Part shown: in pieces, positions 1-64,000 of the stretch
How positions within the stretch are numbered: position 1 is the stretch's first letter
How the letters are laid out: each line of letters opens with the position of its first letter
Assembly: GCA_045535075.1 (NCBI GenBank)
Contig: JAZSKX010000013.1
Location: 1-64,000, forward strand
DNA length: 64,000 nucleotides
Direction: 5' to 3'
Source: Candidatus Spyradenecus sp.
Lineage (GTDB): Bacteria > Verrucomicrobiota > Verrucomicrobiia > Opitutales > UBA953
The notes under the pieces: model-generated
Database searches by the model: none
The model's input: the letters and a program-made list of their open reading frames with translations, nothing else
What the model was told of the DNA's origin: nothing
Made by a program: the position numbers and the translations under genes

Positions 1-68
1 CCAAAAAACCTGACAATCTCGCAAAAAGCTTATCCGAACGAAAGTCAGTGTCCGCTAAGGCTCTGCGC

Positions 69-743
69 CTATTGCGGAGGAAGCACAACGCGGGCGCGAA
101 AAACGTCCGGATACGGATAGTGCAAAATGTATTTACCGGAAAAATACGAATCGGCAAGAAGCGATTCAAGCTCCACGGTCTTTGCGGGAACGACGCCGAG
201 TGCGTCGGATTCCGGCGCGAGCTCGCCGCCTTTCCAGTAGAGGATGCCGTTGGTGAGGGAATGTTTTTTGCCGGGAGAAATGAGTTTTTTCACCAAACCG
301 AAGAATGCAGGCAGATTCGTTACCGCGCGTCCCGTCACGAAGTCAAAATGTTTGCCGAGTTTTTCGACGCGCCCGACGCGGGTTTCCACGTTTTTGAGTG
401 CGAGTTTTTCGGCGATATCGGAAACGACGAGAATTTTTTTCGCAATCGAATCCATCAGCGTAAAATGTGCGTGCGGATAAAGCACGGCGAGGAGAAGTCC
501 GGGAAAACCGCCGCCGGTGCCGACATCGATGACGCGCGCGCCGTTCATCAGCGTCAGGAACGTTCCCGCCGCAAGGCAGGGCGCGTAGTGGTGCCATTCC
601 AAGTTGTCGATATCTTTGCGGGAAACAAGGTTGATTTTGGCGTTCCACTCGCGGTGAAGCGCCGCCATGGCATTGATTTTTTCCCAAGTTTCCGCAGAAA
701 ATTGCGGGAACGCGGCGCGGAGTTTTTCTAAAGATTCGAGCAT
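69..743 (-). CDS. rsmG: 16S rRNA m7G527 methyltransferase
   Basis: WNAKINLVS, SAM motif IDVGTGGGFPG, DSIAKK, FDFVTGRAV. Confidence 0.93.
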   Translation of the reverse strand: MLESLEKLRAAFPQFSAETWEKINAMAALHREWNAKINLVSRKDIDNLEWHHYAPCLAAGTFLTLMNGARVIDVGTGGGFPGLLLAVLYPHAHFTLMDSIAKKILVVSDIAEKLALKNVETRVGRVEKLGKHFDFVTGRAVTNLPAFFGLVKKLISPGKKHSLTNGILYWKGGELAPESDALGVVPAKTVELESLLADSYFSGKYILHYPYPDVFRARVVLPPQ

Positions 744-759
744 TAAAAAGTTATATCTG

Positions 760-811
760 ATAGCTGATAACGGAAAAGTATTTTACGTATCAACTATCCG
801 TTATCAGCTAT
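760..811. repeat. 15-bp perfect inverted repeat between lpxA and rsmG
   Basis: ATAGCTGATAACGGA (760-774) and TCCGTTATCAGCTAT (797-811). Confidence 0.8.
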
Positions 812-820
812 TCCTTTAAA

Positions 821-1594
821 TTAGTGGCAGCCGCGCTTGGTGCTGCGGTAGAACTCGACGAGTTTTTGAATGTGCGGATTCGCGGCAAGCTCCGGATTTT
901 CCAAAATAGCTTCCATCGCCTGCGTGCGGTTCAAATTCTGGTGGTAAATGATGCGGTGCGCGAGGCGGAGAGCCTTGATATCATCCGCGGCGAAGCCTTT
1001 TCGCTGAAGCGCAACCATGTTGACCATCTTTGCGCTGACGTTTTCCGTGCCTTCGACAATCATGTAAGGCGGCACGTCCTGTACGATGCGGGAACACGCT
1101 GCGAGCATGGCGTAATCGCCGATGCGGCAGAATTGGTGAATGCCCGTTCCCCAGCCGAAATTGACGTGGTCGCCGCAAACAACGTGCCCGGCAAAAGCCG
1201 CCTGCGAGCTCATCACGAGGTGGTTGCCGATGATGCAATCGTGCGCGACGTGCGAGTAGGCGAGAATGTTGTTGTCGTTCCCGAGAGTTGTCCATTCGCC
1301 TTCTTTCGTGCCGCTGTGAACGGTAACGTATTCGCGGAAAACATTGCGGTCGCCGATTTTGGTGCCGACGCGTCCGCCGTCGTGTTTCAAATCCTGCGTT
1401 TTTCCGCCGATGACGGCGAAGGGGAAAACTTCGTTGTTTTCGCCCATTACGGTGTAGCCTTCGACGCAGGCGTGGTGGTGAATTATCGTTCCCGCGCCGA
1501 GCGTAACTTCTCCGCCGACGTAAGCGTAAGCGCCGATTTCGACATTTTCTCCGAGTTGTGCGCCCGGCTCAACGATTGCAGTGGGGTGAATCAT
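821..1594 (-). CDS. lpxA: UDP-N-acetylglucosamine O-acyltransferase
   Basis: MIHPTAIVEPGA start, hexapeptide repeats, HVAHDC, IHQFCRIG, QDVPPY. Confidence 0.96.
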   Translation of the reverse strand: MIHPTAIVEPGAQLGENVEIGAYAYVGGEVTLGAGTIIHHHACVEGYTVMGENNEVFPFAVIGGKTQDLKHDGGRVGTKIGDRNVFREYVTVHSGTKEGEWTTLGNDNNILAYSHVAHDCIIGNHLVMSSQAAFAGHVVCGDHVNFGWGTGIHQFCRIGDYAMLAACSRIVQDVPPYMIVEGTENVSAKMVNMVALQRKGFAADDIKALRLAHRIIYHQNLNRTQAMEAILENPELAANPHIQKLVEFYRSTKRGCH

Positions 1595-1733
1595 TTTTTG
1601 AAAGATTAAAGGTTAAAGTTTAAAGATCAAAGAAAGTGAGAGCTTAGAGGTATTTGCTTTAAGGGAATTTTGAAGTTCTAATTTCTTCTTCGGTAATATC
1701 CCTCAGCTCTAAGCTATCGCTTCTCAACTTTCT

Positions 1734-3062
1734 TCAGTATTTCGGCGCGGGCGTGAGCGTGAACATCACGTCGGCGGAGGAAACGACTTCTTCTCCGACG
1801 CGGCATTCGGCGGATGCGGCGACGATTTTGTTCCCGCGGTTTTTCGTGATTTTGGCGGAGATGATGACCTGATCGCCCGGCGTAACCGGCTTGCGGAACT
1901 TTACTTTGTCCGCACTCATAAAGAAGCAGACATTGCCTTCGATACTTGCTTTGGAAAGGAGAAGCAAGCCGGAAACCTGCGCCATGGCTTCGAGCTGAAG
2001 CACGCCCGGCATGACGGGATTGCCCGGGAAGTGTCCTTGGAAAAACGGTTCGTTAATCGTTACGTTTTTCACCGCCGTGATTTCCTGTGCTTCGTGATCG
2101 ATATTCAAAACGCGATCGACGAGTGCAAAGGGATAGCGGTGCGGGACGAGGTTCAGGACTTGGCGAATATCGAGAGTGGTTGCATCGGGTTCGATAACGA
2201 GCTTTGCCGGCTCGATTTTTTTCTTCGGCGTGAGCATTTGCTCGCGAATTTTTGCAGAGAGCTTGGCGTTGAGCGCGTGCCCGGTGCGCACGGCGATGAT
2301 GTGCGCCTTAATCGGTGCGCCGATAAGTACGATGTCGCCGACCAAGTCCATAATTTTGTGGCGGACGAATTCGTCCTTAAAGCGAAGCGGTTCCTTGGAA
2401 ATGATTTTGTCTCCGCGGATGACGATGGCAGAGTCGAGCGAGCCGCCTTGAATCAAACCGGCTTTGAGAAGCGGCTCAATATCTTCGTAAATCGTGAACG
2501 TGCGCGCCGGCGAGAGCATTGCTTCGTAGATTTCCGGCGAAACGTCGATGGTGAGGTGTTGCGTGTGCACGCCGCGATCGTCGGCGGAGGTGCAGGTAAT
2601 GCGCAAGCCGTCGTGCGGGAGCGCGATGATGGAGCGGTTCCCGTCGACGATGGAAACGGGTTCTTTGAGTTCGAAATATTTGCGGTCCTTATCCTGCTCG
2701 ACAATGCCGGCTTCCTGGATGAGCAACACATAGGGGCGCGCGGAACCGTCGAGAATCGGCGGCTCGGATTCGTTCATTTCGACATAGCAATTATCGACGC
2801 CCATTCCGTTGAGTGCGGAATTGATGTGCTCAATCGTATGAAGCTTGATGTGGTTTTGCTCGACGGTGGTCTGGCGTTGCATTTCGGAGCCGAGTACCAA
2901 ATCCGCGACGGGGCGCAATTCGGGTTTCCCGTAAAGATCGACGCGGCGGAAAACAATACCCGTATCGACGGGAGCCGGCTTAATGGTGAGGGTTACGTCT
3001 TTGCCGGAATGGAGCGCTTTCCCGCGAACGGAAGCTTCTTTTTGGATTGTGCGTTGTTTCAT
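1734..3062 (-). CDS. lpxC/fabZ: bifunctional LpxC deacetylase / FabZ dehydratase
   Basis: Start revised to MKQRTI (ATG 3062); LpxC TIEH, PILDGSA, ARTF, HKIMD; Fab[26 protein letters not shown]. Confidence 0.95.
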
Positions 3063-3140
3063 AAAAACGTTGCTTGTTAGGGTTTCCCCAAATATGACAA
3101 AAAGTATTCCTGCTGTAAAGCAACGAAGCAGGGCGAGGGC

Positions 3141-3176
3141 AATAAAAAACGTTCCCGTAGGTGAGTACGGGAACGT
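3141..3176 (-). terminator. intrinsic terminator after OPT gene built from inverted CGGGAAC motifs
   Basis: ACGTTCCCGTA-ggtgag-TACGGGAACGT stem, TTTTTATT on minus strand. Confidence 0.75.
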
Positions 3177-3201
3177 CGGAGGTTTAAATCCGGTACCGGA
3201 A

Positions 3202-5304
3202 TTAGCTTCCGGAAGCGAGGATTGCCGTTGCCGCCATTGCTGCGAGTGCGCAGGCGATGGATTCGCCGCCGACCAAACCGGATGCGAGCGCGACCGAGTA
3301 GTTTTCTTCGCTTTTTTGGTGGAGCTTGTTCCAAAGCCAAATGCCGATCGCGCCGATTGCGAAGGATGCGGCATTGTTGAACGCAGCCGGAAGCGTCAGA
3401 ACAATCCCCATCCCCATGGCAGACGGCATATACGGGCGGAATTTCGGAAGGAGTTTTTCCAAAATCGGAATCGCGATGCCGATGATTGCGCCGATAGACA
3501 TTGCCCAGTAAACCGTCGTCGGGAGAGACATGGAGGCATCGTTCAAAAATTCGGCTACGGCTTTCCACATACGAGCGGGAGGCGCCGCGTAGTTTTCATC
3601 CAAAACTTTAGCGTTCGGGACGAGCAGTTTCCAAATCGGGTAGGCGATTATCGTTCCGATACAAATTGCGAGCAACTGCGTCCAGAATTGAATACGCGGT
3701 TTCAAGCCGAGCAGGTTTCCGAGTTTCATGTCGGACATGAGGTCGCCCGACGCGCCGCCGGCAGCTGCCGTTACGCCCCCGGTGATAAGATTTGTGCTGA
3801 CGTTCCCGCGTGCGCCCGGCATCACGGAATAAATGAGCTGGGAAATTTTCCCCATAGCTCCGATCGGATTCGTGTCGGCTTCGCCGCAGGAGCGCGCGCA
3901 AATTAAGCCGAACGCGCCCGCAAGAAAGATTGCGAGAACACCGAGATACCACGCCGTGTTAAACGCAAAGTGGAGCGTAACAATCAAGCCGATTGCCGAA
4001 GGAATTACACCGATGATAAACCATTTCATCGGGACTTCGACGTCGGCGACGGGATCGTCGGCGTTCGCGTTTTGCGCTGCGTTCTTGCCCGGGAAGAGCC
4101 CCGAAAACGCGCGTCCGATGGTGCGCCATTGGAATGCCAAGGCCGTAAAGCTCGACATCACCATGATAGCGGTTCCCATCCAAAGCGACCAGTAAACGAC
4201 GCGGAAGTTGCCGAATGTGCCGTCCGGATTTACGGTTACTTCAATATTGCGGAAGATGTCCGTTCCCGCGTTCAAAATATCCTGAGAAATCAGCCACGGT
4301 GCGATCACCCAGTCCAAGGCAATTGCCGTGAAGAACATCGTCAGCGAAACGCGCAATCCGCAGAGCATTCCCGCGCCGATGAGCAAAACGGACGCGTCGA
4401 GCGAAACGCCCGGAAGATTGGCTTTGTCGTCAACGATTGCTTTTACGCCTTTATCGGATACGACAGTTGATCCTTGGATGCCGCCCCAGATTTTGAGCGG
4501 GTTGAGGAAGGCGGGAAGGTCGATGACCTCCGGGATAAACGCAAGACGTGTGCAGAAATCGGAGATTTTTTCGCTGCCCGTTTCCTTGAACGCCGCCGCC
4601 AGTGTCGGAAGCTGTTTGATGATGCCGAGTACCGCTGCGAAGCCGAGCGCACTGAGGAGCGTGCGCACTTTATTTTTGGTGACGGCGCTTCCGCTATCCG
4701 CGTAGAGCGATTTCAGCGTTTCTGCGGAAGCGATTGCGCTCGGGAAGCGGAGACGCTCCTGATTGATGAGCGCGCGTTTCATGGGAACTGCGAGGCAGGT
4801 GCCGAGCATGGCGCTGAAAAACAGCGTCGGAACCATCTTATACCACGGCGCGGGGCCGACCAGTTCGGGCGCTAGCCCGGAAGTGCTGAGTTCCAAAAGC
4901 ATCAATGCCCCGAAGGCGGAGACGACGGTGTGCGTCGTTGTCATTCCCGTCACGGAAGCGACGGACGAGGTTGCCGCATTTTCCAAAACACCCATCGGCT
5001 TGATGCGACCGCCCGAGAGCGAGCGCATGGCGTTAAACACGACGAAAGAAAGGATAACTGCAACAAGGGCGATCCCGAAGCCCCAGCCGATTTTCAGCGA
5101 GGTGTACATGCTCGACGCGCACGCGAGAATCCCGATTAGCCCGCCGAAAATTGCGCCGCGGAGCGTCAATTGCGGTTCTTTATCCGCGCGGTAAATGTGC
5201 TTGCGCCAATAGGCATCGCGCTGTTCCGGCGGAATCCTGTCCAAAGCGAACACGGATGTATCGACTTCCGGTTCGATAGGGTTAGTAGTCTGATTTTTGC
5301 TCAT
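3202..5304 (-). CDS. OPT family oligopeptide transporter
   Basis: [53 protein letters not shown]; many TM segments. Confidence 0.9.
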
Positions 5305-5396
5305 AAGCCGCCCAATATGGCAGTTTTATCTTTCGGGGGCAAAAAGTTTTTTCAGGCAGTTTCGTGCATGACGTTCCCGCGAGGTACGTCGCATAC

Positions 5397-5442
5397 AAAA
5401 AATCCCGGAAGCGGCGGGCAATGCCGACTTCCGGGATTTTTT
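5397..5442 (-). terminator. intrinsic terminator after rpoD
   Basis: AAAAAATCCCGGAAG...CTTCCGGGATTTTTT inverted repeat 15 nt past the stop. Confidence 0.8.
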
Positions 5443-5456
5443 CAGAAGACACGAAA

Positions 5457-7646
5457 CTAAAGGAGTCCGTCTTCCTTGGCGAATTGATTGAAGCTCGGTC
5501 CCGAGACATCTTGGTCGCCGTTTTCGAAGAAGCCGTGGAGTTGGCGGAGGCGCACCGGATGGCGCATTTTCCGGAGAGCTTTGGCTTCAATTTGGCGGAT
5601 GCGTTCCCGCGTAACATTGAAGAGCTTTCCGACTTCTTCGAGGGTGCGTGAATAGCCGTCTTTCAGTCCGAAGCGGTAGATGAGAACTTCGCGTTCCCGT
5701 TCCGTCAGCGAATTGAGCACTTGGATGATTTTTTCACGGAGCAGGGCGGTAGCGGCAATGTCATAAGGATTTTCTGCCGCCTTGTCTTCGATGAAATCGC
5801 CGAAGCTTGTATCGTCGCCGTCGCCGACCGGGCTTTGGAGCGAAATCGGTTGTTGCGCCATTTTCATGATTTGTTGGACGCGTTCGACCGGCATTTGCAT
5901 TTCGTTCGCGACTTCTTCCGGCGTCGGTTCATGTCCGAGTTCCTGGAAAAGTTGCTTTTGAATTTGCATGACCTTGTTGAGAGTTTCGATCATGTGCACG
6001 GGAATGCGAATTGTGCGTGCCTGGTCGGCAATGGAGCGCGTGATTGCTTGGCGGATCCACCATGTTGCGTAAGTCGAAAACTTGTATCCGCGGCGGTACT
6101 CAAATTTTTCAACCGCTTTCATCAGCCCCATGTTACCTTCCTGAATGAGGTCGAGGAAGGAAAGTCCGCGGTTTGTGTATTTTTTTGCGATGGAAATGAC
6201 AAGCCGCAAGTTGGCTTCGACCATGTTTGTTTTCGCACGGTGGGCTTGTTGAAGGCAGGTGCGAACTTCTTTATAAATTTCCAAAATTTCTTCGCTCCCG
6301 ATGCGATATTGTTTTTCCAGCGCTTTGACCTTGCCGGTAATTTCCTTCGGGTCGAGTTTGCGTGCGTGGCGGTCCTTTCGCTCAATCAGATGGAGCTGAT
6401 AAACGTATTCGCGGAACGTGTCGATAATCGGCTTGAATGTTACCAACCATTCTTCGAGCACTTTCATTTTAAAGCAGAACTTGCGCAGAAGCGGGCGAAT
6501 GTCTTTTTGCAATTTAATAAAACGTGCGTACCCGCGGCGGCGCGTTTCTTCGTTGGACCCGCCGATGTATTCCATCCACGCTTTGTCGAGCTTGGCGGAA
6601 ATCGCTTCGACGGCGGCAATCGCCTTAGGAAGCATTTTGTAATAGGCGTCGCGGGATTCGACCTTTTTATCCAGGACGACGCGATCAAAACGCTCTTCAC
6701 GCGCATTGAGGCGGCGAGCGACTTCGAGTTGCGGCGCAAGGGTCAGCCAAATTGAGCAAAGCGCGTCCTGCGCTTTCGATTCCGCTTCTTCGATGCTCTT
6801 TGAAATTGAAATTTCCTGGTCTCGGTTCAAGAGCGGAACCTGTCCCATCTGGCGCAGATACATGCGAACCGGGTCGTCGAGAATGTCAACCTGTACGGAG
6901 CGCAAGGCTTCTTCTTCTTCCGTGCTCAGTTTTGTCTTGTACGCCGCGACATCTTCGTTTTCGAGAATTTTGATGTCGAGGTTGGCGAGAAGGTCGAGAA
7001 TCTTTTCAAAGGCTTCCGGCGACGAAGTCGTCGCGGGAATCGTGTTATTGATGTCCTCAATCGTGACGTAGCCCTGTTGGTTGGAGAGAGCACGCAGATC
7101 ATGCATGCGGGCGTTGATTTCATTTTGATCCATCGTCGCGATGACAGAGGAATCAAAATGTGTTTTTTCGGAAATTTCCCGGATTTTCTGTGCGTCTTCC
7201 CGTTGCTTTTTTTGCTGTTTGGCAAGCTCGGCAGAGCTCAGAACCGGCGAACGATCCGGCGCGTATTTAACTTCGCCGATAATCTTTTTCTCCGGTTTGG
7301 GAGCTTTTTCTTTCGGGGCAGGTGCCGGTTTTTTCGCCGGAGGCGTTTTCTTGGTTACCTTCTTTTTTGCGGGTGCCGCGGCGTTCTTAGGCGCGGGTTT
7401 CTTGGAAGCGGAAACCTTAGACGGAGCTTTTTTGCTAACCGGTTTCGCCGGAGCTTTTTTTGCGGGAACGGGCTTTTTCCCGACAGTTTTTTTCGCGGGA
7501 GCGACCGATTTCTTGGAAGATGCTTTGGGGGTCGCGGCTACTTTTGTAGCAACTTTGGATTTCGGAGCGGGGGCTTTTTTTGCGGGAACAGTTTTAGCGG
7601 GGGTGCGCGCGTTTGCCGCTTTTTTTACCTTTTTTTTATCTGCCAT
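5457..7646 (-). CDS. rpoD: primary sigma factor sigma-70
   Basis: [55 protein letters not shown]; downstream of dnaG. Confidence 0.97.
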
Positions 7647-7666
7647 GATGAGGTGGGTCGTATTGT

Positions 7667-9529
7667 TTATTTCTTATAAAGTCTTAGAGTGTTGCGCAAT
7701 TCTTTACTTCGCCGAAAAAGCTCAGCGAGTTGCGGATCTCCGGGAGCCAGGCGCGAGATTGCAGCGTCGATTTTCTGCTGTTCCCGTGCGCAATAATGTT
7801 CGCAGAGGCGGGCAATACATTGACGAGCCGTTTCTTCCGGGGAGGAAATGCGGCGGACGTGCATCGAAAGTTTGGCAACATAGGAGCGTTCTTCATCGCT
7901 TTCCAGAATTGCGGGAAGAGAATCTTTCGGATTTTTCCAATTACCTTCCGAATATTCCGCAATAATGCGGTTGAGAATGCGCCCTGCGGGACTTTTCGAA
8001 CAAATCCATTCCGGCAGAACGTCGTTCGCGAGTTGAGAGAGAAGCGCATCATATTGAAAAACAAAAATTAAGACATCCTCCTCAAGCGTTGTCAAGGGGA
8101 GGCTTGAGTGCGGAAGCGTGTTTCCGGCGCCTGCGGGAACGCCTTCCCGTTCAAGTTTCCGCGATTTTCTTTCATTCAAAAACCGCTGAAAATCACGTTC
8201 CAAATCTACGCGTTGCAAGCCTGAATATCGCGCAAGCTCCCACAGGCATTCCGTGCGGAAAACTCGTGAGCTTGCGGCGGATAAAATTTCGTAAATTTCA
8301 TTCAAGGCTTCTTGTTTTTGCACGGGTGTAAGCGACGCATTTCCGCCGAAATATCTTTCCGCAATGAAGGAAATCGCCGAGCGCTTGCTCGCAAAAATCG
8401 CTTCCGCTCCCGAAGGTCCGCGTTCGGAGAGAAATTCGTCCGGGTCTTTCCCGCCGGGAACGCTCAGGAAACGCAAATCCAAACCGGCTTCAAACGCAAG
8501 CGGGGCGAGGCGAATCGCCGCTTTTTGCCCGGCGGCATCCGCGTCAAGCAGGCAATTCAACTCATTGCTGTAGCGCGCCAACAATTGGAGTTGTTGTAGG
8601 GTGATTGACGTGCCTTGTCCGGCAACTGCCGTTTTGATTCCGTTGACGTAGCAACGGATTGCGTCCAGTTGACCTTCGACCAAAACAAAGGGAATTTCCC
8701 GCAGGTTGTGCCCCTTGTCCTTCTGCGTGCGATCCGTAAAGATTTCTTTTGCTTTGTCGATGTTGAAAAGTGTGTTGCCTTTTTTGAAAACTTCCGATTC
8801 CGAGGAATTTTTATACTTCGCGTCTTCCCAAGGAGTATCCGGCGTAATTCCCGGAATTTTTCGCGCCGTAAACGCGATGACGCGCCCTTGAATATCGCGA
8901 ATCGGAATAATCAGCCGCGACTCGAATTGAATACGGGATGCTTGCAACGGAACAGGCTTTTCCGGGCGACCGAACATCCCGGAGGCGAGGATACTTTGCT
9001 CCGAAAATCCCTTTTTTTTCAAGAGGTCAATCAGTTTGCGAGAGCCTCCTTTAGGGAGAAATCCGATGCCGAATTCCCGCGCGGTTGCTTCGTCGAAGCC
9101 GCGTTCTTGTGTCCAATAATTCCGAATTTCCCATGCGGCGGGAGCATGAAATTGTTCTTCAAAAAAGTGTGCGGCGAATTTGTTGATTTCAAAAAGCTCG
9201 TTGCGGATCGAGTGCTCGGCGTTCCCGTGAGTTTCGTATTCGACGGGAAGCCCGAAGCGCTGGGCAACGCGTTCGACGGCTTCGGGAAAAGTCAGATTTT
9301 CCCGCGTCATCAGAAATTTGAAAATGTCGCCCCCTTGTCCTGTGCTGAAGCAGTAGTAAAAACCTTTGTCGGGATCGACGAAAAACGAAGGCGTTTTTTC
9401 TGCAGTAAACGGGCTCAAGCCCTTCCAGCGCGAGCCGGAACGCGTCAGATTCGTATAGTCTCCGATTAGCGCGACAATATCTGCGCGGGAACGAATATCT
9501 TCAACGGATCTTTGTGAGATGAGCGGCAT
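7667..9529 (-). CDS. dnaG: DNA primase
   Basis: N-terminal Zn-finger-like domain ([20 protein letters not shown]), AKYKNS, TOPRIM LVEGQLD and LDADAAG, KDPDE. Confidence 0.95.
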
Positions 9530-9600
9530 CGAGTGTTGTAAATCGCAAGAGCATAAGTTTGCCGGCTTTCGGAATCAAGCACGGCTTTCCTCCGTAACGC

Positions 9601-12600
9601 TCATTTCTTTTTCTTGGGTTGCGGAAACAGGGTTGCAATTTCCCGGGCAAACTCGAAGACGTTCCCGCGGACGGCATCGGCGCACGCGGCGGGAACGGCG
9701 GATCCGAAAAGAAATTCACGGAACGGGCGCGCGAAATCTTCGCTTTTACCGGCTTCGTCCGAAAATTTTTTTAAAAATGTGTCTGCATCATCGCTTTCTG
9801 GAAGTGGCATACCTGCGAAAAACGGCGGCGGATTTTCCATGCCTTCAAAAAATCGCCGAAGCAGTTTCAGAGCCAATTTGTCGGGAATTGCATCGGAATC
9901 GATTTTGAGGACGGAGTCTTGCTTCCGGGAAACAAAATTCGGGTGGAGGGCGATGAAAGTGAATTTCGTTTCCGGAATGGCTTCCTTAATGAATGCGGCG
10001 TAGACGGCGGCATGGATTTTGAATTCCCATGCCGTCGAATAAACTCGCGGGAACGATTTTACGCAGCAAAACGCTTCATCCGCGTCCCGCAATGTGTCGA
10101 ATTCGAGGCGGACAGTCACGCCGCTCGGGAATGCTTTTGCGTCCGCTTCAAATTTGAGCGTTCGGGCAACGGGCGTACTTTTTTCCGTCGGCAAAAATTC
10201 TTTTCCGAGCGTTTGTGCCCAAGTGTACTGATTCCGTTTAAAGTACTTGAGCCTTAGATTATCGTCGACGGCAAGCGATTCCGTTTCGCAGTTTACGGGA
10301 AAATCCCCGCTTGCTTTTTTTTGTCGAACCGTTTTCCCGAGAGCTTCCAGCATGGATTCAACAATTTCGTTTTGCCTTTCGACTCCCGGTGCGGAAAGCG
10401 CGCCAAGCCCGAGGCCTACCAGTTGCGGGAAGAGTTGCTTGGTCTTGACTTTCGCCGATTCCGGGTCGGCATCGGAAATTGCTTTATCTTTCCATGCCTG
10501 CATTAAGCGCAGGCGGTTTTCGCAAAAAAATTTCGCCGGTTCCGAAAGAAATTCCGCGATTTGGTCTGCCGTGAGCGAAGAAAACATTTCGTGTTCCCGT
10601 GGGCTGAGTTCGAGACCTTTATTTCCGAGGAAAGGCGGGCGCCATTGTTGCTTTTCGGAGGATGCGCCTGAGAGTTTTTCCGTTTCCGGACTTTGCGGTC
10701 CGTGCTCGAAGAAAAAATGCCTGAGCGCGTCAACGGCGGCTTTTTCCCGTGCCTCTCCGGAAAAATGTTGCGGAATGAGCGTTTCAACGGCTTCGTCGAT
10801 GAATTTTGAAAGCGGTGTGCACGGATGAATGACAAAATTGTTTTTTGCGTTTCGTCCGATGTATGAAAATCTTAAATACGTTTTTGCCGCAAGCACGGCT
10901 TCGAGAAGAAGCAGGCAGTCTTCGTCGCGCGGCGTGCGATCCCATTCGAGCACGCCGGGCCATTGAGCGATGAGGTCGAGCGCAGATTTTTGGGCAGGGC
11001 GCGGGAACTCTCCCGGGTTCATTCCCGCGATGTAAATCGCTTTGGCGGGAATATTTCGCAGCGGCTGAAGTCGGCAAAATGTAATTTTGCCGCGTAGCAT
11101 TCCCGCGCCGTGGCGGCTTTCCCAAGAACGATTTTCGAGCATCTGAACGACGGTCTTCAGCTCTACTTCAAGGTCGCCGATTCCGGCATTTTCTGCTGCT
11201 TGGCGGACGGAGTCGATTGCGTCCGCGAGCATTGCCGATTCCTCGATTTCGTCATCCGAAAATTCAAAAAGAGTGTCCGCCAAATCGCATTTCAGGAAGC
11301 GACACCACTCGGCGACACTTTTTTTGTTCCCGGAATAATGAGCGGCGATTGTCGTGGCGGCTTCAAAAACGCGGAAAAATTTTCCGAGCAATTCGGCGAC
11401 ATTTTCCGGAAGATTTTCCGAGGGAAGGATTTCCCGGTTGTCTCCGAATGAAAGCGGCTCCTCGGTTTCAGAAAATGAAGTTTCCGTCATCACGCCGAGT
11501 GCACAGCGCCGCAGCCCGAAGCGCCAAGAATGATTGTACGCAGCGCGGGAACACGCATCGGAATCTTCCGGAAGCGCATCGGCGGACTCAAAAAACCTGC
11601 GCTCGCGGGAACTCGCGTCGGCTCCCCAGCGCAGATTGGACGCAATCAGGATTTTTCGCAGGAGGCGGACATCGTCTTCGTCGAGTTTGAGCGCACGCGT
11701 AAGCGCTTCGGAATCAAAAAGCTCGCTGATCTCGGAAAGCCGCATTTCGCCTTGTGCGATTTTTAACAGCGACAAAAATGCCGTTATTCCGCCGAAGCGC
11801 GCCGCATCTGCGCTGTCTGCGAGAGAAAACGGGAACTCGCTGTCGCCGAAAACGGTTCGGATAAACGGCGCATAGGCCTCAATGTCGGGAAGCATGACGA
11901 GAATGTCGCGCGGACGGATTGCGGGATCGCGCGCCGTCAAATCGCGCAAATCATCGCGAAGGATTTCCATTTCCCGCATCCGCGAATGTGCGGCATGGAT
12001 GCGCAACGAAACGCAGCCTTCCGCAGGCGGGAACGCGGCGGCAAATAAATCGTCTTCCGCAGGGGCGTCTTCGCGAACGATGTTTTCTCGAATGTCTGCC
12101 TGCAGGCGATGAAGCAGGGAATCGCGTTCGGGCGCTTGGTCGAGATTTTCTCCGTTGCCGAGCAGGTTGCATTCGATGAGCCCGTTTGCGAGCGCGCGCG
12201 CGGCTTTTCCCCAGGAGGTCAGCATCTCGTTCCCGCGTTCGGCGGATTCGGGCTTGGCGAGATTGCTTTTTTGATTGCGGCTTTCGACCCAGAAGTTTTC
12301 GGAAAGATTGTGGTAATAGAAAAGGATCGGCGTGTGCTCCGAGAGCTTTTTCAGCATCTCAAAGTGGGTTTTCGGGAGCGCTGTCGGTGCAAATACAAAA
12401 AGCCTTTTCGGAAGATTTTCTGTATTTATCTTGTAATTACCTTCGTAAAAATTCCGGTAGCGCATGGCGGGAATTTCATCATCGCGCAAGGCGAGTTTTT
12501 GCCAGAGATTTTTTTGCCGGGCGTACTCGAACTTGAAAGTTTCGCTAGCGTTGGAAAGCTCCGGAATGTCCTCACCGCGTGTCCACGCGACAATCATTTC

Positions 12601-13044
12601 CGTTCGAAAGCTTTGATATCGCCAAAACAAATCGGCGAGTGTTTGCGCCGTTTGAATGAGATCTTCTTCGCGATTTTCGCGAAAACGGAAACAAAGTTCT
12701 TCCGGCGTAGCGTTTTCCGGCGCATGGAGCTCGCGGAGCGTTTTGAAGATGCGCCACGCAAGCGCGTCGCGATCGAAGGTATTTCGGGAAGCGGAGTTCC
12801 CGCAGTTGCTGATTTTATCGAGAAAACTTTCCGGCGAGGCGAAGCGGATGTTGGCGCAAATTCCGTTTTTTTGTGCGAGGTAATGCTGTAGCCAAATGCG
12901 TTGCGCGTAGTTGGTAATCAGAATGGTCTCGGGAACGAACGGATCGTCGCGTTGCTCAATTTCCCGCGCGAGCGCTTCTGCCAGCGTTTCGATGGAATAC
13001 GCGGGAAAGAGGCGGAAGTTCTCGAAGGCGTTTAGCGTGCCCAC
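9601..13044 (-). CDS. recC: exodeoxyribonuclease V gamma subunit
   Basis: DPFVPETIL, GICANIRF, MLTSWGK, SLLHRLQADI, HSRMREMEILRD, DILVMLPDIEAYAPFI, ITFCRLQPLRNIP. Confidence 0.9.
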   Translation of the reverse strand: MGTLNAFENFRLFPAYSIETLAEALAREIEQRDDPFVPETILITNYAQRIWLQHYLAQKNGICANIRFASPESFLDKISNCGNSASRNTFDRDALAWRIFKTLRELHAPENATPEELCFRFRENREEDLIQTAQTLADLFWRYQSFRTEMIVAWTRGEDIPELSNASETFKFEYARQKNLWQKLALRDDEIPAMRYRNFYEGNYKINTENLPKRLFVFAPTALPKTHFEMLKKLSEHTPILFYYHNLSENFWVESRNQKSNLAKPESAERGNEMLTSWGKAARALANGLIECNLLGNGENLDQAPERDSLLHRLQADIRENIVREDAPAEDDLFAAAFPPAEGCVSLRIHAAHSRMREMEILRDDLRDLTARDPAIRPRDILVMLPDIEAYAPFIRTVFGDSEFPFSLADSADAARFGGITAFLSLLKIAQGEMRLSEISELFDSEALTRALKLDEDDVRLLRKILIASNLRWGADASSRERRFFESADALPEDSDACSRAAYNHSWRFGLRRCALGVMTETSFSETEEPLSFGDNREILPSENLPENVAELLGKFFRVFEAATTIAAHYSGNKKSVAEWCRFLKCDLADTLFEFSDDEIEESAMLADAIDSVRQAAENAGIGDLEVELKTVVQMLENRSWESRHGAGMLRGKITFCRLQPLRNIPAKAIYIAGMNPGEFPRPAQKSALDLIAQWPGVLEWDRTPRDEDCLLLLEAVLAAKTYLRFSYIGRNAKNNFVIHPCTPLSKFIDEAVETLIPQHFSGEAREKAAVDALRHFFFEHGPQSPETEKLSGASSEKQQWRPPFLGNKGLELSPREHEMFSSLTADQIAEFLSEPAKFFCENRLRLMQAWKDKAISDADPESAKVKTKQLFPQLVGLGLGALSAPGVERQNEIVESMLEALGKTVRQKKASGDFPVNCETESLAVDDNLRLKYFKRNQYTWAQTLGKEFLPTEKSTPVARTLKFEADAKAFPSGVTVRLEFDTLRDADEAFCCVKSFPRVYSTAWEFKIHAAVYAAFIKEAIPETKFTFIALHPNFVSRKQDSVLKIDSDAIPDKLALKLLRRFFEGMENPPPFFAGMPLPESDDADTFLKKFSDEAGKSEDFARPFREFLFGSAVPAACADAVRGNVFEFAREIATLFPQPKKKK

Positions 13045-13059
13045 GGCGGGAGAAACCTT

Positions 13060-13584
13060 TTAGAACTTTCGCCAAATGCAGAAGCGATTGGCATCCGAAA
13101 GCAGGAGAGCCCCGGCAATCGCGAGGGTGTAGATTCCGAGAGTTCCCGCAGATCCGGAAGGATCGATGAGCGAAAGTCCGAGTGTGAGCGCGGCAAAAAT
13201 CATTCCCAAGGCGAACAGGGAAGTGCGCGTGGCGATGCCGAGCAATACGCCGCTTCCGAACAGAATCAGAGCCGGGCCAATCGCGTAATAAAACACATGA
13301 AGAAGCCATTCCGGAAGAAGCGCGTCGCCGAGAAGTTTCTCGAATTCGCGCGCGGGAACGCCGATGTAGGAATCAAAATCGTAGCTGCGAGCGATGCTCG
13401 CCGTCATTTCGCCGGTTTCCGGATTTTCTTCAAAGATCTTCTCCGATCGGGCGAACTTGGCGAGTCCGCTTGCCAATGCGGAAGCGCCAATCCACAGACG
13501 AAGCACTAAAAATGCAAGCGTGCGGGCAGGCGGGCAGGCGGGATTTTCTGCGGGAACGGAGGCGGTGTTGTCGTCGGATAGCAT
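13060..13584 (-). CDS. DoxX family membrane protein
   Basis: FLVLRLWIG..SGLAKF and LLGIATR pattern, four hydrophobic segments. Confidence 0.7.
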   Translation of the reverse strand: MLSDDNTASVPAENPACPPARTLAFLVLRLWIGASALASGLAKFARSEKIFEENPETGEMTASIARSYDFDSYIGVPAREFEKLLGDALLPEWLLHVFYYAIGPALILFGSGVLLGIATRTSLFALGMIFAALTLGLSLIDPSGSAGTLGIYTLAIAGALLLSDANRFCIWRKF

Positions 13585-13656
13585 GGAAAAAGCGTTTCCG
13601 TTTTCAGCCGTTCCCGCAAGACTGAAAATTCTGTCCGAAAAAACATATTAAAATGA

Positions 13657-13685
13657 TTGACTGTGTGAACGAGTTTTCGCATAAC
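13657..13685 (+). promoter_or_regulatory. putative sigma-70 promoter
   Basis: TTGACT-17 nt-CATAAC. Confidence 0.5.
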
Positions 13686-13691
13686 GTTTGT

Positions 13692-13827
13692 AGATTTAAT
13701 TCCTTGTTGTTCGGTAGGAAAAACACCAAAGATAAATTTTGTTGAATTCGAGGTTTTTACTCGAAAGAGACCTGACCAGATCCCATACCCGGAGTCCTCG
13801 CTGAAAGGCGGGGGCTCCTCTTTTTTT
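13692..13827 (+). ncRNA. candidate small RNA ending in intrinsic terminator
   Basis: No plus-strand ORF in the track between promoter-like site and terminator GGAGTCCTCGC-tgaaag-GCGGGGGCTCC-TCTTTTTTT (13791-13827); internal hairpin TCGAG-gttttta-CTCGA. Confidence 0.4.
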
Positions 13828-13867
13828 GTTTGCGTCGGCGTGGGAACGCTCATAACTTTCCCGCAAG

Positions 13868-13963
13868 TTTTCAGTAAGGGGTGCCCGCGGGAACGTTTCC
13901 CGTCGGCTGAGATTATACCCGCGAACCTGATCCGGATAATGCCGGCGTAGGAAATGCTGAGGA
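13868..13963 (+). promoter_or_regulatory. TPP riboswitch
   Basis: GGGGTGC...GCTGAGA..ATACCC..GAACCTGATCCGGATAATGCCGGCGTAGGAA consensus upstream of thiamine genes. Confidence 0.96.
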
Positions 13964-14053
13964 AGTTTCGACCGTGTTGCGCGAACGAGTGTTCCCGCAC
14001 CGTGCGCTCTTTTGAAAACGAAAAAAATAACAGAAAGAGCAAAAAACATGGTT

Positions 14054-14821
14054 ATGGAAGAACAGATCTCGGGCGCAATCGTGCGTTCGTTTTTCAAAAA
14101 ACTCGAAAGCCGCCTCGCGGTGGACGTCGCCATCGTCGGCGCAGGACCGAGCGGACTCGTCGCCGCGCGCGACCTCGCAAAAGCCGGCTACAAAGTTGCA
14201 ATTTACGAAAGCAAACTCGCGCCCGGCGGCGGCGTTTGGGGCGGCGGAATGCTGATGAACGAAGTCGTCGTTCAAGACGACGCGGCAGAAATTCTCCGCG
14301 ATTTCGAAATTACGACCATTCCGTGCGGGAACGGGTTTCACACGGTCGATTCCGTTGAAATGGCGGCGGGGCTCATTTTCGGCGCGCGCAAAGCGGGAGC
14401 GGTGATTTTTAACACGGTCTGCGTCGAAGACATCGTCGTTCACAACGGCGTCATCGCGGGCGTTGTCATCAACTGGAATCCCGTGCGGCGGCTCGACATG
14501 CACGTCGATCCGATTGTCGTTACCGCGCGCGCCGTGGTAGACGGCACCGGGCATCCGAGCGAAATCGTCCGCAAAGCCGTCAACAAAGCCGGCGTTCAAA
14601 TCGATTCGCCGACGGGCGGCATTCTCGGCGAAAAACCCATGTGGATGGAAGACGGCGAACGCACGACCGTTGAAAACACGAAGCGGCTTTTCCCCGGGCT
14701 TTACGCTTCCGGCATGGCGGCAAACAACGTGCAGGGCGGCTTCCGCATGGGCCCGATTTTCGGCGGCATGCTTAAAAGCGGCCGCAAACTCGCGGGCATC
14801 ATCGCCGAAGATTTAAAATAA
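14054..14821 (+). CDS. thi4: sulfide-dependent thiazole synthase (Thi4 family)
   Basis: [24 protein letters not shown] (His, not Cys), RMGPIFGGM; start could also be ATG 14048. Confidence 0.93.
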
Positions 14822-14831
14822 AAGCTTAGGA

Positions 14832-14909
14832 GCTTAGAAGCTGAAAAGTTTGGCAGCTTCGCAAGAAATATTTCTCGCCGAAGGCGGCTAAGCTTTTCAG
14901 CTTTTAAGC
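14832..14909. repeat. long imperfect palindrome between thi4 and thiE
   Basis: GCTTAGAAGCTGAAAAGTTTGGCAGCTTCG...CGAAGGCGGCTAAGCTTTTCAGCTTTTAAGC with self-complementary AGAAAT/ATTTCT centre. Confidence 0.75.
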
Positions 14910-14932
14910 ACTTTAACTTCTTTTTCCTTTTT

Positions 14933-15556
14933 ATGAAAAATTTCGGACTTTATCTCGTTATCACCGATCCCGCGACAAGCTACGAAACCTGCGCGGAAGC
15001 CGCCGTGCGCGCCGGCGTGCGCTTCGTCCAGCTGCGCATGAAACACACGCCGCGGGAACGCATCGTCGCAACCGCGAAAAATCTCCGCGCAATCACGGCG
15101 GGAACGCCGACGCTTTTCATCGTCAACGACGATCCCGAAATCGCCGCCGAAACCGGAGCCGACGGCGTGCATCTCGGGCAAAGCGACTTGCCGATTCCCG
15201 TCGCACGGGAACGCTTTCCCTCGCTGAAAATTTTCGGGCTCTCCACGCATTCGCTCACACAGGTCGAAGCCGCGTGCAAACTCGCGCCGGATTACATCGG
15301 CGTAGGCCCCGTTTACGCGACGCCGACCAAGGAAATCCCCGACGCAACGCTCGGGCTTGAAACCATGCAAAAAATGATTGCCGCCGCGCACGTTCCCGCC
15401 GTTGCCATCGGTGGTATCGACGCATTCCGCCTGCCGGACGTCCTGCGCGCGGGAGCGCGAAACTTCGCCGTCGTCCGCGCCGTCTGCCGCGCCTCCGACC
15501 CCTACGCCGCCATCCGCCGCCTACAGGAAACCCGGGAACGCACAATTCCGGATTAA
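14933..15556 (+). CDS. thiE: thiamine phosphate synthase
   Basis: VQLRMK, FIVNDD, GVHLGQSD, GLSTHS, GPVYATPTK, VAIGGI. Confidence 0.95.
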   Translation: MKNFGLYLVITDPATSYETCAEAAVRAGVRFVQLRMKHTPRERIVATAKNLRAITAGTPTLFIVNDDPEIAAETGADGVHLGQSDLPIPVARERFPSLKIFGLSTHSLTQVEAACKLAPDYIGVGPVYATPTKEIPDATLGLETMQKMIAAAHVPAVAIGGIDAFRLPDVLRAGARNFAVVRAVCRASDPYAAIRRLQETRERTIPD

Positions 15557-15910
15557 CGTTAGGAGCTCTTACGTTCGGCGGATGTGTTACCGTCGGCGCT
15601 AAAAATTCGTTTTGAGGAAATCGATGAGAGTTGGGGGCTGAGAGCTTAGAGGCAAATGCGTTCCCGCAAGCGGAAAAAAGGTCTTCGAAATCCGTTTTCG
15701 TGAAGCGAGGCGCAAATACCTATCATCTCTCAGCGCTCCTCGCTCGTCAGAAACTCTATTTATAGAACTCCCCTTAGATTGGCAAGGTATACATTCCTTC
15801 GTCCATGCGCGTTTCTCCCCAAATCTCTTTTCCTTTTGAAAAATCCCGTCAAAAGGCATTCAATTTCCGGCAGTAAAATTATATCTCACAAAATTCCGCT
15901 TCCCGCATCT

Positions 15911-18766
15911 ATGCCTTTGTCTTGGAACGAAATCCGCCAACGTGCCATCAAGTTTTCCCGCGAATGGGAAGGTGAAGCGCGAGAATCCGCCGAATACGCT
16001 TCTTTTTGGAACGACTTTTTCGACGTTTTCGGAATTCGCCGCCGCACCGTCGCTTCTTTTCAGGAGCCCGTCAGAAAACTTTCCGGCGACTACGGCTTCA
16101 TCGATTTATTTTGGAAAGGCACCGTGCTCGTCGAGCATAAATCTCTCGGAAAAAGTTTCGACAAAGCCGAATGCCAAGCCTTTGACTACATTCAGGCTCT
16201 CTGCAATGAAGGTCGTGAAGAGGAATGTCCGCGCTACGTCATTCTATCCGATTACAAACGAATAAAACTTTTCGATCTCGAACCCGACGATTGCGCACTC
16301 CCGCTCGTCGACAAAACACACTGCGCCGAATACGAATTCGAGCTTAGGGATTTTCACAAAAACGTTCACCTCTTCGCCTTCATTCCGGGCTACAAGCAGT
16401 ATCGTCACCACGACGAAGCGCCCGTAAATCTCAAAGCGGTAAAACTTCTCAGCGACCTGCACATCGAACTCGAAAAGTCCGGATACGGCGGGCACGATCT
16501 CGAAGTCTTCCTCGTTCGCATCCTGTTCTGTTTTTTTGCGGATGATACCGGAATCTTTGAGCGCGATTCCTTCAAGCTTTACATCGAAAACAAAACACAC
16601 GAGGACGGCTCCGATCTCGGCATGCGCCTTGCCCGCCTTTTCCAGCTTTTAAATACGCCGCCGGAAAAACGCCAAGCCAACCTCGACGAAGACCTCGCCG
16701 CGTTCCCGTATGTCAACGGCGGCCTTTTTGCCGAGAACCTAAACTTCGCCGACCTCAATCGCACCATGCGGGAACGCCTCCTGCGATGCGCAAATTTCGA
16801 CTGGGCTGCGATTTCGCCCGCAGCCTTCGGCTCGCTTTTCCAAGGCATCATGGATGCCAAAACTCGCCGTGAACTTGGCGCCCACTACACCTCCGAAGCC
16901 GACATCCTAAAACTCATCCGTCCGCTTTTCCTCGACGAGCTCCGCGCCGAATTTGAGGCAGCCAAAAACGACCGCTCTTCCCGCAGAAAACAACGCTTGG
17001 AAAAATTACTCGCCAAACTCCCGACGTTGACGTTTTTCGATCCTGCTTGCGGTTGCGGAAACTTCCTCATCATTGCCTATCGAGAACTTCGCCTACTCGA
17101 AATTGATATTTTAAAAGAATTATTTGCACGGGAGAGAGCATCAAGTGAAAAGACTCTTGGTTTTAAATTTTCGTCAAAATCAGGAACAACTCCAAGTCGT
17201 GTTGATGTTGACCAATTTTACGGAATCGAGCTCGAAGAATGGCCCGCACGCATCGCCGAAGTTTCCCTTTGGCTGATGGACCACAAAATGAATCAGGAAC
17301 TCTCGCTGATTTTCGGGGAACTCTATGTGCGCATCCCGCTTAAAAAATCACCCAACATCCATGTCGGGAACGCACTCACAAACGATTGGAAAACAATTAT
17401 TCTTCCCGAGAAATGTTCCTACATTTTAGGAAATCCGCCGTTCGCGGGCTCCAAATTTCAGAGCAAAGGACAACGGGAAGAAATTGATGCCGCTTTCGAG
17501 GGAAAGACCAAGAGCGGAATTTTGGATTATGTTTCCGGCTGGTATGCAAAAGCGGCAGAATTTATCGCGGGAACGAAAATTCGGGTTGGATTTGTATCTA
17601 CAAATTCCATTACGCAGGGCGAACAAGTTGATGCGCTCTGGGGATTTTTGTTTCAAAAGGGAATCAAAATTCACTTCGCCTATCGCACCTTTTCTTGGCA
17701 AAGCGAAGCAAGCGGGAAAGCGCACGTTCACGTCGTAATCGTTGGGTTCGGATTTGAAGATGTTCCCGTGAAAACAATTTATGAAATTGCCGATTCGGCG
17801 GGAACGACTTCTTCTTACAACGCAAAAAATATCAACGGATATTTGATTGATGCCTCAAACATTTCGTTACCTAATCGCTCAAAACCGATTTGCAACGTTC
17901 CCGAAATCGGAATCGGAAATAAACCGATTGACGGCGGGAATTACCTTTTTACCGACGAAGAAAAAACGGCGTTTTTAGAAAAAGAACCTTCTGCCGAAAA
18001 ATATTTTCGAAAATGGTATGGTTCGGACGAATTTATTAACGGCTGGCACCGTTGGTGTCTGTGGCTTGGGGATTGTCCTCCCGGCGAATTGAGGAAAATG
18101 CCGGAATGTATGAAGCGCGTTGAAGCCGTAAGAAAGCTTCGACTCGAAAGCAAGAGCAAGCCGACCAACCACCTTGCGGAAACGCCGACACGCTTTCACG
18201 TCGAAAACATGCCTGCGGGAACGTTTATCGTTATTCCGGAAGTTTCTTCCGAAAGACGTGATTACGTTCCGATCGGCTTTTTCAGTCCGGATGTTTTGTG
18301 CAGTAATTTGGTGAAAATCATTCCCGATGCGACGCTTTATCATTTCGGTATTTTGACTTCGACGATGCACAACGCGTGGATGCGTCAGGTTTGCGGACGT
18401 CTCGAAAGCAGGTATCGCTATTCGGCGGGAATTGTTTACAACAACTTCATTTGGCCGTCGGGCGTTCCCGCGAAAGCTCGCGAAAAAATCGAAAACCTTG
18501 CGCAGAAAATTTTGGATGTGCGCAAAATCTACATCGACGGGCAAGGCAGTTCCCTCGCCGATTTGTATGACCCGCTCACAATGCCCGGTGATTTGCTCCG
18601 CGCTCACCGTGAGCTCGACAAAGCCGTTGACAAACTCTACCGCAAAGAACCCTTCACCTCCGAGCGCGAACGCGTCGAATTCCTTTTCGCCCTCTACGAA
18701 TCCGCCGCTACCCCACTCGCTCCTGCGACACCAAAACTTTCTCCCCGCAAACGGAAAACACAGTAG
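15911..18766 (+). CDS. MmeI-family type IIL restriction-modification enzyme (endonuclease + N6-adenine MTase + TRD)
   Basis: Start revised to MPLSWNEI (ATG 15911); PD-(D/E)xK-like FIDLF..LVEHKS, YVNGGLF, GAHYTS, FFDPACGCGNFL, GNPPF, TNSITQGEQV, GRLESRYRYS, LADLYDP. Confidence 0.93.
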   Translation: MPLSWNEIRQRAIKFSREWEGEARESAEYASFWNDFFDVFGIRRRTVASFQEPVRKLSGDYGFIDLFWKGTVLVEHKSLGKSFDKAECQAFDYIQALCNEGREEECPRYVILSDYKRIKLFDLEPDDCALPLVDKTHCAEYEFELRDFHKNVHLFAFIPGYKQYRHHDEAPVNLKAVKLLSDLHIELEKSGYGGHDLEVFLVRILFCFFADDTGIFERDSFKLYIENKTHEDGSDLGMRLARLFQLLNTPPEKRQANLDEDLAAFPYVNGGLFAENLNFADLNRTMRERLLRCANFDWAAISPAAFGSLFQGIMDAKTRRELGAHYTSEADILKLIRPLFLDELRAEFEAAKNDRSSRRKQRLEKLLAKLPTLTFFDPACGCGNFLIIAYRELRLLEIDILKELFARERASSEKTLGFKFSSKSGTTPSRVDVDQFYGIELEEWPARIAEVSLWLMDHKMNQELSLIFGELYVRIPLKKSPNIHVGNALTNDWKTIILPEKCSYILGNPPFAGSKFQSKGQREEIDAAFEGKTKSGILDYVSGWYAKAAEFIAGTKIRVGFVSTNSITQGEQVDALWGFLFQKGIKIHFAYRTFSWQSEASGKAHVHVVIVGFGFEDVPVKTIYEIADSAGTTSSYNAKNINGYLIDASNISLPNRSKPICNVPEIGIGNKPIDGGNYLFTDEEKTAFLEKEPSAEKYFRKWYGSDEFINGWHRWCLWLGDCPPGELRKMPECMKRVEAVRKLRLESKSKPTNHLAETPTRFHVENMPAGTFIVIPEVSSERRDYVPIGFFSPDVLCSNLVKIIPDATLYHFGILTSTMHNAWMRQVCGRLESRYRYSAGIVYNNFIWPSGVPAKAREKIENLAQKILDVRKIYIDGQGSSLADLYDPLTMPGDLLRAHRELDKAVDKLYRKEPFTSERERVEFLFALYESAATPLAPATPKLSPRKRKTQ

Positions 18767-18778
18767 AGAAAAATTGCT

Positions 18779-21592
18779 ATGAATAAGAATCTAAGCGATT
18801 ACGCGAAGGCGCTATCGGAGTTAAGCTCCGAAGATATTTACACGGGACTTGTTGGCTACGGATTATTTCCTGAAAAACTACCTCCAATTTTCACTTCCGA
18901 AAAATTTGAGAGATTATGTCGTGGCGATGGGAAAAGCACTTTTTACACTGATAGTGTTTGTGATTATATCGTTCATGAAAGTATTCGAAATACGAATGTC
19001 CCTCGTGTTATGGGGATTCCGAATCCGTTTGCGTACCATAATTTAGCCAGCAGGGTTAAAGATAATTGGCAAAAGATTGTTGATTATTTTAAGGAAAAGA
19101 CAGAAGGGAATCTTCATAAGGTAAGCAAAATTCATCTGCGAAAAATCAAAGGGAAGAAATGTATATTTGAGATGAATTATAAAAATCATCGTACAGATGA
19201 TTATCCGGAATTAGATCTTAGAATCGGAGCGAAATATTTAGTTAAAGCGGATATTTCAAATTGCTTTCCGAGCATGTATTCTCACGCTCTTGCATGGGCT
19301 CTCGTCGGGAAAGAGATCGCGAAAGAGAATAGCAGAAGTAAGAAGGAATGGTATAACGAGTTAGACAAACTGTCCCGGTATATAAAAAACAACGAAACAA
19401 ATGGTTTTTTAATTGGGCCTCATGTTTCAAACCTACTTTCCGAAATAATTCTCGTGGCGGTAGACGACAGCTTGCGGAAAAACCATGGCAGCGAGGTGAA
19501 TTATTTTCGAAATATTGACGATTATTCGTTTTATGCGAAAAGCCGCGATGAGGCGGAGCGGTTTTTGGTGAGTTTGAGGGAAGCATTACGTGAGTATGGG
19601 TTGTCCTTAAATCACAAAAAAACGGAGATAATAGAACTTCCGTTGATGCGACCTGAGTCATGGGTGAATGAAATTAATGACTTTTTAGCGTTTTGTCCGT
19701 CTAAGCGTTTTGAAAAAGGTCGGTTGCAGGCGTTCGTGAACAAAGTTGTACTGCTTTTTAAAAACAACGGAGAGAATAGCGCGATCATCAATTATGCAAT
19801 GAAAGCGATTCGAGAACGTTCGGCTGATTCCCATGGTCGAGAATATTACATAAAAACGATATTTCATTTATCTCATCTTTACCCCTATATTTTCCCGCTT
19901 TTAGATAAAAATTTATTTGAGCCTTTTGATGTAGAGGTCGGGGATATCCGTACGCTTTCCTGGAAAATGTATGAGCTTGCCATGAAGGTTCGAAATTACG
20001 AAGCGGCAAGCTATTCTATTTATTACGCTCTTAAGTATGGATTTAGACTATCAAAGGTAGATTTTGACCGTATAAAAAACTCCGGAGACTGTGTTTTATT
20101 GATATTGGCATGGAGGTATTCCGTACGATTTCAGTTAAAGAGTGAGCAAGACAAATACACGGATTTGGCGAAGGATTTGTTGAAACGTGATTTTGATCGT
20201 TACTGGGTTTTTGTGTACGAAGCATTAGGCGATTCGGATCTCAAGGAAATCGACTCCGGAAAAAACAAATTCAAAGATCAGTGGGTGGCGCTAAAGAAGA
20301 AAAGCATATCTTTCCTTCTTTCTGACGAAGAAGTACGCGCTAAAGTATCTCCAAATAGCAAGACAATGCACATAAATTTGGAAGGAGGGGATTATGACGA
20401 TGAGAGGGCAATCGCGCTTTCGAAAGAAATTTGGAGACAGGCAGGGAAAGATCTTGTAGGGTTCGACGCGGAGGAGGGAGAGCGCTGTTTAAGGTTGCTT
20501 TTGAGAAATTTATTTTTAGGGTTTGTTTCAAATTCAAATATTTCTATATCGAGGGAAAGGTTTAAAAATTCAAAATTCCTTTCGCTTTTGGATTGGATGA
20601 AGGACAATAACTATTTGGGAGAACGGCTTGGGAGAAAACCTGATGCAGGAGAAAAAGGACGCCTCTCATGCTATTGGGCTAAGGAAAAATTGCATGAGCA
20701 CTTCCATTTATTTGGAAAGGACGTGGCACCTTTGGAGGGGCAAGATGATTATTTCGTTGAGTTGAGGATGACAGATAAAAGGATATGCAAGGTACGGTTT
20801 CGTTCAGAAAAAGAGCAAAGGTATCAAAAAGGGCTTAGCGATCTTAACGAATTTTATAAAGGATTTAAGTTTACATACAGATCTCCACAGCTAAAAGAAC
20901 GGATACGGTTTTATCCGTTTCTCAAAGCTATTTTTAATAGGGCTTCGTGGGATTGTGGCGGGCGATTGTATTCTACCGGAGGGAATGGAATCAGTTACCA
21001 AAGCTTACCGTCGGATATCAGAATGAGCATTAGAATAGGTGGGAAAAAGACCGTAGAACTAGATTTTTCGGGGATGCACATAGCAATGCTTTATGCGAAA
21101 GAAAAAGTGAATGTTCCTGAGCAGATTTATGATTTTATGGGGACAGAGTTGATCCCGCTTATCAAGCATTTGACAATGGTTCTAATTAATAGCAGAACCG
21201 AGGAAGTTGCGCTAAACGAGGTTCGCTTCAAGGAGAGGGAGTTAGAGCAGTATTTAGGGGAAATCAGTGATAAGGATGCTTCTCTTTTGTCCGCGATTAA
21301 GGCGATGAGAGGAAGAGAAAAAGAAAATACATTTGAGGATTTAGTTGGTAAGATAAAAGAACATCATAAACCCATTGAGAAATATTTTGGAAGTGATTGT
21401 GGCGTGAGACTTCAGAATAAAGATTCTATCATTGCACTGGAGATACTTGAAGAATTTGCGAAACAAGGTATTCCTGTCTTGCCTGTGCATGATTCTTTTA
21501 TCATCCAGAAAGAGTATGAGGGAAATCTGAGGAATGCAATGGATAGGTTGTTCAAAAAGCACAATAATGGATACCCTTGTGAAATTCATTAA
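18779..21592 (+). CDS. defence-associated reverse transcriptase (DRT4/UG-Abi-like) fused to family-A polymerase-like domain
   Basis: RT: RNTNVPRVMGIPNP, ADISNCFPSMYSHALAWAL (D158), GFLIGPHVSNLLSEI, YFRNIDDY (D247/D248), LSLNHKKT; C-terminus: GGRLY (727-731), VELDFSGMH (D762), IKHLTMVLIN (K796), RLQNKDS, PVHDSF (D905). Confidence 0.85.
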   Translation: MNKNLSDYAKALSELSSEDIYTGLVGYGLFPEKLPPIFTSEKFERLCRGDGKSTFYTDSVCDYIVHESIRNTNVPRVMGIPNPFAYHNLASRVKDNWQKIVDYFKEKTEGNLHKVSKIHLRKIKGKKCIFEMNYKNHRTDDYPELDLRIGAKYLVKADISNCFPSMYSHALAWALVGKEIAKENSRSKKEWYNELDKLSRYIKNNETNGFLIGPHVSNLLSEIILVAVDDSLRKNHGSEVNYFRNIDDYSFYAKSRDEAERFLVSLREALREYGLSLNHKKTEIIELPLMRPESWVNEINDFLAFCPSKRFEKGRLQAFVNKVVLLFKNNGENSAIINYAMKAIRERSADSHGREYYIKTIFHLSHLYPYIFPLLDKNLFEPFDVEVGDIRTLSWKMYELAMKVRNYEAASYSIYYALKYGFRLSKVDFDRIKNSGDCVLLILAWRYSVRFQLKSEQDKYTDLAKDLLKRDFDRYWVFVYEALGDSDLKEIDSGKNKFKDQWVALKKKSISFLLSDEEVRAKVSPNSKTMHINLEGGDYDDERAIALSKEIWRQAGKDLVGFDAEEGERCLRLLLRNLFLGFVSNSNISISRERFKNSKFLSLLDWMKDNNYLGERLGRKPDAGEKGRLSCYWAKEKLHEHFHLFGKDVAPLEGQDDYFVELRMTDKRICKVRFRSEKEQRYQKGLSDLNEFYKGFKFTYRSPQLKERIRFYPFLKAIFNRASWDCGGRLYSTGGNGISYQSLPSDIRMSIRIGGKKTVELDFSGMHIAMLYAKEKVNVPEQIYDFMGTELIPLIKHLTMVLINSRTEEVALNEVRFKERELEQYLGEISDKDASLLSAIKAMRGREKENTFEDLVGKIKEHHKPIEKYFGSDCGVRLQNKDSIIALEILEEFAKQGIPVLPVHDSFIIQKEYEGNLRNAMDRLFKKHNNGYPCEIH

Positions 21593-21605
21593 AATTTAAA
21601 TCATT

Positions 21606-22229
21606 ATGAACGACAAAAAAGGCTACGTTTACATTTTGACGAATCCGAGTTTTCGGGAAGATTGGGTGAAAATCGGAAAAAGTTCACGCCCGGTCGATGT
21701 GCGTTCAAAGGAATTAGATAATACGGCGGTTCCGCTTCCGTTTGAGATTTTTGCGACGCTCAAAACCTCGAAGTATCATTTGGTTGAAAAACAAATTCAT
21801 AAGATGATTGATCGTCTGACGGATTTACGGATTCGGCAAAATCGGGAGTTTTTCAATGTTTCTCCGCAGTTGGCATTTGAGATATTGAAAGATGCCGCAT
21901 CCACGCTTGATGATGCGGAGATAAAGCTGTTTTCCGGAGTAGAGGACGCTGAACATGCGCCGCCACGGCGTCCGCCGTTTAAATTCAGCATGGCGGGTGT
22001 TAAGATTGGTGAGAAAGTCACGTTTGTTCCTGCCAAAATAGAAGTAACGGTGGCAAGTGAGAAGCACGTCGAGTACGAGGGACGGCTTTATACGCTTTCG
22101 GCGTTTACGGGAACGTTCATGCCGGAGTCCGAGCTAAATTCTTCGGGCGCTTACCAAGGACCGAAATATTTTACTTACAAAGGAAAAACGCTCAGCGCTC
22201 TTCGCCGGGAACGGGAATCCGGCAAATAG
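21606..22229 (+). CDS. GIY-YIG nuclease family (T5orf172-like) protein
   Basis: GYVYILTN..WVKIGKS, LDNTAVPLPF, NREFF; separate C-terminal domain after RRPPFKF. Confidence 0.85.
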   Translation: MNDKKGYVYILTNPSFREDWVKIGKSSRPVDVRSKELDNTAVPLPFEIFATLKTSKYHLVEKQIHKMIDRLTDLRIRQNREFFNVSPQLAFEILKDAASTLDDAEIKLFSGVEDAEHAPPRRPPFKFSMAGVKIGEKVTFVPAKIEVTVASEKHVEYEGRLYTLSAFTGTFMPESELNSSGAYQGPKYFTYKGKTLSALRRERESGK

Positions 22230-22410
22230 CTGTTTGCCATTCCGGAAAAGGATTTTTTGGAATTCTTTTTTCAGGTAAAACAGGCGTTGAAGGCATGCAA
22301 ACGAGCTAAACGAGCCTCCGCCCTGGAGAGATATTAGATACCACGCTGCGGAACGATCAATTTGCACTCTACGTTCACGCGGAAGCGATTCCTTCGTCCC
22401 AAGGCATTGT

Positions 22411-22497
22411 TGCGCTTTTCAAGCGCATATCTCTCGTCGGTGTTCCCGCAGGTAGCTTACGCCACCTGCGGTTATTTTTGTTCGGCTTTTTAAGCCG
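22411..22497. repeat. REP-like triple hairpin
   Basis: TGCGCTT-ttc-AAGCGCA, CCGCAGGT-10 nt-ACCTGCGG, CGGCTT-ttt-AAGCCG. Confidence 0.6.
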
Positions 22498-22829
22498 GCA
22501 CAAATCCGCTAAGCCGCAACGTTTTTTTTCAAAACAGAGAAACAATGTAGAGGTTTTTCTAAAAAATTATCCGTGAAATTCCGTGTGTTCCATGGTTTGG
22601 AAAAGTTTGTGCATCACGCGCGAGCGGTCTGGGAAAGTCGCTGGAAGCTCCAATTTTCAGTTTTCAACTCTCGCCCGGACGCCGCATGCGCACTCGCTTT
22701 GCTCGTTTGCCAATTACGCTTTCGGTTAAAATGTCTCTTAAAAATTCACGGTGTTTATTTAATATATTTTAATTATCTTATTAAAAAATATTTTACTTTC
22801 GGGGAGTTGGCGGATAGATTTGAAGAATC

Positions 22830-23600
22830 ATGAGTACGCTGAAAAATCTTCGTTTGAGAGCCGGATTTACGCAGGACGCGCTTGCGGGAGAGATTGGCGT
22901 TTCGAAGCAGACGCTGATTGCCTACGAGAAAAATCCCGCGAATATTCCGGCGGGAAAGGTGGCGGCGTTGGCGCGGCTTTTTGAAGTCGATTGCGACTGC
23001 ATTATCAACGATACCGAGCCGAAAACTTATTCCTACGACGTGCAGGCAAACACGGGAACGGCGGTGCAAAACCCGGAAATCCGCATTTCGATTCCGCAAG
23101 ATAATATCGAGAAATTCAAAGAAGTTTTGCTCTACATTCTCGGGCGTGTGGGCGCGCGTCCGAACGTCGGTCAGACCGTGCTTTATAAATTACTCTACTT
23201 CATCGATTTCGATTACTACGAAAAATACGAAGAACAACTCATCGGAGCCAAATACATCAAAAATACGTTCGGACCGACGCCGGTGGATTTTGCAAAAATC
23301 ACGCAGGAAATGGAACGCGGGAACGAGCTTTCCGTAGTAAAAGACAAATATTTTACCAAGGAACAAACAAAGTATCTGCCGCACCGCGACGCAGATTTGA
23401 GCCGGTTCTCGGCGCGGGAACTCGCCCACATCGAAGATTGTCTCCGCAAATACGCGGGAATGAACGCAAAGGAAATTTCGGATTATTCGCACAAAGATGT
23501 GCCGTGGATCGTGGCGGAAAACCGCGAGCCGATAGACTACGAAAGCGTTTTCTACCGTACGCCGGAAACTTCGGTTCGACAATATGCCGATGACGAATAA
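22830..23600 (+). CDS. XRE-HTH fused to Panacea/SocA (DUF4065) antitoxin
   Basis: LKNLRLRAGFTQDALAGEIGVSKQTLIAYE HTH; LYKLLYFIDF, YIKNTFGPTP, ISDYSHKDVPW. Confidence 0.85.
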   Translation: MSTLKNLRLRAGFTQDALAGEIGVSKQTLIAYEKNPANIPAGKVAALARLFEVDCDCIINDTEPKTYSYDVQANTGTAVQNPEIRISIPQDNIEKFKEVLLYILGRVGARPNVGQTVLYKLLYFIDFDYYEKYEEQLIGAKYIKNTFGPTPVDFAKITQEMERGNELSVVKDKYFTKEQTKYLPHRDADLSRFSARELAHIEDCLRKYAGMNAKEISDYSHKDVPWIVAENREPIDYESVFYRTPETSVRQYADDE

Positions 23601-23988
23601 CGAAGCGCAAAAACACTTGGAATACCGCGAAACATCGGAATTTCAGCGGGATTTCAAGCGCCTGAAAAAGCGTTTCCGGACGCTTGACGAGGATTTCGCG
23701 GTAATGAAGAAAGCGGCGATTGAGCTTTTGCATGTCCGCAAAATCGATAACGGAGCCTGCATCGAAATCGAGGGATTTTCTTCCAATCCGCGTTTATCCT
23801 ACAAAGTCGTGAAATTCGCCTGCAAATCCTTGAAAAACAAGGGCGTGCGCAGCGGCTTACGCGCAATTTATGTCTTCGATAAAACGGCGGGAACGGTTTA
23901 CTTCGTCGAAATTTATTATCATGAAAAGGACGGAGCGGATTTGAATCGGGAACGGCTTCGCCGATTTTTGGCAACGTTCCCGGCATAA
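23584..23988 (+). CDS. RelE/ParE-like toxin
   Basis: EFQRDFKRLKKRFRTLDED, KGVRSGLRAIY, VEIYY; overlaps antitoxin stop. Confidence 0.75.
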   Translation: MPMTNNEAQKHLEYRETSEFQRDFKRLKKRFRTLDEDFAVMKKAAIELLHVRKIDNGACIEIEGFSSNPRLSYKVVKFACKSLKNKGVRSGLRAIYVFDKTAGTVYFVEIYYHEKDGADLNRERLRRFLATFPA

Positions 23989-24118
23989 TGTTTGCGGGCA
24001 TCGGATTTTCTCGGCGTTTCCTCTGCGCGGGAACGAAAAAAGGCTTTTCAGGAGGGCGTTCCTGCATTAGATTCAACGGAGCATTTTCAAAGCATTTTAA
24101 TTCTACAGCATTAGAACT

Positions 24119-25936
24119 ATGGAAGTACCTACAACCAACCAAAAACTCATCAACTGGGTGAATGAATTCGTTGCCCTCTGCAAACCTGCAAAGGTTCACT
24201 GGTGCGACGGCAGCAAGGAAGAAGCCGACAAGCTCTTCGGAGAAATGGTCGCCAGCGGTATGGCGATTAAGCTCAACGAAGAAAAACGTCCGGGCTGCTA
24301 CCTTTATCGTTCCGACCCGCGCGACGTTGCTCGCGTTGAAAAGCGCACCCTCATCTGCTCGAAGGAAAAGGAAAATGCCGGACCGACGAACAACTGGGAA
24401 GATCCGGTTGTGATGAAGGAAAAAATGCGTGCCCTTTACGACGGCTGTATGGAAGGCCGCACGATGTATGTCATCCCGTTTGCGATGGGTCCGCTCGGCT
24501 CCCCGATCGCGCAATACGGCGTTGAAATCACGGACTCCCCGTATGTCGTTGTCTCGATGCGCATCATGGCTCGCGTCACGACGGAAGTTCTCCGCTACAT
24601 TGAAAAGGACGACTTCTTCGTTCCCTGCGTCCACTCCGTCGGTATGCCGCTCAAACCGGGCGTCGAAGACGTGAAATGGCCGTGCAATCCGGACAACACC
24701 TACATTGTCCACTTCCCGGAAGAAAGCACGATTTGGTCTTTCGGTTCCGGCTACGGAGGAAATGCGCTCCTCGGCAAAAAGTGCTTCGCGCTTCGCATTG
24801 CTTCGAACCTCGCCCGCAAGCAGGGCTGGCTCGCTGAGCACATGCTCATTCTCGGTGTCAAAACTCCGGAAGGCAAGAAACACTACGTTACGGCTGCGTT
24901 CCCGTCGGCTTGCGGTAAGACGAACTTCGCGATGCTTATCCCGCCGAAAGAACTCCGTGAAAAAGGCTGGGAAATCACCTGCGTCGGCGACGACATTGCA
25001 TGGATCAAGCCGGACGCCACTGGTCAGCTCCGCGCCATCAATCCGCAAAACGGCTTTTTCGGCGTTGCTCCGGGAACGGCTATGCATACGAACCCGAACG
25101 CGCTCCTTTCCTGCTCGAAAAACACCATCTTCACGAACGTCGCTCTTACCGACGACGGCGATATCTGGTGGGAAGGCATGACCAAGGAACCGCCGGCACA
25201 CCTCATCGACTGGCAGGGCAACGACTGGACGCCCGACATGATCGACGAAAAAACCGGAAAACGCAAACTCTCCTCGCACCCGAACTCCCGCTTCGCGGCT
25301 CCGGCAGCTAACTGCCCGTGCATCGACCCGGATTGGCAGAGCGCGGAAGGCGTTCCCGTCGACGTGTTCGTTTACGGCGGTCGCCGCATGAACGACATTC
25401 CGCTCGTGTTCCAAGCGCACAACTGGGCACACGGTGTTTATCTCGGCGCCACGGTCGGTTCCGAACAAACGGCTGCTGCTGAAGGTCAGGTCGGCGCTCT
25501 CCGCCGCGACCCGTTCGCGATGCTTCCGTTCTGCGGCTACCACATGGGCGACTACTTCGCGCACTACCTGTCCATGGCGAAAATCGCCAAGACGCCGGCA
25601 GTCTTCCACGTCAATTGGTTCCGCAAAACGCCGGAAGGCAAGTTCATGTGGCCGGGCTACGGCGACAATGCTCGCGTTCTCGCGTGGATGATCGGCCGCG
25701 TCGAAGGCACGGCTTCCGCTAAGGATTCGCCGTTCGGCTACATTCCGTCCTACGAAGATATGGACTTCACGGGTCTTGACTTCTCCAAGGAAGAATTCGA
25801 CGCCGTCATGGCTATCGACGCGAACCGCGTCAAGGAACTCGCCGAAGCCAACACCGATTATCTCGCAAACACGATCGGTCACGCTTCGCCGGAACTCCTC
25901 GCGGTTTCCGACGACATCATCGCGCGTTGCAAATAA
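24119..25936 (+). CDS. pckG: phosphoenolpyruvate carboxykinase (GTP)
   Basis: [56 protein letters not shown]. Confidence 0.97.
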
Positions 25937-25964
25937 GAAAAGCTTAAAAACTAAAGCTTAAAGA

Positions 25965-26005
25965 AGAGCGTTCCCGTGATTCATTTCGCGGGAACGCTTT
26001 TTTTT
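25965..26005 (+). terminator. intrinsic terminator built from inverted CGGGAAC motifs
   Basis: AGCGTTCCCGTGA-ttcatt-TCGCGGGAACGCT followed by T-run. Confidence 0.85.
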
Positions 26006-26060
26006 GTTTTCAGTTTCGTCGAGTCGCCCTTACGAATTCGCAGGCAGAAAAGGGCGGGGA

Positions 26061-27242
26061 TTAGTCGAGCGCGTCCAGGACGGCTCCGGCGATAGCGTCG
26101 GCGACGAGGCGTCCGCGTGCGTTTAATGCTAAAATATCGGGAGAGTCGGCGGCGATTTCGCTGAGGTAATTTTCGTCGTGCAAAGCCGATTTCAATTCGA
26201 CGAGCGATTCCGGAATTTCAGATTTCCCAAGAAAGCGTTTTGCCAGTCCGGAGAGGCAAACACCTTCGTTGAGTCTGAGTCCGAAGATGATCGCGTCTGC
26301 AAAAAGTTGATTTCCGTCGAGAATCGTCTCGTCAACGCGCACGGGAACGCCGGAGGCGAGCCCGTCGAGCCAGAGCGGGAGGTTGGCGGGATTGGCAAAT
26401 CGTTTTCCGAAGCATTGCGATGCGGCGGCGGGACCGTAGCCGAGCCATTCGTGCATACGCCATGTATTTAAATTATGCATACAAATATTTTCCCCGTGTG
26501 CATGATTGGCGATTTCGTATTGCTTGTAGCCGGCGGCGGCAAGTTTTTCCCATGTTTCCAAATATAATTCCGCTTCGCGCTCGGGGGATTTTTCTGCGGG
26601 ATCGAAGCGCGGTGACTGTTGTAGACGTGCAAGTAGCGGAGCCTCCTCTTCGAGCATTAGGCAGTAGGTCGAAAGGTGTTCGGGAGCGAGGGAAATCGCC
26701 TGTGCAATATCGCTGTGCCAGCGTGAATGATTTTCTCCGGGAACGGAAAAAATCAGATCGAGGTTTACGTTGGAAAATCCGGCGGCGCGAATAGTCTCAT
26801 AGGCGGAAAAAATTTTTTTCGGTGCGTGGCGTCTGCCGAGGAGGGCGAGTGTTTCTGCATCGAACGACTGAACGCCCATTGAAATGCGATTTACGCCGAT
26901 ATTTTTCAGCGCCTGCATCTTGTCGGCGCGGACGGTTGCAGGCGCGAGCTCGACACTCCATTCTTCGGGAGCGTTCCCGCGATTGGCTTTCAGGAGGATT
27001 TTCCCGAGTCGTTCGAAGTCGGATGCCGTCAAAATTCCCGGTGTTCCGCCCCCGATGAAAAACGTATTTGCCGGACGCGGGAGCGGAATCAACTCTGCTT
27101 CCCGCTCGATGCCGCGAAGCCACGCATCAATTGCTTCCCGCTTGGGCGCTTCCTTGTAAAACGCGCAATAGTCGCACGCGTTCCCGCAAAACGGAACGTG
27201 TACATAGAGACCGAGCTGAGTGCCATTATTTGTATTTTTCAC
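26061..27242 (-). CDS. hemW: radical SAM heme chaperone HemW
   Basis: LYVHVPFC..ACDYCAF, GGGTP, RISMGVQSF, YEIANHA, HNLNTW; lacks HemN N-terminal PRYTSYP. Confidence 0.85.
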   Translation of the reverse strand: MKNTNNGTQLGLYVHVPFCGNACDYCAFYKEAPKREAIDAWLRGIEREAELIPLPRPANTFFIGGGTPGILTASDFERLGKILLKANRGNAPEEWSVELAPATVRADKMQALKNIGVNRISMGVQSFDAETLALLGRRHAPKKIFSAYETIRAAGFSNVNLDLIFSVPGENHSRWHSDIAQAISLAPEHLSTYCLMLEEEAPLLARLQQSPRFDPAEKSPEREAELYLETWEKLAAAGYKQYEIANHAHGENICMHNLNTWRMHEWLGYGPAAASQCFGKRFANPANLPLWLDGLASGVPVRVDETILDGNQLFADAIIFGLRLNEGVCLSGLAKRFLGKSEIPESLVELKSALHDENYLSEIAADSPDILALNARGRLVADAIAGAVLDALD

Positions 27243-27297
27243 GGATTGATAATCTTTAAGCTTTAATCTTTGGGCGTTAATCTTTCAATTATCTTTC

Positions 27298-28125
27298 ATG
27301 ACGGGAAGGGCGCCCATAGGTATTTTTGATTCCGGCTACGGCGGACTTACGGTTTTTCAAAAAATCCGGGAAGTTTTGCCGAGCTACGATTTTATTTACT
27401 TGGGGGATAATGCGCGTGCGCCTTACGGTTCGCGTTCGTTTGACGTTGTTTACGAATTTACGCGGCAGGCGGTTTTTCGGCTTTTCGAAATGGGTTGTCC
27501 GCTTGTAATTTTGGCGTGCAATACGGCTTCCGCCAAGGCGCTTCGGACGATTCAGCAAAATGACTTGGCGCGCGGGAACGATCCGACTCGGCGCGTGCTT
27601 GGTGTGATTCGCCCGACGGTTGAACGCTTGGGCGAATTGACGCAGACGCGGCGCGTGGGAATTCTCGGGACGACGGGAACGATTGCTTCCGAGTCTTACA
27701 CGCTCGAGATCGCGAAGCTTTTTCCGCAAATCCGCGTTACGGGAGAAGCCTGTCCGATGTGGGTTTCGCTCGTCGAAAATCGTGAAGCCGATTCGCCGGG
27801 AGCCGATTATTTTATTCGGAAAAATATCGAAAACCTGTTTTCCCGTGATCCGGAAATCGACACAATCGTGCTTGCGTGCACGCATTATCCGCTTTTGATG
27901 AGAAAAATCCGAAAACACGTTCCCGCAGGCGTAAAGATATTCCCTCAAGGCGACTGCGTGGCGAATGCGCTTGCAGACTATCTTTCCCGCCATCCGGAAA
28001 TGGATGCACGCATATCACAAAACGGGCGTACGCGTTTCTTCACGACAGAATCCGCAGAGCGCTTTTCCGCGAATGCTTCTTTTTTCCTTGGCGAGCCTGC
28101 CGTTGCCGAGAAGATTTTCCTTTAA
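27298..28125 (+). CDS. murI: glutamate racemase
   Basis: IGIFDSGYGGLTV, PYGSR, ACNTAS, LACTHYP. Confidence 0.96.
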   Translation: MTGRAPIGIFDSGYGGLTVFQKIREVLPSYDFIYLGDNARAPYGSRSFDVVYEFTRQAVFRLFEMGCPLVILACNTASAKALRTIQQNDLARGNDPTRRVLGVIRPTVERLGELTQTRRVGILGTTGTIASESYTLEIAKLFPQIRVTGEACPMWVSLVENREADSPGADYFIRKNIENLFSRDPEIDTIVLACTHYPLLMRKIRKHVPAGVKIFPQGDCVANALADYLSRHPEMDARISQNGRTRFFTTESAERFSANASFFLGEPAVAEKIFL

Positions 28126-28164
28126 AAAAAGCGTTCCTGCGACACGGGCCGCGGGAACGCTTTT
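28124..28164. terminator. bidirectional terminator between murI and purF built from the motif
   Basis: AAAAAAAGCGTTCCTGCG...CGCGGGAACGCTTTT. Confidence 0.8.
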
Positions 28165-28182
28165 GTCGGAAATTTCCACGAA

Positions 28183-30093
28183 TTAATACGCTCGCGTTGT
28201 GCGGTTTTCGTAGAAATTGACGTAGGCGCGGTTGAGCGCGCGGAATCCGCCGGGGGTCGGATAATTGCCGGAAAAATACCAATCTCCCGCGCTTCCCGGG
28301 CAGGATTTGAGCAAGTTTTCCAGCGATTGGAAAATGAGGACGAGTTCGCCTTTCCAATCGCAATCCGGATAGACGAGCTCGGCGCATTTGCGCGCGATTT
28401 CCTCTTCCGAGAACTGATCGTAAATGCGTCCGACGTGGTTGACCATCGCCGGCTCCGGCTTTTCGAGTTCCTTGAGGCAATCCTGATAAACTTCGCGAAG
28501 CAAGTCGCCTTTGCCGGTTTGCTGGCAAAGCTGAATCGCCGCCTGAAACGCAAGGAATTTTCCGAGTTCGCTCATGTCGATCCCGTAGCAGTCCGGGTAG
28601 CGCACTTGCGGCGCGGACGAGCAAACGATGATTTTTTTCGGATTCGGGCGCGAAAGAATTTTCAGAATGGATTCGCGAAGCGTGGTTCCGCGCACAATCG
28701 AGTCGTCGATAATGACAAGATTTTCGCCTTCGCGCACAACGCCGTAGGAGATGTCGTAAACGTGCGAGGCGAGGCGGTTGCGCGTTTTTTCCTGCGAAAT
28801 AAAGGTGCGGAGCTTGATGTCTTTGTGGGCGACTTTTTCGCCGCGCGGCCAGTTGCCCATGATCAGTTTTTCAATCAGGGCTTCATCGACGTTTCCGTTT
28901 TTGACGGCGGCGAGAAGCTCGTCGCGCACTTCGCGGCGGCGATTCACGCGCAGTTCCGCCATCATGCCGTAGTAGGACGTTTCCGCCGTGTTCGGAATGA
29001 AGGAGAAAACGGTGTGTTCGAGGTCGTTGTTGATTTCCTTAAGAATCTGCGGAACGAGAGCCGCGCCGAGGGCTTTGCGTTCTTCGTAGATCGACGGATC
29101 GTTCCCGCGCGAGAAGTAAAGCCGCTCAAAGGTGCAATGCGTTTTCGTTCCCGGTTCAAAAATTTTCTCGAAACGAATATCGCCGTAACTTTGAACAATC
29201 ATCGCCGTTCCCGGCGTGAGTTCTTCGACCTGATTTTCCGTGGCGTTGAAAATCGTCATCAGCGCCGCGCGTTCGGAGGCGACGGCAACGACTTCGTCCG
29301 TGCGCAAAATGAAGCAGGGACGAATGCCGTTCGGGTCGCGCATCGCGAACATGTCGCCGTTCCCGGTGGCGCCGCAGAGAGTGAAGCCGCCGTCCCAGCG
29401 ATGTGAGGCTTTGCGGATGACTTCGGCGAGGTCGATGCGGCGGGAAATGATTTCGGGCATTTCGCGTCCGGGAACGCCGGCGTCGCGCAATTCGCGGAAA
29501 ATCGTCGTGTGCGCATCGTCGAGCCAGAAGCCGAGTTCTTCAAGAAGCGATTGCGTATCGGTGGAAAGCACCGGATGCGCGCCGCGGTTAATGAGGGCTT
29601 CGTTCAGATCGCCGGGATTTGTAATCGAAAAATTACCCGCAATCATCAGGTTTCGTGTCGGCCAGATAGATTTGCGGGCGAATGGGTGGCAGGTGGACAG
29701 GTCGTAATTGCCGGAAGTTCCGTAGCGAAGATGTCCGATAAGTAATTCTCCGCCGAAATTGAAGTTCTGCTTCACGGTGGCGGGAATTTCCGGAATGATC
29801 TTCCCGGATTTCACTTTTTCTTCGTAATCGGCGAGCTGGCGGGAGAACATCTCGGTGAGAGCGGCGGAGCCGAGTGCTCGGTCGCGCGCCATGAAGCTTT
29901 CTCCGGCGGGAACGCCGAGCTTGACGCATCCGATACCGGCGCCGTCTTGCCCTCGATTATGCTGTTTTTCCATCAGCAAAAAGAGCTGGTTGAATCCGTA
30001 AAGCGGCGTTCCGTATTTGTGCTCGTAGTATTCGAGCGGCTTTAAGAGCCGGACAACGGCAATTCCGCATTCGTGCTTAATTGGATCGCTCAT
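28183..30093 (-). CDS. purF: amidophosphoribosyltransferase
   Basis: HECGI propeptide/Cys, QHNRGQDGAG, GHLRYGT, RDPNGIRP, DDSIVRGTT, YGIDM. Confidence 0.94.
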   Translation of the reverse strand: MSDPIKHECGIAVVRLLKPLEYYEHKYGTPLYGFNQLFLLMEKQHNRGQDGAGIGCVKLGVPAGESFMARDRALGSAALTEMFSRQLADYEEKVKSGKIIPEIPATVKQNFNFGGELLIGHLRYGTSGNYDLSTCHPFARKSIWPTRNLMIAGNFSITNPGDLNEALINRGAHPVLSTDTQSLLEELGFWLDDAHTTIFRELRDAGVPGREMPEIISRRIDLAEVIRKASHRWDGGFTLCGATGNGDMFAMRDPNGIRPCFILRTDEVVAVASERAALMTIFNATENQVEELTPGTAMIVQSYGDIRFEKIFEPGTKTHCTFERLYFSRGNDPSIYEERKALGAALVPQILKEINNDLEHTVFSFIPNTAETSYYGMMAELRVNRRREVRDELLAAVKNGNVDEALIEKLIMGNWPRGEKVAHKDIKLRTFISQEKTRNRLASHVYDISYGVVREGENLVIIDDSIVRGTTLRESILKILSRPNPKKIIVCSSAPQVRYPDCYGIDMSELGKFLAFQAAIQLCQQTGKGDLLREVYQDCLKELEKPEPAMVNHVGRIYDQFSEEEIARKCAELVYPDCDWKGELVLIFQSLENLLKSCPGSAGDWYFSGNYPTPGGFRALNRAYVNFYENRTTRAY

Positions 30094-30353
30094 ATAGAAG
30101 TGAGCACAAAAAAAACAAAATTTCGCGTTCCCGTCAAAATTTTTACACAGGAATTTTGATTTTTAAACCGCCTGTTTTTTAGATAAAAGCTGCAATTTAG
30201 GACGCTTTTTGAAGCAAAAAATATCGCCGCTCGGAAGAATTAAAAAGCGATTTTATAGATTGAAAATTTCTTGAAGCGCAAACACGCTATCGATTAAAAT
30301 CGAAAGAAATCATCGGAGCGGCTTCATGATGAAATCGTTTCGTAATAACACAG

Positions 30354-32162
30354 ATGCTCGAAAAATTCCTAAAACAATCGAAGTTCACGTCGCAGGAAGA
30401 CTTTTGTAAGAATTTTGAAGTGATCGTTCCGGAGAACTTCAATTTTGCGTACGACGTTGTTGATGAATGGGCACGAATACAGCCGGATAAGCGTGCTATG
30501 TGCTGGGTAAACGATAAAGGAGAGCACATCGATTTTACTTTTTCGGACTTGAAAGAACAAAGCGATCGCGTTGCCGCGTATTTGCAATCCAAGGGAATCG
30601 GCAAAGGCGATATGGTCATGTTGATTTTGAAGCGGCGCTACGAATTTTGGTTCACGATTCTTGCGCTACACAAAATCGGCGCGGCGTGCATTCCCGCGAC
30701 GCATTTGCTGATGAAAAAAGACATTGTCTACCGTTGCAACGCGGCGGGAATTAAGGCGATTGTCTGCGTCGGCGACAAACTTGTACTGGATCGCGTGGCT
30801 TCGGCGCTTCCGGATTGCGCGACTCTGAAATGCGTGATGTCCACGGGACCGATCGTTCCCGCGGGTTTTGAAGATTTTACAAAAGGTTATAAGAGCGCTC
30901 CGGCGTTTGAACGCCCGGCAAATGTCAATACCAACGACGATATTTCGCTTCTCTATTTTACTTCGGGAACGACCGGGCATCCGAAAATGGTGGCCCACGA
31001 TTTCACTTATCCGCTCGGGCATATCGTTACGGGATCGTTTTGGCATAATCTCACCGAAGACAGCTTACACCTGACGGTTGCGGACACTGGCTGGGGCAAG
31101 GCGGTTTGGGGCAAACTTTACGGGCAATGGATCGCAGGAGCAGCGGTTTTCGTTTACGACCATGAAAAATTTACGCCGCGCGACATGCTTCGCATGATCA
31201 GCAAATATCGTATTACATCGTTTTGTGCGCCGCCGACGGTTTTCCGCTTTATGCTTCACGAAGATATGAGCGGAATCGACATTTCCTGCCTGAAATGGTG
31301 TACGATCGCCGGCGAAGCTCTCAATCCGTCCGTTTACGAAGAATTTTACAACATTACGGGAATTCGGTTGCGGGAAGGCTTCGGGCAGACCGAGACGACT
31401 TGCTCGATTTTGACGACGCCGTGGATGACTCCGAAACCCGGTTCCATGGGGAAGCCCAATCCGGCGTATTGCGTCGATTTGGTGGACGATACCGGAAAAA
31501 GCGTGCCGCCGGGCGTGCAGGGCGAAATCATCATTCGTACCCCGGATGGAAAAAAGCCGCTCGGACTTTTCAAAGGTTATTACCGCGATCAGGAACTTAC
31601 GGAACGCGTTTATTGCAACAATGTCTATCACACCGGGGATGTGGCGACGCGCGATGCCGACGGCTATTTCTGGTTTGTCGGCCGTAATGACGACGTCATC
31701 AAAAGCTCCGGTTACCGCATCGGTCCGTTTGAGGTTGAATCTGCCGTGATGTCGCATCCTGCGGTTTTGGAATGCGCGATTACGGGCGTTCCCGACGCGA
31801 TTCGCGGGCAAGTTGTCAAAGCAACGATTGTTTTGGCTCAGGCTTGGCGAGAAAAAGTTGAAGAATACGACAAGCTGAAGCGAAGCATTCAGGAGCACGT
31901 CAAAAAAGAAACGGCGCCGTATAAATATCCGCGCGTTATCGAATTTGTCGAAGAACTCCCGAAAACGATTTCCGGCAAGATTCGCCGCGTCGAGTTGCGG
32001 GAAAAGGTTCAGGAATTCGTTGCAAAGATCGTTCCCGAATCGTTTAAGGACAGCGCGAAGGAGTTGGTTGAAAAAATTCCTTTTGAGGATATCAAGCAAC
32101 AGATTGATCGCGTTTCGGACATTTTCCCGAAGTCCAAACCGAAAGACGAGGGCAACGCGTAA
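30354..32162 (+). CDS. short-chain acyl-CoA synthetase (AMP-forming)
   Basis: [54 protein letters not shown]. Confidence 0.92.
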
Positions 32163-32185
32163 AACGCTCAAATTCCCGTTTGCTC

Positions 32186-33178
32186 ATGCCCCCCGTTCTT
32201 TCAGCTCAGGATTATATCGAAGGCGTTTTGCGCGGTGATCGCGTGATGCTTGCGCGCACGATTACGCTTATCGAAAGCGACGCACCGAAGCATCAGGCCT
32301 TGGCGGATGAAGTGATTCAGGGATTGCTCCCGTACACGGGAAAGTCCGTTCGCGTCGGTATTACCGGCGTTCCCGGCGGCGGGAAAAGCACTTTCATCGA
32401 GGCGTTCGGTTGTCATCTTTGCGATTTAGGAAAAAAAGTTGCTGTCTTAGCGATTGACCCGAGTAGCAGCATTTCCCGCGGGAGCATTCTCGGCGACAAG
32501 ACGCGCATGGAAGAACTTACGCGACGGGAAAACGCCTTCATTCGCCCGTCTCCGTCCGGTTGTGCACTCGGCGGCGTTGCGCGCAAAACGCGGGAAAGCA
32601 TTCTCGTTTGCGAGGCGTTCGGCTTCGATGTCGTTTTGGTGGAAACCGTCGGCGTCGGACAAAGCGAAACGACCGTGCGCTCGATGGTGGACTTCTTCCT
32701 CGTCATTACAATCGCGGGAGCGGGAGACGAACTTCAGGGCATTAAAAAAGGCATTATGGAATTGGCGGATTCGCTTTTGGTTACAAAGGCGGACGGCGAC
32801 AATCGTTCCCGCGCACTCGCGACGCGTGCCGAGCTTGAGCAGGTTTTGCATTTTATTACACCGGTTTCCCCGAAATGGCATCCGCGCGCTTTGGCATGTT
32901 CCAGCCTCGAAGGCATCGGAATTGATGAAGTTTGGAAACTCATCTGCGAATTTGTTGCGAAATCTCGCGTTACGGGGCTGATTGACGAGCGCCGGCGGGA
33001 ACAGTCTCTGGAATGGCTTCAATGGCTTTTGGAGCAGGAACTGTGGCGGCGTTTCACTCAGAATCCGAACATTGTCGAAGCATGGTCGGAAACGCAGGAG
33101 CAGGTTTTATCCGGAAAGATTTCTCCGACGGCGGCGGCGCGTCGCCTCATACGAATTAATACTCAAACGAAAGAATAA
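32186..33178 (+). CDS. meaB: methylmalonyl-CoA mutase-associated GTPase
   Basis: GITGVPGGGKST, DPSS, ILGDKTRM, ETVGVGQSE, GDELQGIKKG. Confidence 0.95.
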   Translation: MPPVLSAQDYIEGVLRGDRVMLARTITLIESDAPKHQALADEVIQGLLPYTGKSVRVGITGVPGGGKSTFIEAFGCHLCDLGKKVAVLAIDPSSSISRGSILGDKTRMEELTRRENAFIRPSPSGCALGGVARKTRESILVCEAFGFDVVLVETVGVGQSETTVRSMVDFFLVITIAGAGDELQGIKKGIMELADSLLVTKADGDNRSRALATRAELEQVLHFITPVSPKWHPRALACSSLEGIGIDEVWKLICEFVAKSRVTGLIDERRREQSLEWLQWLLEQELWRRFTQNPNIVEAWSETQEQVLSGKISPTAAARRLIRINTQTKE

Positions 33179-33181
33179 ACA

Positions 33182-33586
33182 ATGATTACCCAAATTGACC
33201 ACATCGGCATTGCCGTTACGAGCCTCGAAGCCACGATCCCGCATTATCGCGATGCACTCGGACTGGGCGAACCCCACATTGAAGAAGTCCCGACTCAAAA
33301 AGTACGCGTTGCGATGTTTGACGTCGGCGGTGTTCACATCGAACTTCTTGAACCGACTTCGCCGGACAGCCCGATCGCCAAGGCGATTGAAAAGAACGGC
33401 GGGCGCGGTTTGATTCATCATCTCGCATTTAAAACCGACGATGCGGCGGCGCAACTCACGCAGGCGAAAAATGCCGGTTGCGCACTCATCAACGAAACGC
33501 CCGTTCCCGGGGCACACAATACGCAAGTTGGTTTTCTGCATCCGAAATCCACGTTCGGAGTTTTGACCGAATTTTGCCAACACTAA
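33182..33586 (+). CDS. mce: methylmalonyl-CoA epimerase
   Basis: IDHIGIAV, IELLEPT, IHHLAF, FLHPKSTFGVLTE. Confidence 0.95.
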   Translation: MITQIDHIGIAVTSLEATIPHYRDALGLGEPHIEEVPTQKVRVAMFDVGGVHIELLEPTSPDSPIAKAIEKNGGRGLIHHLAFKTDDAAAQLTQAKNAGCALINETPVPGAHNTQVGFLHPKSTFGVLTEFCQH

Positions 33587-33611
33587 TTACCGGAAACACA
33601 AACAGATACTA

Positions 33612-35522
33612 ATGGAAAGCAAACTTACTCTAGACGAGTTTTCGAAACCTTCCTACGAGGAATGGAAAGCCGCCGCCGTTGAAACGCTCAAGGGGGCGCC
33701 GTTTGAAAAGAAACTTTTTACAAAAACGCCGGAAGGAATTCTTGTTGAACCGATTTACGACGGCGTGGCGCCTGACGCGGCGATTCCTGGATTCTTCCCG
33801 TACACGCGCGGAATTTCCGCAACGCCGCAGGCTTGGCTCGTCGCGCAGGAGGCTTCCGCCGGTTGCGCCGGAAAGTATAACAAAGTCCTTCAGAGCGCAA
33901 TCGAACGCGGACAAAGCGCCGTCTCGCTTAAATTCAAAGGAACCGGCGTTTGCGGCGGGCTCAAGGAGCTTTCCGTCGATGCGGTTAAAACTGCGCTCGC
34001 GGATGTCGATTTTTCTTCGCTTGCTCTGTTTATCGACGGCGGGAACGAACCGGCGAAAGTTTATGATACGGTCGGCAAAGCCATCAAGGAACTCGGCGGG
34101 AACGACCGCGCAATTCCCGGAGCTGTCAGCATTGATCCGATTGGCGTTTTGTTGCTTAACGGCAAGTTGCCGAAAACTCTCGACGCGCTTTACGCCGAAA
34201 TGGCGGACGTGACGAAGCGCTCGCAATCCGTCTTCCGTACGGTCGGCGTTAATGCTGCGATTTATGCCAATGCGGGTGCAACCGCCGTTCAGGAACTCGG
34301 CTATGCGATCGCAACCGCCGTCGAATACCTCCGCGCTCTTACGAATGCCGGATTCGACATCGACACGGCGGCGCAAAAAATCCGTTTTACGCTCGCAATG
34401 GGCGGAGATTTCTTCATGTCGCTTGCCAAGGTTCGCGCTCTGCGCACGCTTTGGGCAAATATCGTCAAAGCCTGCGGCGGGAACGACGAATCCTGCAAAG
34501 CACACATCCATGCGACGACGACGCGCTGGAACAAGTCTTCGCTTGATATTTACGTTAATATGCTTCGCTCGACGACGGAAGCGACGGCTGCCGTTCTCGC
34601 GAATGTCGAAAGCCTCACGATTGAGCCGTTCGACGCGGCGGCGCGCAAGCCCGACGATTTCTCGCGTCGCATTGCGCAGAATCTCCACATCATTCTTCGC
34701 GACGAATGTCAATTTGACAAAGTGCTTGATCCGGCGGGCGGTTCGCCTTACGTGGAATCGCTTACAACGCAACTTGCGGAAAAGGCCTATGCGCTTTTCC
34801 AAGATGTCGAAAAAGCCGGCGGCATGGCAGCCGCGGTTCTCGCGGGAACGCCTCAGGCAGCGGTTGCGGCGGCAAATGCCGAAAAAATGAAAATGCTCGA
34901 ACAACGTCGCATGACGCTTGTCGGCGTGAATGTTTACGCAAATCCGCTTGAAAAACCGCTCGAAAAACGCGAATGCTGCTGCTCGAAAAAATCCGGGGAA
35001 TCTGCTGAAAAACATAGTTGCTGTTGCCACGGGAACGACGTTCCCGCCGCAGTTTCGGCGCCGAAGTTGGAGCAGGTCCGTGCTGCAGAGCCGTTTGAAA
35101 AAATGCGCAATGCCGTTTGGAGTGCTGCGAAGCGTCCGCAGATTTTCCTCGCTAACATGGGCCCGGTTCGCCAGCACAAGGCACGTGCGGATTTTTCCAC
35201 AGGCTTCTTCGATGTCGGCGGTTTTGAAATTCTCACGAATTCCGGCTTCAAGGATGTTCCCGCCGCCGCAGAAGCGGCAGTGGCGTCAGGCGCGGGAATC
35301 GTTGTTATCTGCTCGACCGATGATACTTATCCGGAAATCGTTCCCGCGCTGACACAGGCGATCAAAGCCGCTAAGCCGGAAACGCAGGTGGTTCTTGCCG
35401 GCTATCCGACGGATTTTGTCGAAGCGTTCAAAGCTGCCGGAGTCGATGAGTTCATTCACATCAAGGCGAATTGCTACGCCGTCAACAAAGCGCTTCTCGC
35501 CAAAGTCGGGATTAACGCCTAA
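33612..35522 (+). CDS. mutA: methylmalonyl-CoA mutase small subunit
   Basis: [32 protein letters not shown]; lacks DxHxxG. Confidence 0.9.
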
Positions 35523-35548
35523 CACACAAAACAGGAAAGTTAATTATC

Positions 35549-37717
35549 ATGAGTATTCCTAATTTTTCTTCCGTCGAATTCAAAATCGCTCCCGCGACGG
35601 GAACGAAAGCCGAATGGCAGGAACAAGTTGAAAAAGCAACCGGCAAGCCGCTGAAAGAATTGCTGTGGCGTACAATGGAACAAATCGACGTTGCGCCGTT
35701 GCAAACTCAGGCGGATGCCGCCGAATGCAAGCAAGTCGGCTACACCGCCGGGATCGCGCCGAATCTGCGCGGTCCGTACCCGACGATGTATGTCACGCGC
35801 CCGTGGACCGTGCGCCAGTATGCCGGGTTCTCGACGGCAAAAGAATCCAACGCGTTTTATCGCCGCAATCTTGCCGCCGGGCAGAAAGGGCTTTCCGTTG
35901 CGTTTGACTTGGCAACGCACCGCGGTTACGACTCCGACCACCCGCGCGTTGTCGGCGATGTCGGGAAAGCCGGGGTCGCCGTTGACTCCGTACTCGACAT
36001 GAAAACGCTTTTTGACGGCATCCCGCTCGACAAGATTTCCGTTTCCATGACGATGAACGGCGCGGTTCTTCCCGTCATGGCGTTTTATATCGTTGCCGCC
36101 GAAGAGCAGGGCGTGAAGCCGGAACTGCTCTCGGGAACGATTCAGAACGACATTCTCAAGGAATTTATGGTGCGCAACACCTATATTTACCCGCCGACTC
36201 CGTCGATGAAAATCATTGCCGACATTTTCGAGTACACATCGAAGTACATGCCGAAGTTCAATTCGATTTCCATTTCCGGCTATCACATGCAGGAAGCGGG
36301 AGCGACGGCGGATATCGAAATGGCTTACACGCTCGCCGACGGCTTGGACTATATTCGCACGGGCGTCAAAGCCGGGCTTTCCGTCGATGCGTTTGCGCCG
36401 CGTTTGTCTTTCTTCTGGGCGCAGGGGAAAAACATGTTTATGGAAATCGCCAAGATGCGCGCCGCGCGCGTGCTTTGGGCGAAGATCGTCAAGCAGTTCG
36501 GCCCGGAAAATGCGAAATCACTCGCGCTTCGCACGCACTCGCAAACTTCCGGTTGGTCGCTGACGGAACAGGATCCGTTTAATAACGTTGCCCGCACTTG
36601 CGTTGAAGCCATGGCGGCGGCGTTCGGGCACACGCAATCGCTCCACACGAATTCGCTCGACGAAGCCATTGCGCTCCCGACGGACTTCTCCGCGCGCATT
36701 GCCCGCAACACGCAGCTTTTCCTCCAGAGCGAAACCGGTATTTGCCGCACGGTCGATCCGTGGGGCGGTTCGTATTACGTCGAAAGCCTTACCGAAGCCA
36801 TTATGGAAAAGGCTTGGGCGCTGATTCAGGAAGTCGAAGAACTCGGCGGAATGGCGAAGGCGATTGAAACGGGCTTGCCGAAAATGCGCATTGAAGAAGC
36901 CGCCGCACGCCGCCAAGCGCAAATTGACTCCGGACGCGAAACCATCGTCGGCGTCAATCGCTACAAACTTGCCAAGGAAGATGCGCTCGAAACGCTCGAA
37001 GTGGACAACACCGTCGTTCGCGAAGAGCAAATCTCCCGCCTCAACGAAATTCGTGCCACGCGTGATAATGCCGCCGTCGAAGCCGCGCTCGAAGCGCTTA
37101 CGAAATGTGCGGAAACGAAGGAAGGCAATTTGCTCGAACTCGCCGTCAACGCTGCACGCCTCCGCGCGACGCTCGGTGAAATTTCCTATGCACTCGAAAA
37201 AATCTACGGGAGACACAAAGCTGTGATTCGTTCTATCTCCGGAGTTTATCAATCCGAATTCGCCCAAGACGGCGATAACAACATCGTCGCCGAAGTGCGC
37301 GCCGCTAGCGATAAATTCGCCGAAGAAAACGGACGCCGCCCGCGCGTCATGATTGCCAAAATGGGGCAGGACGGGCACGACCGCGGAGCGAAAGTTGTCG
37401 CAACCGCGTATGCCGACCTCGGATTCGACGTCGATATCGGACCGCTCTTCCAAACGCCGGAAGAAACGGCGAAACAAGCCGTCGAAAACGACGTTCATTG
37501 CGTCGGCGTTTCTTCGCTCGCAGCCGGGCACAAGACGCTCGTTCCGCAACTTATCGCCGAACTCAAAAAACTCGGACGCGAAGACATTCATGTTTTCTGC
37601 GGCGGCGTTATTCCGCCCCAGGATTATGACTTCCTTTACGCCGCCGGCTGTAAGGCAATCTTCGGTCCCGGAACCGTCATCCCGGAAGCGGCAAAGAAGA
37701 TTCTTTCCTTCCTCTAA
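35549..37717 (+). CDS. mutB: methylmalonyl-CoA mutase large subunit
   Basis: [28 protein letters not shown]12-binding [15 protein letters not shown]. Confidence 0.97.
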
Positions 37718-37738
37718 GCGGATTTCCCGCAACAAAGT

Positions 37739-37774
37739 GCGTTCCCGTGAAATTTCTCGCGGGAACGCTTTTTT
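37739..37774 (+). terminator. intrinsic terminator built from inverted CGGGAAC motifs
   Basis: GCGTTCCCGTGA-aatttc-TCGCGGGAACGC-TTTTTT. Confidence 0.85.
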
Positions 37775-37820
37775 GTATCAAATTCCTCGCATTCCTGCGG
37801 GAACGCATTAGCATGAAAAC

Positions 37821-39074
37821 ATGCGCAAAATTCTTCTGAAAAACACGATGCTCGACGGAGCCGAAACCGACGTTCTCATTGCGGGAACGCGCTTTGAAAA
37901 AATCGCTCCGGGATTGCTTGCGGACGCGGAAACCGAGCTCGTCGACGCTGCGGGAACGGCAATTCTTCCGCCGTTTTACAATGCGCACACACACGCGGCA
38001 ATGACGCTTTTGCGCGGATACGCCGACGATAAAGAACTCTTTACTTGGCTCAACGATCACATTTGGCCCTTTGAAGCCAAGATGACGGCGCAAGATATTT
38101 ACGAAGGTTCCCGCCTCGCGATTTTAGAAATGATTCGCTCGGGAACGGTTTTTTTCAACGACATGTATTGGCAAAGCGACGAAACCGTGCGCGCTGCGAG
38201 CGAAATGGGAATTCGCGCTTGCGTCGGGATGACGGTCACGGATTTCATCGGCGAAGCGGCGATTGAGGCAACTTTCGATCGGCTCGCAAGCTTGAATCCG
38301 GGAAACTATGCCGATGACGCCGGGCTTGTCCGCCTGACGCTGGCGCCGCACGCCGTTTATACGGTTTGTGAAAAACTCTGGCGGCGAAGTGCCGAGTTTG
38401 CACGGGAACGCGGTTTGATTTTGCATATTCACCTCGCGGAAACGCGGAAAGAAGTCGCCGACTGCGTTGCCGCACACGGGAAAACGCCGGTGCGCTGGTT
38501 GGATTCGCTCGGTGTTTTGGGCGAGAATGTCGTCGCCGCACACGTTGTCCATGTTGACGACGAGGAGATTGCGATTTTGCGGGAACGCGGCGTTGCCATT
38601 GCGCATAATCCCTGCTCAAACATGAAGTTGGCATCGGGTATTTTCCGCTCGAAAGCTTTTTCCCAAGCGGGTTGCCGTGTCACAATCGGAACGGACGGGA
38701 ACGCTTCGAACAATAACTTGGACATGCGGGAAGAGGCGAAGTTTGCGGCGTTGCTTGCGAAAGTTTCCGGAGATCCGGAGGCGCTTCCCGCAGATGAAGC
38801 GTTGGCGTGGGCGACGCGAAACGGCGCGCTTGCCTTCGGAATTGATGCCGGGGAAATCGCAGAAGGAAAACTTGCCGATGCCGTTTTAGTTGATTTGAAC
38901 AACGAACGGATGGTGCCCTCGCACAATCTGATTTCCAATTGGATTTATTCCGCGGATTCGCGGTGCATTCGTGATGTGATTTGCAACGGAAAATTTCTTA
39001 TGCGTTCCCGCACCATTGAAAAGGAAGCGGAAATTTTGGACGCGGTTCGCCGTCTTTCGCTTTTGAAAAAATAA
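37821..39074 (+). CDS. amidohydrolase, MTA/SAH deaminase-like
   Basis: NAHTHAAMTLLRG, APHAVYT, HIHLAET, SNMKLASG, GTDGNASNN. Confidence 0.85.
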   Translation: MRKILLKNTMLDGAETDVLIAGTRFEKIAPGLLADAETELVDAAGTAILPPFYNAHTHAAMTLLRGYADDKELFTWLNDHIWPFEAKMTAQDIYEGSRLAILEMIRSGTVFFNDMYWQSDETVRAASEMGIRACVGMTVTDFIGEAAIEATFDRLASLNPGNYADDAGLVRLTLAPHAVYTVCEKLWRRSAEFARERGLILHIHLAETRKEVADCVAAHGKTPVRWLDSLGVLGENVVAAHVVHVDDEEIAILRERGVAIAHNPCSNMKLASGIFRSKAFSQAGCRVTIGTDGNASNNNLDMREEAKFAALLAKVSGDPEALPADEALAWATRNGALAFGIDAGEIAEGKLADAVLVDLNNERMVPSHNLISNWIYSADSRCIRDVICNGKFLMRSRTIEKEAEILDAVRRLSLLKK

Positions 39075-39078
39075 GATT

Positions 39079-40476
39079 TCAGACGGCTTTGGAATGGCGG
39101 TTTTGCGCTCCCGCCTGAAAATACGCATCAAACGGAAGTGCGATGTTTCGGATGAACATGCGCCCGATGTGTGTTACGCTAAAGCCGTTCCCGTCTTCCC
39201 GCAATGCAATCAGACCGTCGTCGGCGAGCGAGTCCAGCTTTGCGATTTCGGAGGAATACCGTGTTTTAAAATCAAATCCGAATTGCGCAGAGAGTTTGAG
39301 ATAGTCCAATTCCAAGTCGCACATAATGCGCGTGATAATTTCTCGGCGACGCAAATCTTCTTCCGTTAAAATCAGCCCCTTAGTGCGCGGAATGTTTCCC
39401 GAATCAACACGGTTCTCGTAGGCTTCAAGCGTTTTTTCATTTTGAGAGAAACTGCGCGCGGATTGTGAAATGGACGACATGCCGAGCGCGACGATCGGCA
39501 AGCCGGCGTGCGTCGAATAACCTTGAAAATTGCGTTGGAGACGGCGTTCCCGCAACGCGTGAACCAGTTCGTCGTCTTCCCGTGCGAAATGGTCCAAGCC
39601 GATGTAAACAAATCCGTTACGCGTGAGTTTTTCGATGATGGTTTTGAGTAGCGCGATTTTTTCGTCGGGCGAGGGTAGGGCTCCGCTTTGTTCCAGAAGC
39701 TTCTGCTGGGGCTTGAGCCAAGGAACGTGCGCGTAGCTGAATACGGCAAAACGATCCGGGCGAAGCTCAAGCAATTCCGCCAGTGTTTGTTCGTAGCTGT
39801 CCGTCGTCTGAAACGGCAGTCCGTAAATGAGGTCAAAATTAATTGAGGAAAAACCGCATTCCCGCAACCAACGGACTGCTTGTTCAATAAGCGGCTTCGG
39901 CTGAACACGATGGATGGCGACTTGGACTTTGGGGTTAAGGTCCTGAACGCCGAGCGAGGCGCGGGAACAGCCGAGGCGGCGAAATGCATCGACAATCTCG
40001 CGCGTCAGCGAGCGCGGATCAAGCTCGACGGAAATTTCTGCGTCCGGTGTAAATAAAAAATGCTTACGGAGCATTGCTGCGATCCGGTCGATTTGCCGGG
40101 GCGTCAGTGCGCTTGGCGTGCCGCCGCCGAAATGCAGTTGGGCGACGGAAAGAGTTGTTCCGTCGGGCGCAATCCGGTTTTTCCAAAGCTCAATTTCTTT
40201 TTCGAGTGAATCCAGATAGCGCTCAGCGTCGGAATCGCTGCGTGCGGGAACGGTCGTGCAACCGCAGTACCAGCAAAGCGATTTACAGAACGGAATATGT
40301 ATGTAAATTGAAATAACATTTCCGCCGGCGGCGATATCTTCCCGCATGATGTTGAAAATTGCGTCGTCGCCGACATCGTCGCGAAATTGAAGCGCGGTAG
40401 GGTACGACGTGTAGCGCGGCGCGGGAACGTTGTATTTTTTTACGAGGTCAAGGTCTACCTCAATAGCGTTTTTCAT
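39079..40476 (-). CDS. hemN: oxygen-independent coproporphyrinogen III oxidase
   Basis: PRYTSYPTA, HIPFCKSLCWYCGC, HFGGGTP, RNFQGY. Confidence 0.94.
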   Translation of the reverse strand: MKNAIEVDLDLVKKYNVPAPRYTSYPTALQFRDDVGDDAIFNIMREDIAAGGNVISIYIHIPFCKSLCWYCGCTTVPARSDSDAERYLDSLEKEIELWKNRIAPDGTTLSVAQLHFGGGTPSALTPRQIDRIAAMLRKHFLFTPDAEISVELDPRSLTREIVDAFRRLGCSRASLGVQDLNPKVQVAIHRVQPKPLIEQAVRWLRECGFSSINFDLIYGLPFQTTDSYEQTLAELLELRPDRFAVFSYAHVPWLKPQQKLLEQSGALPSPDEKIALLKTIIEKLTRNGFVYIGLDHFAREDDELVHALRERRLQRNFQGYSTHAGLPIVALGMSSISQSARSFSQNEKTLEAYENRVDSGNIPRTKGLILTEEDLRRREIITRIMCDLELDYLKLSAQFGFDFKTRYSSEIAKLDSLADDGLIALREDGNGFSVTHIGRMFIRNIALPFDAYFQAGAQNRHSKAV

Positions 40477-40564
40477 GCTTTTGATTAAAACGGTTTATGC
40501 GCGGCGCGGGAACGCAAAAATAGGACTTGCGCCCTGCGTGCGTTTAGTAGAAGCTTAGAAACAA

Positions 40565-40657
40565 GTCAGGTCCCGGGCAACGAATGCCGGCGAACCCCGT
40601 CAGATCCGGAAGGAAGCAGCGGCAGTCAGGTTCCTCGTGTGCTCCGGTCAACCTGGC
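40565..40657 (+). ncRNA. ffs: signal recognition particle RNA (small type)
   Basis: Helix-8 signature GTCAGATCCGGAAGGAAGCAGC; complementary ends GTCAGGT/ACCTGGC. Confidence 0.92.
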
Positions 40658-40767
40658 GTTTTTGTTTTATTGTCTATCTGCTTCCGAAAGCAACGGGGCG
40701 TTCTCGCGGATGCGAGATGAATTTCCTTTTCCCGCGCGGGAACGCGGCTTAAAATCACCCGCTAATT

Positions 40768-41988
40768 ATGAAAAAAGAACTTCCTGCCAATAAACGCCTT
40801 CCCGACGCTAAAGGATTTTTCGGACGCTTCGGGGGCTCTTTCGTTCAGCCGGAATTGCAAAAGCAAATGGACGAAATCGAGCATGCGTATCACACAATTT
40901 GCCGCTCGCACAACTTTGTTCAGGATTTGCGCAACATCCGCAAACATTTTCAGGGGCGCCCGACGCCGGTTTATTACTGCAAAAACCTGACGGAAAAAGT
41001 CGGCGGAGCCCGCATTTATCTCAAGCGCGAAGACCTGAACCACACAGGCGCACACAAGCTCAATCACTGCATGGGCGAGGCCTTGCTCGCGAAATATTTG
41101 GGCAAGAAAAAGCTCATCGCGGAAACGGGTGCCGGGCAACACGGCGTCGCGCTCGCAACGGCGGGAGCGTATTTCGGCATTCCCGTGGAAATCCACATGG
41201 GCGAAGTCGACATCCAAAAAGAATACCCGAACGTTATGCGCATGAAAGTGCTCGGCGCAAAGGTCGTTTCCGTAACGCGCGGCGATAAAACGCTCAAGGA
41301 AGCCGTCGATTCCGCGTTTGAATCCTACCTCGACGATCCGGTTAATTCCATTTACTGCATCGGCTCCGTGCTCGGGCCGCACCCGTTCCCGCTTCTCGTG
41401 CGCGAATTCCAGCGTGTCATCGGCATCGAAGCGCGGGAACAGTTTTTTGAAATGACGGGAGAAATGCCCGACAATATCTGCGCCTGCGTCGGCGGCGGCT
41501 CGAACGCGGCGGGATTTTTCCACGCGTTTATCGACGATCCCGTCGAAATCTACGGTGTCGAGCCGCTCGGTCGCGGAACCAAGCTCGGAGAACACGCCTG
41601 TTCGCTCGCCTACGGCACGGAAGGCATCATGCACGGCTTTAATTCCATTATGCTCAAAGACGAAAACGGCGATCCCGCGCCGGTTTACTCGGCGGCGAGC
41701 GGATTGGATTATCCGTCCGTCGGGCCGGAACACGCTTACTGGCACGAAATCGGGCGCGAAAAAGCCGTCAGCATCAACGACGACGAAGCCGTTACGGCGT
41801 TTTTCCAACTTTCGCGCTTGGAAGGTATCATTCCCGCGCTCGAAAGCGCGCACGCCGTCGCCTTCGCAACGAAGCTCGCCAAGGAGCGCCCGACGGAATC
41901 CATTCTCGTCAATCTTTCCGGTCGCGGCGACAAAGACCTTGATTTCGTCATGGAAAAATTCGGACATTACGCCGACCGCGAATATTAA
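40768..41988 (+). CDS. trpB: tryptophan synthase beta chain
   Basis: [49 protein letters not shown]. Confidence 0.96.
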
Positions 41989-42035
41989 GCTTAAGAAAAA
42001 CCGGATGAAGCGGAATTGTTTCGCTTCTCTTCTAA

Positions 42036-42080
42036 ATAAAAAGCGTTCCCGCGATTCTCTTTCACGGGAACGCTTTTTAT
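42036..42080 (+). terminator. intrinsic terminator built from inverted CGGGAAC motifs
   Basis: ATAAAAAGCGTTCCCGCGA-ttctctt-TCACGGGAACGCTTTTTAT. Confidence 0.85.
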
Positions 42081-42130
42081 TCTGAAAAACTCTTTGGACA
42101 ATACCTTATGAGAGGAGTTTAATTTCGCGT

Positions 42131-43747
42131 ATGCTAAAAACTCTTTTCTTCGTGCTTATTTCATTGTTCGGGTTCGCGTGCGGATTAAACGCCTCCGTTC
42201 CCGCTGAAAATCTGCCGCTGGTTCCGGCCCCGAAACAAATCGAATTTACGGGGAAAAGCCGTTTTGATGTTCCGTCTTCTCTGACGATCGGCGCACCCAA
42301 ATCTCTTGCGCGCGAGGCGGAGATTTTAAAAAGAATCTTGAAAAAACGTTTGAACGTTGCAGCGACTCCGGCGGCGGGAGCGCAGGGGACGATAAGCCTT
42401 TCCGTTTCTTCCCGTATCAAAAATCGTGAAGGCTACGCGCTGAAGATTTCCCGCAACGGTATCGCGATTGCGGGCGGTTCTCCCGCCGGCGTTTATTATG
42501 GAATTCGCACGTTGGAGCAACTTCTTATTTCGCAGAAAAAACACCTTCCGGAGCTGAAAATTATTGATGAGCCGCGTTTCTCCTATCGGGGGCTGATGCT
42601 CGATCCCGCGCGCAATTTCCTCCCGCTCAAAGACGTGAAACGATTCGTCGAAACAATGGCTTCGTGCAAGTTCAACGTGCTTCATTTTCATCTTAGCGAC
42701 GACCAAGGCTGGCGCATTGAAATCAAAAATCCTAAATACAGGAAACTGATGTCTGCGGGAGCACAGGAAAACAAACCTGCGGGAACGCGCGGCTATTATA
42801 CGCAAAAAGAAATTCGGGAACTCGTCGATTTCGCGGCGGCGCATCACGTCGAAATCATTCCCGAAATTGATATGCCGGGACACAATATGGGCGCAATTTT
42901 TTCCTATCCGGAATTGACTTGCGAATATGTCCGCCGCGTCAACGCCGATCCCGATCTTTTAAAGAAAAACAATAAAATGAAAATCGAGATCTGGAGTAAA
43001 GCAGGGGTTTCCGAAGCCTTGCTCTGCGCCGGAAAAAAGTCGACGTATGCATTTTTTGATGACGTATTGGGCGAAATCTGCCGCTTGTTTCCGTCAAAAC
43101 GCTTCCACCTCGGCGGCGATGAAGCTCCCGCAAAATGCTGGGATCATTGCAAGGATTGCCGGGCGTTTATGAAAAAAGAGGGGTTGAAAAATACGCAGGA
43201 ACTCATGGCGTATTTCTTCCAACGTAATTTCGATTCCCTCGCAAAAGCCGGTAAAACGGCACTTTATTGGTACGAGCTCGACGTGCCGAAATACCCGAAA
43301 AATGCCGTAATGTACGCGTGGCGCATGGGACTGACAAAGCAGACAATTGATCGCGCTTTGCGGGAAGGTTACAAAGTTATTTGTTGCCCGGGCGAATATG
43401 CTTACTTGGACTATCCGCAAACCCGAAGCGAATCCAACCACGGCTGGATGCCGATGACGACGCTCAAACGTTCCTACGAATTCGACCCCGGATACGGACA
43501 CCCGAAAAACGAAGAAGCCTCAATTCTCGGTTGCGAAGGCACGCTTTGGGCGGAGCATTTGCCTACTCTCGAACAAATTTACGGAAAGGCGTTCCCGCGC
43601 GCACTGGCACTCGTCGAAGCCGGATGGACTCCTATGGCACGCCGTGACTGGGAAAACTTTAAGCTCCGCGTAGCTCCGATTGTGCGCGATATGCGCAAAA
43701 ACGGTGTTCCTGCTTATTGGCCGGAAGACGAATTCGGCAAAGAGTAA
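42131..43747 (+). CDS. GH20 beta-N-acetylhexosaminidase, secreted
   Basis: Signal peptide; DEPRFSYRGLMLD, HFHLSDDQGWR, IPEIDMPGH, catalytic HLGGDE. Confidence 0.93.
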   Translation: MLKTLFFVLISLFGFACGLNASVPAENLPLVPAPKQIEFTGKSRFDVPSSLTIGAPKSLAREAEILKRILKKRLNVAATPAAGAQGTISLSVSSRIKNREGYALKISRNGIAIAGGSPAGVYYGIRTLEQLLISQKKHLPELKIIDEPRFSYRGLMLDPARNFLPLKDVKRFVETMASCKFNVLHFHLSDDQGWRIEIKNPKYRKLMSAGAQENKPAGTRGYYTQKEIRELVDFAAAHHVEIIPEIDMPGHNMGAIFSYPELTCEYVRRVNADPDLLKKNNKMKIEIWSKAGVSEALLCAGKKSTYAFFDDVLGEICRLFPSKRFHLGGDEAPAKCWDHCKDCRAFMKKEGLKNTQELMAYFFQRNFDSLAKAGKTALYWYELDVPKYPKNAVMYAWRMGLTKQTIDRALREGYKVICCPGEYAYLDYPQTRSESNHGWMPMTTLKRSYEFDPGYGHPKNEEASILGCEGTLWAEHLPTLEQIYGKAFPRALALVEAGWTPMARRDWENFKLRVAPIVRDMRKNGVPAYWPEDEFGKE

Positions 43748-43949
43748 ATATTTTTTTAGTGTAAAAATTACAAAATTTCCCCTCAAAACAGGGCGTGGTG
43801 ATTTTGGGATTTTGTTCCCGAGGCAAAATGGGCGCAGTAAATGTCGTCTCGGGGTTTCGCACACAAAACCATTCCTCCTGTAAGGGCAAAAGAACAGCCG
43901 TTCTGCTTTAATTCTTAATCTTTAACGCATTATCGTCTATAATGTCCGT

Positions 43950-45089
43950 ATGCGTAAAATCATTCTCCTCGGGGCGACGGGTTCTATCGGCGAAAACACA
44001 CTCGAAGTCATCGATGCTCATCGCGATGAAATTGAGCTTGTCGGTGTTGCCGCTAATACGCGCTGGCGGGAACTTGCCGCGATTGCTCAAAAATACGTCG
44101 TTAAAGATGTTGCAATTTTTGACGAACGTGCGGCGCGAGAAGCCCGGGAGTCCGGTTTGTTTCCTGCGGGAACGCGCTTCTATGTCGGCTTGGACGGCCT
44201 GATTGAAATTGCGACGCTTGCCGAAGCGGATCTTGTCATCACGGCGGTTGTCGGAACATTGGGACTGAAACCGACACTGGCGGCGATTCGCAGCGGCAAG
44301 GATGTTGCGGTTGCGAGCAAGGAAATCCTCGTTCTCGCCGGACAATTCGTTATGTCGGAAGCGCGGGAACGCGGTGTGAAAATTTTGCCGATGGACAGCG
44401 AGCACAACGCGATTTTCCAATGTATCGGCGAGGAAAGGCGCTATGTCGATCGGATTATTCTTACGGCGAGCGGCGGCGCTTTTCGCGATTACACGCCGGA
44501 GGAAATGGCACGGGTCGTTCCCGCAGATGCGCTTAAAAACCCGAATTGGAACATGGGGCCGAAAGTAACGGTTGATTCGTCCAGTATGGCTAACAAGGGT
44601 TTGGAACTGATTGAGGCGACTTGGCTTTTCGATCTGCCGGAATCGCGCATTGATATTGTTGTTCACCCGCAAAGCATCGTGCATTCGATGGTGAAATTTT
44701 ACGACGGTTCGGTTCTTGCACAACTCGCGCCGCCGTCAATGACTTTTCCGATTCAACACTGCATTTTCTATCCGCAGCGGCTTGCGGGAACGCGCCCGTC
44801 GCTGGATTTTTCGCAAGCGCTTTCGTTGGAATTCCGCGCGCCCGATTACGAAAAGTATAAATGCCTGCGCTTAGCGCGAGCGGCCTCGCGCGCCGGAGGA
44901 ATTGCTCCCGCAGTTTTCAACGCCGCCAACGAAGTTGCCGTCGATGCGTTTTTAAAAGGGAAGATTCCCTACCTTGAAATTCCGGAAATTATCGAAAATT
45001 GCCTCGAAAAAATTCCGGCTCGCGTTCCCGCAGATTTGGAGGATGTTTTGGCGGTTGATGCCGAAGCGCGTCGCCTCGCGGCTTTATAA
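43950..45089 (+). CDS. dxr: 1-deoxy-D-xylulose-5-phosphate reductoisomerase
   Basis: LGATGSIG, PMDSEHNAIFQ, LTASGG, WNMGPKVTVDS, NKGLELIEA, HPQSIVHSMV. Confidence 0.97.
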   Translation: MRKIILLGATGSIGENTLEVIDAHRDEIELVGVAANTRWRELAAIAQKYVVKDVAIFDERAAREARESGLFPAGTRFYVGLDGLIEIATLAEADLVITAVVGTLGLKPTLAAIRSGKDVAVASKEILVLAGQFVMSEARERGVKILPMDSEHNAIFQCIGEERRYVDRIILTASGGAFRDYTPEEMARVVPADALKNPNWNMGPKVTVDSSSMANKGLELIEATWLFDLPESRIDIVVHPQSIVHSMVKFYDGSVLAQLAPPSMTFPIQHCIFYPQRLAGTRPSLDFSQALSLEFRAPDYEKYKCLRLARAASRAGGIAPAVFNAANEVAVDAFLKGKIPYLEIPEIIENCLEKIPARVPADLEDVLAVDAEARRLAAL

Positions 45090-45147
45090 TTATCGTCCGC
45101 AAAAATTTCCGCTTTTCTTGAGTCGGAAAGTGAATTATTTTTTCATT

Positions 45148-45813
45148 ATGAAAGCTTTATCCCCTGTTTCAAAACGGAAGGCATTTACACTCGTCGAAGT
45201 CTTGGTCGTTGTCGGCGTTATTGCGATTCTTGCCGCAGTTACCGTCGGGCTTTTGGGTCCGGTGGAAAACGCAATCAGAACATCGAATGCGAAAGCGCAA
45301 TGCGACAAGATTTCCATGGCGGTGGAGGACTTTAAATCGACTTATGGCGAGTATCCGATGCTTGAAGATTCGGGCGATCAGGAAGATTGGGAAAAATTGC
45401 TCATGGATTCGATGCGCGGCGACAAAATCCTCGTACGAAAGGGCGGGAAAATGCAGCTCATCGATTTTGATGACGGGAAATCGGATGCCGAACGCCGCCC
45501 GTTTTTGGAACTCAGTGAATTTTCGTTTGATAGTGAAGATGTCGATTCCGCCACTAAAATTCTCGACCCGTGGGAAAACCCGTGGCAATACCGCTACAAT
45601 GTAATTTCAGGCGGCAAACTCGGGAAGAATTGGTTCGGTCCGACGTTCATTCTAATCTCCGCCGGACCGGAATACGAAGATCCCGTGGGAACCGATGACT
45701 TCTTTACCGGCGATTTGGAAGAAGAAGGGGTGCCGGATTTGGACCCGGACGGAGACGACTACTACTTTGCCGACATCCGCGCCGACAATATTACGAACTT
45801 TGGTGCGAAATAA
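45148..45813 (+). CDS. prepilin-type N-methylation domain protein (pseudopilin-like)
   Basis: Start revised to ATG 45148; RKA|FTLVEVLVVVGVIAILAA, DPWENPWQY, LISAGP. Confidence 0.85.
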   Translation: MKALSPVSKRKAFTLVEVLVVVGVIAILAAVTVGLLGPVENAIRTSNAKAQCDKISMAVEDFKSTYGEYPMLEDSGDQEDWEKLLMDSMRGDKILVRKGGKMQLIDFDDGKSDAERRPFLELSEFSFDSEDVDSATKILDPWENPWQYRYNVISGGKLGKNWFGPTFILISAGPEYEDPVGTDDFFTGDLEEEGVPDLDPDGDDYYFADIRADNITNFGAK

Positions 45814-45837
45814 GCATCTTCCGACTTAGCTTTTCTC

Positions 45838-46629
45838 ATGAACAAAGTCATTTTTTCCATCTGTGCGTTGCTGATTTTCGTCGTTGCCGTGCTCTTTTGT
45901 GCGCGTAGCCTCGGAACGGCGTTCCCGTCGGCGTCAATCGAAGAAAGCGAAGACGAAAATTACAAGCGAGGAAAAACGCTTGCCATGGAAAAAAAAGACG
46001 CCGAAGCGATGGAAGCATTTTATAAAGTCGTTAATTCCCGCGACGAAGCTCCCGAATCGCACTTAGAGTTGGGGTTGCTCGCCTTGCGCCGTGATATGCC
46101 GCTCGATGCCGTTTATCACTTGCGTCAGCATCTGCGCCAAAGCCTTACGGACTCGAAGAAAAGTTTGGTTGAAGATCAGATTCGGGCAGCAACAAAATTG
46201 TTCCTCTCCCAGCAACCGGGACGCCCGTTCGATGCCATTTCCGCCTCGCCGGATTTTGAGAAAAAATACGATTCGCTACGCAAGGAAAACGATGCTCTGA
46301 AGCGGGAACAGCTCGTCTTGCGCAGCCGGATCGCCGATTTGGAAAATCGCCTCGGACACGCAACGACGCCTCCGGTCGCGGGAAGACAGGTCGCCGCAAC
46401 CGCGCCGACGAACACGCGCCCGGTCGTCGCTCCGGCTCCCGATTCGCCCGGCCGGTCCGACATTCCTAAGACGCACACCGTTGTTCGCGGCGACACACTG
46501 ACCAAAATCAGCCAAAAATACTACGGGACGCAAAATCGCTGGCGCGAAATTTACAAATACAACAGCGATACGCTTTCGACGCCGACTTCTCTTAAGCCCG
46601 GAGACAAGTTGAAATTGCCGCCGCAATAA
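45838..46629 (+). CDS. TPR/coiled-coil protein with C-terminal LysM domain
   Basis: N-terminal TM; HTVVRGDTLTKISQKYYG..LKPGDKLKLP. Confidence 0.85.
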   Translation: MNKVIFSICALLIFVVAVLFCARSLGTAFPSASIEESEDENYKRGKTLAMEKKDAEAMEAFYKVVNSRDEAPESHLELGLLALRRDMPLDAVYHLRQHLRQSLTDSKKSLVEDQIRAATKLFLSQQPGRPFDAISASPDFEKKYDSLRKENDALKREQLVLRSRIADLENRLGHATTPPVAGRQVAATAPTNTRPVVAPAPDSPGRSDIPKTHTVVRGDTLTKISQKYYGTQNRWREIYKYNSDTLSTPTSLKPGDKLKLPPQ

Positions 46630-46636
46630 TTTTCCG

Positions 46637-47713
46637 ATGCGTCTCAATCGACTGCGCGTTTCGCAATTCCGCAATGTGGAATTTGCCGATTTGCCGCTCA
46701 CGGGAACACGAACTTTTCTCTTCGGCGAAAACGCCCAAGGGAAAACGAATTTGTTGGAATCCGCGAGCTTGCTGACGGCGTTGCGTTCCTTTCGCACGCG
46801 CGACTTGCGGCAACTCGTCCGCCACGGCACGAAAACGGCGCAGGCTGCCTTTGAATTGGAACACGAATTCGAGGGAGAAACCTCGGTTCTCCTCACAATC
46901 GAAAGCACGGGAACGAAACGCGTCGAAATCGGCGCGGGAACGCTCGTAAAACGCATGTGCGATTTTGTCGGACGTTTTCCGGCTGTCGTTTTTTCGTCGG
47001 AAGACGTTGCGATTTTGCGTGGCGCGCCGGGCGTTCGGCGACGTTGGTTCGACGTTACTTTTTCGGCAATTAATGTCGAATATCTCGCGCATTTGCAGCG
47101 TTTTTACCGAGCGCTTGAATCCAGAAACAAGCTTTTGAAAAATGATATTTCCGCAAGCGCTCAATTTTCGGCGTTCGAGAAAATCATGGCGGAAAGCGGC
47201 GACTTTCTCGTGCGTTCCCGTGAGCGGGAATTAAAAATTTTATCAGAAAAATTCACGGATTTTGCACAGCGGATTTTGGCGAATTCCGCAAGCGCCGAGT
47301 TAATTTATTCCCCCGGATTTCGCGCGGAGAATCCTTCCGCGTGGGAAGATTTCTTCGAGCGTTCCCGCCGTACGGATTTCATATTTCATGCAACGCAAAA
47401 AGGCCCGCATCGGGATGATTTTCATTTCAAATTAAACGGAAAGGATGCCGCCGACTTCGCATCCGAAGGACAGCAACGCGGGCTTTCGCTTGCTCTCGGG
47501 CTTGCTCAACTCTCGCTATTCCGCGAACGCACACGCATCGCGCCGCTTGTGCTGGCGGACGACGTGCTCAGCGAATTAGACCCGATCCGGCGCGAAAATT
47601 TCTGGCGGGAAGTCGGCGCGGATTTACAGGTAATTGCCACGGGAACGCAGTTGCCGCCCAATCCGGAAGCGTGGCAAATCTTTAAAGTCGTAAACGGAAC
47701 TTACTTACAATGA
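46637..47713 (+). CDS. recF: DNA replication/repair protein RecF
   Basis: GENAQGKTNLLES, GPHRDD, ASEGQQR, LADDVLSELD. Confidence 0.96.
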   Translation: MRLNRLRVSQFRNVEFADLPLTGTRTFLFGENAQGKTNLLESASLLTALRSFRTRDLRQLVRHGTKTAQAAFELEHEFEGETSVLLTIESTGTKRVEIGAGTLVKRMCDFVGRFPAVVFSSEDVAILRGAPGVRRRWFDVTFSAINVEYLAHLQRFYRALESRNKLLKNDISASAQFSAFEKIMAESGDFLVRSRERELKILSEKFTDFAQRILANSASAELIYSPGFRAENPSAWEDFFERSRRTDFIFHATQKGPHRDDFHFKLNGKDAADFASEGQQRGLSLALGLAQLSLFRERTRIAPLVLADDVLSELDPIRRENFWREVGADLQVIATGTQLPPNPEAWQIFKVVNGTYLQ

Positions 47714-48279
47714 TGAAATTTATTTTGGCATCGGCATCGCCGCGCCGTCGGGAACTGCTCGCAAAAGCCGGTTTTCAATTTGAAGTTCAGACGGCGGATG
47801 TTGTCGAAGATGAAAATCCGGACGGCAATCCGCGAGAAGCCGTCGCGCACAATGCGCGGATAAAAGCGCTCGCCGTCGCAGAAAAAAATCCCGACGCGCT
47901 CGTTTTAGGCTCAGATACAACGGTGGCGTTCGGCGGAAAGGTTTTCAACAAACCCGCAAATCTCGACGAAGCGCGGGAAATGCTCAAAACCCTCGGCGGG
48001 AACACGCACACGGTTTACACGGGTGTTTGCCTGATTCATAAAAAATCCGGGCTCTGCGAGGAAAACGTCTACGCCTGCAACGTTACATTCAAACCGCTCG
48101 ACGACGCGATTGTCGATTTGTACTTCAAAATCGTCAATCCGCTCGACAAGGCCGGCGCATACGGTATTCAGGAAGGGCGGGAGCTCATTATTGAGGCTTA
48201 TGACGAACCGCTGAGCAATATCATGGGGCTTCCAGTCGAACTTATTTCCGGACGCATTCGTGAAATCCTTTCCTGCTAG
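47710..48279 (+). CDS. maf: Maf nucleotide pyrophosphatase
   Basis: ILASASPRRRELL, GSDTTV, DKAGAYGIQ, NIMGLP. Confidence 0.95.
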   Translation: MMKFILASASPRRRELLAKAGFQFEVQTADVVEDENPDGNPREAVAHNARIKALAVAEKNPDALVLGSDTTVAFGGKVFNKPANLDEAREMLKTLGGNTHTVYTGVCLIHKKSGLCEENVYACNVTFKPLDDAIVDLYFKIVNPLDKAGAYGIQEGRELIIEAYDEPLSNIMGLPVELISGRIREILSC

Positions 48280-48351
48280 CCGATTTTCATGTTTCCCGTG
48301 GGAGCTGATTTATGATTTCATAACCCGAAAACTTTTTTAATTCTTCTAACC

Positions 48352-49824
48352 ATGAAATACATTTCCACGCGCGGACTCGCGCCCGAAGTTTCCTCAACCG
48401 AAGCACTTCTAAACGGTATCGCACCCGACGGCGGGCTTTACGTTCCCGCCGAAATTCCCTCTAAAAGTGCGCTCCCGAACTGGCTCGAAGCCGATTGCGA
48501 TTACGCGGGAACGATGCGCAAACTCCTCGCGCTGTTTTTTGACGATATTCCCGAAAATGTGCGCAACGCCGCCGTCGAACGCTCTGTTGCGCGCTTCGCA
48601 AATCCCGCCGTTCCCGTGCCGTTTAATCCGGTTTGCGACAACGTCGTTTTCATGGACTTGGCACAGGGCCCGACCGCCGCGTTTAAGGACGTTGCGCTGA
48701 CGATTTTGCCGACGCTCTTGCAATACGCCGCAGAGCAGGCGGGACTGAAAAAAGCCGCAATCCTCACGGCGACGAGCGGAGACACCGGCTCGGCGGCGAT
48801 GCGCGGCTTCGCGGATGTCGCGGGAACGGAAGTGCTCGTGTTTTTCCCGAAGACGGGAACGTCCGAAATTCAGCGTCGCCAAATGGTTTGTTGCGAGGGC
48901 GGGAACGTGCATGCCTGCGCCATCGAAGGCAATTTCGACGACGCGCAGGCAGGCGTGAAAACCGTTTTCGCTGATGAAAAAATCCGCGCCGATGCCGCCG
49001 CCAAGGGAATTTTCCTTTCCAGCGCCAATTCGATTAATATCGGGCGCCTGTTCCCGCAGGTTTGCTACTACATTATGGCGTGGCGGCAACTGCATTTCTC
49101 CTGCATTCTCGGCGACGAAGGCTTTGATGTTGTCGTGCCGACGGGGAATTTCGGAAACATTCTTGCGGCGTTTTACGCGAAAAAACTCGGCGCGCCGATT
49201 CGCCGTTTCATCGTCGCGTCGAACGAAAACAACGTCGTTGCCGAATTCATCAAAACCGGAGTTTACGACACGCATCGCGCGTTCAAAATCACCAATTCGC
49301 CCTCAATGGACATTTTGGTTTCGTCGAATATCGAGCGTTTTATTTTTGAAATTTCCGGGCGCGATTCCGCGTGGACGCGCGAAAGCATGGCGTCGCTCAA
49401 AGCGAGCGGCGTGTTCCGTTTTGACGACGAAAAACGCCGCGCGGCGGAAGACGCCGGCTTTGATTCGGGCTTTGCGACGATGACGGAAACCGAAGCGGCG
49501 ATTGCGGAAATTCACCGCGATGCGAATTATTTTGCGGACCCGCACACGGCGATCGGCTGGAAAGTTCTGCGCGAACTCGGCAATCGCGGAAGCGTTCCCG
49601 CCGTCATTGCGGAAACGGCGGCTCCGTGGAAATTCCCGGCGACAATGCTGCGCGCGCTCACGGGAACCTGCGGGAATGACGATTTTGAAAATCTGAAAAA
49701 ACTCGGCGAGATTATCGGGCAAACGCCTCGCTTTGCCGAGCTTGAAACCGCTCCCGTGCGCCACGATTTGGTTTGCGCGAAAAACCGTGTCGGCAACGCC
49801 GTCCGCTCCGTTTTCGGGATTTAG
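48352..49824 (+). CDS. thrC: threonine synthase
   Basis: MKYISTRG, DGGLYVP, GPTAAFKD, ATSGDTG, SANSINIGR, VPTGNFGN. Confidence 0.95.
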   Translation: MKYISTRGLAPEVSSTEALLNGIAPDGGLYVPAEIPSKSALPNWLEADCDYAGTMRKLLALFFDDIPENVRNAAVERSVARFANPAVPVPFNPVCDNVVFMDLAQGPTAAFKDVALTILPTLLQYAAEQAGLKKAAILTATSGDTGSAAMRGFADVAGTEVLVFFPKTGTSEIQRRQMVCCEGGNVHACAIEGNFDDAQAGVKTVFADEKIRADAAAKGIFLSSANSINIGRLFPQVCYYIMAWRQLHFSCILGDEGFDVVVPTGNFGNILAAFYAKKLGAPIRRFIVASNENNVVAEFIKTGVYDTHRAFKITNSPSMDILVSSNIERFIFEISGRDSAWTRESMASLKASGVFRFDDEKRRAAEDAGFDSGFATMTETEAAIAEIHRDANYFADPHTAIGWKVLRELGNRGSVPAVIAETAAPWKFPATMLRALTGTCGNDDFENLKKLGEIIGQTPRFAELETAPVRHDLVCAKNRVGNAVRSVFGI

Positions 49825-50043
49825 AGATTCCCTCGCGGGGCGCGGCGTTGCTGGGCGGCGCGGGAACGTAAAACGATAAATTTCCGAGGCAAGTTTTTAG
49901 AACGGCGGAAAACGTTTTTTGATACTCGGTGTGGTTGTGTCTCTGCAAGAGAAAATCGGAAGCGCCGCTGAAGCGTGCCGAAATAAATCAAATCGAAAAA
50001 AAAGCATTGCGGAAAACCTCGCCGAGCTTAAAAAGATGACTTA

Positions 50044-51501
50044 ATGAAATCAGATGCTTCAAAAGCTTTTCCCGTAGCAACGGAAGCGTTGAAAAATGCG
50101 CTTGGGGGCGAGGCGGTTCGAACGGACGCCGAAGCGCTTTTTGCCGCGTCGTTCGACAATACGAAACTTTCGTTTTTGCCGGAAGCCGTCGTGTTTCCGC
50201 GCGACGAAAATGATATTGCGACGACACTAAAACTTGCCTATGCGCACGGCGTTCCCGTGACGGTGCGCGGCGCGGGAAGCGGAACGACAGGCGCAGCGGC
50301 GCCGGTTTGCGGCGGCTGGGTTGTTTCACTTGCGCATTGGACGAAGTGTGAGATTGATGCCGATTCTGCCTTGGCGCTTGTCGAGCCGGGTGTTGTTACG
50401 CAGGCGATTTCCGACGCGGCGCGGGAACACGGGCTTTTTTATCCGCCGGATCCCGCAAGCGTAAAACATTGCACAATCGGCGGAAACATCGCCACGAATG
50501 CCGGCGGCCTGCGGGCGGCAAAATACGGAGTAACGCGCGATTACGTCGTCGCACTCGAAGGATTTTTACCGACGGGCGAAAAAGTGCGTTGGGGCGGCAA
50601 GGTCAAAAAATTTGTCAGCGGCTACAATCTGCGCGATTTATGGGTCGGAGCGGAAGGCACGCTCGGCATTATCACGCGGGCCGTTTTGCGCTTGGAGCCG
50701 ATTCCCGAGGCTCGCCATACGTTTTTGTGTATGTTTGCGGGCGATGCGAGCGGCTTGCGCGCGTCGCAGGCGCTTCTGCGGGAACGCGTTAATCCGTCGG
50801 TTTTGGAATTTATGGACGCGCTTTCCGTGCGTTGCGCCTTAGAAGAAAAGGGCGAGACGATTTCGGGAATTGAGTGCGGCGATTCGGTTTTACTGGTGGA
50901 GATTGACGGTTCCCGTGCCGAGCTTGAGCCTGCAATCGAAAAAGTTCGCGCTTGGGCAAAAAAATATGCGCGTGTATTTCGCGAAACTTCCGATTCCGCC
51001 GAAGCCGAAAAACTTTGGGAAATCCGCCGCGCCTGCTCGCCGGCGATGTTCCGTTTGGCAAATTCAAAATTAAACGAAGACATCGTTGTTCCGCTTGAAA
51101 ATTACATCCCGCTTTTTGACGCAATGCGCGACATAACGCGTGAAACCGGTTTGCAAACGCCGATTTTCGGGCATGCCGCCGACGGCAATTTTCACGTTCA
51201 CATTATGTACAATCGCGAAAATCCGCGGGAACGCGATTTAGCGCAGAAAGCAATTTTTCGGGTAATGAAATCCGTTGTCGATTTAGGCGGCGTCATTACG
51301 GGAGAGCACGGAATCGGCTTGGCAAAATCGCCGTTTTTGGCGCTTCAGCACACGCCGGCGGAAATCGAGGCGATGCGCGCCGTCAAAAAAGCGCTCGACC
51401 CGAAAAACATTCTCGGACGCGGAAAAATATTTGAAGCGTTCAATGTTTGGAACTGCGAACCGGTTTCCGTCAAATTACCTTGGGATCGGAAAAAAGCTTA
51501 A
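50044..51501 (+). CDS. FAD-linked oxidase, GlcD/D-lactate dehydrogenase family
   Basis: YPPDPAS, TIGGNIATNAGG, KYGVTRDYV, GHAADGNFH, GEHGIG. Confidence 0.9.
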   Translation: MKSDASKAFPVATEALKNALGGEAVRTDAEALFAASFDNTKLSFLPEAVVFPRDENDIATTLKLAYAHGVPVTVRGAGSGTTGAAAPVCGGWVVSLAHWTKCEIDADSALALVEPGVVTQAISDAAREHGLFYPPDPASVKHCTIGGNIATNAGGLRAAKYGVTRDYVVALEGFLPTGEKVRWGGKVKKFVSGYNLRDLWVGAEGTLGIITRAVLRLEPIPEARHTFLCMFAGDASGLRASQALLRERVNPSVLEFMDALSVRCALEEKGETISGIECGDSVLLVEIDGSRAELEPAIEKVRAWAKKYARVFRETSDSAEAEKLWEIRRACSPAMFRLANSKLNEDIVVPLENYIPLFDAMRDITRETGLQTPIFGHAADGNFHVHIMYNRENPRERDLAQKAIFRVMKSVVDLGGVITGEHGIGLAKSPFLALQHTPAEIEAMRAVKKALDPKNILGRGKIFEAFNVWNCEPVSVKLPWDRKKA

Positions 51502-51532
51502 TTTCGCAAGGGCAAAAGGAAGTCGGAAATCA

Positions 51533-52297
51533 ATGAATCCATTTAGAAATTTCGCACTTCCTTTTCTCTTTTATTGGTTTCGCGGCGTACTTGATGTCGT
51601 GTTCCCGCGTTCGTGCGTCATTACGGGCAAGGCGCTGGAAGAAGGAGAGTTAAGCTACATTTGCGAAGAAGGAGCCAAACTTCTCTATTGCATCCACGCG
51701 GCAAGCGCATGCCCGCGATGCGGCGCTTTTCTCGGCGAAAATCCGGCAACGAAGAACATTTGTCCGAACTGCATCAATCGCGGGAACGAAGACTTGCAAA
51801 TTGGGCGCTCCCGCAGCGTCGTCTGCTTAGACAGCTTTTCGCGTCCGATTGTTTTTTCCCTGAAATATTGGAAACTTCCGTCGATCGCCCGCGATATGGC
51901 TGTTCTGGCAACGCGCTCCCGCGGATTTGTTGAATATTTGCAAGACGCGATTCTTGTGCCGGTACCGCTTTGCAAAAAGCGTCTGCGTTCCCGCGGATAC
52001 AACCAGAGCTTGTGCTTGGCTAAAGCGCTTGCAGCCGTTTCCTCCGGAACTTGCGTGGCGGATGTTCTTGAACGCACACGCGACACGGGAACGCAGACGC
52101 ATTTGGATGCGGAAGCACGCAGGGAAAATGTTCGCGGAGCATTTGTCGCTAAGGGGAACTTTACGGCGAATCCTAAAAAGCGTTATATTCTGATCGACGA
52201 TGTTTTTACAACGGGATCGACGCTTTCCGAGTGCGCCGTTGCGTTACGACGTCGCGGAGCCGTCAGAGTCGACGCCGCGACGTTTGCTCACGGATAG
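51533..52297 (+). CDS. comF: ComF family protein
   Basis: Start revised to ATG 51533; Cys pairs, LVPVPL..RGYNQS, LIDDVFTTGSTL. Confidence 0.9.
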   Translation: MNPFRNFALPFLFYWFRGVLDVVFPRSCVITGKALEEGELSYICEEGAKLLYCIHAASACPRCGAFLGENPATKNICPNCINRGNEDLQIGRSRSVVCLDSFSRPIVFSLKYWKLPSIARDMAVLATRSRGFVEYLQDAILVPVPLCKKRLRSRGYNQSLCLAKALAAVSSGTCVADVLERTRDTGTQTHLDAEARRENVRGAFVAKGNFTANPKKRYILIDDVFTTGSTLSECAVALRRRGAVRVDAATFAHG

Positions 52298-52299
52298 TA

Positions 52300-55200
52300 C
52301 TAGCGCGTTTCGAGCGCTGAGGATTTCGAATGAGCGGAAAATTCCGGCGCGTAGAGCGAACGGATTTCCGCATGCCCGGCGGAATATTTTCCGCTGTGGA
52401 CGGCACGAATCGAATATTCCAAGACATGCTTTCCTTGCGGAAGGCGGTCGAAGAAAAATTCTTCCGCCGTGTCGCTACTTGTCGTGTAGTACCAAACGGC
52501 GTTGTTCCAACGATAGCCGGAGCGTGTTCCCGTCGGTTCACAACCCGAAGCGCGTAAATCTTTGACGTGGACGAATTCGAAATCCCGGTCGGCTTCGATG
52601 ACGAGACGCACGACGATTTCGTCGCCCGGAAGAAGCATTTCCGCGCGAATCGGATAAAGACGCGCTTTCCCGTCGTCACCCGGTGCTTTCTTCCAAAGAG
52701 ATTTGCGAATCTTAAATCCGTTCGACGGCGTGTAATTTTCGATTGAGTCAATATCCGCTTCGTAGTTCCAAACAGCGGAAACGAAAATCGGATTTTTCCC
52801 CGGATTCTTCATTTTGAGGGTTTCAAGCGCGGGAACAATTTCCCCCGAAGCAAAGCGCTTGCCGCCCGCCGCGATGCGTTGCGTTCCCGCAAAAACCTCC
52901 GGTTCGGCTACGTTTTCAGCTGCCGTCGTTGCGTTGCCGCGCATTGCGTCTTCCGTCAGCGTTCCCGCGTCGTCGTCCGCGTTTGCGTTCGGTGCGTTTG
53001 TGCGGAGCAGGGCGAAAACTGCTTCCGCCGTCGCGCGGGACGCCTGCCACGCCTGTGCCTGCTTTTGCGTGAGCAACCACGTCTTTAACTCGGCAACCGC
53101 CTCAGCATCGTTTGCGACTTTGGCAAAAAGTTCAATCATCATTGCCTGAGTTTCGATTGAGGCGAATTCAACGCACCACGGACAAAGGCTGTATCCATTC
53201 TTCCAATACATTCCGAGATCTTCGCTCGTCACGGCGTGCTGGCGAATCGACTCGACGATACGCTCCGAAACGGGATAAGTTCCGCCGGCGAGAACAATCG
53301 CGATTTGCGCCTGTGAATAACGCGGGAGCTTTGTCCAATTTTCCGGCTTGCACGCTTCGGCGATATAGTGATTCCACGCTTGATCGAGATCGCCCGTCTG
53401 GCGCGTAAGGTGGCGCATATAAAGCCAATCGACAAGTTCGCAGTCGAGCGGCGCGGGAACGCGCTCTCCTTTTGCATTGAAGCGGTTGAACTTGGATTTT
53501 GCCCAGCGATCCTGCGCGATGACGGCGCTATGGGCAAACTCGATTTCGGATTTTTCGAGCGCGCCGATTTCGACGAGGCGTGCGAGTCCGATAAGAATTG
53601 TTCGCGTGATGCGCGGTGAGACGTTTTGTGCGCCCGGGAACCAAGACCAGCCGTCGCCCTTGAGTTCTGCGAGGCGTTCCCGCAAAACGGCAAGTGCACG
53701 TGCCGATTCCTGTGCCATCGTGTTGCCGTCAAACAACTGTGCGACGGCGCGGCGCTGCGCGGTTTCGTCGTCCGCATCTGCAACAAACGGCGTTGCCTCA
53801 AGAGCAATATTTTTTGCCGTATTTTGAGCGAGCGGCGAATGTAAATCCTGCGCGTCGTTTCCGAGTGCCGTGAGAGCCTCAAACTTGCGGCGGTAATCCG
53901 GATTTTCCTTTGCGATTTTTTCCGCAAGTTTGTTCGTGTAGAAGCGGTAGAAAATCGAATCGGAGGAATCGTTTTCGCGTGCAAGTAAGGCAAGTCGCGG
54001 GAGCGCCAAAAACGCATCCCACGCGGGATCGGCGTTAATTTCGATGCTTAATTGGTCGATTTTTTTATTTTTTAGGTCGAGCGCCGCTTCGCGTTCCGTA
54101 CCTGCGCGTACGAGAAAATTCGCACTTTCGGAAACGGAAATTTTTCGGGGAAGAACGGGCAACAAAGCTTCTTCTCCGTCAGAAAATTCTTCCGCGCGCG
54201 CCGTTGCACGGTAGGTGAGAAAACCGCAGTTTTCGGGAACGCGGATTTTCCAAGTCAGCGTTTTTGTCGCACCGGCGGGAACGGAGAATGCCTGTTCCCG
54301 TGCTTCATCGCAGAGTTCGGCAAAAACGTCTTTGCGGTTATCGGCACGGTTGAATGCGATTTGAGCCTTGCCGGAGAGCGGCGTTTTTCCGCTGTTGGAA
54401 ATCTTGACGGGAAACTCAATTGTGTCGCCTTCACGCAAAAAGCGCGGCGCATTCGGTTGCGCCATTAGCGGTTTTGACGTGACGATGCTTTTATTTTCAA
54501 GAGAGCCGCTTCGCAGGTTTTTGTCGTGTGCGAACGCGATAAAGCGCCAACCGGTCAGCGCCTCGGGAACGACAAATGTAATTTGAGCAACACCGTTTGC
54601 ATCCGTGTTGATGAAGGGATGGAAAAATGCCGTTTCCTGAAGATTTTTTCGCGGAGAAGGTGGAGTGTCGATGCGCTGTTCCCGTGAGCCTTCTTCGGAT
54701 TCGGGCTCTTCGGCGGAGTGTGCTACGGCGAATGCGCCGTTGACGAGGTTCTCCGATTCGCAATCCTCCATCCAATCTTCCCCTATCGATTCCGGAGACG
54801 GCGCGGCTTGGACCGTTGCGGCACGCGGAGCAGCTCCTCGCGCTTTGCGGGATACGAATCCGACGGGCATAGAACCGAATTCGGAGAATTTTGGTGCTTT
54901 GCGCCAAGGTAAAATCCAATCAATCGCTTCATACAAGCTTCGCTTTGCGTAAGGCGTTTCCGGAAATGCTTCGGAGCTGTAGAGCGTTGATAGAACTTGG
55001 TTTTTGATAAGGCTCGGGCGCCAATTGCGGGAATCATAACTCGAGAAATCGAAGCTGCCGATGTCTTGCCAATTGTTGCAGAAGCTGTCGAGCGATCGGT
55101 CGTAGAGCAGGGCAAGCATTTCGGCGCTTGCCGGCGTTCCGTCCGGAAGCGTGATGCGAGCCGTCCACACCTCTGCGCCGCCGGGAACGAGTTGCGAACG

Positions 55201-58200
55201 GAAGCGTTGCCATTCGATCTTCAAATCTTTTTTCGGCTCGGGAACGCTGACGTAATAATCGGACGAAAACATTCTTCCGTCGCGGAATTGTGTGAGGCGG
55301 ACATTGAATCCGCCGATGAGTTCCTGCGTCACGGGAACGTTAATCGTTTCCTGCGTATTGCCTTTTATTGTCCAAAAGATTTTCAGCGGTTTTCCGTTTT
55401 TGGCGATTTCAACGCGCGCACGTGCCGAGTCGTAGCCGCTTCCCCAAACAAAGGAAAAAGTCTCACCGACTTGCGTCTCATGATTATAGCCGGCTTCTTT
55501 GCTGAGAATTATCGGTTGTCTAACCGGGCATCGTGTGGCGTTCCCGCCGATTTTGGTCAGACCTACAGTCTTTTCAAACGGACGCGCGAATGCGTCTTTC
55601 CCGGAGAGAACGACCTGAAACGAACCGGATTCCGGCAATGCATTTTCCGGAATTTCGATGTGCGTTACGCCGGTTTTCACATCCGAGGTGAACTGAGTTT
55701 CAAAAAGCTTTTTTCCGCGGACGCCTTCGTCATTGCGCGGGTAACCTGCAGGGAGTCTGAAGCGTCTGATTTTTTCGGGAAGGACGGCTTCGTAAATGCT
55801 GAGCGTTGCGGGAACGGCAAGCGGTTTGAAAGACAAATTCGTCAAACGCACTTCGGCTTTCTTGTCGTTAACATTTAAATCCGCCCGAACGCCGCAATTG
55901 CCGATTTCGAGTCTTGTCGTTTCGATGTGTGTTTCTCCGGTGCTGTCGGTAACGGCAATTTCGACGGAATAAGCGCGGTCCAGTTCACGTTCCGCTTCCA
56001 ATTTTTCGCTCGGCGAAAGCTTACGTGCTTCGCGCTTGGAGAGTTTTTTCGTCTTTGTCGGAAACGCGATTTTAAAATTCCCGTCGGAATCGAGTTTGCC
56101 TTCGCCGCGGGCAATCAATTTTTCTTCGAATCCGTAATCGGCAAAAGAACTTTCCGTAGCATTCCATGTAATCTTGGCATCGGCTAGCGGCATTCCCGTA
56201 AATGCCTTGGCACTGACTAATACCTCTGCAGCTTGCCCGAGAATGACTTGTTTTTCGGGTGATTCGATAGAGAGTTCAAATTTCGGGCGCTTGTATTCTT
56301 CAACGCTGATGTATTTTTCGATCTTATCGAATTTCAGCTTAAACGCGCCTTTGAGCAATCCGGCAGGCGCGGTAAACGTTCCCGCAAACGAGCCGAACGC
56401 ATTCGTATAGCATTCGGTTTTGGCGACTTCTTTGTCGTTTGCGTCGAAAAGCTTGACTTCGACTTTCTCGCCGGGAAGCACCTTGCCCGATCCGGGAACA
56501 TCCGCGTCATAACGGGCTCGGATTCCTTTGAAATGAATAAGTTGCCCCGGACGATAAATCGCCCGGTCGGTGAAAAGCTTCCCGATGTCGTTGTCCGGCT
56601 TGCGCTCTGTTCCGCGCCATGTAGTTTTTTCGGAAATACTGACGGCGTTCCCGTCGGGCGCGACGGCGAGTGCAACGAAATCCGCCTTGAGGCCGGGAAG
56701 CTCGAAGCTGCCGTCTGCCGTGCTTTTTACGCTTTCCACAGGAACGCGGTCGCCGCCGTAAACTTTGTTCCACGCGGCGATTTCGACATTTCCGAGCGGT
56801 TCTCCGGTCTTAGCGTCAACGACGTAGCCGCGCAACGTACGCACATCCTTCGCATTCCGGCGAAACGGAATCGCTTCCGTGATAACGGCAATGTCGGAAA
56901 CCCAAACCGTCATGTACGGAATACGATCGTCTGAGAAGGATTTGAAATTCGGGTCTGCCGATGCCGTAATAAAGTAAAAACCGGGTTCGAATTTCTCGAA
57001 CGGCGCGGGAACGACGAATTCGTGTTCCGCAAAATCGGTGAACGTTTCGAGTTCCTGCGACCATGTAATCGCGCCTTCTTCGCTGAGTAAAATTTCTCGG
57101 CGTTCGTCTTTTGAAAGATTTTCGGGGCGGTTGCGTTCCCGCCGCAGGAAATCCTGCCAGTCCCACGGCACGGCGCGGAAATGAATTTTTCCGATGTTTT
57201 GGGCTTTAAACGCTATTTGTGAGGATTCCGCATCGAACCAAGTTGCTTCCGTACTCAAGGCGCCGAGATGCTGCGATGTCATCGAATCCAAGACGGCGGC
57301 ACATTCTGCGGAATTTTTATGTTGTTTGTATTTTTCAAAGCCTTCTTTGGCGAAGAGGAAAGCTTCTTCCCGCCGCTCGTCTTCAATGGCGTTTTGCGCA
57401 AGTGCGGCAAAGGCTTCTGCGGCAATCGGATAATAGGAAAATTCCTTGGTGAAATTTTTCAGATCGGCTTCGTAGCTTTCGCTTTCCGGAGAAAATCCGG
57501 CAAAAACGGCACGCGCGTAGGCGGACTTATCGGCGTCGTTGACGTGAAACTCTTTCCATGCGTCAAGCAGTTCGCGATAGGCTTTTTCTGCGGCGGGAAC
57601 GCGGCGGGTAAGCGTCGGATAAAACTTGACGGCATCTTGGGCGAAGAAGTCGTAGAGTGTCGGAAAATCCGCGGGTTGCGAATCGTTGAGCGAAAAAATT
57701 CCGAACGCGTTCCCGCGGAATATTTTTAGGATTTTCTTATTGCTTGTCTGCTTGGCGGCGAACATTGCAATCGGGATTTTTTTCAATGTTTCGGCGTCTT
57801 CAAAAACGTTTTGATAAGCGGCAAGCGCAGCGGCGGCAAGCCGGTCGTTGCTCCAGATCGCGAGATCGTCGTCTTTACCTTCGTTGTCGGCAAGCGGCGT
57901 TTGCGGACGCATTTGTCCGAAGCGTCGCTCATTTGACAAATCCCGGAGCGTGCAAGCGAGTACGGAGGAAAGAAACGCACGCGCCTCGACGGACGGAGCC
58001 TCGGCGACGGCGCGTTGCAACTCCCGAACTGCGGTGACGGATTCGTTTCTGCCTTCTTCGATTTGGGCTCGCGTAGCGGCTCGCAAACAGAGAGCGAGCG
58101 CGTATTCGTCCCAAGCGGCGGCTTGTTCTGCTTGCCCGGCGATTTCGTCGAACGCGGCAATGGCATCGCGCGGTTTTTCGCGAATAACGGAAAGGGCGTT

Positions 58201-58293
58201 TTCCCAAAAGATTTCACGCGGATTTTCTTGCGCCGAAAGCAGGAGCGTTCCCGCGACAAAAGAAGAAAGAGCAAAAGCGATTATTTTTTTCAT
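52300..58293 (-). CDS. bacterial alpha-2-macroglobulin family protein
   Basis: Signal peptide; FTDRAIYRPG, VEEYKRPKF, RKNLQETAFF, PNAPRFLREGD, GWSWFPG, YAPEFSAHS. Confidence 0.92.
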   Translation of the reverse strand: MKKIIAFALSSFVAGTLLLSAQENPREIFWENALSVIREKPRDAIAAFDEIAGQAEQAAAWDEYALALCLRAATRAQIEEGRNESVTAVRELQRAVAEAPSVEARAFLSSVLACTLRDLSNERRFGQMRPQTPLADNEGKDDDLAIWSNDRLAAAALAAYQNVFEDAETLKKIPIAMFAAKQTSNKKILKIFRGNAFGIFSLNDSQPADFPTLYDFFAQDAVKFYPTLTRRVPAAEKAYRELLDAWKEFHVNDADKSAYARAVFAGFSPESESYEADLKNFTKEFSYYPIAAEAFAALAQNAIEDERREEAFLFAKEGFEKYKQHKNSAECAAVLDSMTSQHLGALSTEATWFDAESSQIAFKAQNIGKIHFRAVPWDWQDFLRRERNRPENLSKDERREILLSEEGAITWSQELETFTDFAEHEFVVPAPFEKFEPGFYFITASADPNFKSFSDDRIPYMTVWVSDIAVITEAIPFRRNAKDVRTLRGYVVDAKTGEPLGNVEIAAWNKVYGGDRVPVESVKSTADGSFELPGLKADFVALAVAPDGNAVSISEKTTWRGTERKPDNDIGKLFTDRAIYRPGQLIHFKGIRARYDADVPGSGKVLPGEKVEVKLFDANDKEVAKTECYTNAFGSFAGTFTAPAGLLKGAFKLKFDKIEKYISVEEYKRPKFELSIESPEKQVILGQAAEVLVSAKAFTGMPLADAKITWNATESSFADYGFEEKLIARGEGKLDSDGNFKIAFPTKTKKLSKREARKLSPSEKLEAERELDRAYSVEIAVTDSTGETHIETTRLEIGNCGVRADLNVNDKKAEVRLTNLSFKPLAVPATLSIYEAVLPEKIRRFRLPAGYPRNDEGVRGKKLFETQFTSDVKTGVTHIEIPENALPESGSFQVVLSGKDAFARPFEKTVGLTKIGGNATRCPVRQPIILSKEAGYNHETQVGETFSFVWGSGYDSARARVEIAKNGKPLKIFWTIKGNTQETINVPVTQELIGGFNVRLTQFRDGRMFSSDYYVSVPEPKKDLKIEWQRFRSQLVPGGAEVWTARITLPDGTPASAEMLALLYDRSLDSFCNNWQDIGSFDFSSYDSRNWRPSLIKNQVLSTLYSSEAFPETPYAKRSLYEAIDWILPWRKAPKFSEFGSMPVGFVSRKARGAAPRAATVQAAPSPESIGEDWMEDCESENLVNGAFAVAHSAEEPESEEGSREQRIDTPPSPRKNLQETAFFHPFINTDANGVAQITFVVPEALTGWRFIAFAHDKNLRSGSLENKSIVTSKPLMAQPNAPRFLREGDTIEFPVKISNSGKTPLSGKAQIAFNRADNRKDVFAELCDEAREQAFSVPAGATKTLTWKIRVPENCGFLTYRATARAEEFSDGEEALLPVLPRKISVSESANFLVRAGTEREAALDLKNKKIDQLSIEINADPAWDAFLALPRLALLARENDSSDSIFYRFYTNKLAEKIAKENPDYRRKFEALTALGNDAQDLHSPLAQNTAKNIALEATPFVADADDETAQRRAVAQLFDGNTMAQESARALAVLRERLAELKGDGWSWFPGAQNVSPRITRTILIGLARLVEIGALEKSEIEFAHSAVIAQDRWAKSKFNRFNAKGERVPAPLDCELVDWLYMRHLTRQTGDLDQAWNHYIAEACKPENWTKLPRYSQAQIAIVLAGGTYPVSERIVESIRQHAVTSEDLGMYWKNGYSLCPWCVEFASIETQAMMIELFAKVANDAEAVAELKTWLLTQKQAQAWQASRATAEAVFALLRTNAPNANADDDAGTLTEDAMRGNATTAAENVAEPEVFAGTQRIAAGGKRFASGEIVPALETLKMKNPGKNPIFVSAVWNYEADIDSIENYTPSNGFKIRKSLWKKAPGDDGKARLYPIRAEMLLPGDEIVVRLVIEADRDFEFVHVKDLRASGCEPTGTRSGYRWNNAVWYYTTSSDTAEEFFFDRLPQGKHVLEYSIRAVHSGKYSAGHAEIRSLYAPEFSAHSKSSALETR

Positions 58294-58352
58294 AGTTTAA
58301 AGGTAGTCTTAATTTAGCTTCTTAGGCGTCAACTGCGTTTTCAAGGCGAATT

Positions 58353-59024
58353 TTAAAAGAAATCGAATTCTCCCTGAAGGTGTTCGCGGAATTTTTTTGC
58401 ACTGGTGCTGGCGGAAATCAAATCGAGGATCTCCGAGCGTTCGAATGCGGGATGCTCGCACATATTGATGAGCAATTCCGCCGCAGCGATTGCGTCGTAG
58501 AGCGCGCAGTGGTAGCGGGAACGATTCTTCGGACAAAATTTTGCGGCGGTTTTTTCAAGACGGTCGCCGATTTCGAAACGCTCGATTAAGGTCGAAAGTT
58601 TGTGCGAATGTTCGTGCGGAAACCATGTTTTGGCAATGCGGCAAGTGTCAATCCACGGTCCCCAGCTGTTAATCGGCGGGCAGCCGGTAATGGAAAAATC
58701 CGGAACTTTCCCGGGAACGCTCCATACGGTACCGAGCATCCCGATTTCCGCCGGCGCGTGGTGCGACCCGAACAGTCCGCTTTGGCGAAGTCCGGAAAAA
58801 ACATTCCAGTCGTTCTCGACGGGAGCGAGCCCTTCGACATCGTCGTTGAAAATGCCGTGAACCTCGGATTCTTCAAGCGGGATAAAGCTTTTGACGCCGC
58901 AGAGTCGCGTGCGTGCGTCAATCACTTTTCCGCCGAGCAAAGTCGCAAAACCGTATTCGACGATTCCGGAATTGACGGAGCCTTCAAAGTCCAAAACGTG
59001 AATCGGAATATTCTTCCAAAACAT
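58353..59024 (-). CDS. DEDDh 3'-5' exonuclease
   Basis: Start revised to MFWKN (59024); VLDFEG, VHGI, WIDT, HCALYDA. Confidence 0.8.
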   Translation of the reverse strand: MFWKNIPIHVLDFEGSVNSGIVEYGFATLLGGKVIDARTRLCGVKSFIPLEESEVHGIFNDDVEGLAPVENDWNVFSGLRQSGLFGSHHAPAEIGMLGTVWSVPGKVPDFSITGCPPINSWGPWIDTCRIAKTWFPHEHSHKLSTLIERFEIGDRLEKTAAKFCPKNRSRYHCALYDAIAAAELLINMCEHPAFERSEILDLISASTSAKKFREHLQGEFDFF

Positions 59025-59058
59025 AAGGTGTGTGCCGATAGAGTTTTTGGAAAAGTGT

Positions 59059-60027
59059 TTAAAAGTCGACGCCCTTAACAAGGCGTTGGACAACTTTTTT
59101 TCCGGTCATCGCCTCGTACCATGCGGCAAACTTTGCGGGAACGCGCATTTCGGAAAGCAATTCATCAAAGACCTGAACGCGTGTTTTGAGCTTTCCGGCA
59201 AGCGGATGTAAAATAAAGGACAAATCGCGCGGGCGGGAATCTGCGGCGCCGGGAACGTCCGCATAGCTGATTTTTTTGACGAGTTTTTCAGCCGGCAACT
59301 CGAAATGCCGGGCAATGCGCGCTCCGATTTCATAGCGGGAAAGCGCCTCGCCGCCCGCCCAATGGTAAACTCCGCTCAGGTTCGGGCGTTCGCACAACTC
59401 GACAAGAACATCGGCAAGATTGCCTGCGCTGACCGGCTGGCGAATTTCTTCGCCGAACAGAGCAGCCTGCTTTCCCGCTGCCCAATCCGCGAAAAGCCGC
59501 TCGTGCAAACTACGCGTTCCCGGGAAAGAATTTCCGGAAATGAGCGTCGTTCGAATGATACTTGCCGCGGACTTTCCGAATTTAAGGACTTCGCGTTCGC
59601 CCATGAGTTTGGTTTGCGCGTAAAGATTGCGCGGGAGCGGCATGTCGGTGTGCTCGTAATTTCCCTTGTCGCCGTCGAAAACCATGTCGGTCGAAACATG
59701 AACAAAGCGTCCGGAAATGTGGTTGGCAAGCATTGCCAATCGGCGCGGGAGCGCGACGTTGAGGCGCTCGGCGCGAGCCGGATTTTCGACGGCTTCAGCG
59801 ATAGACGTAACGGCGGCGCAATTAATAATCGCATCGGGGAATTCCTGAAGAATCAGCGATTCCAAGGCATCGGTATTTTCCAAATCCGTTTTCACGCGGC
59901 GGACCTGCGGGGGCAGAATCGGTTCCGTAGTATGCAAAACCGCCGTTACGTCAAAGCCTCGACGCAATGCGGAAAAAACGGTTTCTCGCCCCAGAAATCC
60001 GGCGGCTCCGGTAATAAACACTTTCAT
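59059..60027 (-). CDS. RmlD-like SDR oxidoreductase
   Basis: Start revised to MKVFITGAAGFLG (60027); HVSTDMVFDG, YAQTK. Confidence 0.85.
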   Translation of the reverse strand: MKVFITGAAGFLGRETVFSALRRGFDVTAVLHTTEPILPPQVRRVKTDLENTDALESLILQEFPDAIINCAAVTSIAEAVENPARAERLNVALPRRLAMLANHISGRFVHVSTDMVFDGDKGNYEHTDMPLPRNLYAQTKLMGEREVLKFGKSAASIIRTTLISGNSFPGTRSLHERLFADWAAGKQAALFGEEIRQPVSAGNLADVLVELCERPNLSGVYHWAGGEALSRYEIGARIARHFELPAEKLVKKISYADVPGAADSRPRDLSFILHPLAGKLKTRVQVFDELLSEMRVPAKFAAWYEAMTGKKVVQRLVKGVDF

Positions 60028-60037
60028 TGGAATGAAG

Positions 60038-60868
60038 CTAAATGCTTCCTTGCGGGAACGCAAATTGATTCAGGCGGGGAACACAGGCGAGCAGGGCGCG
60101 CGTGTATGCGTGTTGCGGGTGAGCAATGAGCTCGCGAGCCGGGCCTTCCTCGAGTTTTTCTCCCCGATAAAAAACGCAAACGCGATCGGCTATCTCGGAG
60201 ACAATGCCGAAATTATGCGTGATGAGTAAAATGCTCATGCCGAAGCGTTCCCGCAAATCGAGCAACAAATTCATGATTTGCTTTTGAATCGTCACGTCAA
60301 GCGCGGTCGTCGGTTCGTCGGCAATGAGAATTTTCGGATTCGCGGCAAGCGCCATTGCAATCATGACGCGTTGCTGCATACCGCCGGAAAACTCATGCGG
60401 GAACGCGCTCGCCAATTCCGGACGAATACCGACGGCATCAAGTACTTCCGCAACGCGCGCGCGGCGTTCCCGCGACGGCATTCCCGGAAGATGAATTTTC
60501 ATCATCTCTTCGATTTGAAAACCGACGGAGTAAGTCGGGTTCAACGAACTGAGCGGATCTTGGAAGATATAGGCGATTTCTTTACCGCGAACCTTGCGTA
60601 AATCGCGTTCCCGCAAGCCGATCAGCTCTTTCCCTCCAAGCAAAGCGCTCCCGCGGATTTGACAGGTCGGAGCTTCCGGAAGCAACCCCGTTAGCGCCTG
60701 CGAAGTTACGGATTTCCCGCTCCCGCTTTCGCCGACAATCGCAAGAATTTCGCCTTTATTCAGAAAAAAGGAAATATTGCGGACGACCGGCGAAACTTTT
60801 CCGCGGGAACAAAAATCCACGCACAAGTCGCGAACAGACAAAAGCGGAGTTTTACCTTCTTTGAGCAC
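60038..60868 (-). CDS. oligopeptide/dipeptide ABC transporter ATPase (OppD-like)
   Basis: GESGSGKS, FSGGMQQR, IADEPTTALD, ITHN, HAYT. Confidence 0.93.
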   Translation of the reverse strand: MLKEGKTPLLSVRDLCVDFCSRGKVSPVVRNISFFLNKGEILAIVGESGSGKSVTSQALTGLLPEAPTCQIRGSALLGGKELIGLRERDLRKVRGKEIAYIFQDPLSSLNPTYSVGFQIEEMMKIHLPGMPSRERRARVAEVLDAVGIRPELASAFPHEFSGGMQQRVMIAMALAANPKILIADEPTTALDVTIQKQIMNLLLDLRERFGMSILLITHNFGIVSEIADRVCVFYRGEKLEEGPARELIAHPQHAYTRALLACVPRLNQFAFPQGSI

Positions 60869-60907
60869 AGCCCCTTTAATCTTTTTACTTTAATCTCTAA
60901 TCTTCCT

Positions 60908-61939
60908 TTACTCGACGGCAAGCATCAGCGAACTCAAGCCGCTTCCGATTCCGAGCAGAGCGATTTTGTCGCCGTTGCGAATAGCGCCGGCTTCGCGCGC
61001 AAGCGTGAGCGTCGCGGGAAGCGAAACCGAGCCGACGTTGCCGAGTCGATCAAAGCTTTGCCAATCCTTGGAGCGGTCGAGCCCGAGTTTTTCAAAGAGA
61101 GCCGCCGTGTGGCGTACGCCGACCTGATGCGTAATGATGCGCGCCGGCGTATTTTCGTCCCATCCGGTTTCTTTTTTGAAATCCTCCCAAGCACGTGCCG
61201 CAAGTGAGATTCCGGCTTCGAGAAGCTTTTCCGAATCGGTTTGCATGGCAAGTGCGTTCCCGCTTGTGTCGCCTTCGCAGAGGCGATTCGCTTCGGAGTC
61301 CGTTGCGACAATGCCGCCGGTCAAATGCGGCGTCCCCGCGGGAACGAGCGAATCATGCGCAAGAATTGCGGCAACCGCTCCCGCGCCGATAGTCAGGTTC
61401 GCAAAATAAGGTTTAACGGAATTGCGCGTAAGCGACGTGTCGGCGTTGAGTTTGGCAATCGTATTTTCAACGAGCGGACGCCCGTTCTCGCCGGAACAAA
61501 TCAGCGCGCGACGAATTTGTCCGGATTCGATTAAGCCGGCGGCAACGACCATCGCGTTGAGGAAACCGAGGCAGGCATTCGAGACATCGAAAATCTGCGT
61601 GCGCTGCGTTAGCCCGAGCAAACCGTGCAGATAAGCCGCCGTCGACGGTTCCAGACGATCGCGGCAAACGGACGAGTGAATCAGCAAGTCGATATCTTCG
61701 GGGCGAGTTCCCGCACGTTGCATGACTTTTTTTCCCGCGAGCGCCGAGGCTTCGGACGGGCGAATCGCGTGCGCCCAAAAACGTCGCTCCCGAATGCCCG
61801 TCATCAACTCAAGGCGTCCGTAGGGCAATTTCAAACGTTCGTAAACGGGAGCCAGTTTTTGTTCCAAGTCCGCTGAAGTCCAAACTTCGGGCGGCAATTC
61901 GACTGCCATTTGCTCGATGGCGACGTGTGAAAATCGCAT
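60908..61939 (-). CDS. OleA-like 3-oxoacyl-ACP synthase III / thiolase
   Basis: LELMTGIRERRFW, RDRLEPSTA, DVSNACLG, THQVG, GNVGSVSLP, LLGIGSGL. Confidence 0.85.
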   Translation of the reverse strand: MRFSHVAIEQMAVELPPEVWTSADLEQKLAPVYERLKLPYGRLELMTGIRERRFWAHAIRPSEASALAGKKVMQRAGTRPEDIDLLIHSSVCRDRLEPSTAAYLHGLLGLTQRTQIFDVSNACLGFLNAMVVAAGLIESGQIRRALICSGENGRPLVENTIAKLNADTSLTRNSVKPYFANLTIGAGAVAAILAHDSLVPAGTPHLTGGIVATDSEANRLCEGDTSGNALAMQTDSEKLLEAGISLAARAWEDFKKETGWDENTPARIITHQVGVRHTAALFEKLGLDRSKDWQSFDRLGNVGSVSLPATLTLAREAGAIRNGDKIALLGIGSGLSSLMLAVE

Positions 61940-62035
61940 AGTGAAAAACTCCGATTAGCGTTCGTTCCCGCCGGAAATCCGAACGGGAACGCGTGAAGCT
62001 TTCTTTAGTCTCTAATCTTTAATCCCGGGCACTTT

Positions 62036-62593
62036 TTAGACTTTTTTCAAGTCGGCTTCTTTCGCCTTGAACGCCGCGTCAATAACGGCAATCCATTTGT
62101 CCGTAAGCGCCTGAATGTCTTTTTCCGTACGCTTGCAATCGTCTTCCGAAGCTGCTTTGTCTTTGTTGATTTTTTTGACGAGTTCAAGACCATCGCGGCG
62201 CGCCGTGCGAACGCGGACGCGGCCTTCTTCGGCGTAGCGATTGGCGACTTTTACGAGTTCGTTGCGGCGTTCACCCGTCAATTCCGGAACCGGGCAGCGG
62301 ACAATCGTTCCCTGAACGGACGGCGTAAGCCCGATATTGGCGCCGAGAATCGCTTTTTCAATGGCCTTGAGCAAGCCTTTATCGAAAGGAGTAATGACAA
62401 TTGAACGCGCATCCGGCGTGGAAACCGTCGCGCAGTTTTTCAGCGGCATCATGCTTCCGTAAGCTTCTACCTGAACGCCTTCAACCATAGACGGTTGGGC
62501 TTTTCCCGTATTGATTGTGGAAAATTCGTGTTCGGTGTGAGCGACGGCTTTTTGCATCGCTTCGTTGGTGGCATCTGTGATTTGTTTCAGCAT
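62036..62593 (-). CDS. frr: ribosome recycling factor
   Basis: INTGKAQP, VEAYG, PELTGERR; follows pyrH. Confidence 0.96.
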   Translation of the reverse strand: MLKQITDATNEAMQKAVAHTEHEFSTINTGKAQPSMVEGVQVEAYGSMMPLKNCATVSTPDARSIVITPFDKGLLKAIEKAILGANIGLTPSVQGTIVRCPVPELTGERRNELVKVANRYAEEGRVRVRTARRDGLELVKKINKDKAASEDDCKRTEKDIQALTDKWIAVIDAAFKAKEADLKKV

Positions 62594-62636
62594 ATTTTTA
62601 AGTATTGAAATTAAAATTACAAATTCGCGGGAACGC

Positions 62637-63383
62637 TCAGCTTACAAGCGTACCGATTTCTTTATCTCCGAGAATCGCGCGTTCAATTGAGCCTTTTTCG
62701 TTCATCGAGAAAACAAGAATCGGCATTTTGTTTTCCTGACAAAGCGCAAATGCGGTTGCATCCATGACTCCCAAATGCTTCATGAGGGCTTCTTCGTAGG
62801 AGAGTTTGGCGTAGCGCGTCGCTTTCGGATCTTTCATCGGATCGGCAGTATAAATGCCGTCAACCTTTGTTGCCTTAAAGATGATGTCGGCATGCACTTC
62901 ATTTGCCCGCAAGGCTGCAGCATAGTCCGTCGTACAGAAGGGATTTCCCGTTCCCGCCGCGAAAATAACGACGCGGCCCTTTTCCAAGTGACGGATTGCT
63001 TTGCGGAGAATGAACGGCTCGGCAACTTTGTCCATCGGAATCGCAGTTTGTACGCGAACTTCGATTCCGTTTTTTTCGAGGCAATCCATGATGGCAAGCG
63101 CGTTAATCGTCGTCGCGAGCATGCCCATATTGTCGCCCGTCGTCCGGTCAGTTCCGTTGTTTTTCGCTCCCGCAAGACCGCGGAAAATATTTCCGCCGCC
63201 GACGACGAGGCAAACCTGCACGCCGAGAGCGTGGAGCTTTTTCATTTGCTCGGCGAGATTTTTAAGGATTTTCGGATCGAACGGATCGCCCGTTTCGTAA
63301 TTTTTTAGGGCTTCTCCGGAAATTTTCAGGACAATGCGTTTATACTTCGGAAGTGCTTTTTTAGAAGGAGTTTTGCGTGGCAT
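62637..63383 (-). CDS. pyrH: uridylate kinase
   Basis: LKISGEAL, GGGNIFRG, GMLATTIN, GTGNPFCTTD, VMDATA. Confidence 0.97.
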   Translation of the reverse strand: MPRKTPSKKALPKYKRIVLKISGEALKNYETGDPFDPKILKNLAEQMKKLHALGVQVCLVVGGGNIFRGLAGAKNNGTDRTTGDNMGMLATTINALAIMDCLEKNGIEVRVQTAIPMDKVAEPFILRKAIRHLEKGRVVIFAAGTGNPFCTTDYAAALRANEVHADIIFKATKVDGIYTADPMKDPKATRYAKLSYEEALMKHLGVMDATAFALCQENKMPILVFSMNEKGSIERAILGDKEIGTLVS

Positions 63384-63395
63384 GGTTTTTATTGT

Positions 63396-64000
63396 CTAAA
63401 GTTTTCGGACGGGGTCAACAGCGTTCCCGTCGGAATCGTCACTCGCCGCCGGGTTCTCATCGTCCTCATAGGTGTCGGGAGCATCATAATAATCGTCGCC
63501 TGCGTTTTTTCGCTCTTCCTCGTCTTCGTCGTTGCGGTGCGCCTCGCGAATGGCTTTTAGAAGGCGTTTGAATCGATCTTGAGTTTCCGCGACGGACTGT
63601 GAGTGTAAGTTGTAACGAATTACAAGCATGCGGCAAACGACGGTCGCGACAACGACGATGAGCGCGGCCGCCGTCGGCGGGATTGTTTTATAAAGGACAA
63701 CAAAGAGCGCGCTGGCGAGTACGGCGATTCCCGTGTAAAACTGTCCGGGCTTGAAAACCATCGGCTCGTCCCGCGCCGCGATATCGCGCAAGAGCCCGCC
63801 GCCGACGGCGTTGATCATTCCGATTCCGATAGCGACGGGAACGCCGAGGTCGTAAGCAAGCGCTTTGTTGGTGCCGAAAACAGCGTAGAGCCCGAGCCCG
63901 GCAGCATCGCAAAGAATAATAAAATTATCAAAGCGCATGAAAAATTCGCCGAAATACATGCCGAAGAGCCACGCCGCCGTGAGAGATATGATATAACCGT
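63396..64000 (-). CDS. trimeric intracellular cation channel (TRIC/UPF0126) family protein, 5'-truncated by window edge
   Basis: DAAGLGLYAVFG, GMINAVGGGLLRD; frame open to window end. Confidence 0.85.
   Translation of the reverse strand, partial: GYIISLTAAWLFGMYFGEFFMRFDNFIILCDAAGLGLYAVFGTNKALAYDLGVPVAIGIGMINAVGGGLLRDIAARDEPMVFKPGQFYTGIAVLASALFVVLYKTIPPTAAALIVVVATVVCRMLVIRYNLHSQSVAETQDRFKRLLKAIREAHRNDEDEEERKNAGDDYYDAPDTYEDDENPAASDDSDGNAVDPVRKL

Follow-up and report, generated by a model that had tools for sequence, protein, structure and literature searches.

A dense non-palindromic DNA word in a PVC-group gut genus: a candidate self-recognition tag for DNA uptake

The genomes of an uncultured genus of gut bacteria belonging to the PVC group (Opitutales-like, and represented by metagenome-assembled genomes only) carry one copy of the non-palindromic word (G/A)CGGGAACG(C) per about 250-400 bases. 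The data reported below show that this word has accumulated, that it has done so by substitution, and that its maintenance is ongoing. As for its meaning, we suggest, with a probability of roughly 0.55 as judged from the genomes, that the word might be a self-recognition tag of the genus, that is, an uptake signal of the DUS/USS kind having an independent origin. The more specific proposal, namely that it might be the recognition signal of a sequence-specific uptake system which the PVC group evolved on its own, using a receptor not related to ComP, has in our opinion about an even chance of being right.

Abundance, coding context and terminators

The window, i.e., the whole stretch of 64,000 nucleotides that was analysed, contains 212 copies of CGGGAAC/GTTCCCG (119 on the plus and 93 on the minus strand) versus 13.9 expected, and none of 100 dinucleotide-preserving shuffles attained this number (13.88 +/- 3.72 copies, maximum 28). 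The preliminary description of this DNA had put the first 10 kb at about 24 copies, about 10 of them forward and about 14 reverse, and our recount gave exactly these numbers; among the example positions that it listed, the forward ones are 1 base low, the preceding G having been included. The copies continue across the window, as it had stated, with the exception of a motif-free stretch (18470-22107), and 170 of the 212 extend to the 8-mer CGGGAACG/CGTTCCCG.

1..64000, both strands: motif field of 212 copies, in coding and intergenic DNA, 3.5/kb outside the low-GC island

In the whole genome (1,949,087 bp, i.e., 1.95 Mb, in 18 contigs), CGGGAACG occurs 5,159 times (2,527 on the plus and 2,632 on the minus strand), about once per 378 bp; it is the most frequent 8-mer, and its sub-words and super-words head the rankings from k=6 to k=11. 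The density is 2.65/kb, every contig longer than 90 kb being uniform at 2.4-2.9/kb, and the spacing between copies is near-random (CV 1.09), without visible regularity. Markov models predict 183 (order 1), 268 (order 2), 587 (order 3) and 1,401 (order 4) copies, whereas orders 5-6 come near the observed count solely because the motif itself is in the training data. In the predicted genes, 4,337 copies were observed versus 475.6 +/- 24.4 (maximum 520, 20 shuffles) after a within-gene shuffle of synonymous codons and 155.8 +/- 11.8 after a shuffle of codon order. The enrichment is thus 28-fold over the order-1 model and 9-fold and 28-fold over the two codon-preserving nulls; the over-representation of this non-palindromic word beyond composition and codon usage is confirmed, and the idea that it does not derive from codon usage, put forward in the preliminary description, is supported. 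The logo reads y-c-(G 62%/A 24%)-CGGGAAC-(G 79%)-(c 46%), and information is absent outside positions -3 to +8.

At least one copy is present in 1,226 of the 1,493 predicted genes, and genes contain 84% of all copies; intergenic DNA is 1.4 times as dense as coding DNA. The word is used in all six frames, with a preference for those encoding AGT/TGT and VPA, in agreement with the preliminary description, which had reported several frames and the recurrent peptides AGT, RER, VPA, RSR and GN. It encodes 82% of the AGT and 91% of the VPA tripeptides, and VPA, AGT, RER and TGT occupy the first four places among the tripeptides of the proteome ranked by over-representation (3.6-5.0x, versus 0.95-1.09 for reversed controls). 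The fact that tripeptides spelled by the motif top the proteome implies a force acting at the DNA level and overriding neutrality at the protein level.

A second context is represented by inverted pairs. Genome-wide, close pairs are far more often of the '-+' (265) than of the '+-' type (90); 169 of the former lie between genes, and the modal spacing is 19. The '-+' pairs occur in 60 of 173 convergent (35%), 93 of 691 tandem (13%) and 5 of 174 divergent (3%) intergenic regions, and a T-run or an A-run lies beside 149 of 165 pairs. Five pairs of the window, with their predicted hairpins, are the following.

3151..3174, no strand assigned: GTTCCCG..CGGGAAC between two minus-strand genes, -18.5 kcal/mol
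25970..25995, no strand assigned: GCGTTCCCG-loop-CGGGAACGC followed by a T-run, -28.8 kcal/mol
37741..37766, no strand assigned: inverted pair and T-run, -24.6 kcal/mol
42045..42071, no strand assigned: inverted pair between an A-run and a T-run, -25.4 kcal/mol
61964..61990, no strand assigned: inverted pair, -18.3 kcal/mol

The pair at 25970..25995 separates the convergent genes for PEPCK (24119-25936, plus strand) and a radical-SAM protein (26061-27242, minus strand), and its hairpin is consistent with a bidirectional intrinsic terminator. The next two lie immediately 3' of the gene for the methylmalonyl-CoA mutase large subunit (35549-37717, plus strand) and downstream of a PALP-enzyme gene (40768-41988, plus strand), respectively, and the last one lies between the minus-strand genes 60908-61939 and 62036-62593. 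Position and flanks show that intrinsic terminators have co-opted inverted pairs as their stems; the preliminary description had named inverted pairs in terminators among the hallmarks of the Neisseria DUS and the Pasteurellaceae USS. Both the frame bias and the placement in terminators are listed among the properties of known uptake sequences in passages of a recent preprint (bioRxiv 10.1101/2025.10.24.684340).

Foreign DNA, distribution and decay

The tag is missing from foreign DNA. Indeed, a Mu-like prophage of 35.3 kb with a host-like GC content (0.522) carries 0.54 copies/kb versus 2.65/kb, a five-fold depletion, and none of the 29 viral contigs with the same hairpin pattern is motif-dense. 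The genome has 28 motif-free gaps of at least 2.2 kb, about half of them with a GC content below 0.47, and the one in the window lies beside a restriction-modification gene.

18470..22107, no strand assigned: motif-free stretch of 3.6 kb, GC 0.41, within the low-GC island
15779..18766, plus strand: MmeI-family restriction-modification gene bordering the island, with 9 motif copies (host-like density)

The stretch contains a reverse-transcriptase-like gene (18779-21592), a T5orf172 gene begins in it, and it reads as recently acquired, tag-free DNA. The MmeI family itself is present in just 10 of the 19 genomes of the genus and is therefore excluded as the determinant of the motif.

All 18 congeners exceed the control (552-7,777 versus 73-174 copies); 14 of them, with a sampled GC of 45-59%, are dense (5,161-7,777 copies each) and four are weak. 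The logo is unchanged in G009 (sample GC 0.454, 4.24/kb), G003 (sample GC 0.586, 4.55/kb) has identical dominant words, and dialects were not seen across the genus; the motif was also found in contigs from four runs belonging to four studies. Elsewhere in the phylum, none of about 260 sampled genomes (among them 6 from four sister genera, those of 16 other families within the order, and 200 more from the phylum) has a dense motif, the maximum being 0.30/kb. The word is thus common to the congeners and not dense in neighbouring lineages, a point that the preliminary description had left to sister genomes.

The fate of single sites was followed using the motif 7-mers common to G018 and G004 (n=28). 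The strong G000 retains 50% of them versus a baseline of 23.4% (Fisher p=0.0025), whereas its weak sister G013 retains 25% versus 26.2% (p=1.0); in a count of ancestral sites, 16 were lost in G013 alone and 3 in G000 alone (binomial p=0.004). Motif sites are conserved in G000 about twice as well as ordinary sequence, while in G013 they decay at the ordinary rate; hence, there is a molecular drive that is both active and switchable. At least three quarters of the copies have disappeared from two lineages, yet these retain the same genes.

Uptake machinery and alternative explanations

Components of a DNA-uptake apparatus are encoded. ComEC (in 41 of the 41 genomes covered), DprA, a ComFC-like gene, two PilB, PilT, PilC, PilM, a secretin and pilin-like genes were found, so that the competence inventory suggested at the outset holds for ComEC, DprA and the type IV pilus and fails for ComEA, which was not detected: PF12836/TIGR00426 yielded nothing but a Tex-like frame of about 800 aa, which scores below the TIGR cut-off, and a weak match that is a phage integrase. 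The comF and pilin-like genes already noticed in the window were both located.

51533..52297, plus strand: ComFC-like gene, weak Pfam matches to a double zinc ribbon and a phosphoribosyltransferase domain
45118..45813, plus strand: pilin-like gene, prepilin N-terminal methylation motif and weak T2SSG match

The ComFC-like protein is 74% identical in the weak G013 and 58-61% identical in the strong G004 and G018. The ComP_DUS domain (PF16732) was found in none of five genomes at E<=0.01, in a search that had no positive control, and the Pfam scan of the pilin-like proteins gave N_methyl/T2SSG matches only and no receptor of the ComP_DUS type. Motif-free sister genera and weak congeners have competence and pilus genes that are just as intact, with identities that track the phylogeny; being alike with and without the motif, the machinery permits uptake and leaves both the specificity and its loss unexplained.

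On the basis of the genes encoded, it is possible to propose that double-stranded DNA would be bound and imported via the type IV pilus/secretin machine and ComEC. A putative receptor would favour word-bearing fragments, and the incoming conspecific strands would be recombined via DprA/RecA. If such fragments are preferred and recombined, then word-bearing alleles would be over-transmitted, and the word might build up through point substitutions at those places where the encoded proteins can accommodate it (molecular drive). In the two lineages mentioned above, the preference might have been lost, leaving the tag to the observed decay, like that of ordinary sequence. Every genomic hallmark listed in the preliminary description was thus recovered, and none of its computational grounds for rejection applied. 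All these hallmarks are, however, equally expected under any sequence-biased drive of recombination or repair.

According to a first alternative, which we consider unlikely, the word would be made or kept by intracellular modification or mismatch repair (a methyltransferase/nuclease or a correction of the very-short-patch type), uptake being irrelevant. The motif has a CpG at each end, the restriction-modification systems of the window include the MmeI-type enzyme, which would recognize an asymmetric site, and the cyanobacterial HIP1 is, according to portions of PMC13756078, similarly dense in coding DNA and recognized by two methylases. However, among the six enzyme families examined, no methylase family (C5, N4/N6, N6, MmeI, Dam) is common to the strong G000, G018 and G009: the C5 methylase is confined to G000, where it lies within motif-free gaps, G000 lacks N6_N4, G018 lacks both N6_Mtase and Dam-like enzymes, G009 lacks the MmeI type, and Vsr was found in none of five genomes. 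Moreover, one-mismatch variants of the deamination type are not specifically depleted relative to the others (TGGGAACG 77, CAGGAACG 113, CGGGAATG 411, CGGGAACA 800), the word is without palindromy, and a resident prophage with the GC of the host is depleted five-fold. In the same portions of PMC13756078, the methylases failed the correlation test for HIP1 itself, and the question of HIP1 as an uptake sequence is raised.

An equally improbable explanation places the signal after entry: the word might be a Chi-like or other hotspot, or a protection signal, and word-bearing fragments would recombine more whatever their entry route, with no specificity of uptake. Biased success in recombination would give the same accumulation, depletion in foreign DNA and decay after loss; RecBCD is encoded, and recC lies in the window.

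9601..13044, minus strand: recC (RecBCD gamma subunit), fast-evolving, tracking the phylogeny

The G-rich strand is mildly preferred (54.7% of sites overall, 403:331 in intergenic DNA), and polarity rises to 58-59% when only the 20 bins of strongest skew at each end are considered. These values are well below those of Chi (about 75% in E. coli) and of KOPS, which is higher still; the strong replichore polarity regarded in the preliminary description as indicative of such elements is therefore not seen (about 55:45). The size of the skew is that expected for a G-rich word from mutational skew and sense-strand preference, the latter accounting for part of it, and both density and fold-enrichment exceed those of Chi by an order of magnitude. 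Furthermore, RecC is intact in 19 of 19 genomes and does not change abruptly from strong to weak lineages, its identities (60-62% in the weak clade, 50-51% in G018/G004, 35-47% in deeper lineages) following the order of DnaG.

It is less likely still that each copy is selected for a function of its own, as the binding site of an abundant nucleoid, regulatory or architectural protein, or that terminator stems have spilled into genes. The inverted pairs clearly function at gene 3' ends, intergenic DNA is the denser compartment, and some positions are common to deep lineages, two sites of the aligned dnaG being shared by 14 and 13, respectively, of the 18 sequences of the genus. Nevertheless, intergenic pairs can account for only about 330 of the 5,159 copies, most copies being intragenic, in all six frames and near-randomly spaced; two lineages have shed the bulk of theirs with genes unchanged, and the decay of G013 sites at the baseline rate (25% versus 26.2%) implies that individual copies are dispensable. 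Lastly, an artefactual origin, be it from composition, codon usage, repetitive peptides, mobile elements or the assembly, to which the odd strand skew of two 20-kb bins (9:66 and 11:55, the latter harboring a repetitive gene of 4,269 aa) might point, has a negligible probability and is effectively refuted by the nulls based on dinucleotides, Markov models (orders 1-4), synonymous codons and codon order, all of them exceeded, by the lack of conservation in the flanks, which also speaks against a MITE or REP element, by the persistence of the word at sample GC 0.454 and 0.586, by its presence in 18 independently assembled genomes and in the contigs of the four runs, and by its spread over most genes.

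Significance and comparison with known systems

The literature surveyed reports uptake signal sequences from two families only, Neisseriaceae and Pasteurellaceae. If uptake were confirmed, the word would be the first self-recognition tag of this kind outside the Proteobacteria and a third independent case; it would show that evolution has repeatedly arrived at sequence-specific, 'self-preferring' gene exchange, which would then be no peculiarity of the Proteobacteria. These uncultured bacteria from the animal gut would also probably be naturally transformable, which might help future genetics, and a simple tag would be available for separating native from acquired DNA and for metagenome binning. 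The coexistence of strong and decaying lineages makes both the identity of the receptor and the spread by molecular drive alone directly testable; with the drive naturally off in two lineages, the 19 species genomes would represent a ready comparative screen for the receptor. Should the cause be other than uptake, a drive of this strength without a known enzyme would be even more interesting.

The word resembles the Neisseriaceae DUS, as portrayed in parts of bioRxiv 10.1101/2025.10.24.684340 and PMC7371117, in being short, non-palindromic, distributed on both strands in thousands of copies per genome, located in genes and in the inverted pairs of terminators, depleted in mobile DNA and common to related species whose genomes encode the type IV pilus, ComEC and DprA. 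It differs in its unrelated sequence, in its host (PVC group versus Betaproteobacteria), in the share of intragenic copies (84%), in the uniformity of the word across the genus, and in that the domain of the minor pilin ComP, which binds the DUS, was not found here in the search run without a positive control. The core is also shorter (8-10 versus 10-12 bp), and the density (2.6-4.5/kb) is about 2-4 times that of DUS and USS, which occur about once per kb.

From the Pasteurellaceae USS, the word is distinguished by an unrelated sequence, the lack of AT-rich flanking segments, a different phylum and a higher density. Shared with the USS, according to sections of PMC3458573 and of the preprint cited above (bioRxiv 10.1101/2025.10.24.684340), are the mostly coding location, frame preferences encoding common tripeptides, a measurable effect on protein sequences and pairs in terminators; no receptor is assigned in either.

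With the cyanobacterial HIP1 (GCGATCGC), which part of a 2026 paper ties to pilus and competence genes (PMC13756078), the word shares the nature of a hyper-abundant intragenic octamer, conservation throughout a lineage, secondary losses and an unproven function. Unlike HIP1, a phylum-wide palindrome with two methylases, it is asymmetric and confined to one genus, and a conserved methylase was not found among the five methylase families tested. Finally, octamers of the Chi/KOPS type are likewise over-represented and G-rich, and the genome encodes RecBCD; those octamers, however, are strongly co-oriented with replication and far sparser, whereas the word described here stands at about 55:45 and 2.65/kb.

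Abundance of the word and its imprint on genes and proteins

The preliminary description had counted by eye 24 copies of CGGGAAC/GTTCCCG in the first 10 kb, and our recount gave exactly this figure (10 forward and 14 reverse). The whole window of 64 kb contains 212 copies, against 13.9 ± 3.7 (maximum 28) in 100 dinucleotide-preserving shuffles. In the source genome (G000; a 1.95-Mb assembly of 18 contigs, 52% GC, completeness 99.45%, with the window at C2:1-64000), the 8-mer CGGGAACG/CGTTCCCG occurs 5,159 times (2,527 on the plus and 2,632 on the minus strand), that is, once per 378 bp, and this 8-mer, with its sub-words and super-words, heads all the k-mer lists from k=6 to k=11. Markov models of order 1 to 4 predict 183, 268, 587, and 1,401 copies, respectively, and orders above 4 reach the observed count solely by learning the word itself. 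The flank logo (y, c, G at 62% or A at 24%, CGGGAAC, G at 79%, c at 46%) carries no signal farther out; hence, the information is confined to a word of 8-10 bp, which is not a piece of a longer repeat. The observation of a hyper-abundant word is real and very strong.

Genes were called with a greedy ORF caller based on codon log-odds, an imperfect model (1,493 genes, 88% coding) that overlooked the atypical reverse-transcriptase gene of the window. Of the 5,159 copies, 4,335 are genic (2.52/kb), 821 are intergenic (3.57/kb), and 3 lie across a boundary; at least one copy is present in 1,226 of the 1,493 genes. As had been claimed, the word sits in several reading frames: all six are occupied, in the sense orientation frame 1 (A/T/S/P-G-T; 1,494 copies), frame 2 (G-N; 706), and frame 0 (RER; 398), and in antisense frame 2 (V-P-A/V; 1,193), frame 1 (F-P; 281), and frame 0 (RSR; 265). 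The enrichment persists under codon-preserving nulls, since shuffling synonymous codons within genes leaves 476 ± 24 copies and shuffling codon order 156 ± 12 (20 shuffles each), versus 4,337 observed. The word spells 82% of all AGT and 91% of all VPA tripeptides, and the four most over-represented tripeptides of the proteome are VPA (5.05 times expectation), AGT (4.97), RER (3.76), and TGT (3.57), the reversed controls APV, TGA, and SRS remaining at 0.95-1.09 times. The force works at the DNA level and is strong enough to alter protein sequences.

Some other features of the window concern its annotation:
23654-25882 (-): 742-aa ORF without Pfam match, antisense to the PEPCK gene (24119-25936, +)
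1734-3374 (-): LpxC-FabZ fusion gene
13867-13971: TPP riboswitch, upstream of Thi4/thiE genes
40564-40661: small SRP RNA gene
The 742-aa ORF is almost certainly a spurious open frame and is a caution against longest-ORF gene calling in this genome. The longest LpxC-FabZ ORF runs into the OPT transporter gene upstream (172 bp of overlap), so that translation probably starts farther downstream; the LpxC domain starts at residue 107. Both RNA features are matches at the Rfam gathering score.

Orientation, terminators, and foreign DNA

Over 86 bins of 20 kb, both GC skew (r=0.58) and gene strand (r=0.54) are correlated with the strand skew of the word. The G-rich strand carries 54.7% of the copies, a share that reaches 58-59% in the bins of strongest skew (20 at either end), intergenic copies are divided 403:331 between the G-rich and the C-rich strand, and sense is preferred to antisense both in co-directional (1,413:835) and in head-on genes (913:722). 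Mutational skew acting on a G-rich word, together with a frame preference, is expected to give a skew of this size. Chi and KOPS have strong polarity, unlike the mild skew of the present word. One of the two bins with extreme skew (contig C8, 11:55) holds an autotransporter-like gene, and the other lies on contig C5:
G000 C8:185333-198142 (-): autotransporter-like gene, 4,269 aa, with Peptidase_S6 and PATR repeats

Gap lengths from copy to copy follow a nearly exponential distribution (CV 1.09), with very short gaps under-represented. Close pairs in the order GTTCCCG...CGGGAAC number 265, versus 90 in the reverse order; of these 265, 169 lie between genes, and the modal spacing is 19. Inverted pairs in terminators had been named as a hallmark of known uptake sequences, and the present word shows this hallmark: 60 of the 173 convergent intergenic regions contain such a pair, as do 93 of the 691 tandem and 5 of the 174 divergent ones, and a T-run or A-run adjoins 149 of 165 pairs. 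The window itself holds five intergenic inverted pairs:
3151, 25970, 37741, 42045, and 61964: predicted hairpins of -18 to -29 kcal/mol
In metagenome contigs, the summed depth at the terminator hairpins 25967-26006 and 42035-42078 is many times that of the flanks (743 at position 25983 versus about 50 in run X1), with many loose ends at the window hairpins, and the same hairpin was found in contigs from other loci or relatives.

The word is depleted in foreign DNA. There are 28 motif gaps of at least 2.2 kb in the genome, about half of them below 0.47 GC, and a low-GC island at about 15.8-23.6 kb of the window includes a copy-free stretch of 3.6 kb:
Window 15779-23600: MmeI-family RM gene, reverse-transcriptase-like gene (937 aa), T5orf172 gene, then an HTH + SocA/Panacea antitoxin-like gene
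Window 18470-22107: stretch without motif (GC 0.41), spanning the reverse-transcriptase-like and T5orf172 genes
G000 C16:183462-218724: Mu-like prophage (Gam, transposition proteins, terminase, portal, protease)
The MmeI-family gene has nine copies, a density like that of the host, and the unequal densities suggest that the island is a mosaic whose parts differ in residence time. The prophage, the clearest case of depletion, carries 0.54 copies/kb at a GC of 0.522, versus 2.65/kb for the genome; Dam-like methylase fragments lie at its edge (C16:218681-220103). A search for phages carrying the word yielded 29 viral contigs with the same hairpin pattern, which may or may not belong to phages of this genus, and all have at most 0.63 copies/kb.

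An active, lineage-specific molecular drive

The DnaG sequences closest to that of the source genome, at 87% identity, are labelled 'Candidatus Spyradenecus sp.' or 'Opitutales bacterium', and those farther off are labelled Opitutales, Puniceicoccaceae, or Coraliomargarita; NCBI taxonomy places Ca. Spyradenecus under Lentisphaerota, and on these grounds we call it a PVC-group, Opitutales-like genus. All 18 congeners exceed the control, that is, the word read backwards (73-174 copies). Fourteen of them, with the source genome the strong lineages, have 5,161-7,777 copies in 1.6-2.2 Mb; the weak ones are G001, G002, and G013 (1,347-1,385 copies) and G014 (552). Outside the genus, six genomes of four sister genera have 79-224 copies and 16 other families of the order 8-493, and 200 further genomes from 103 genera of the phylum reach at most 1,157 copies (in 3.8 Mb, or 0.30/kb). 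In some genomes of two families of the phylum (f30 and f37), CGGGAACG outnumbers the reversed word 5-10-fold at a density of only 0.2-0.3/kb, examples being G109 (828 versus 84) and G079 (1,157 versus 183); this excess may reflect composition or a faint related signal. The word does not follow base composition, being dense both in a 100-kb sample of G009 (GC 0.454; 4.24/kb, with identical logo) and in a 140-kb sample of G003 (GC 0.586; 4.55/kb). In the latter strong genome (97% complete), the methylmalonyl-CoA mutase large subunit is unmatched; its identity in G013, G018, G004, and G001 is 94-99%.

Other abundant words were also considered. A 'dialect' in the weak G014 was rejected: copies of its frequent word GGGTTGGTGGTG are not dispersed but bunched, in many cases at the ends of contigs. 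This G-rich word forms, on ten contigs (C1-C10; loci L092-L101), clusters of 3-11 copies per 100-500 bp, which often end contigs of about 5.8 kb, and the clustered repeat seems to break the assembly. G001 and G013 have the word of the source genome at lower density and no substitute; in a 70-kb sample of G013 (L109-L114), AAAGATTAAAGA recurs about 29 times. In G022, of a sister genus, the separate word CCAACACC was discarded: 35 of its 43 copies share a single locus, a single orientation, and the phase, which points to a repeated peptide. Samples of the sister genomes G019, G020, and G021 revealed nothing comparable, and the 9-mer GCCTAACGA is enriched in none of 201 phylum genomes sampled.

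DnaG identity to the source genome is 87-88% for G001, G002, and G013, 71-72% for G018 and G004, 61% for G014, 55-58% for ten species, and 48-50% for G008 and G009, with outgroups at 40-51%. Its high density in the deepest branches makes the word ancestral to the genus, with two later reductions. In a dnaG codon alignment of 18 genus sequences and four outgroups (leaving out G006, with a split match, and seven further outgroup loci), single sites are common to up to 14 genus sequences and to no outgroup.

Nine genes with orthologues in G000, G013, G018, and G004 were compared over 13,563 aligned nt (33 other window genes have no orthologue in all three at the loci examined); they hold 36, 15, 42, and 31 copies, respectively. 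Twenty-five sites are common to G018/G004 and at least one of G000 and G013; G000 has 22 and G013 nine, with 16 losses in G013 only versus three in G000 only (binomial p=0.004). Lineage-specific sites number ten in G000 and two in G013, or 7 versus 2 (p=0.18) without three G000 sites in G000-specific insertions or gapped columns. In a second test, sites were chosen from the outgroup pair G018/G004 alone, overlapping 7-mers not being independent: of 28 motif 7-mers identical in the pair, G000 retains 50%, versus 23.4% of 9,295 others (Fisher p=0.0025), and G013 25%, versus a baseline of 26.2% (p=1.0). Third-position identity between G000 and G013 is 0.625. G000 actively maintains the word and still gains copies of it, and in G013 it decays as any sequence does; no single copy is indispensable, and the force belongs to the lineage and can be switched off. 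These data show that an active, lineage-specific molecular drive exists. Samples of ruminant or other animal gut contain near-identical strains. Population data for window 24100-44000 (contigs from four runs of four studies) have no power in this respect, as of the 40 variant places listed, out of 603, none falls in the 56 motif positions, where about 0.8 were expected.

Predicted uptake machinery, competing explanations, and known systems

A comF gene and a pilin-like gene had been noticed in the window, and both are present there. The machinery of the source genome comprises:
C11:3775-5487: ComEC, with only the Competence domain detected
C9:80972-82117: DprA
Window 51533-52297: ComFC-like gene
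C5:25804-31766: two PilB-like ATPases, PilT, and PilC, then RecD2
C12:6713-13608: PilM and a 984-aa TPR-secretin
C1:259100-262397: four-gene pilin-like cluster, adjoining RuvX and RecJ
Window 45118-45813: one of three more pilin-like genes
ComEA was not found: a Tex-like frame of about 800 aa is all that PF12836 and TIGR00426 match, and another weak match turned out to be a phage integrase. All of the 41 genomes searched in the order have ComEC. A search for the ComP_DUS domain, which had no positive control, gave no match.

The listed genes are intact in the weak lineages too, with identities that track phylogeny, so that the comparison of machinery genes between strong and weak lineages identified no determinant of the specificity of the word or of its loss. 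The four-gene pilin-like cluster is kept in both, in phylogenetic order. A 141-aa pilin (C5:99026-99451) lacks cysteines beyond its N-terminal helix. Its full-length orthologues occur in all 18 congeners, and its matches beyond the genus cover the N-terminus only (with one exception at 38%); it is characteristic of the genus yet also present in weak lineages, and is a lead only. RecC was rejected as a determinant, its low identity to the weak clade (60-62%) reflecting fast evolution. A second secretin (about 780-880 aa) is patchy: it occurs in both weak (G001, G002, G013, G014) and strong (G004, G012) genomes, and G000 and the majority of the strong species lack it. In G001, G014, and G018, a third PilB/GspE-type ATPase and four more clustered pilin-like genes are consistent with a type II secretion set, whose distribution does not track motif density.

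We infer that the drive acts through DNA uptake, and the reading that we favor, with a probability of about 0.55, is that of an uptake signal similar to the DUS and USS (the uptake sequences of Neisseriaceae and Pasteurellaceae), of independent origin. A process of modification or repair might instead have generated the word, as may be imagined for HIP1, the abundant octamer of cyanobacteria. According to PMC13756078, HIP1 correlates with pilus and competence genes and not with methylases, and the authors raise the question of a role as uptake sequence. Such an origin lacks an enzyme here: no family among the C5, N4/N6, N6, Dam-like, and MmeI-type methylases is common to all three strong genomes G000, G018, and G009, Vsr occurs in none of five genomes (six enzyme families searched in all), and deamination-type variants of the word show no special depletion. 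A recombination signal acting after entry, Chi-like or other, would yield the same drive, but is disfavored, since the polarity is weak, the density extreme, and the RecC phylogeny unremarkable. A function of the copies site by site is contradicted by the neutral decay of the word in G013. The nulls exclude an artefact, as does the presence of the word in 18 independent assemblies and in contigs from four runs of four studies.

As for the proposed uptake signal, we found no earlier description of the word, of uptake sequences in Verrucomicrobia, or under the genus name among the open-access papers and bioRxiv preprints searched, and the matches to its letters, among those listed, are incidental (e.g., primers and unrelated sequences). 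A recent preprint (bioRxiv 10.1101/2025.10.24.684340) describes uptake-enhancing sequences as confined to Neisseriaceae and Pasteurellaceae, with a reading-frame bias and inverted repeats in terminators. Set beside that description, the present word resembles the DUS and USS both in its frame bias and in its inverted terminator pairs.

Follow-up and report, generated by a model that had tools for sequence, protein, structure and literature searches.

The window analysed here, a 64,000-nucleotide stretch of a genome designated G000 from Ca. Spyradosoma (Opitutales), a genus of uncultured Verrucomicrobia from the gut, contains six hairpins whose arms are facing copies of one short motif, GTTCCCG…CGGGAAC. 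This raises the question of what the hairpins do for the cell, and of what has written the same word into each of them. Our analysis suggests that hairpins made of two facing copies represent approximately four in ten of the predicted terminators of the genome, the arrangement in which Neisseria and Haemophilus reuse their uptake tags, and that the word itself is likely to be such a tag.

All six stems reported by the initial annotation are present and fold at -16 to -28 kcal/mol. Five combine a GC-rich hairpin, a U-tract on the transcribed strand and a position shortly past a stop codon, which are the features of an intrinsic terminator; a caller blind to the motif finds five distinct terminators in the window, all of them motif pairs. 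The first (3149..3176, minus strand; cores 3151-3157 and 3168-3174) is a predicted terminator 26 nt past the stop of an OPT-family transporter gene (3202-5304, minus), with its minus-strand tail in the A-run just left of 3149, and the exact pair is also present at the orthologous place in the sister lineage G013. Two others are predicted to act bidirectionally. One, at 25965..26005 (cores 25970-25976 and 25989-25995), lies between the convergent pckA (24119-25936, plus) and hemW-like (26061-27242, minus) genes, and 16 readable congener loci retain it as the exact pair (seven), one arm (six) or a motif-eroded hairpin (three). The other, at 28124..28164, lies between a racemase gene (27298-28125, plus) and a glutamine-amidotransferase-like gene (28183-30093, minus), and the GTTCCTG of its left arm (28133-28139) makes a G·U pair on the plus strand with CGGGAAC at 28152-28158. 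On the plus strand, predicted terminators are found at 37739..37774 (cores 37741-37747 and 37760-37766), 21 nt past a methylmalonyl-CoA mutase gene (35549-37717), and at 42036..42080 (cores 42045-42051 and 42065-42071), after trpB (40768-41988) and with A- and T-tracts on both sides; the G013 counterpart of the former has kept the hairpin through compensatory changes and the motif is gone. The stems at 25965, 37739 and 42036 do share the arrangement CGTTCCCG(T/C)GA…TC(G/A)CGGGAACG that had been ascribed to three of the six. The last, 61963..61991 (minus; cores 61964-61970 and 61984-61990), 45 nt past frr (62036-62593, minus), was rightly described as tail-less, having no U-tract on either strand; it is likely to be a degenerate terminator, because the hairpin after frr has both pair and T-tract in nine of 17 close-relative loci. 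The constant GTTCCCG-first order noted for the plus strand is no property of that strand, since such a pair reads the same way on both, although a bias for this order over CGGGAAC-first is real.

Across the genome, terminators predicted without reference to the motif include exact GTTCCCG…CGGGAAC pairs in 128 of 335 cases, with three in the opposite order and 21 further near pairs, these absolute fractions being approximate because gene and terminator calls came from our own simple scripts. Only 10.9 motif-bearing arms were expected, so the stems are far commoner than motif density predicts. At least one exact 7-mer occurs in 53% of terminators and an exact 8-mer in 162 of the 335, with an order bias of 154:6, and the motif reaches 26.3/kb inside terminators compared to 2.7-3.5/kb elsewhere. 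For spacers of 3-25 nt, density predicts 125.6 GTTCCCG-first pairs and 207 are present, compared to 65 CGGGAAC-first pairs; a spacer of 12 nt accounts for 58 of the former against 5.5 expected. Pairs occupy 58 of 159 convergent, 91 of 735 tandem and three of 202 divergent gaps (Fisher p 2e-20), and their tails follow gene direction. Mismatches on the sense strand are more often G·U than A·C (70 vs 21, p 2.5e-7), which, like the compensatory changes described below, indicates selection on RNA pairing. Hence the stems are supported as predicted intrinsic terminators. A generic scanner applied to 24000-43000 was not discriminating by count (36 terminator-like sites vs 39.1 in shuffles), although the longest stems that it returned included no others than two of our six, and RNA contigs end near hairpins, as do contigs of a probable DNA run (four runs, assembled contigs only, the RNA runs coming from one study).

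Several explanations of the preferred order and spacing were rejected. A general tendency to G-rich 3' arms is contradicted by 100 non-motif terminators, with 281 C-G and 272 G-C pairs; an A/T-rich extension of the word was not found, T being only 1.03-1.06-fold enriched after it; and a helical-phase constraint on the 12-nt spacer fails because the peak is not conserved between genomes, occurring in 54 of 154 pairs in G000, weakly in G013 (14 of 70) and not at other loci (3 of 30).

Tailed pairs hold only 4.6% of all copies of the word. In the window the core CGGGAAC/GTTCCCG has 212 exact copies between 185 and 63842, mostly single and intragenic, with the consensus yyRCGGGAACGc; genome-wide the word is RCGGGAACG, at approximately three copies per kilobase, and 5,557 of its 6,528 copies (85%) are intragenic. 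Like DUS and USS, it is a short, non-palindromic word present in hundreds to thousands of copies on both strands, its 5,159 8-mers dividing into 2,527 forward and 2,632 reverse; unlike them, it spans only 8-9 nt and has no A/T-rich extension. Replication-strand bias is absent (54.9% vs 55.2% for words of the same composition), and a polar motif of the Chi or KOPS class was rejected accordingly; in the same genome GGGNAGGG is strongly polar (122:8). Copies are spaced slightly evenly (1-kb variance 2.47, mean 2.66). Further DUS-like properties are depletion in recently acquired DNA, two Mu-like phage regions having 0.75 and 0.72 copies/kb, and an imprint on the proteome, the tripeptides AGT and VPA being raised about five-fold. 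In a further difference from DUS and USS, genes are not depleted in the word. It is enriched there 8.6-fold over synonymous shuffles, and 3.3-10.4-fold in all six frames, in both orientations. Retention at synonymous sites, also DUS-like, is seen on comparison with G013: of its 791 word sites with unchanged amino acids, 687 (87%) carry the word in G000 too, as against 53% identity at four-fold sites and 13-61% retention of ten control words. The word is thus maintained by a DNA-level force, which acts at synonymous positions whatever the frame or strand.

Enrichment of RCGGGAACG extends to every one of the 19 genus genomes and to none of six from sister genera; 15 of the 19 are rich in the word and four, belonging to two separate lineages, are poor in it. 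G013 has lost most of its copies, and no new dialect was found there, the same word still being the top 8-mer. Its terminators keep the hairpin and shed the word: among 57 alignable stems, 36 of 399 pair positions have changed, 17 by compensation, 15 to G·U and only four to a broken pair. Comparison therefore indicates that termination needs the fold and that the DNA-level force supplies the sequence, the conserved element being, as far as aligned sequences can tell, the RNA hairpin and not the word. The initial annotation had proposed that terminator pairs support the uptake reading independently of the motif counts. This is not supported: because terminators lose the word where it has decayed genome-wide, the pairs are a downstream product of the force that enriches it and no independent proof of uptake; they are evidence of co-option and do not reveal the reader of the word. 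Terminators by themselves are an expected by-product, and their value lies in providing a readout of that force.

We consider it probable (approximately 0.6) that the stems are predicted intrinsic terminators with facing RCGGGAACG arms, and that the word is a DNA-uptake tag favoured by a putative surface receptor during natural transformation. Uptake bias is the likely nature of the force because prophages are depleted in the word, competence genes are intact and gene-sized tracts of 96–99% identity are common to distant species. The mechanism would begin from pairs just past stop codons, with U-tracts on the transcribed strand, in which the hairpin is conserved and the word dispensable through compensatory change. 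Since a stem need only pair, it would be the least constrained place for the DNA-level force to act, and the word would enter it as two copies together, by way of G·U intermediates. The GTTCCCG-first order may win because the strong CGC then abuts the U-tract and the loop side receives the tolerant YYR end. Behind this explanation stands a weak count: CGC is the commonest stem end among 134 non-motif terminators, with 14 cases. The force itself would be biased uptake followed by homologous recombination, through a putative type IV pilus/ComEC/DprA route, and this would also explain the gene-sized alleles common to word-carrying species.

Approximately a sixth of the window is near-identical to a distant congener. 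In 59 kb of the window, five core-gene tracts of 1.5-3 kb match G016 at 96-99% identity, and the other matches to G016 are at 68-80%. The pckA tract (24018..25976, plus) is 98.6%, 98.4% and 96.9% identical to the distant congeners G016, G007 and G010 respectively, and ends at motif copies (24028; 25970-25976); another (28124..30144, minus), 99% identical to G016, includes the whole of the 28124-28164 hairpin. pckA is also 99% identical between G012 and G004/G018, which belong to different clades. Three motif-rich genomes (G003, G009 and G018) have no such tract in common with the window, and tract ends fall within 20 nt of the motif in three of ten cases compared to 15% by chance, which is not significant. 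Other transfer routes, or chimeric genome bins, could also produce such tracts.

ComEC, DprA and PilT are encoded in 25 of 25 genomes and a secretin in five of five, forming with ComF and ComM a competence machinery based on a type IV pilus; the ComF-family gene in the window (51431..52297, plus) scores below the curated cut-off and is supporting context for competence. Since ComEC, DprA and PilT are equally present in motif-free sister genera and motif-poor lineages, their distribution does not follow that of the word and they are necessary context only, and no faster evolution of ComEC was found in the motif-poor clade. A ComP-like pilin was not found among the seven pilins of G000, including that in the window (45169..45813, plus), which has an acidic head; six of the heads are acidic and none has more than two cysteines. 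ComEA (TIGR00426) exceeds its cut-off in none of five genomes. It is possible that the receptor is non-homologous to ComP. One small pilin (G000 C5:99026-99451) occurs in 19 of 19 genus genomes, in none of six from the family and weakly in one of 16 from the order, a pattern to be expected of fast-evolving pilins in any case; it was rejected as the reader, being kept in motif-poor genomes and lacking a basic head, and no fold match was found at E<=0.001 (FimU, E 0.02, being non-significant). We also searched for a reader lost from G013, 1,128 of 1,616 called G000 proteins having an orthologue in the 1.74 Mb read of its approximately 2.1 Mb; 28 syntenic gaps, only some of them resolved, and 38 scanned proteins yielded no convincing DNA-binding or competence candidate.

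A somewhat unlikely alternative, though it accounts for every DNA-level result, is that a cytoplasmic DNA-binding protein recognises the word, either a nucleoid organiser or a recombination or repair factor favouring donor DNA that carries the word after entry, and that the stems are terminators co-opted from the word. The failure to find ComP or ComEA would fit, as would the slightly even spacing and a density of the order of HIP1 in cyanobacteria (approximately 3/kb). The word is nevertheless non-palindromic, the unconserved spacer peak leaves no fixed dimer geometry, the G013 screens produced no candidate gene, and such a protein would not on its own predict allele exchange between species.

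It is improbable that the word builds up through a repair bias coupled to a methyltransferase, of the kind proposed for HIP1, or that, since it contains GAAC, it marks a phosphorothioate site, with terminators gaining it passively. An MmeI-family enzyme is encoded in the window (15779-18766), and this family recognises short asymmetric sites; but the gene is patchy, with nine of the 19 genus members encoding it and several of the most word-rich lacking it, and was rejected as the driver. The N6/N4 family PF01555 is absent from G000, G004 and G006, the C5 family is found in ten of 19, and the other G000 candidates are a type I HsdM, a prophage Dam-like gene and probable RNA or protein methylases. 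DndD exceeds its cut-off in none of five genomes. HIP1 is linked to orphan methylases in the available text of PMC4390886, whereas neither a palindromic word nor a co-distributed methyltransferase is found here.

We regard as very improbable a signal acting on RNA at 3' ends, for instance for a nuclease or termination factor, with terminators as its primary home. The eight-fold higher density in terminators might suggest this, as might G013, which retains approximately half its tailed pairs (40 vs 77 per Mb) and under a third of its single copies, although slower decay would be expected of paired arms in any case; the small share of copies in tailed pairs, the maintenance of both orientations in genes and the compensatory loss of the word from stems all stand against it. 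That the hairpins are a small REP-like mobile family, the alternative named by the initial annotation, with single copies as its debris, is scarcely credible and is refuted by flank and orthology tests; it fails both checks that the annotation set, on motif density and on conserved flanks. In its favour, the hairpins are inverted repeats between genes whose commonest spacer is 12, three of five genomes have Y1 transposases, and three near-identical hairpin copies lie in two tandem clusters. Against it, 154 of 161 spacers are distinct, flank identity is 0.317 and 0.316 compared to 0.314 for random intergenic DNA, most copies are intragenic, divergent gaps are avoided, hairpins remain at orthologous places across species with differing loops, both G000 Y1 genes are flanked by unrelated palindromes and two of the richest genomes have no Y1.

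In the literature on uptake sequences, such words and their reuse in terminators are documented for Neisseriaceae and Pasteurellaceae only (PMC1852404, PMC2817400 and PMC2397512, in their available text). The parallel with these drawn by the initial annotation is borne out quantitatively for Neisseria, in which approximately 55% of terminators carry the DUS with an order of 226:5 (PMC1852404, available text). There too, inverted pairs of a genome-wide non-palindromic word (GCCGTCTGAA…TTCAGACGGC) make up roughly half of intrinsic terminators, lying chiefly between convergent genes and with one order strongly preferred, and DUS shows the same depletion in recently acquired DNA and tripeptide imprint. 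The present word differs in its unrelated sequence, its phylum, its three-fold higher density, the 85% of copies in genes, and the lack both of an A/T-rich extension to account for the order and of ComP. The Pasteurellaceae USS (AAGTGCGGT) likewise has a short core on both strands, mostly in genes and co-opted into terminators (17-29% of them, in the available text of PMC1852404), but the word here has no long A/T-rich flanking segments, a higher terminator share and a stronger order bias. The chances are about even that RCGGGAACG is a third, independently evolved uptake sequence, without precedent outside Proteobacteria and of higher density than any other known, with a receptor unrelated to ComP; that sharing it genus-wide allows housekeeping genes to pass between species a quarter of whose DNA differs; that it has rewritten four in ten terminators; and that two decaying lineages offer a natural experiment on the reader and on drive versus selection. 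If Verrucomicrobiota do provide a convergent case, the uptake syndrome of genome saturation, proteome imprint and terminator co-option with fixed order would be seen to follow generally from DNA exchange with a sequence bias. If uptake is the cause, these lineages would help in finding the reader; they already distinguish the cell's own requirement, a hairpin, from the word that the drive imposes, a distinction relevant to whether such words are selected or accumulate by molecular drive.

Other recurring sequences resemble the word in part. HIP1 (GCGATCGC), an octamer of cyanobacteria, is likewise hyper-abundant and kept at synonymous sites in all frames, and a role in chromosome structure is discussed for it; 'terminator' occurs 0 times in the available text of that source (PMC5861425). 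HIP1 is palindromic and tied to methylases, whereas no genus-wide methylase matches our asymmetric word, which enters terminators only as pairs. REP/RAYT elements are also intergenic stem-loops after genes, but as conserved, mostly extragenic whole elements with shared loops and flanks and with matching palindromes beside Y1 transposases; here loops and flanks are not shared, most copies are single and coding, and the transposases lie beside other palindromes. A terminator stem motif of Staphylococcus epidermidis (PMC13714241) is similarly a recurring stem sequence of no known function, described as variable and stem-associated, whereas the word here saturates the genome.

The six stems of facing GTTCCCG and CGGGAAC copies that the initial annotation had picked out are all present in the window as described (3149-3176, 25965-26005, 28124-28164, 37739-37774, 42036-42080 and 61963-61991); the first five carry T-tails, with the U-tract on the strand of the preceding gene, and the last has none, also as claimed. 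The accompanying remark that GTTCCCG always comes first on the plus strand is empty, because a GTTCCCG-first pair reads identically on both strands; the true asymmetry is one of GTTCCCG-first over CGGGAAC-first pairs. Exact copies of the core CGGGAAC or its complement number 212 in the window and 6,528 in the 1.95-Mb source genome (3.35/kb), 5,159 of them within CGGGAACG. The 8-mer is present in 18/18 other genomes of the genus (552-7,777 copies), occurs 79-224 times in six sister-genus genomes and falls to the level of controls in 16 genomes from other families. PyrH relatives (82-96% identity) include entries labelled Opitutales or Candidatus Spyradosoma; most derive from animal guts. Overlap-free GTTCCCGCGGGAAC palindromes (spacer 0) number 21 in the source genome against about 5 expected, with 13 inside genes.

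Terminators were called motif-blind, after gene calling, behind 1,053 gene ends of the source genome with a gap of at least 30 nt. The 335 distinct hairpins include 128 exact pairs in GTTCCCG-first order, against 10.9 motif-bearing arms expected from genome segments matched for length and GC, so that motif stems well exceed motif density; the remainder comprise 21 near pairs, seven opposite-order pairs (three exact), 31 with one copy and 148 with none. Exact pairs occupy 58/159 convergent, 91/735 tandem and 3/202 divergent gaps, and the T-run lies on the plus strand in 40/50 pairs between plus-strand genes, on the minus strand in 38/45 between minus-strand genes, and on both in 44/63 between convergent genes. 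It is very probable (about 0.9) that these predicted terminators were co-opted from a genome-wide word. Stem mismatches on the transcribed strand favour G·U over A·C (70 vs 21), which points to stems being read as RNA hairpins rather than as a DNA cruciform. Contigs assembled from public RNA runs end close to the hairpins, and those of a probable DNA run break there as well. According to PMC1852404, a DUS is present in approximately 55% of terminators in Neisseria and in 17-29% of those in Pasteurellaceae. In the source genome the 7-mer occurs in 178/335 and the 8-mer in 162/335, with a different caller. The small REP-like family raised as an alternative is ruled out by distinct spacers in 154/161 intergenic pairs, flanks no more alike than random intergenic DNA, the location of 5,557/6,528 copies inside genes, the transposase context (palindromes adjoining the two Y1 transposases of the source genome are unrelated to the motif, and no Y1 transposase was found in two motif-rich genomes searched) and hairpin positions after pckA and frr that are kept across species with different loops.

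Tailed pairs are GTTCCCG-first rather than the other order by 154:6 in the source genome, 70:3 in the motif-poor congener G013 and 30:4 across 390 kb drawn from further congeners. The order in Neisseria is explained, in the part of PMC1852404 available, by the A-rich end of the extended word; that explanation fails here, where the word has no A/T-rich flank, and no general preference for G-rich 3' arms was seen. A GTTCCCG-first order would place the stem-end CGC beside the U-tract and turn the tolerant YYR end inward, and CGC is the commonest stem end among 134 non-motif terminators (14); this may tentatively account for the order.

The relation of fold to word is clearest in G013. In trees of PckA plus ComEC and of ComEC alone, G001, G002 and G013 (approximately 1,350 copies) are sister to the source genome within motif-rich clades, and G014 (552 copies) stands on a separate branch; the ComEC tree and PilT identities carry the weight, since PckA itself moves between clades. 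These two lineages have separately lost some 75-90% of the word and kept their competence genes. Each of the four motif-poor genomes has 11 pilin-like genes, the extra ones of G001 resembling a GspG-J cluster, but two motif-rich genomes likewise have 10-11. Comparison with G013 covered 1.74 of approximately 2.1 Mb, with 1.0 Mb of aligned coding DNA. Where amino acids are unchanged, 687/791 G013 word sites are shared with the source genome but only 687/2,010 in the reverse direction, whereas control words in the same alignment are symmetric (13-61% kept; four-fold sites 53% identical); the source genome has thus kept the word, and G013 is in the course of losing it. Among source-genome genes that end in a pair terminator and have a strict orthologue in G013 (102 gene ends), the G013 counterpart shows an exact pair in 32, one copy in 11, a wordless hairpin in 37 and no called terminator in 22. 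Stems could be aligned in 57 cases and were unrelated in a further 21; of 399 positions in the aligned set, 36 differ, 17 through compensatory change, 15 as G·U and four with the pairing broken. Judged from these alignments, termination would need the pairing, and a genome-wide force would supply the sequence, which fades with that force. The stems were held to support uptake independently of the counts; they do not, because their sequence comes from that force, and in G013 the word fades from them while pairing is kept.

As to the force itself, the word is probably, if far from certainly, a DNA-uptake tag. It exceeds synonymous shuffles 8.6-fold, is enriched in all six frames, and its encoded tripeptides are raised in the proteome. 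Two Mu-like phage regions have few copies, as do restriction islands, the window's reverse-transcriptase gene and, likewise, the rpoB-tuf region. At C16:184000-220000 the source genome carries a Mu-like prophage (Gam, terminase, Mu portal, Dam-like gene) and at C8:21000-33500 a further, phage-like remnant, both word-poor. An imprint on the proteome, scarcity in acquired DNA and a role in terminators are described, in the accessible parts of PMC2817400, PMC2397512, bioRxiv 10.1101/2025.10.24.684340 and PMC13714241, for Neisseria and Pasteurellaceae only; a literature search, with most subscription papers outside its reach and covering 20 of the 1,105 papers that contain the 8-letter string, found nothing about this word or about Verrucomicrobiota having uptake sequences. 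None of the methyltransferase families checked tracks the word, and DndD was not found. ComEC, DprA and PilT are intact in 25/25 genomes, motif-free genera included, and the source genome adds PilM, a secretin, PilB/PilC-like, ComF and ComM-like genes. A search for ComEA found none, there was no ComP-like protein among the pilins examined, and a search for a reader gene lost in G013 gave no convincing candidate; the word would behave like DUS/USS with the known receptor absent. A small pilin of 128-136 aa (C5:99026-99451; L086:7027-7452) occurs in 19/19 genus genomes and 0/6 sister-genus genomes; it has a predicted pilin fold and no significant structural match.

Approximately 10 of the 59 kb of the window searched falls in five tracts 96-99% DNA-identical to the distant congener G016, on five different contigs: lpxA/lpxC-fabZ (70-3062), TPP riboswitch-thi4-thiE (13824-15606), pckA (24018-25976), an amidotransferase-like gene (28124-30144) and thrC (48351-49827). 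Elsewhere G016 matches the window at 68-80%, and G013 is 80-92% identical at the tract genes where sequence was read. The pckA tract also occurs in G007 and G010, and pckA of G012 is 99% identical to that of G004 and G018; in the four motif-poor genomes, by comparison, pckA identity to any congener does not exceed 94%, and for a 15-kb stretch of G013 the matches in 15 genomes stay at or below 84%. On the other side, three motif-rich genomes have no tracts in common with the window, the samples are small, shared host is uncontrolled and bins can be chimeric. The tracts point to recent, gene-sized exchange of core genes between species, of the kind that transformation, among other routes, would give, with bin chimerism the alternative.

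No replication bias of the word was seen in the source genome, in contrast to a separate, genome-wide family of polar words, GGGNAGGG (122:8) and GAGCAGGG (118:6), on its leading strand (for example at 576, 3128 and 5741). These are presumably akin to KOPS. GC skew flips near C2:66,300, just past the window. A defence island at 15779-23988 holds an MmeI-family type IIL enzyme, a T5orf172/MUG113 nuclease-like gene, an HTH-Panacea antitoxin gene, and a motif-free, below-cut-off Drt4-like reverse transcriptase (937 aa, 39% GC) whose long C-terminal part matches no family. Words that contain GGCC are far rarer in genes than expected (for example, GCGGCC 277 vs 1,878), which suggests long avoidance of a restriction site. 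The TPP riboswitch before thi4 (13867-13971) has the word in a variable stem at 13888, with a further copy at 13991, and an SRP RNA lies at 40564-40661. A heptameric repeat of AAAGCTT/AAAGATT/AGAGCTT-like units stands just 3' of stop codons, often ahead of a terminator (25939-25960, 27250-27285, 60877-60898, 14821 and 1601-1647), and is extended into longer tandem arrays in G013 and other relatives.
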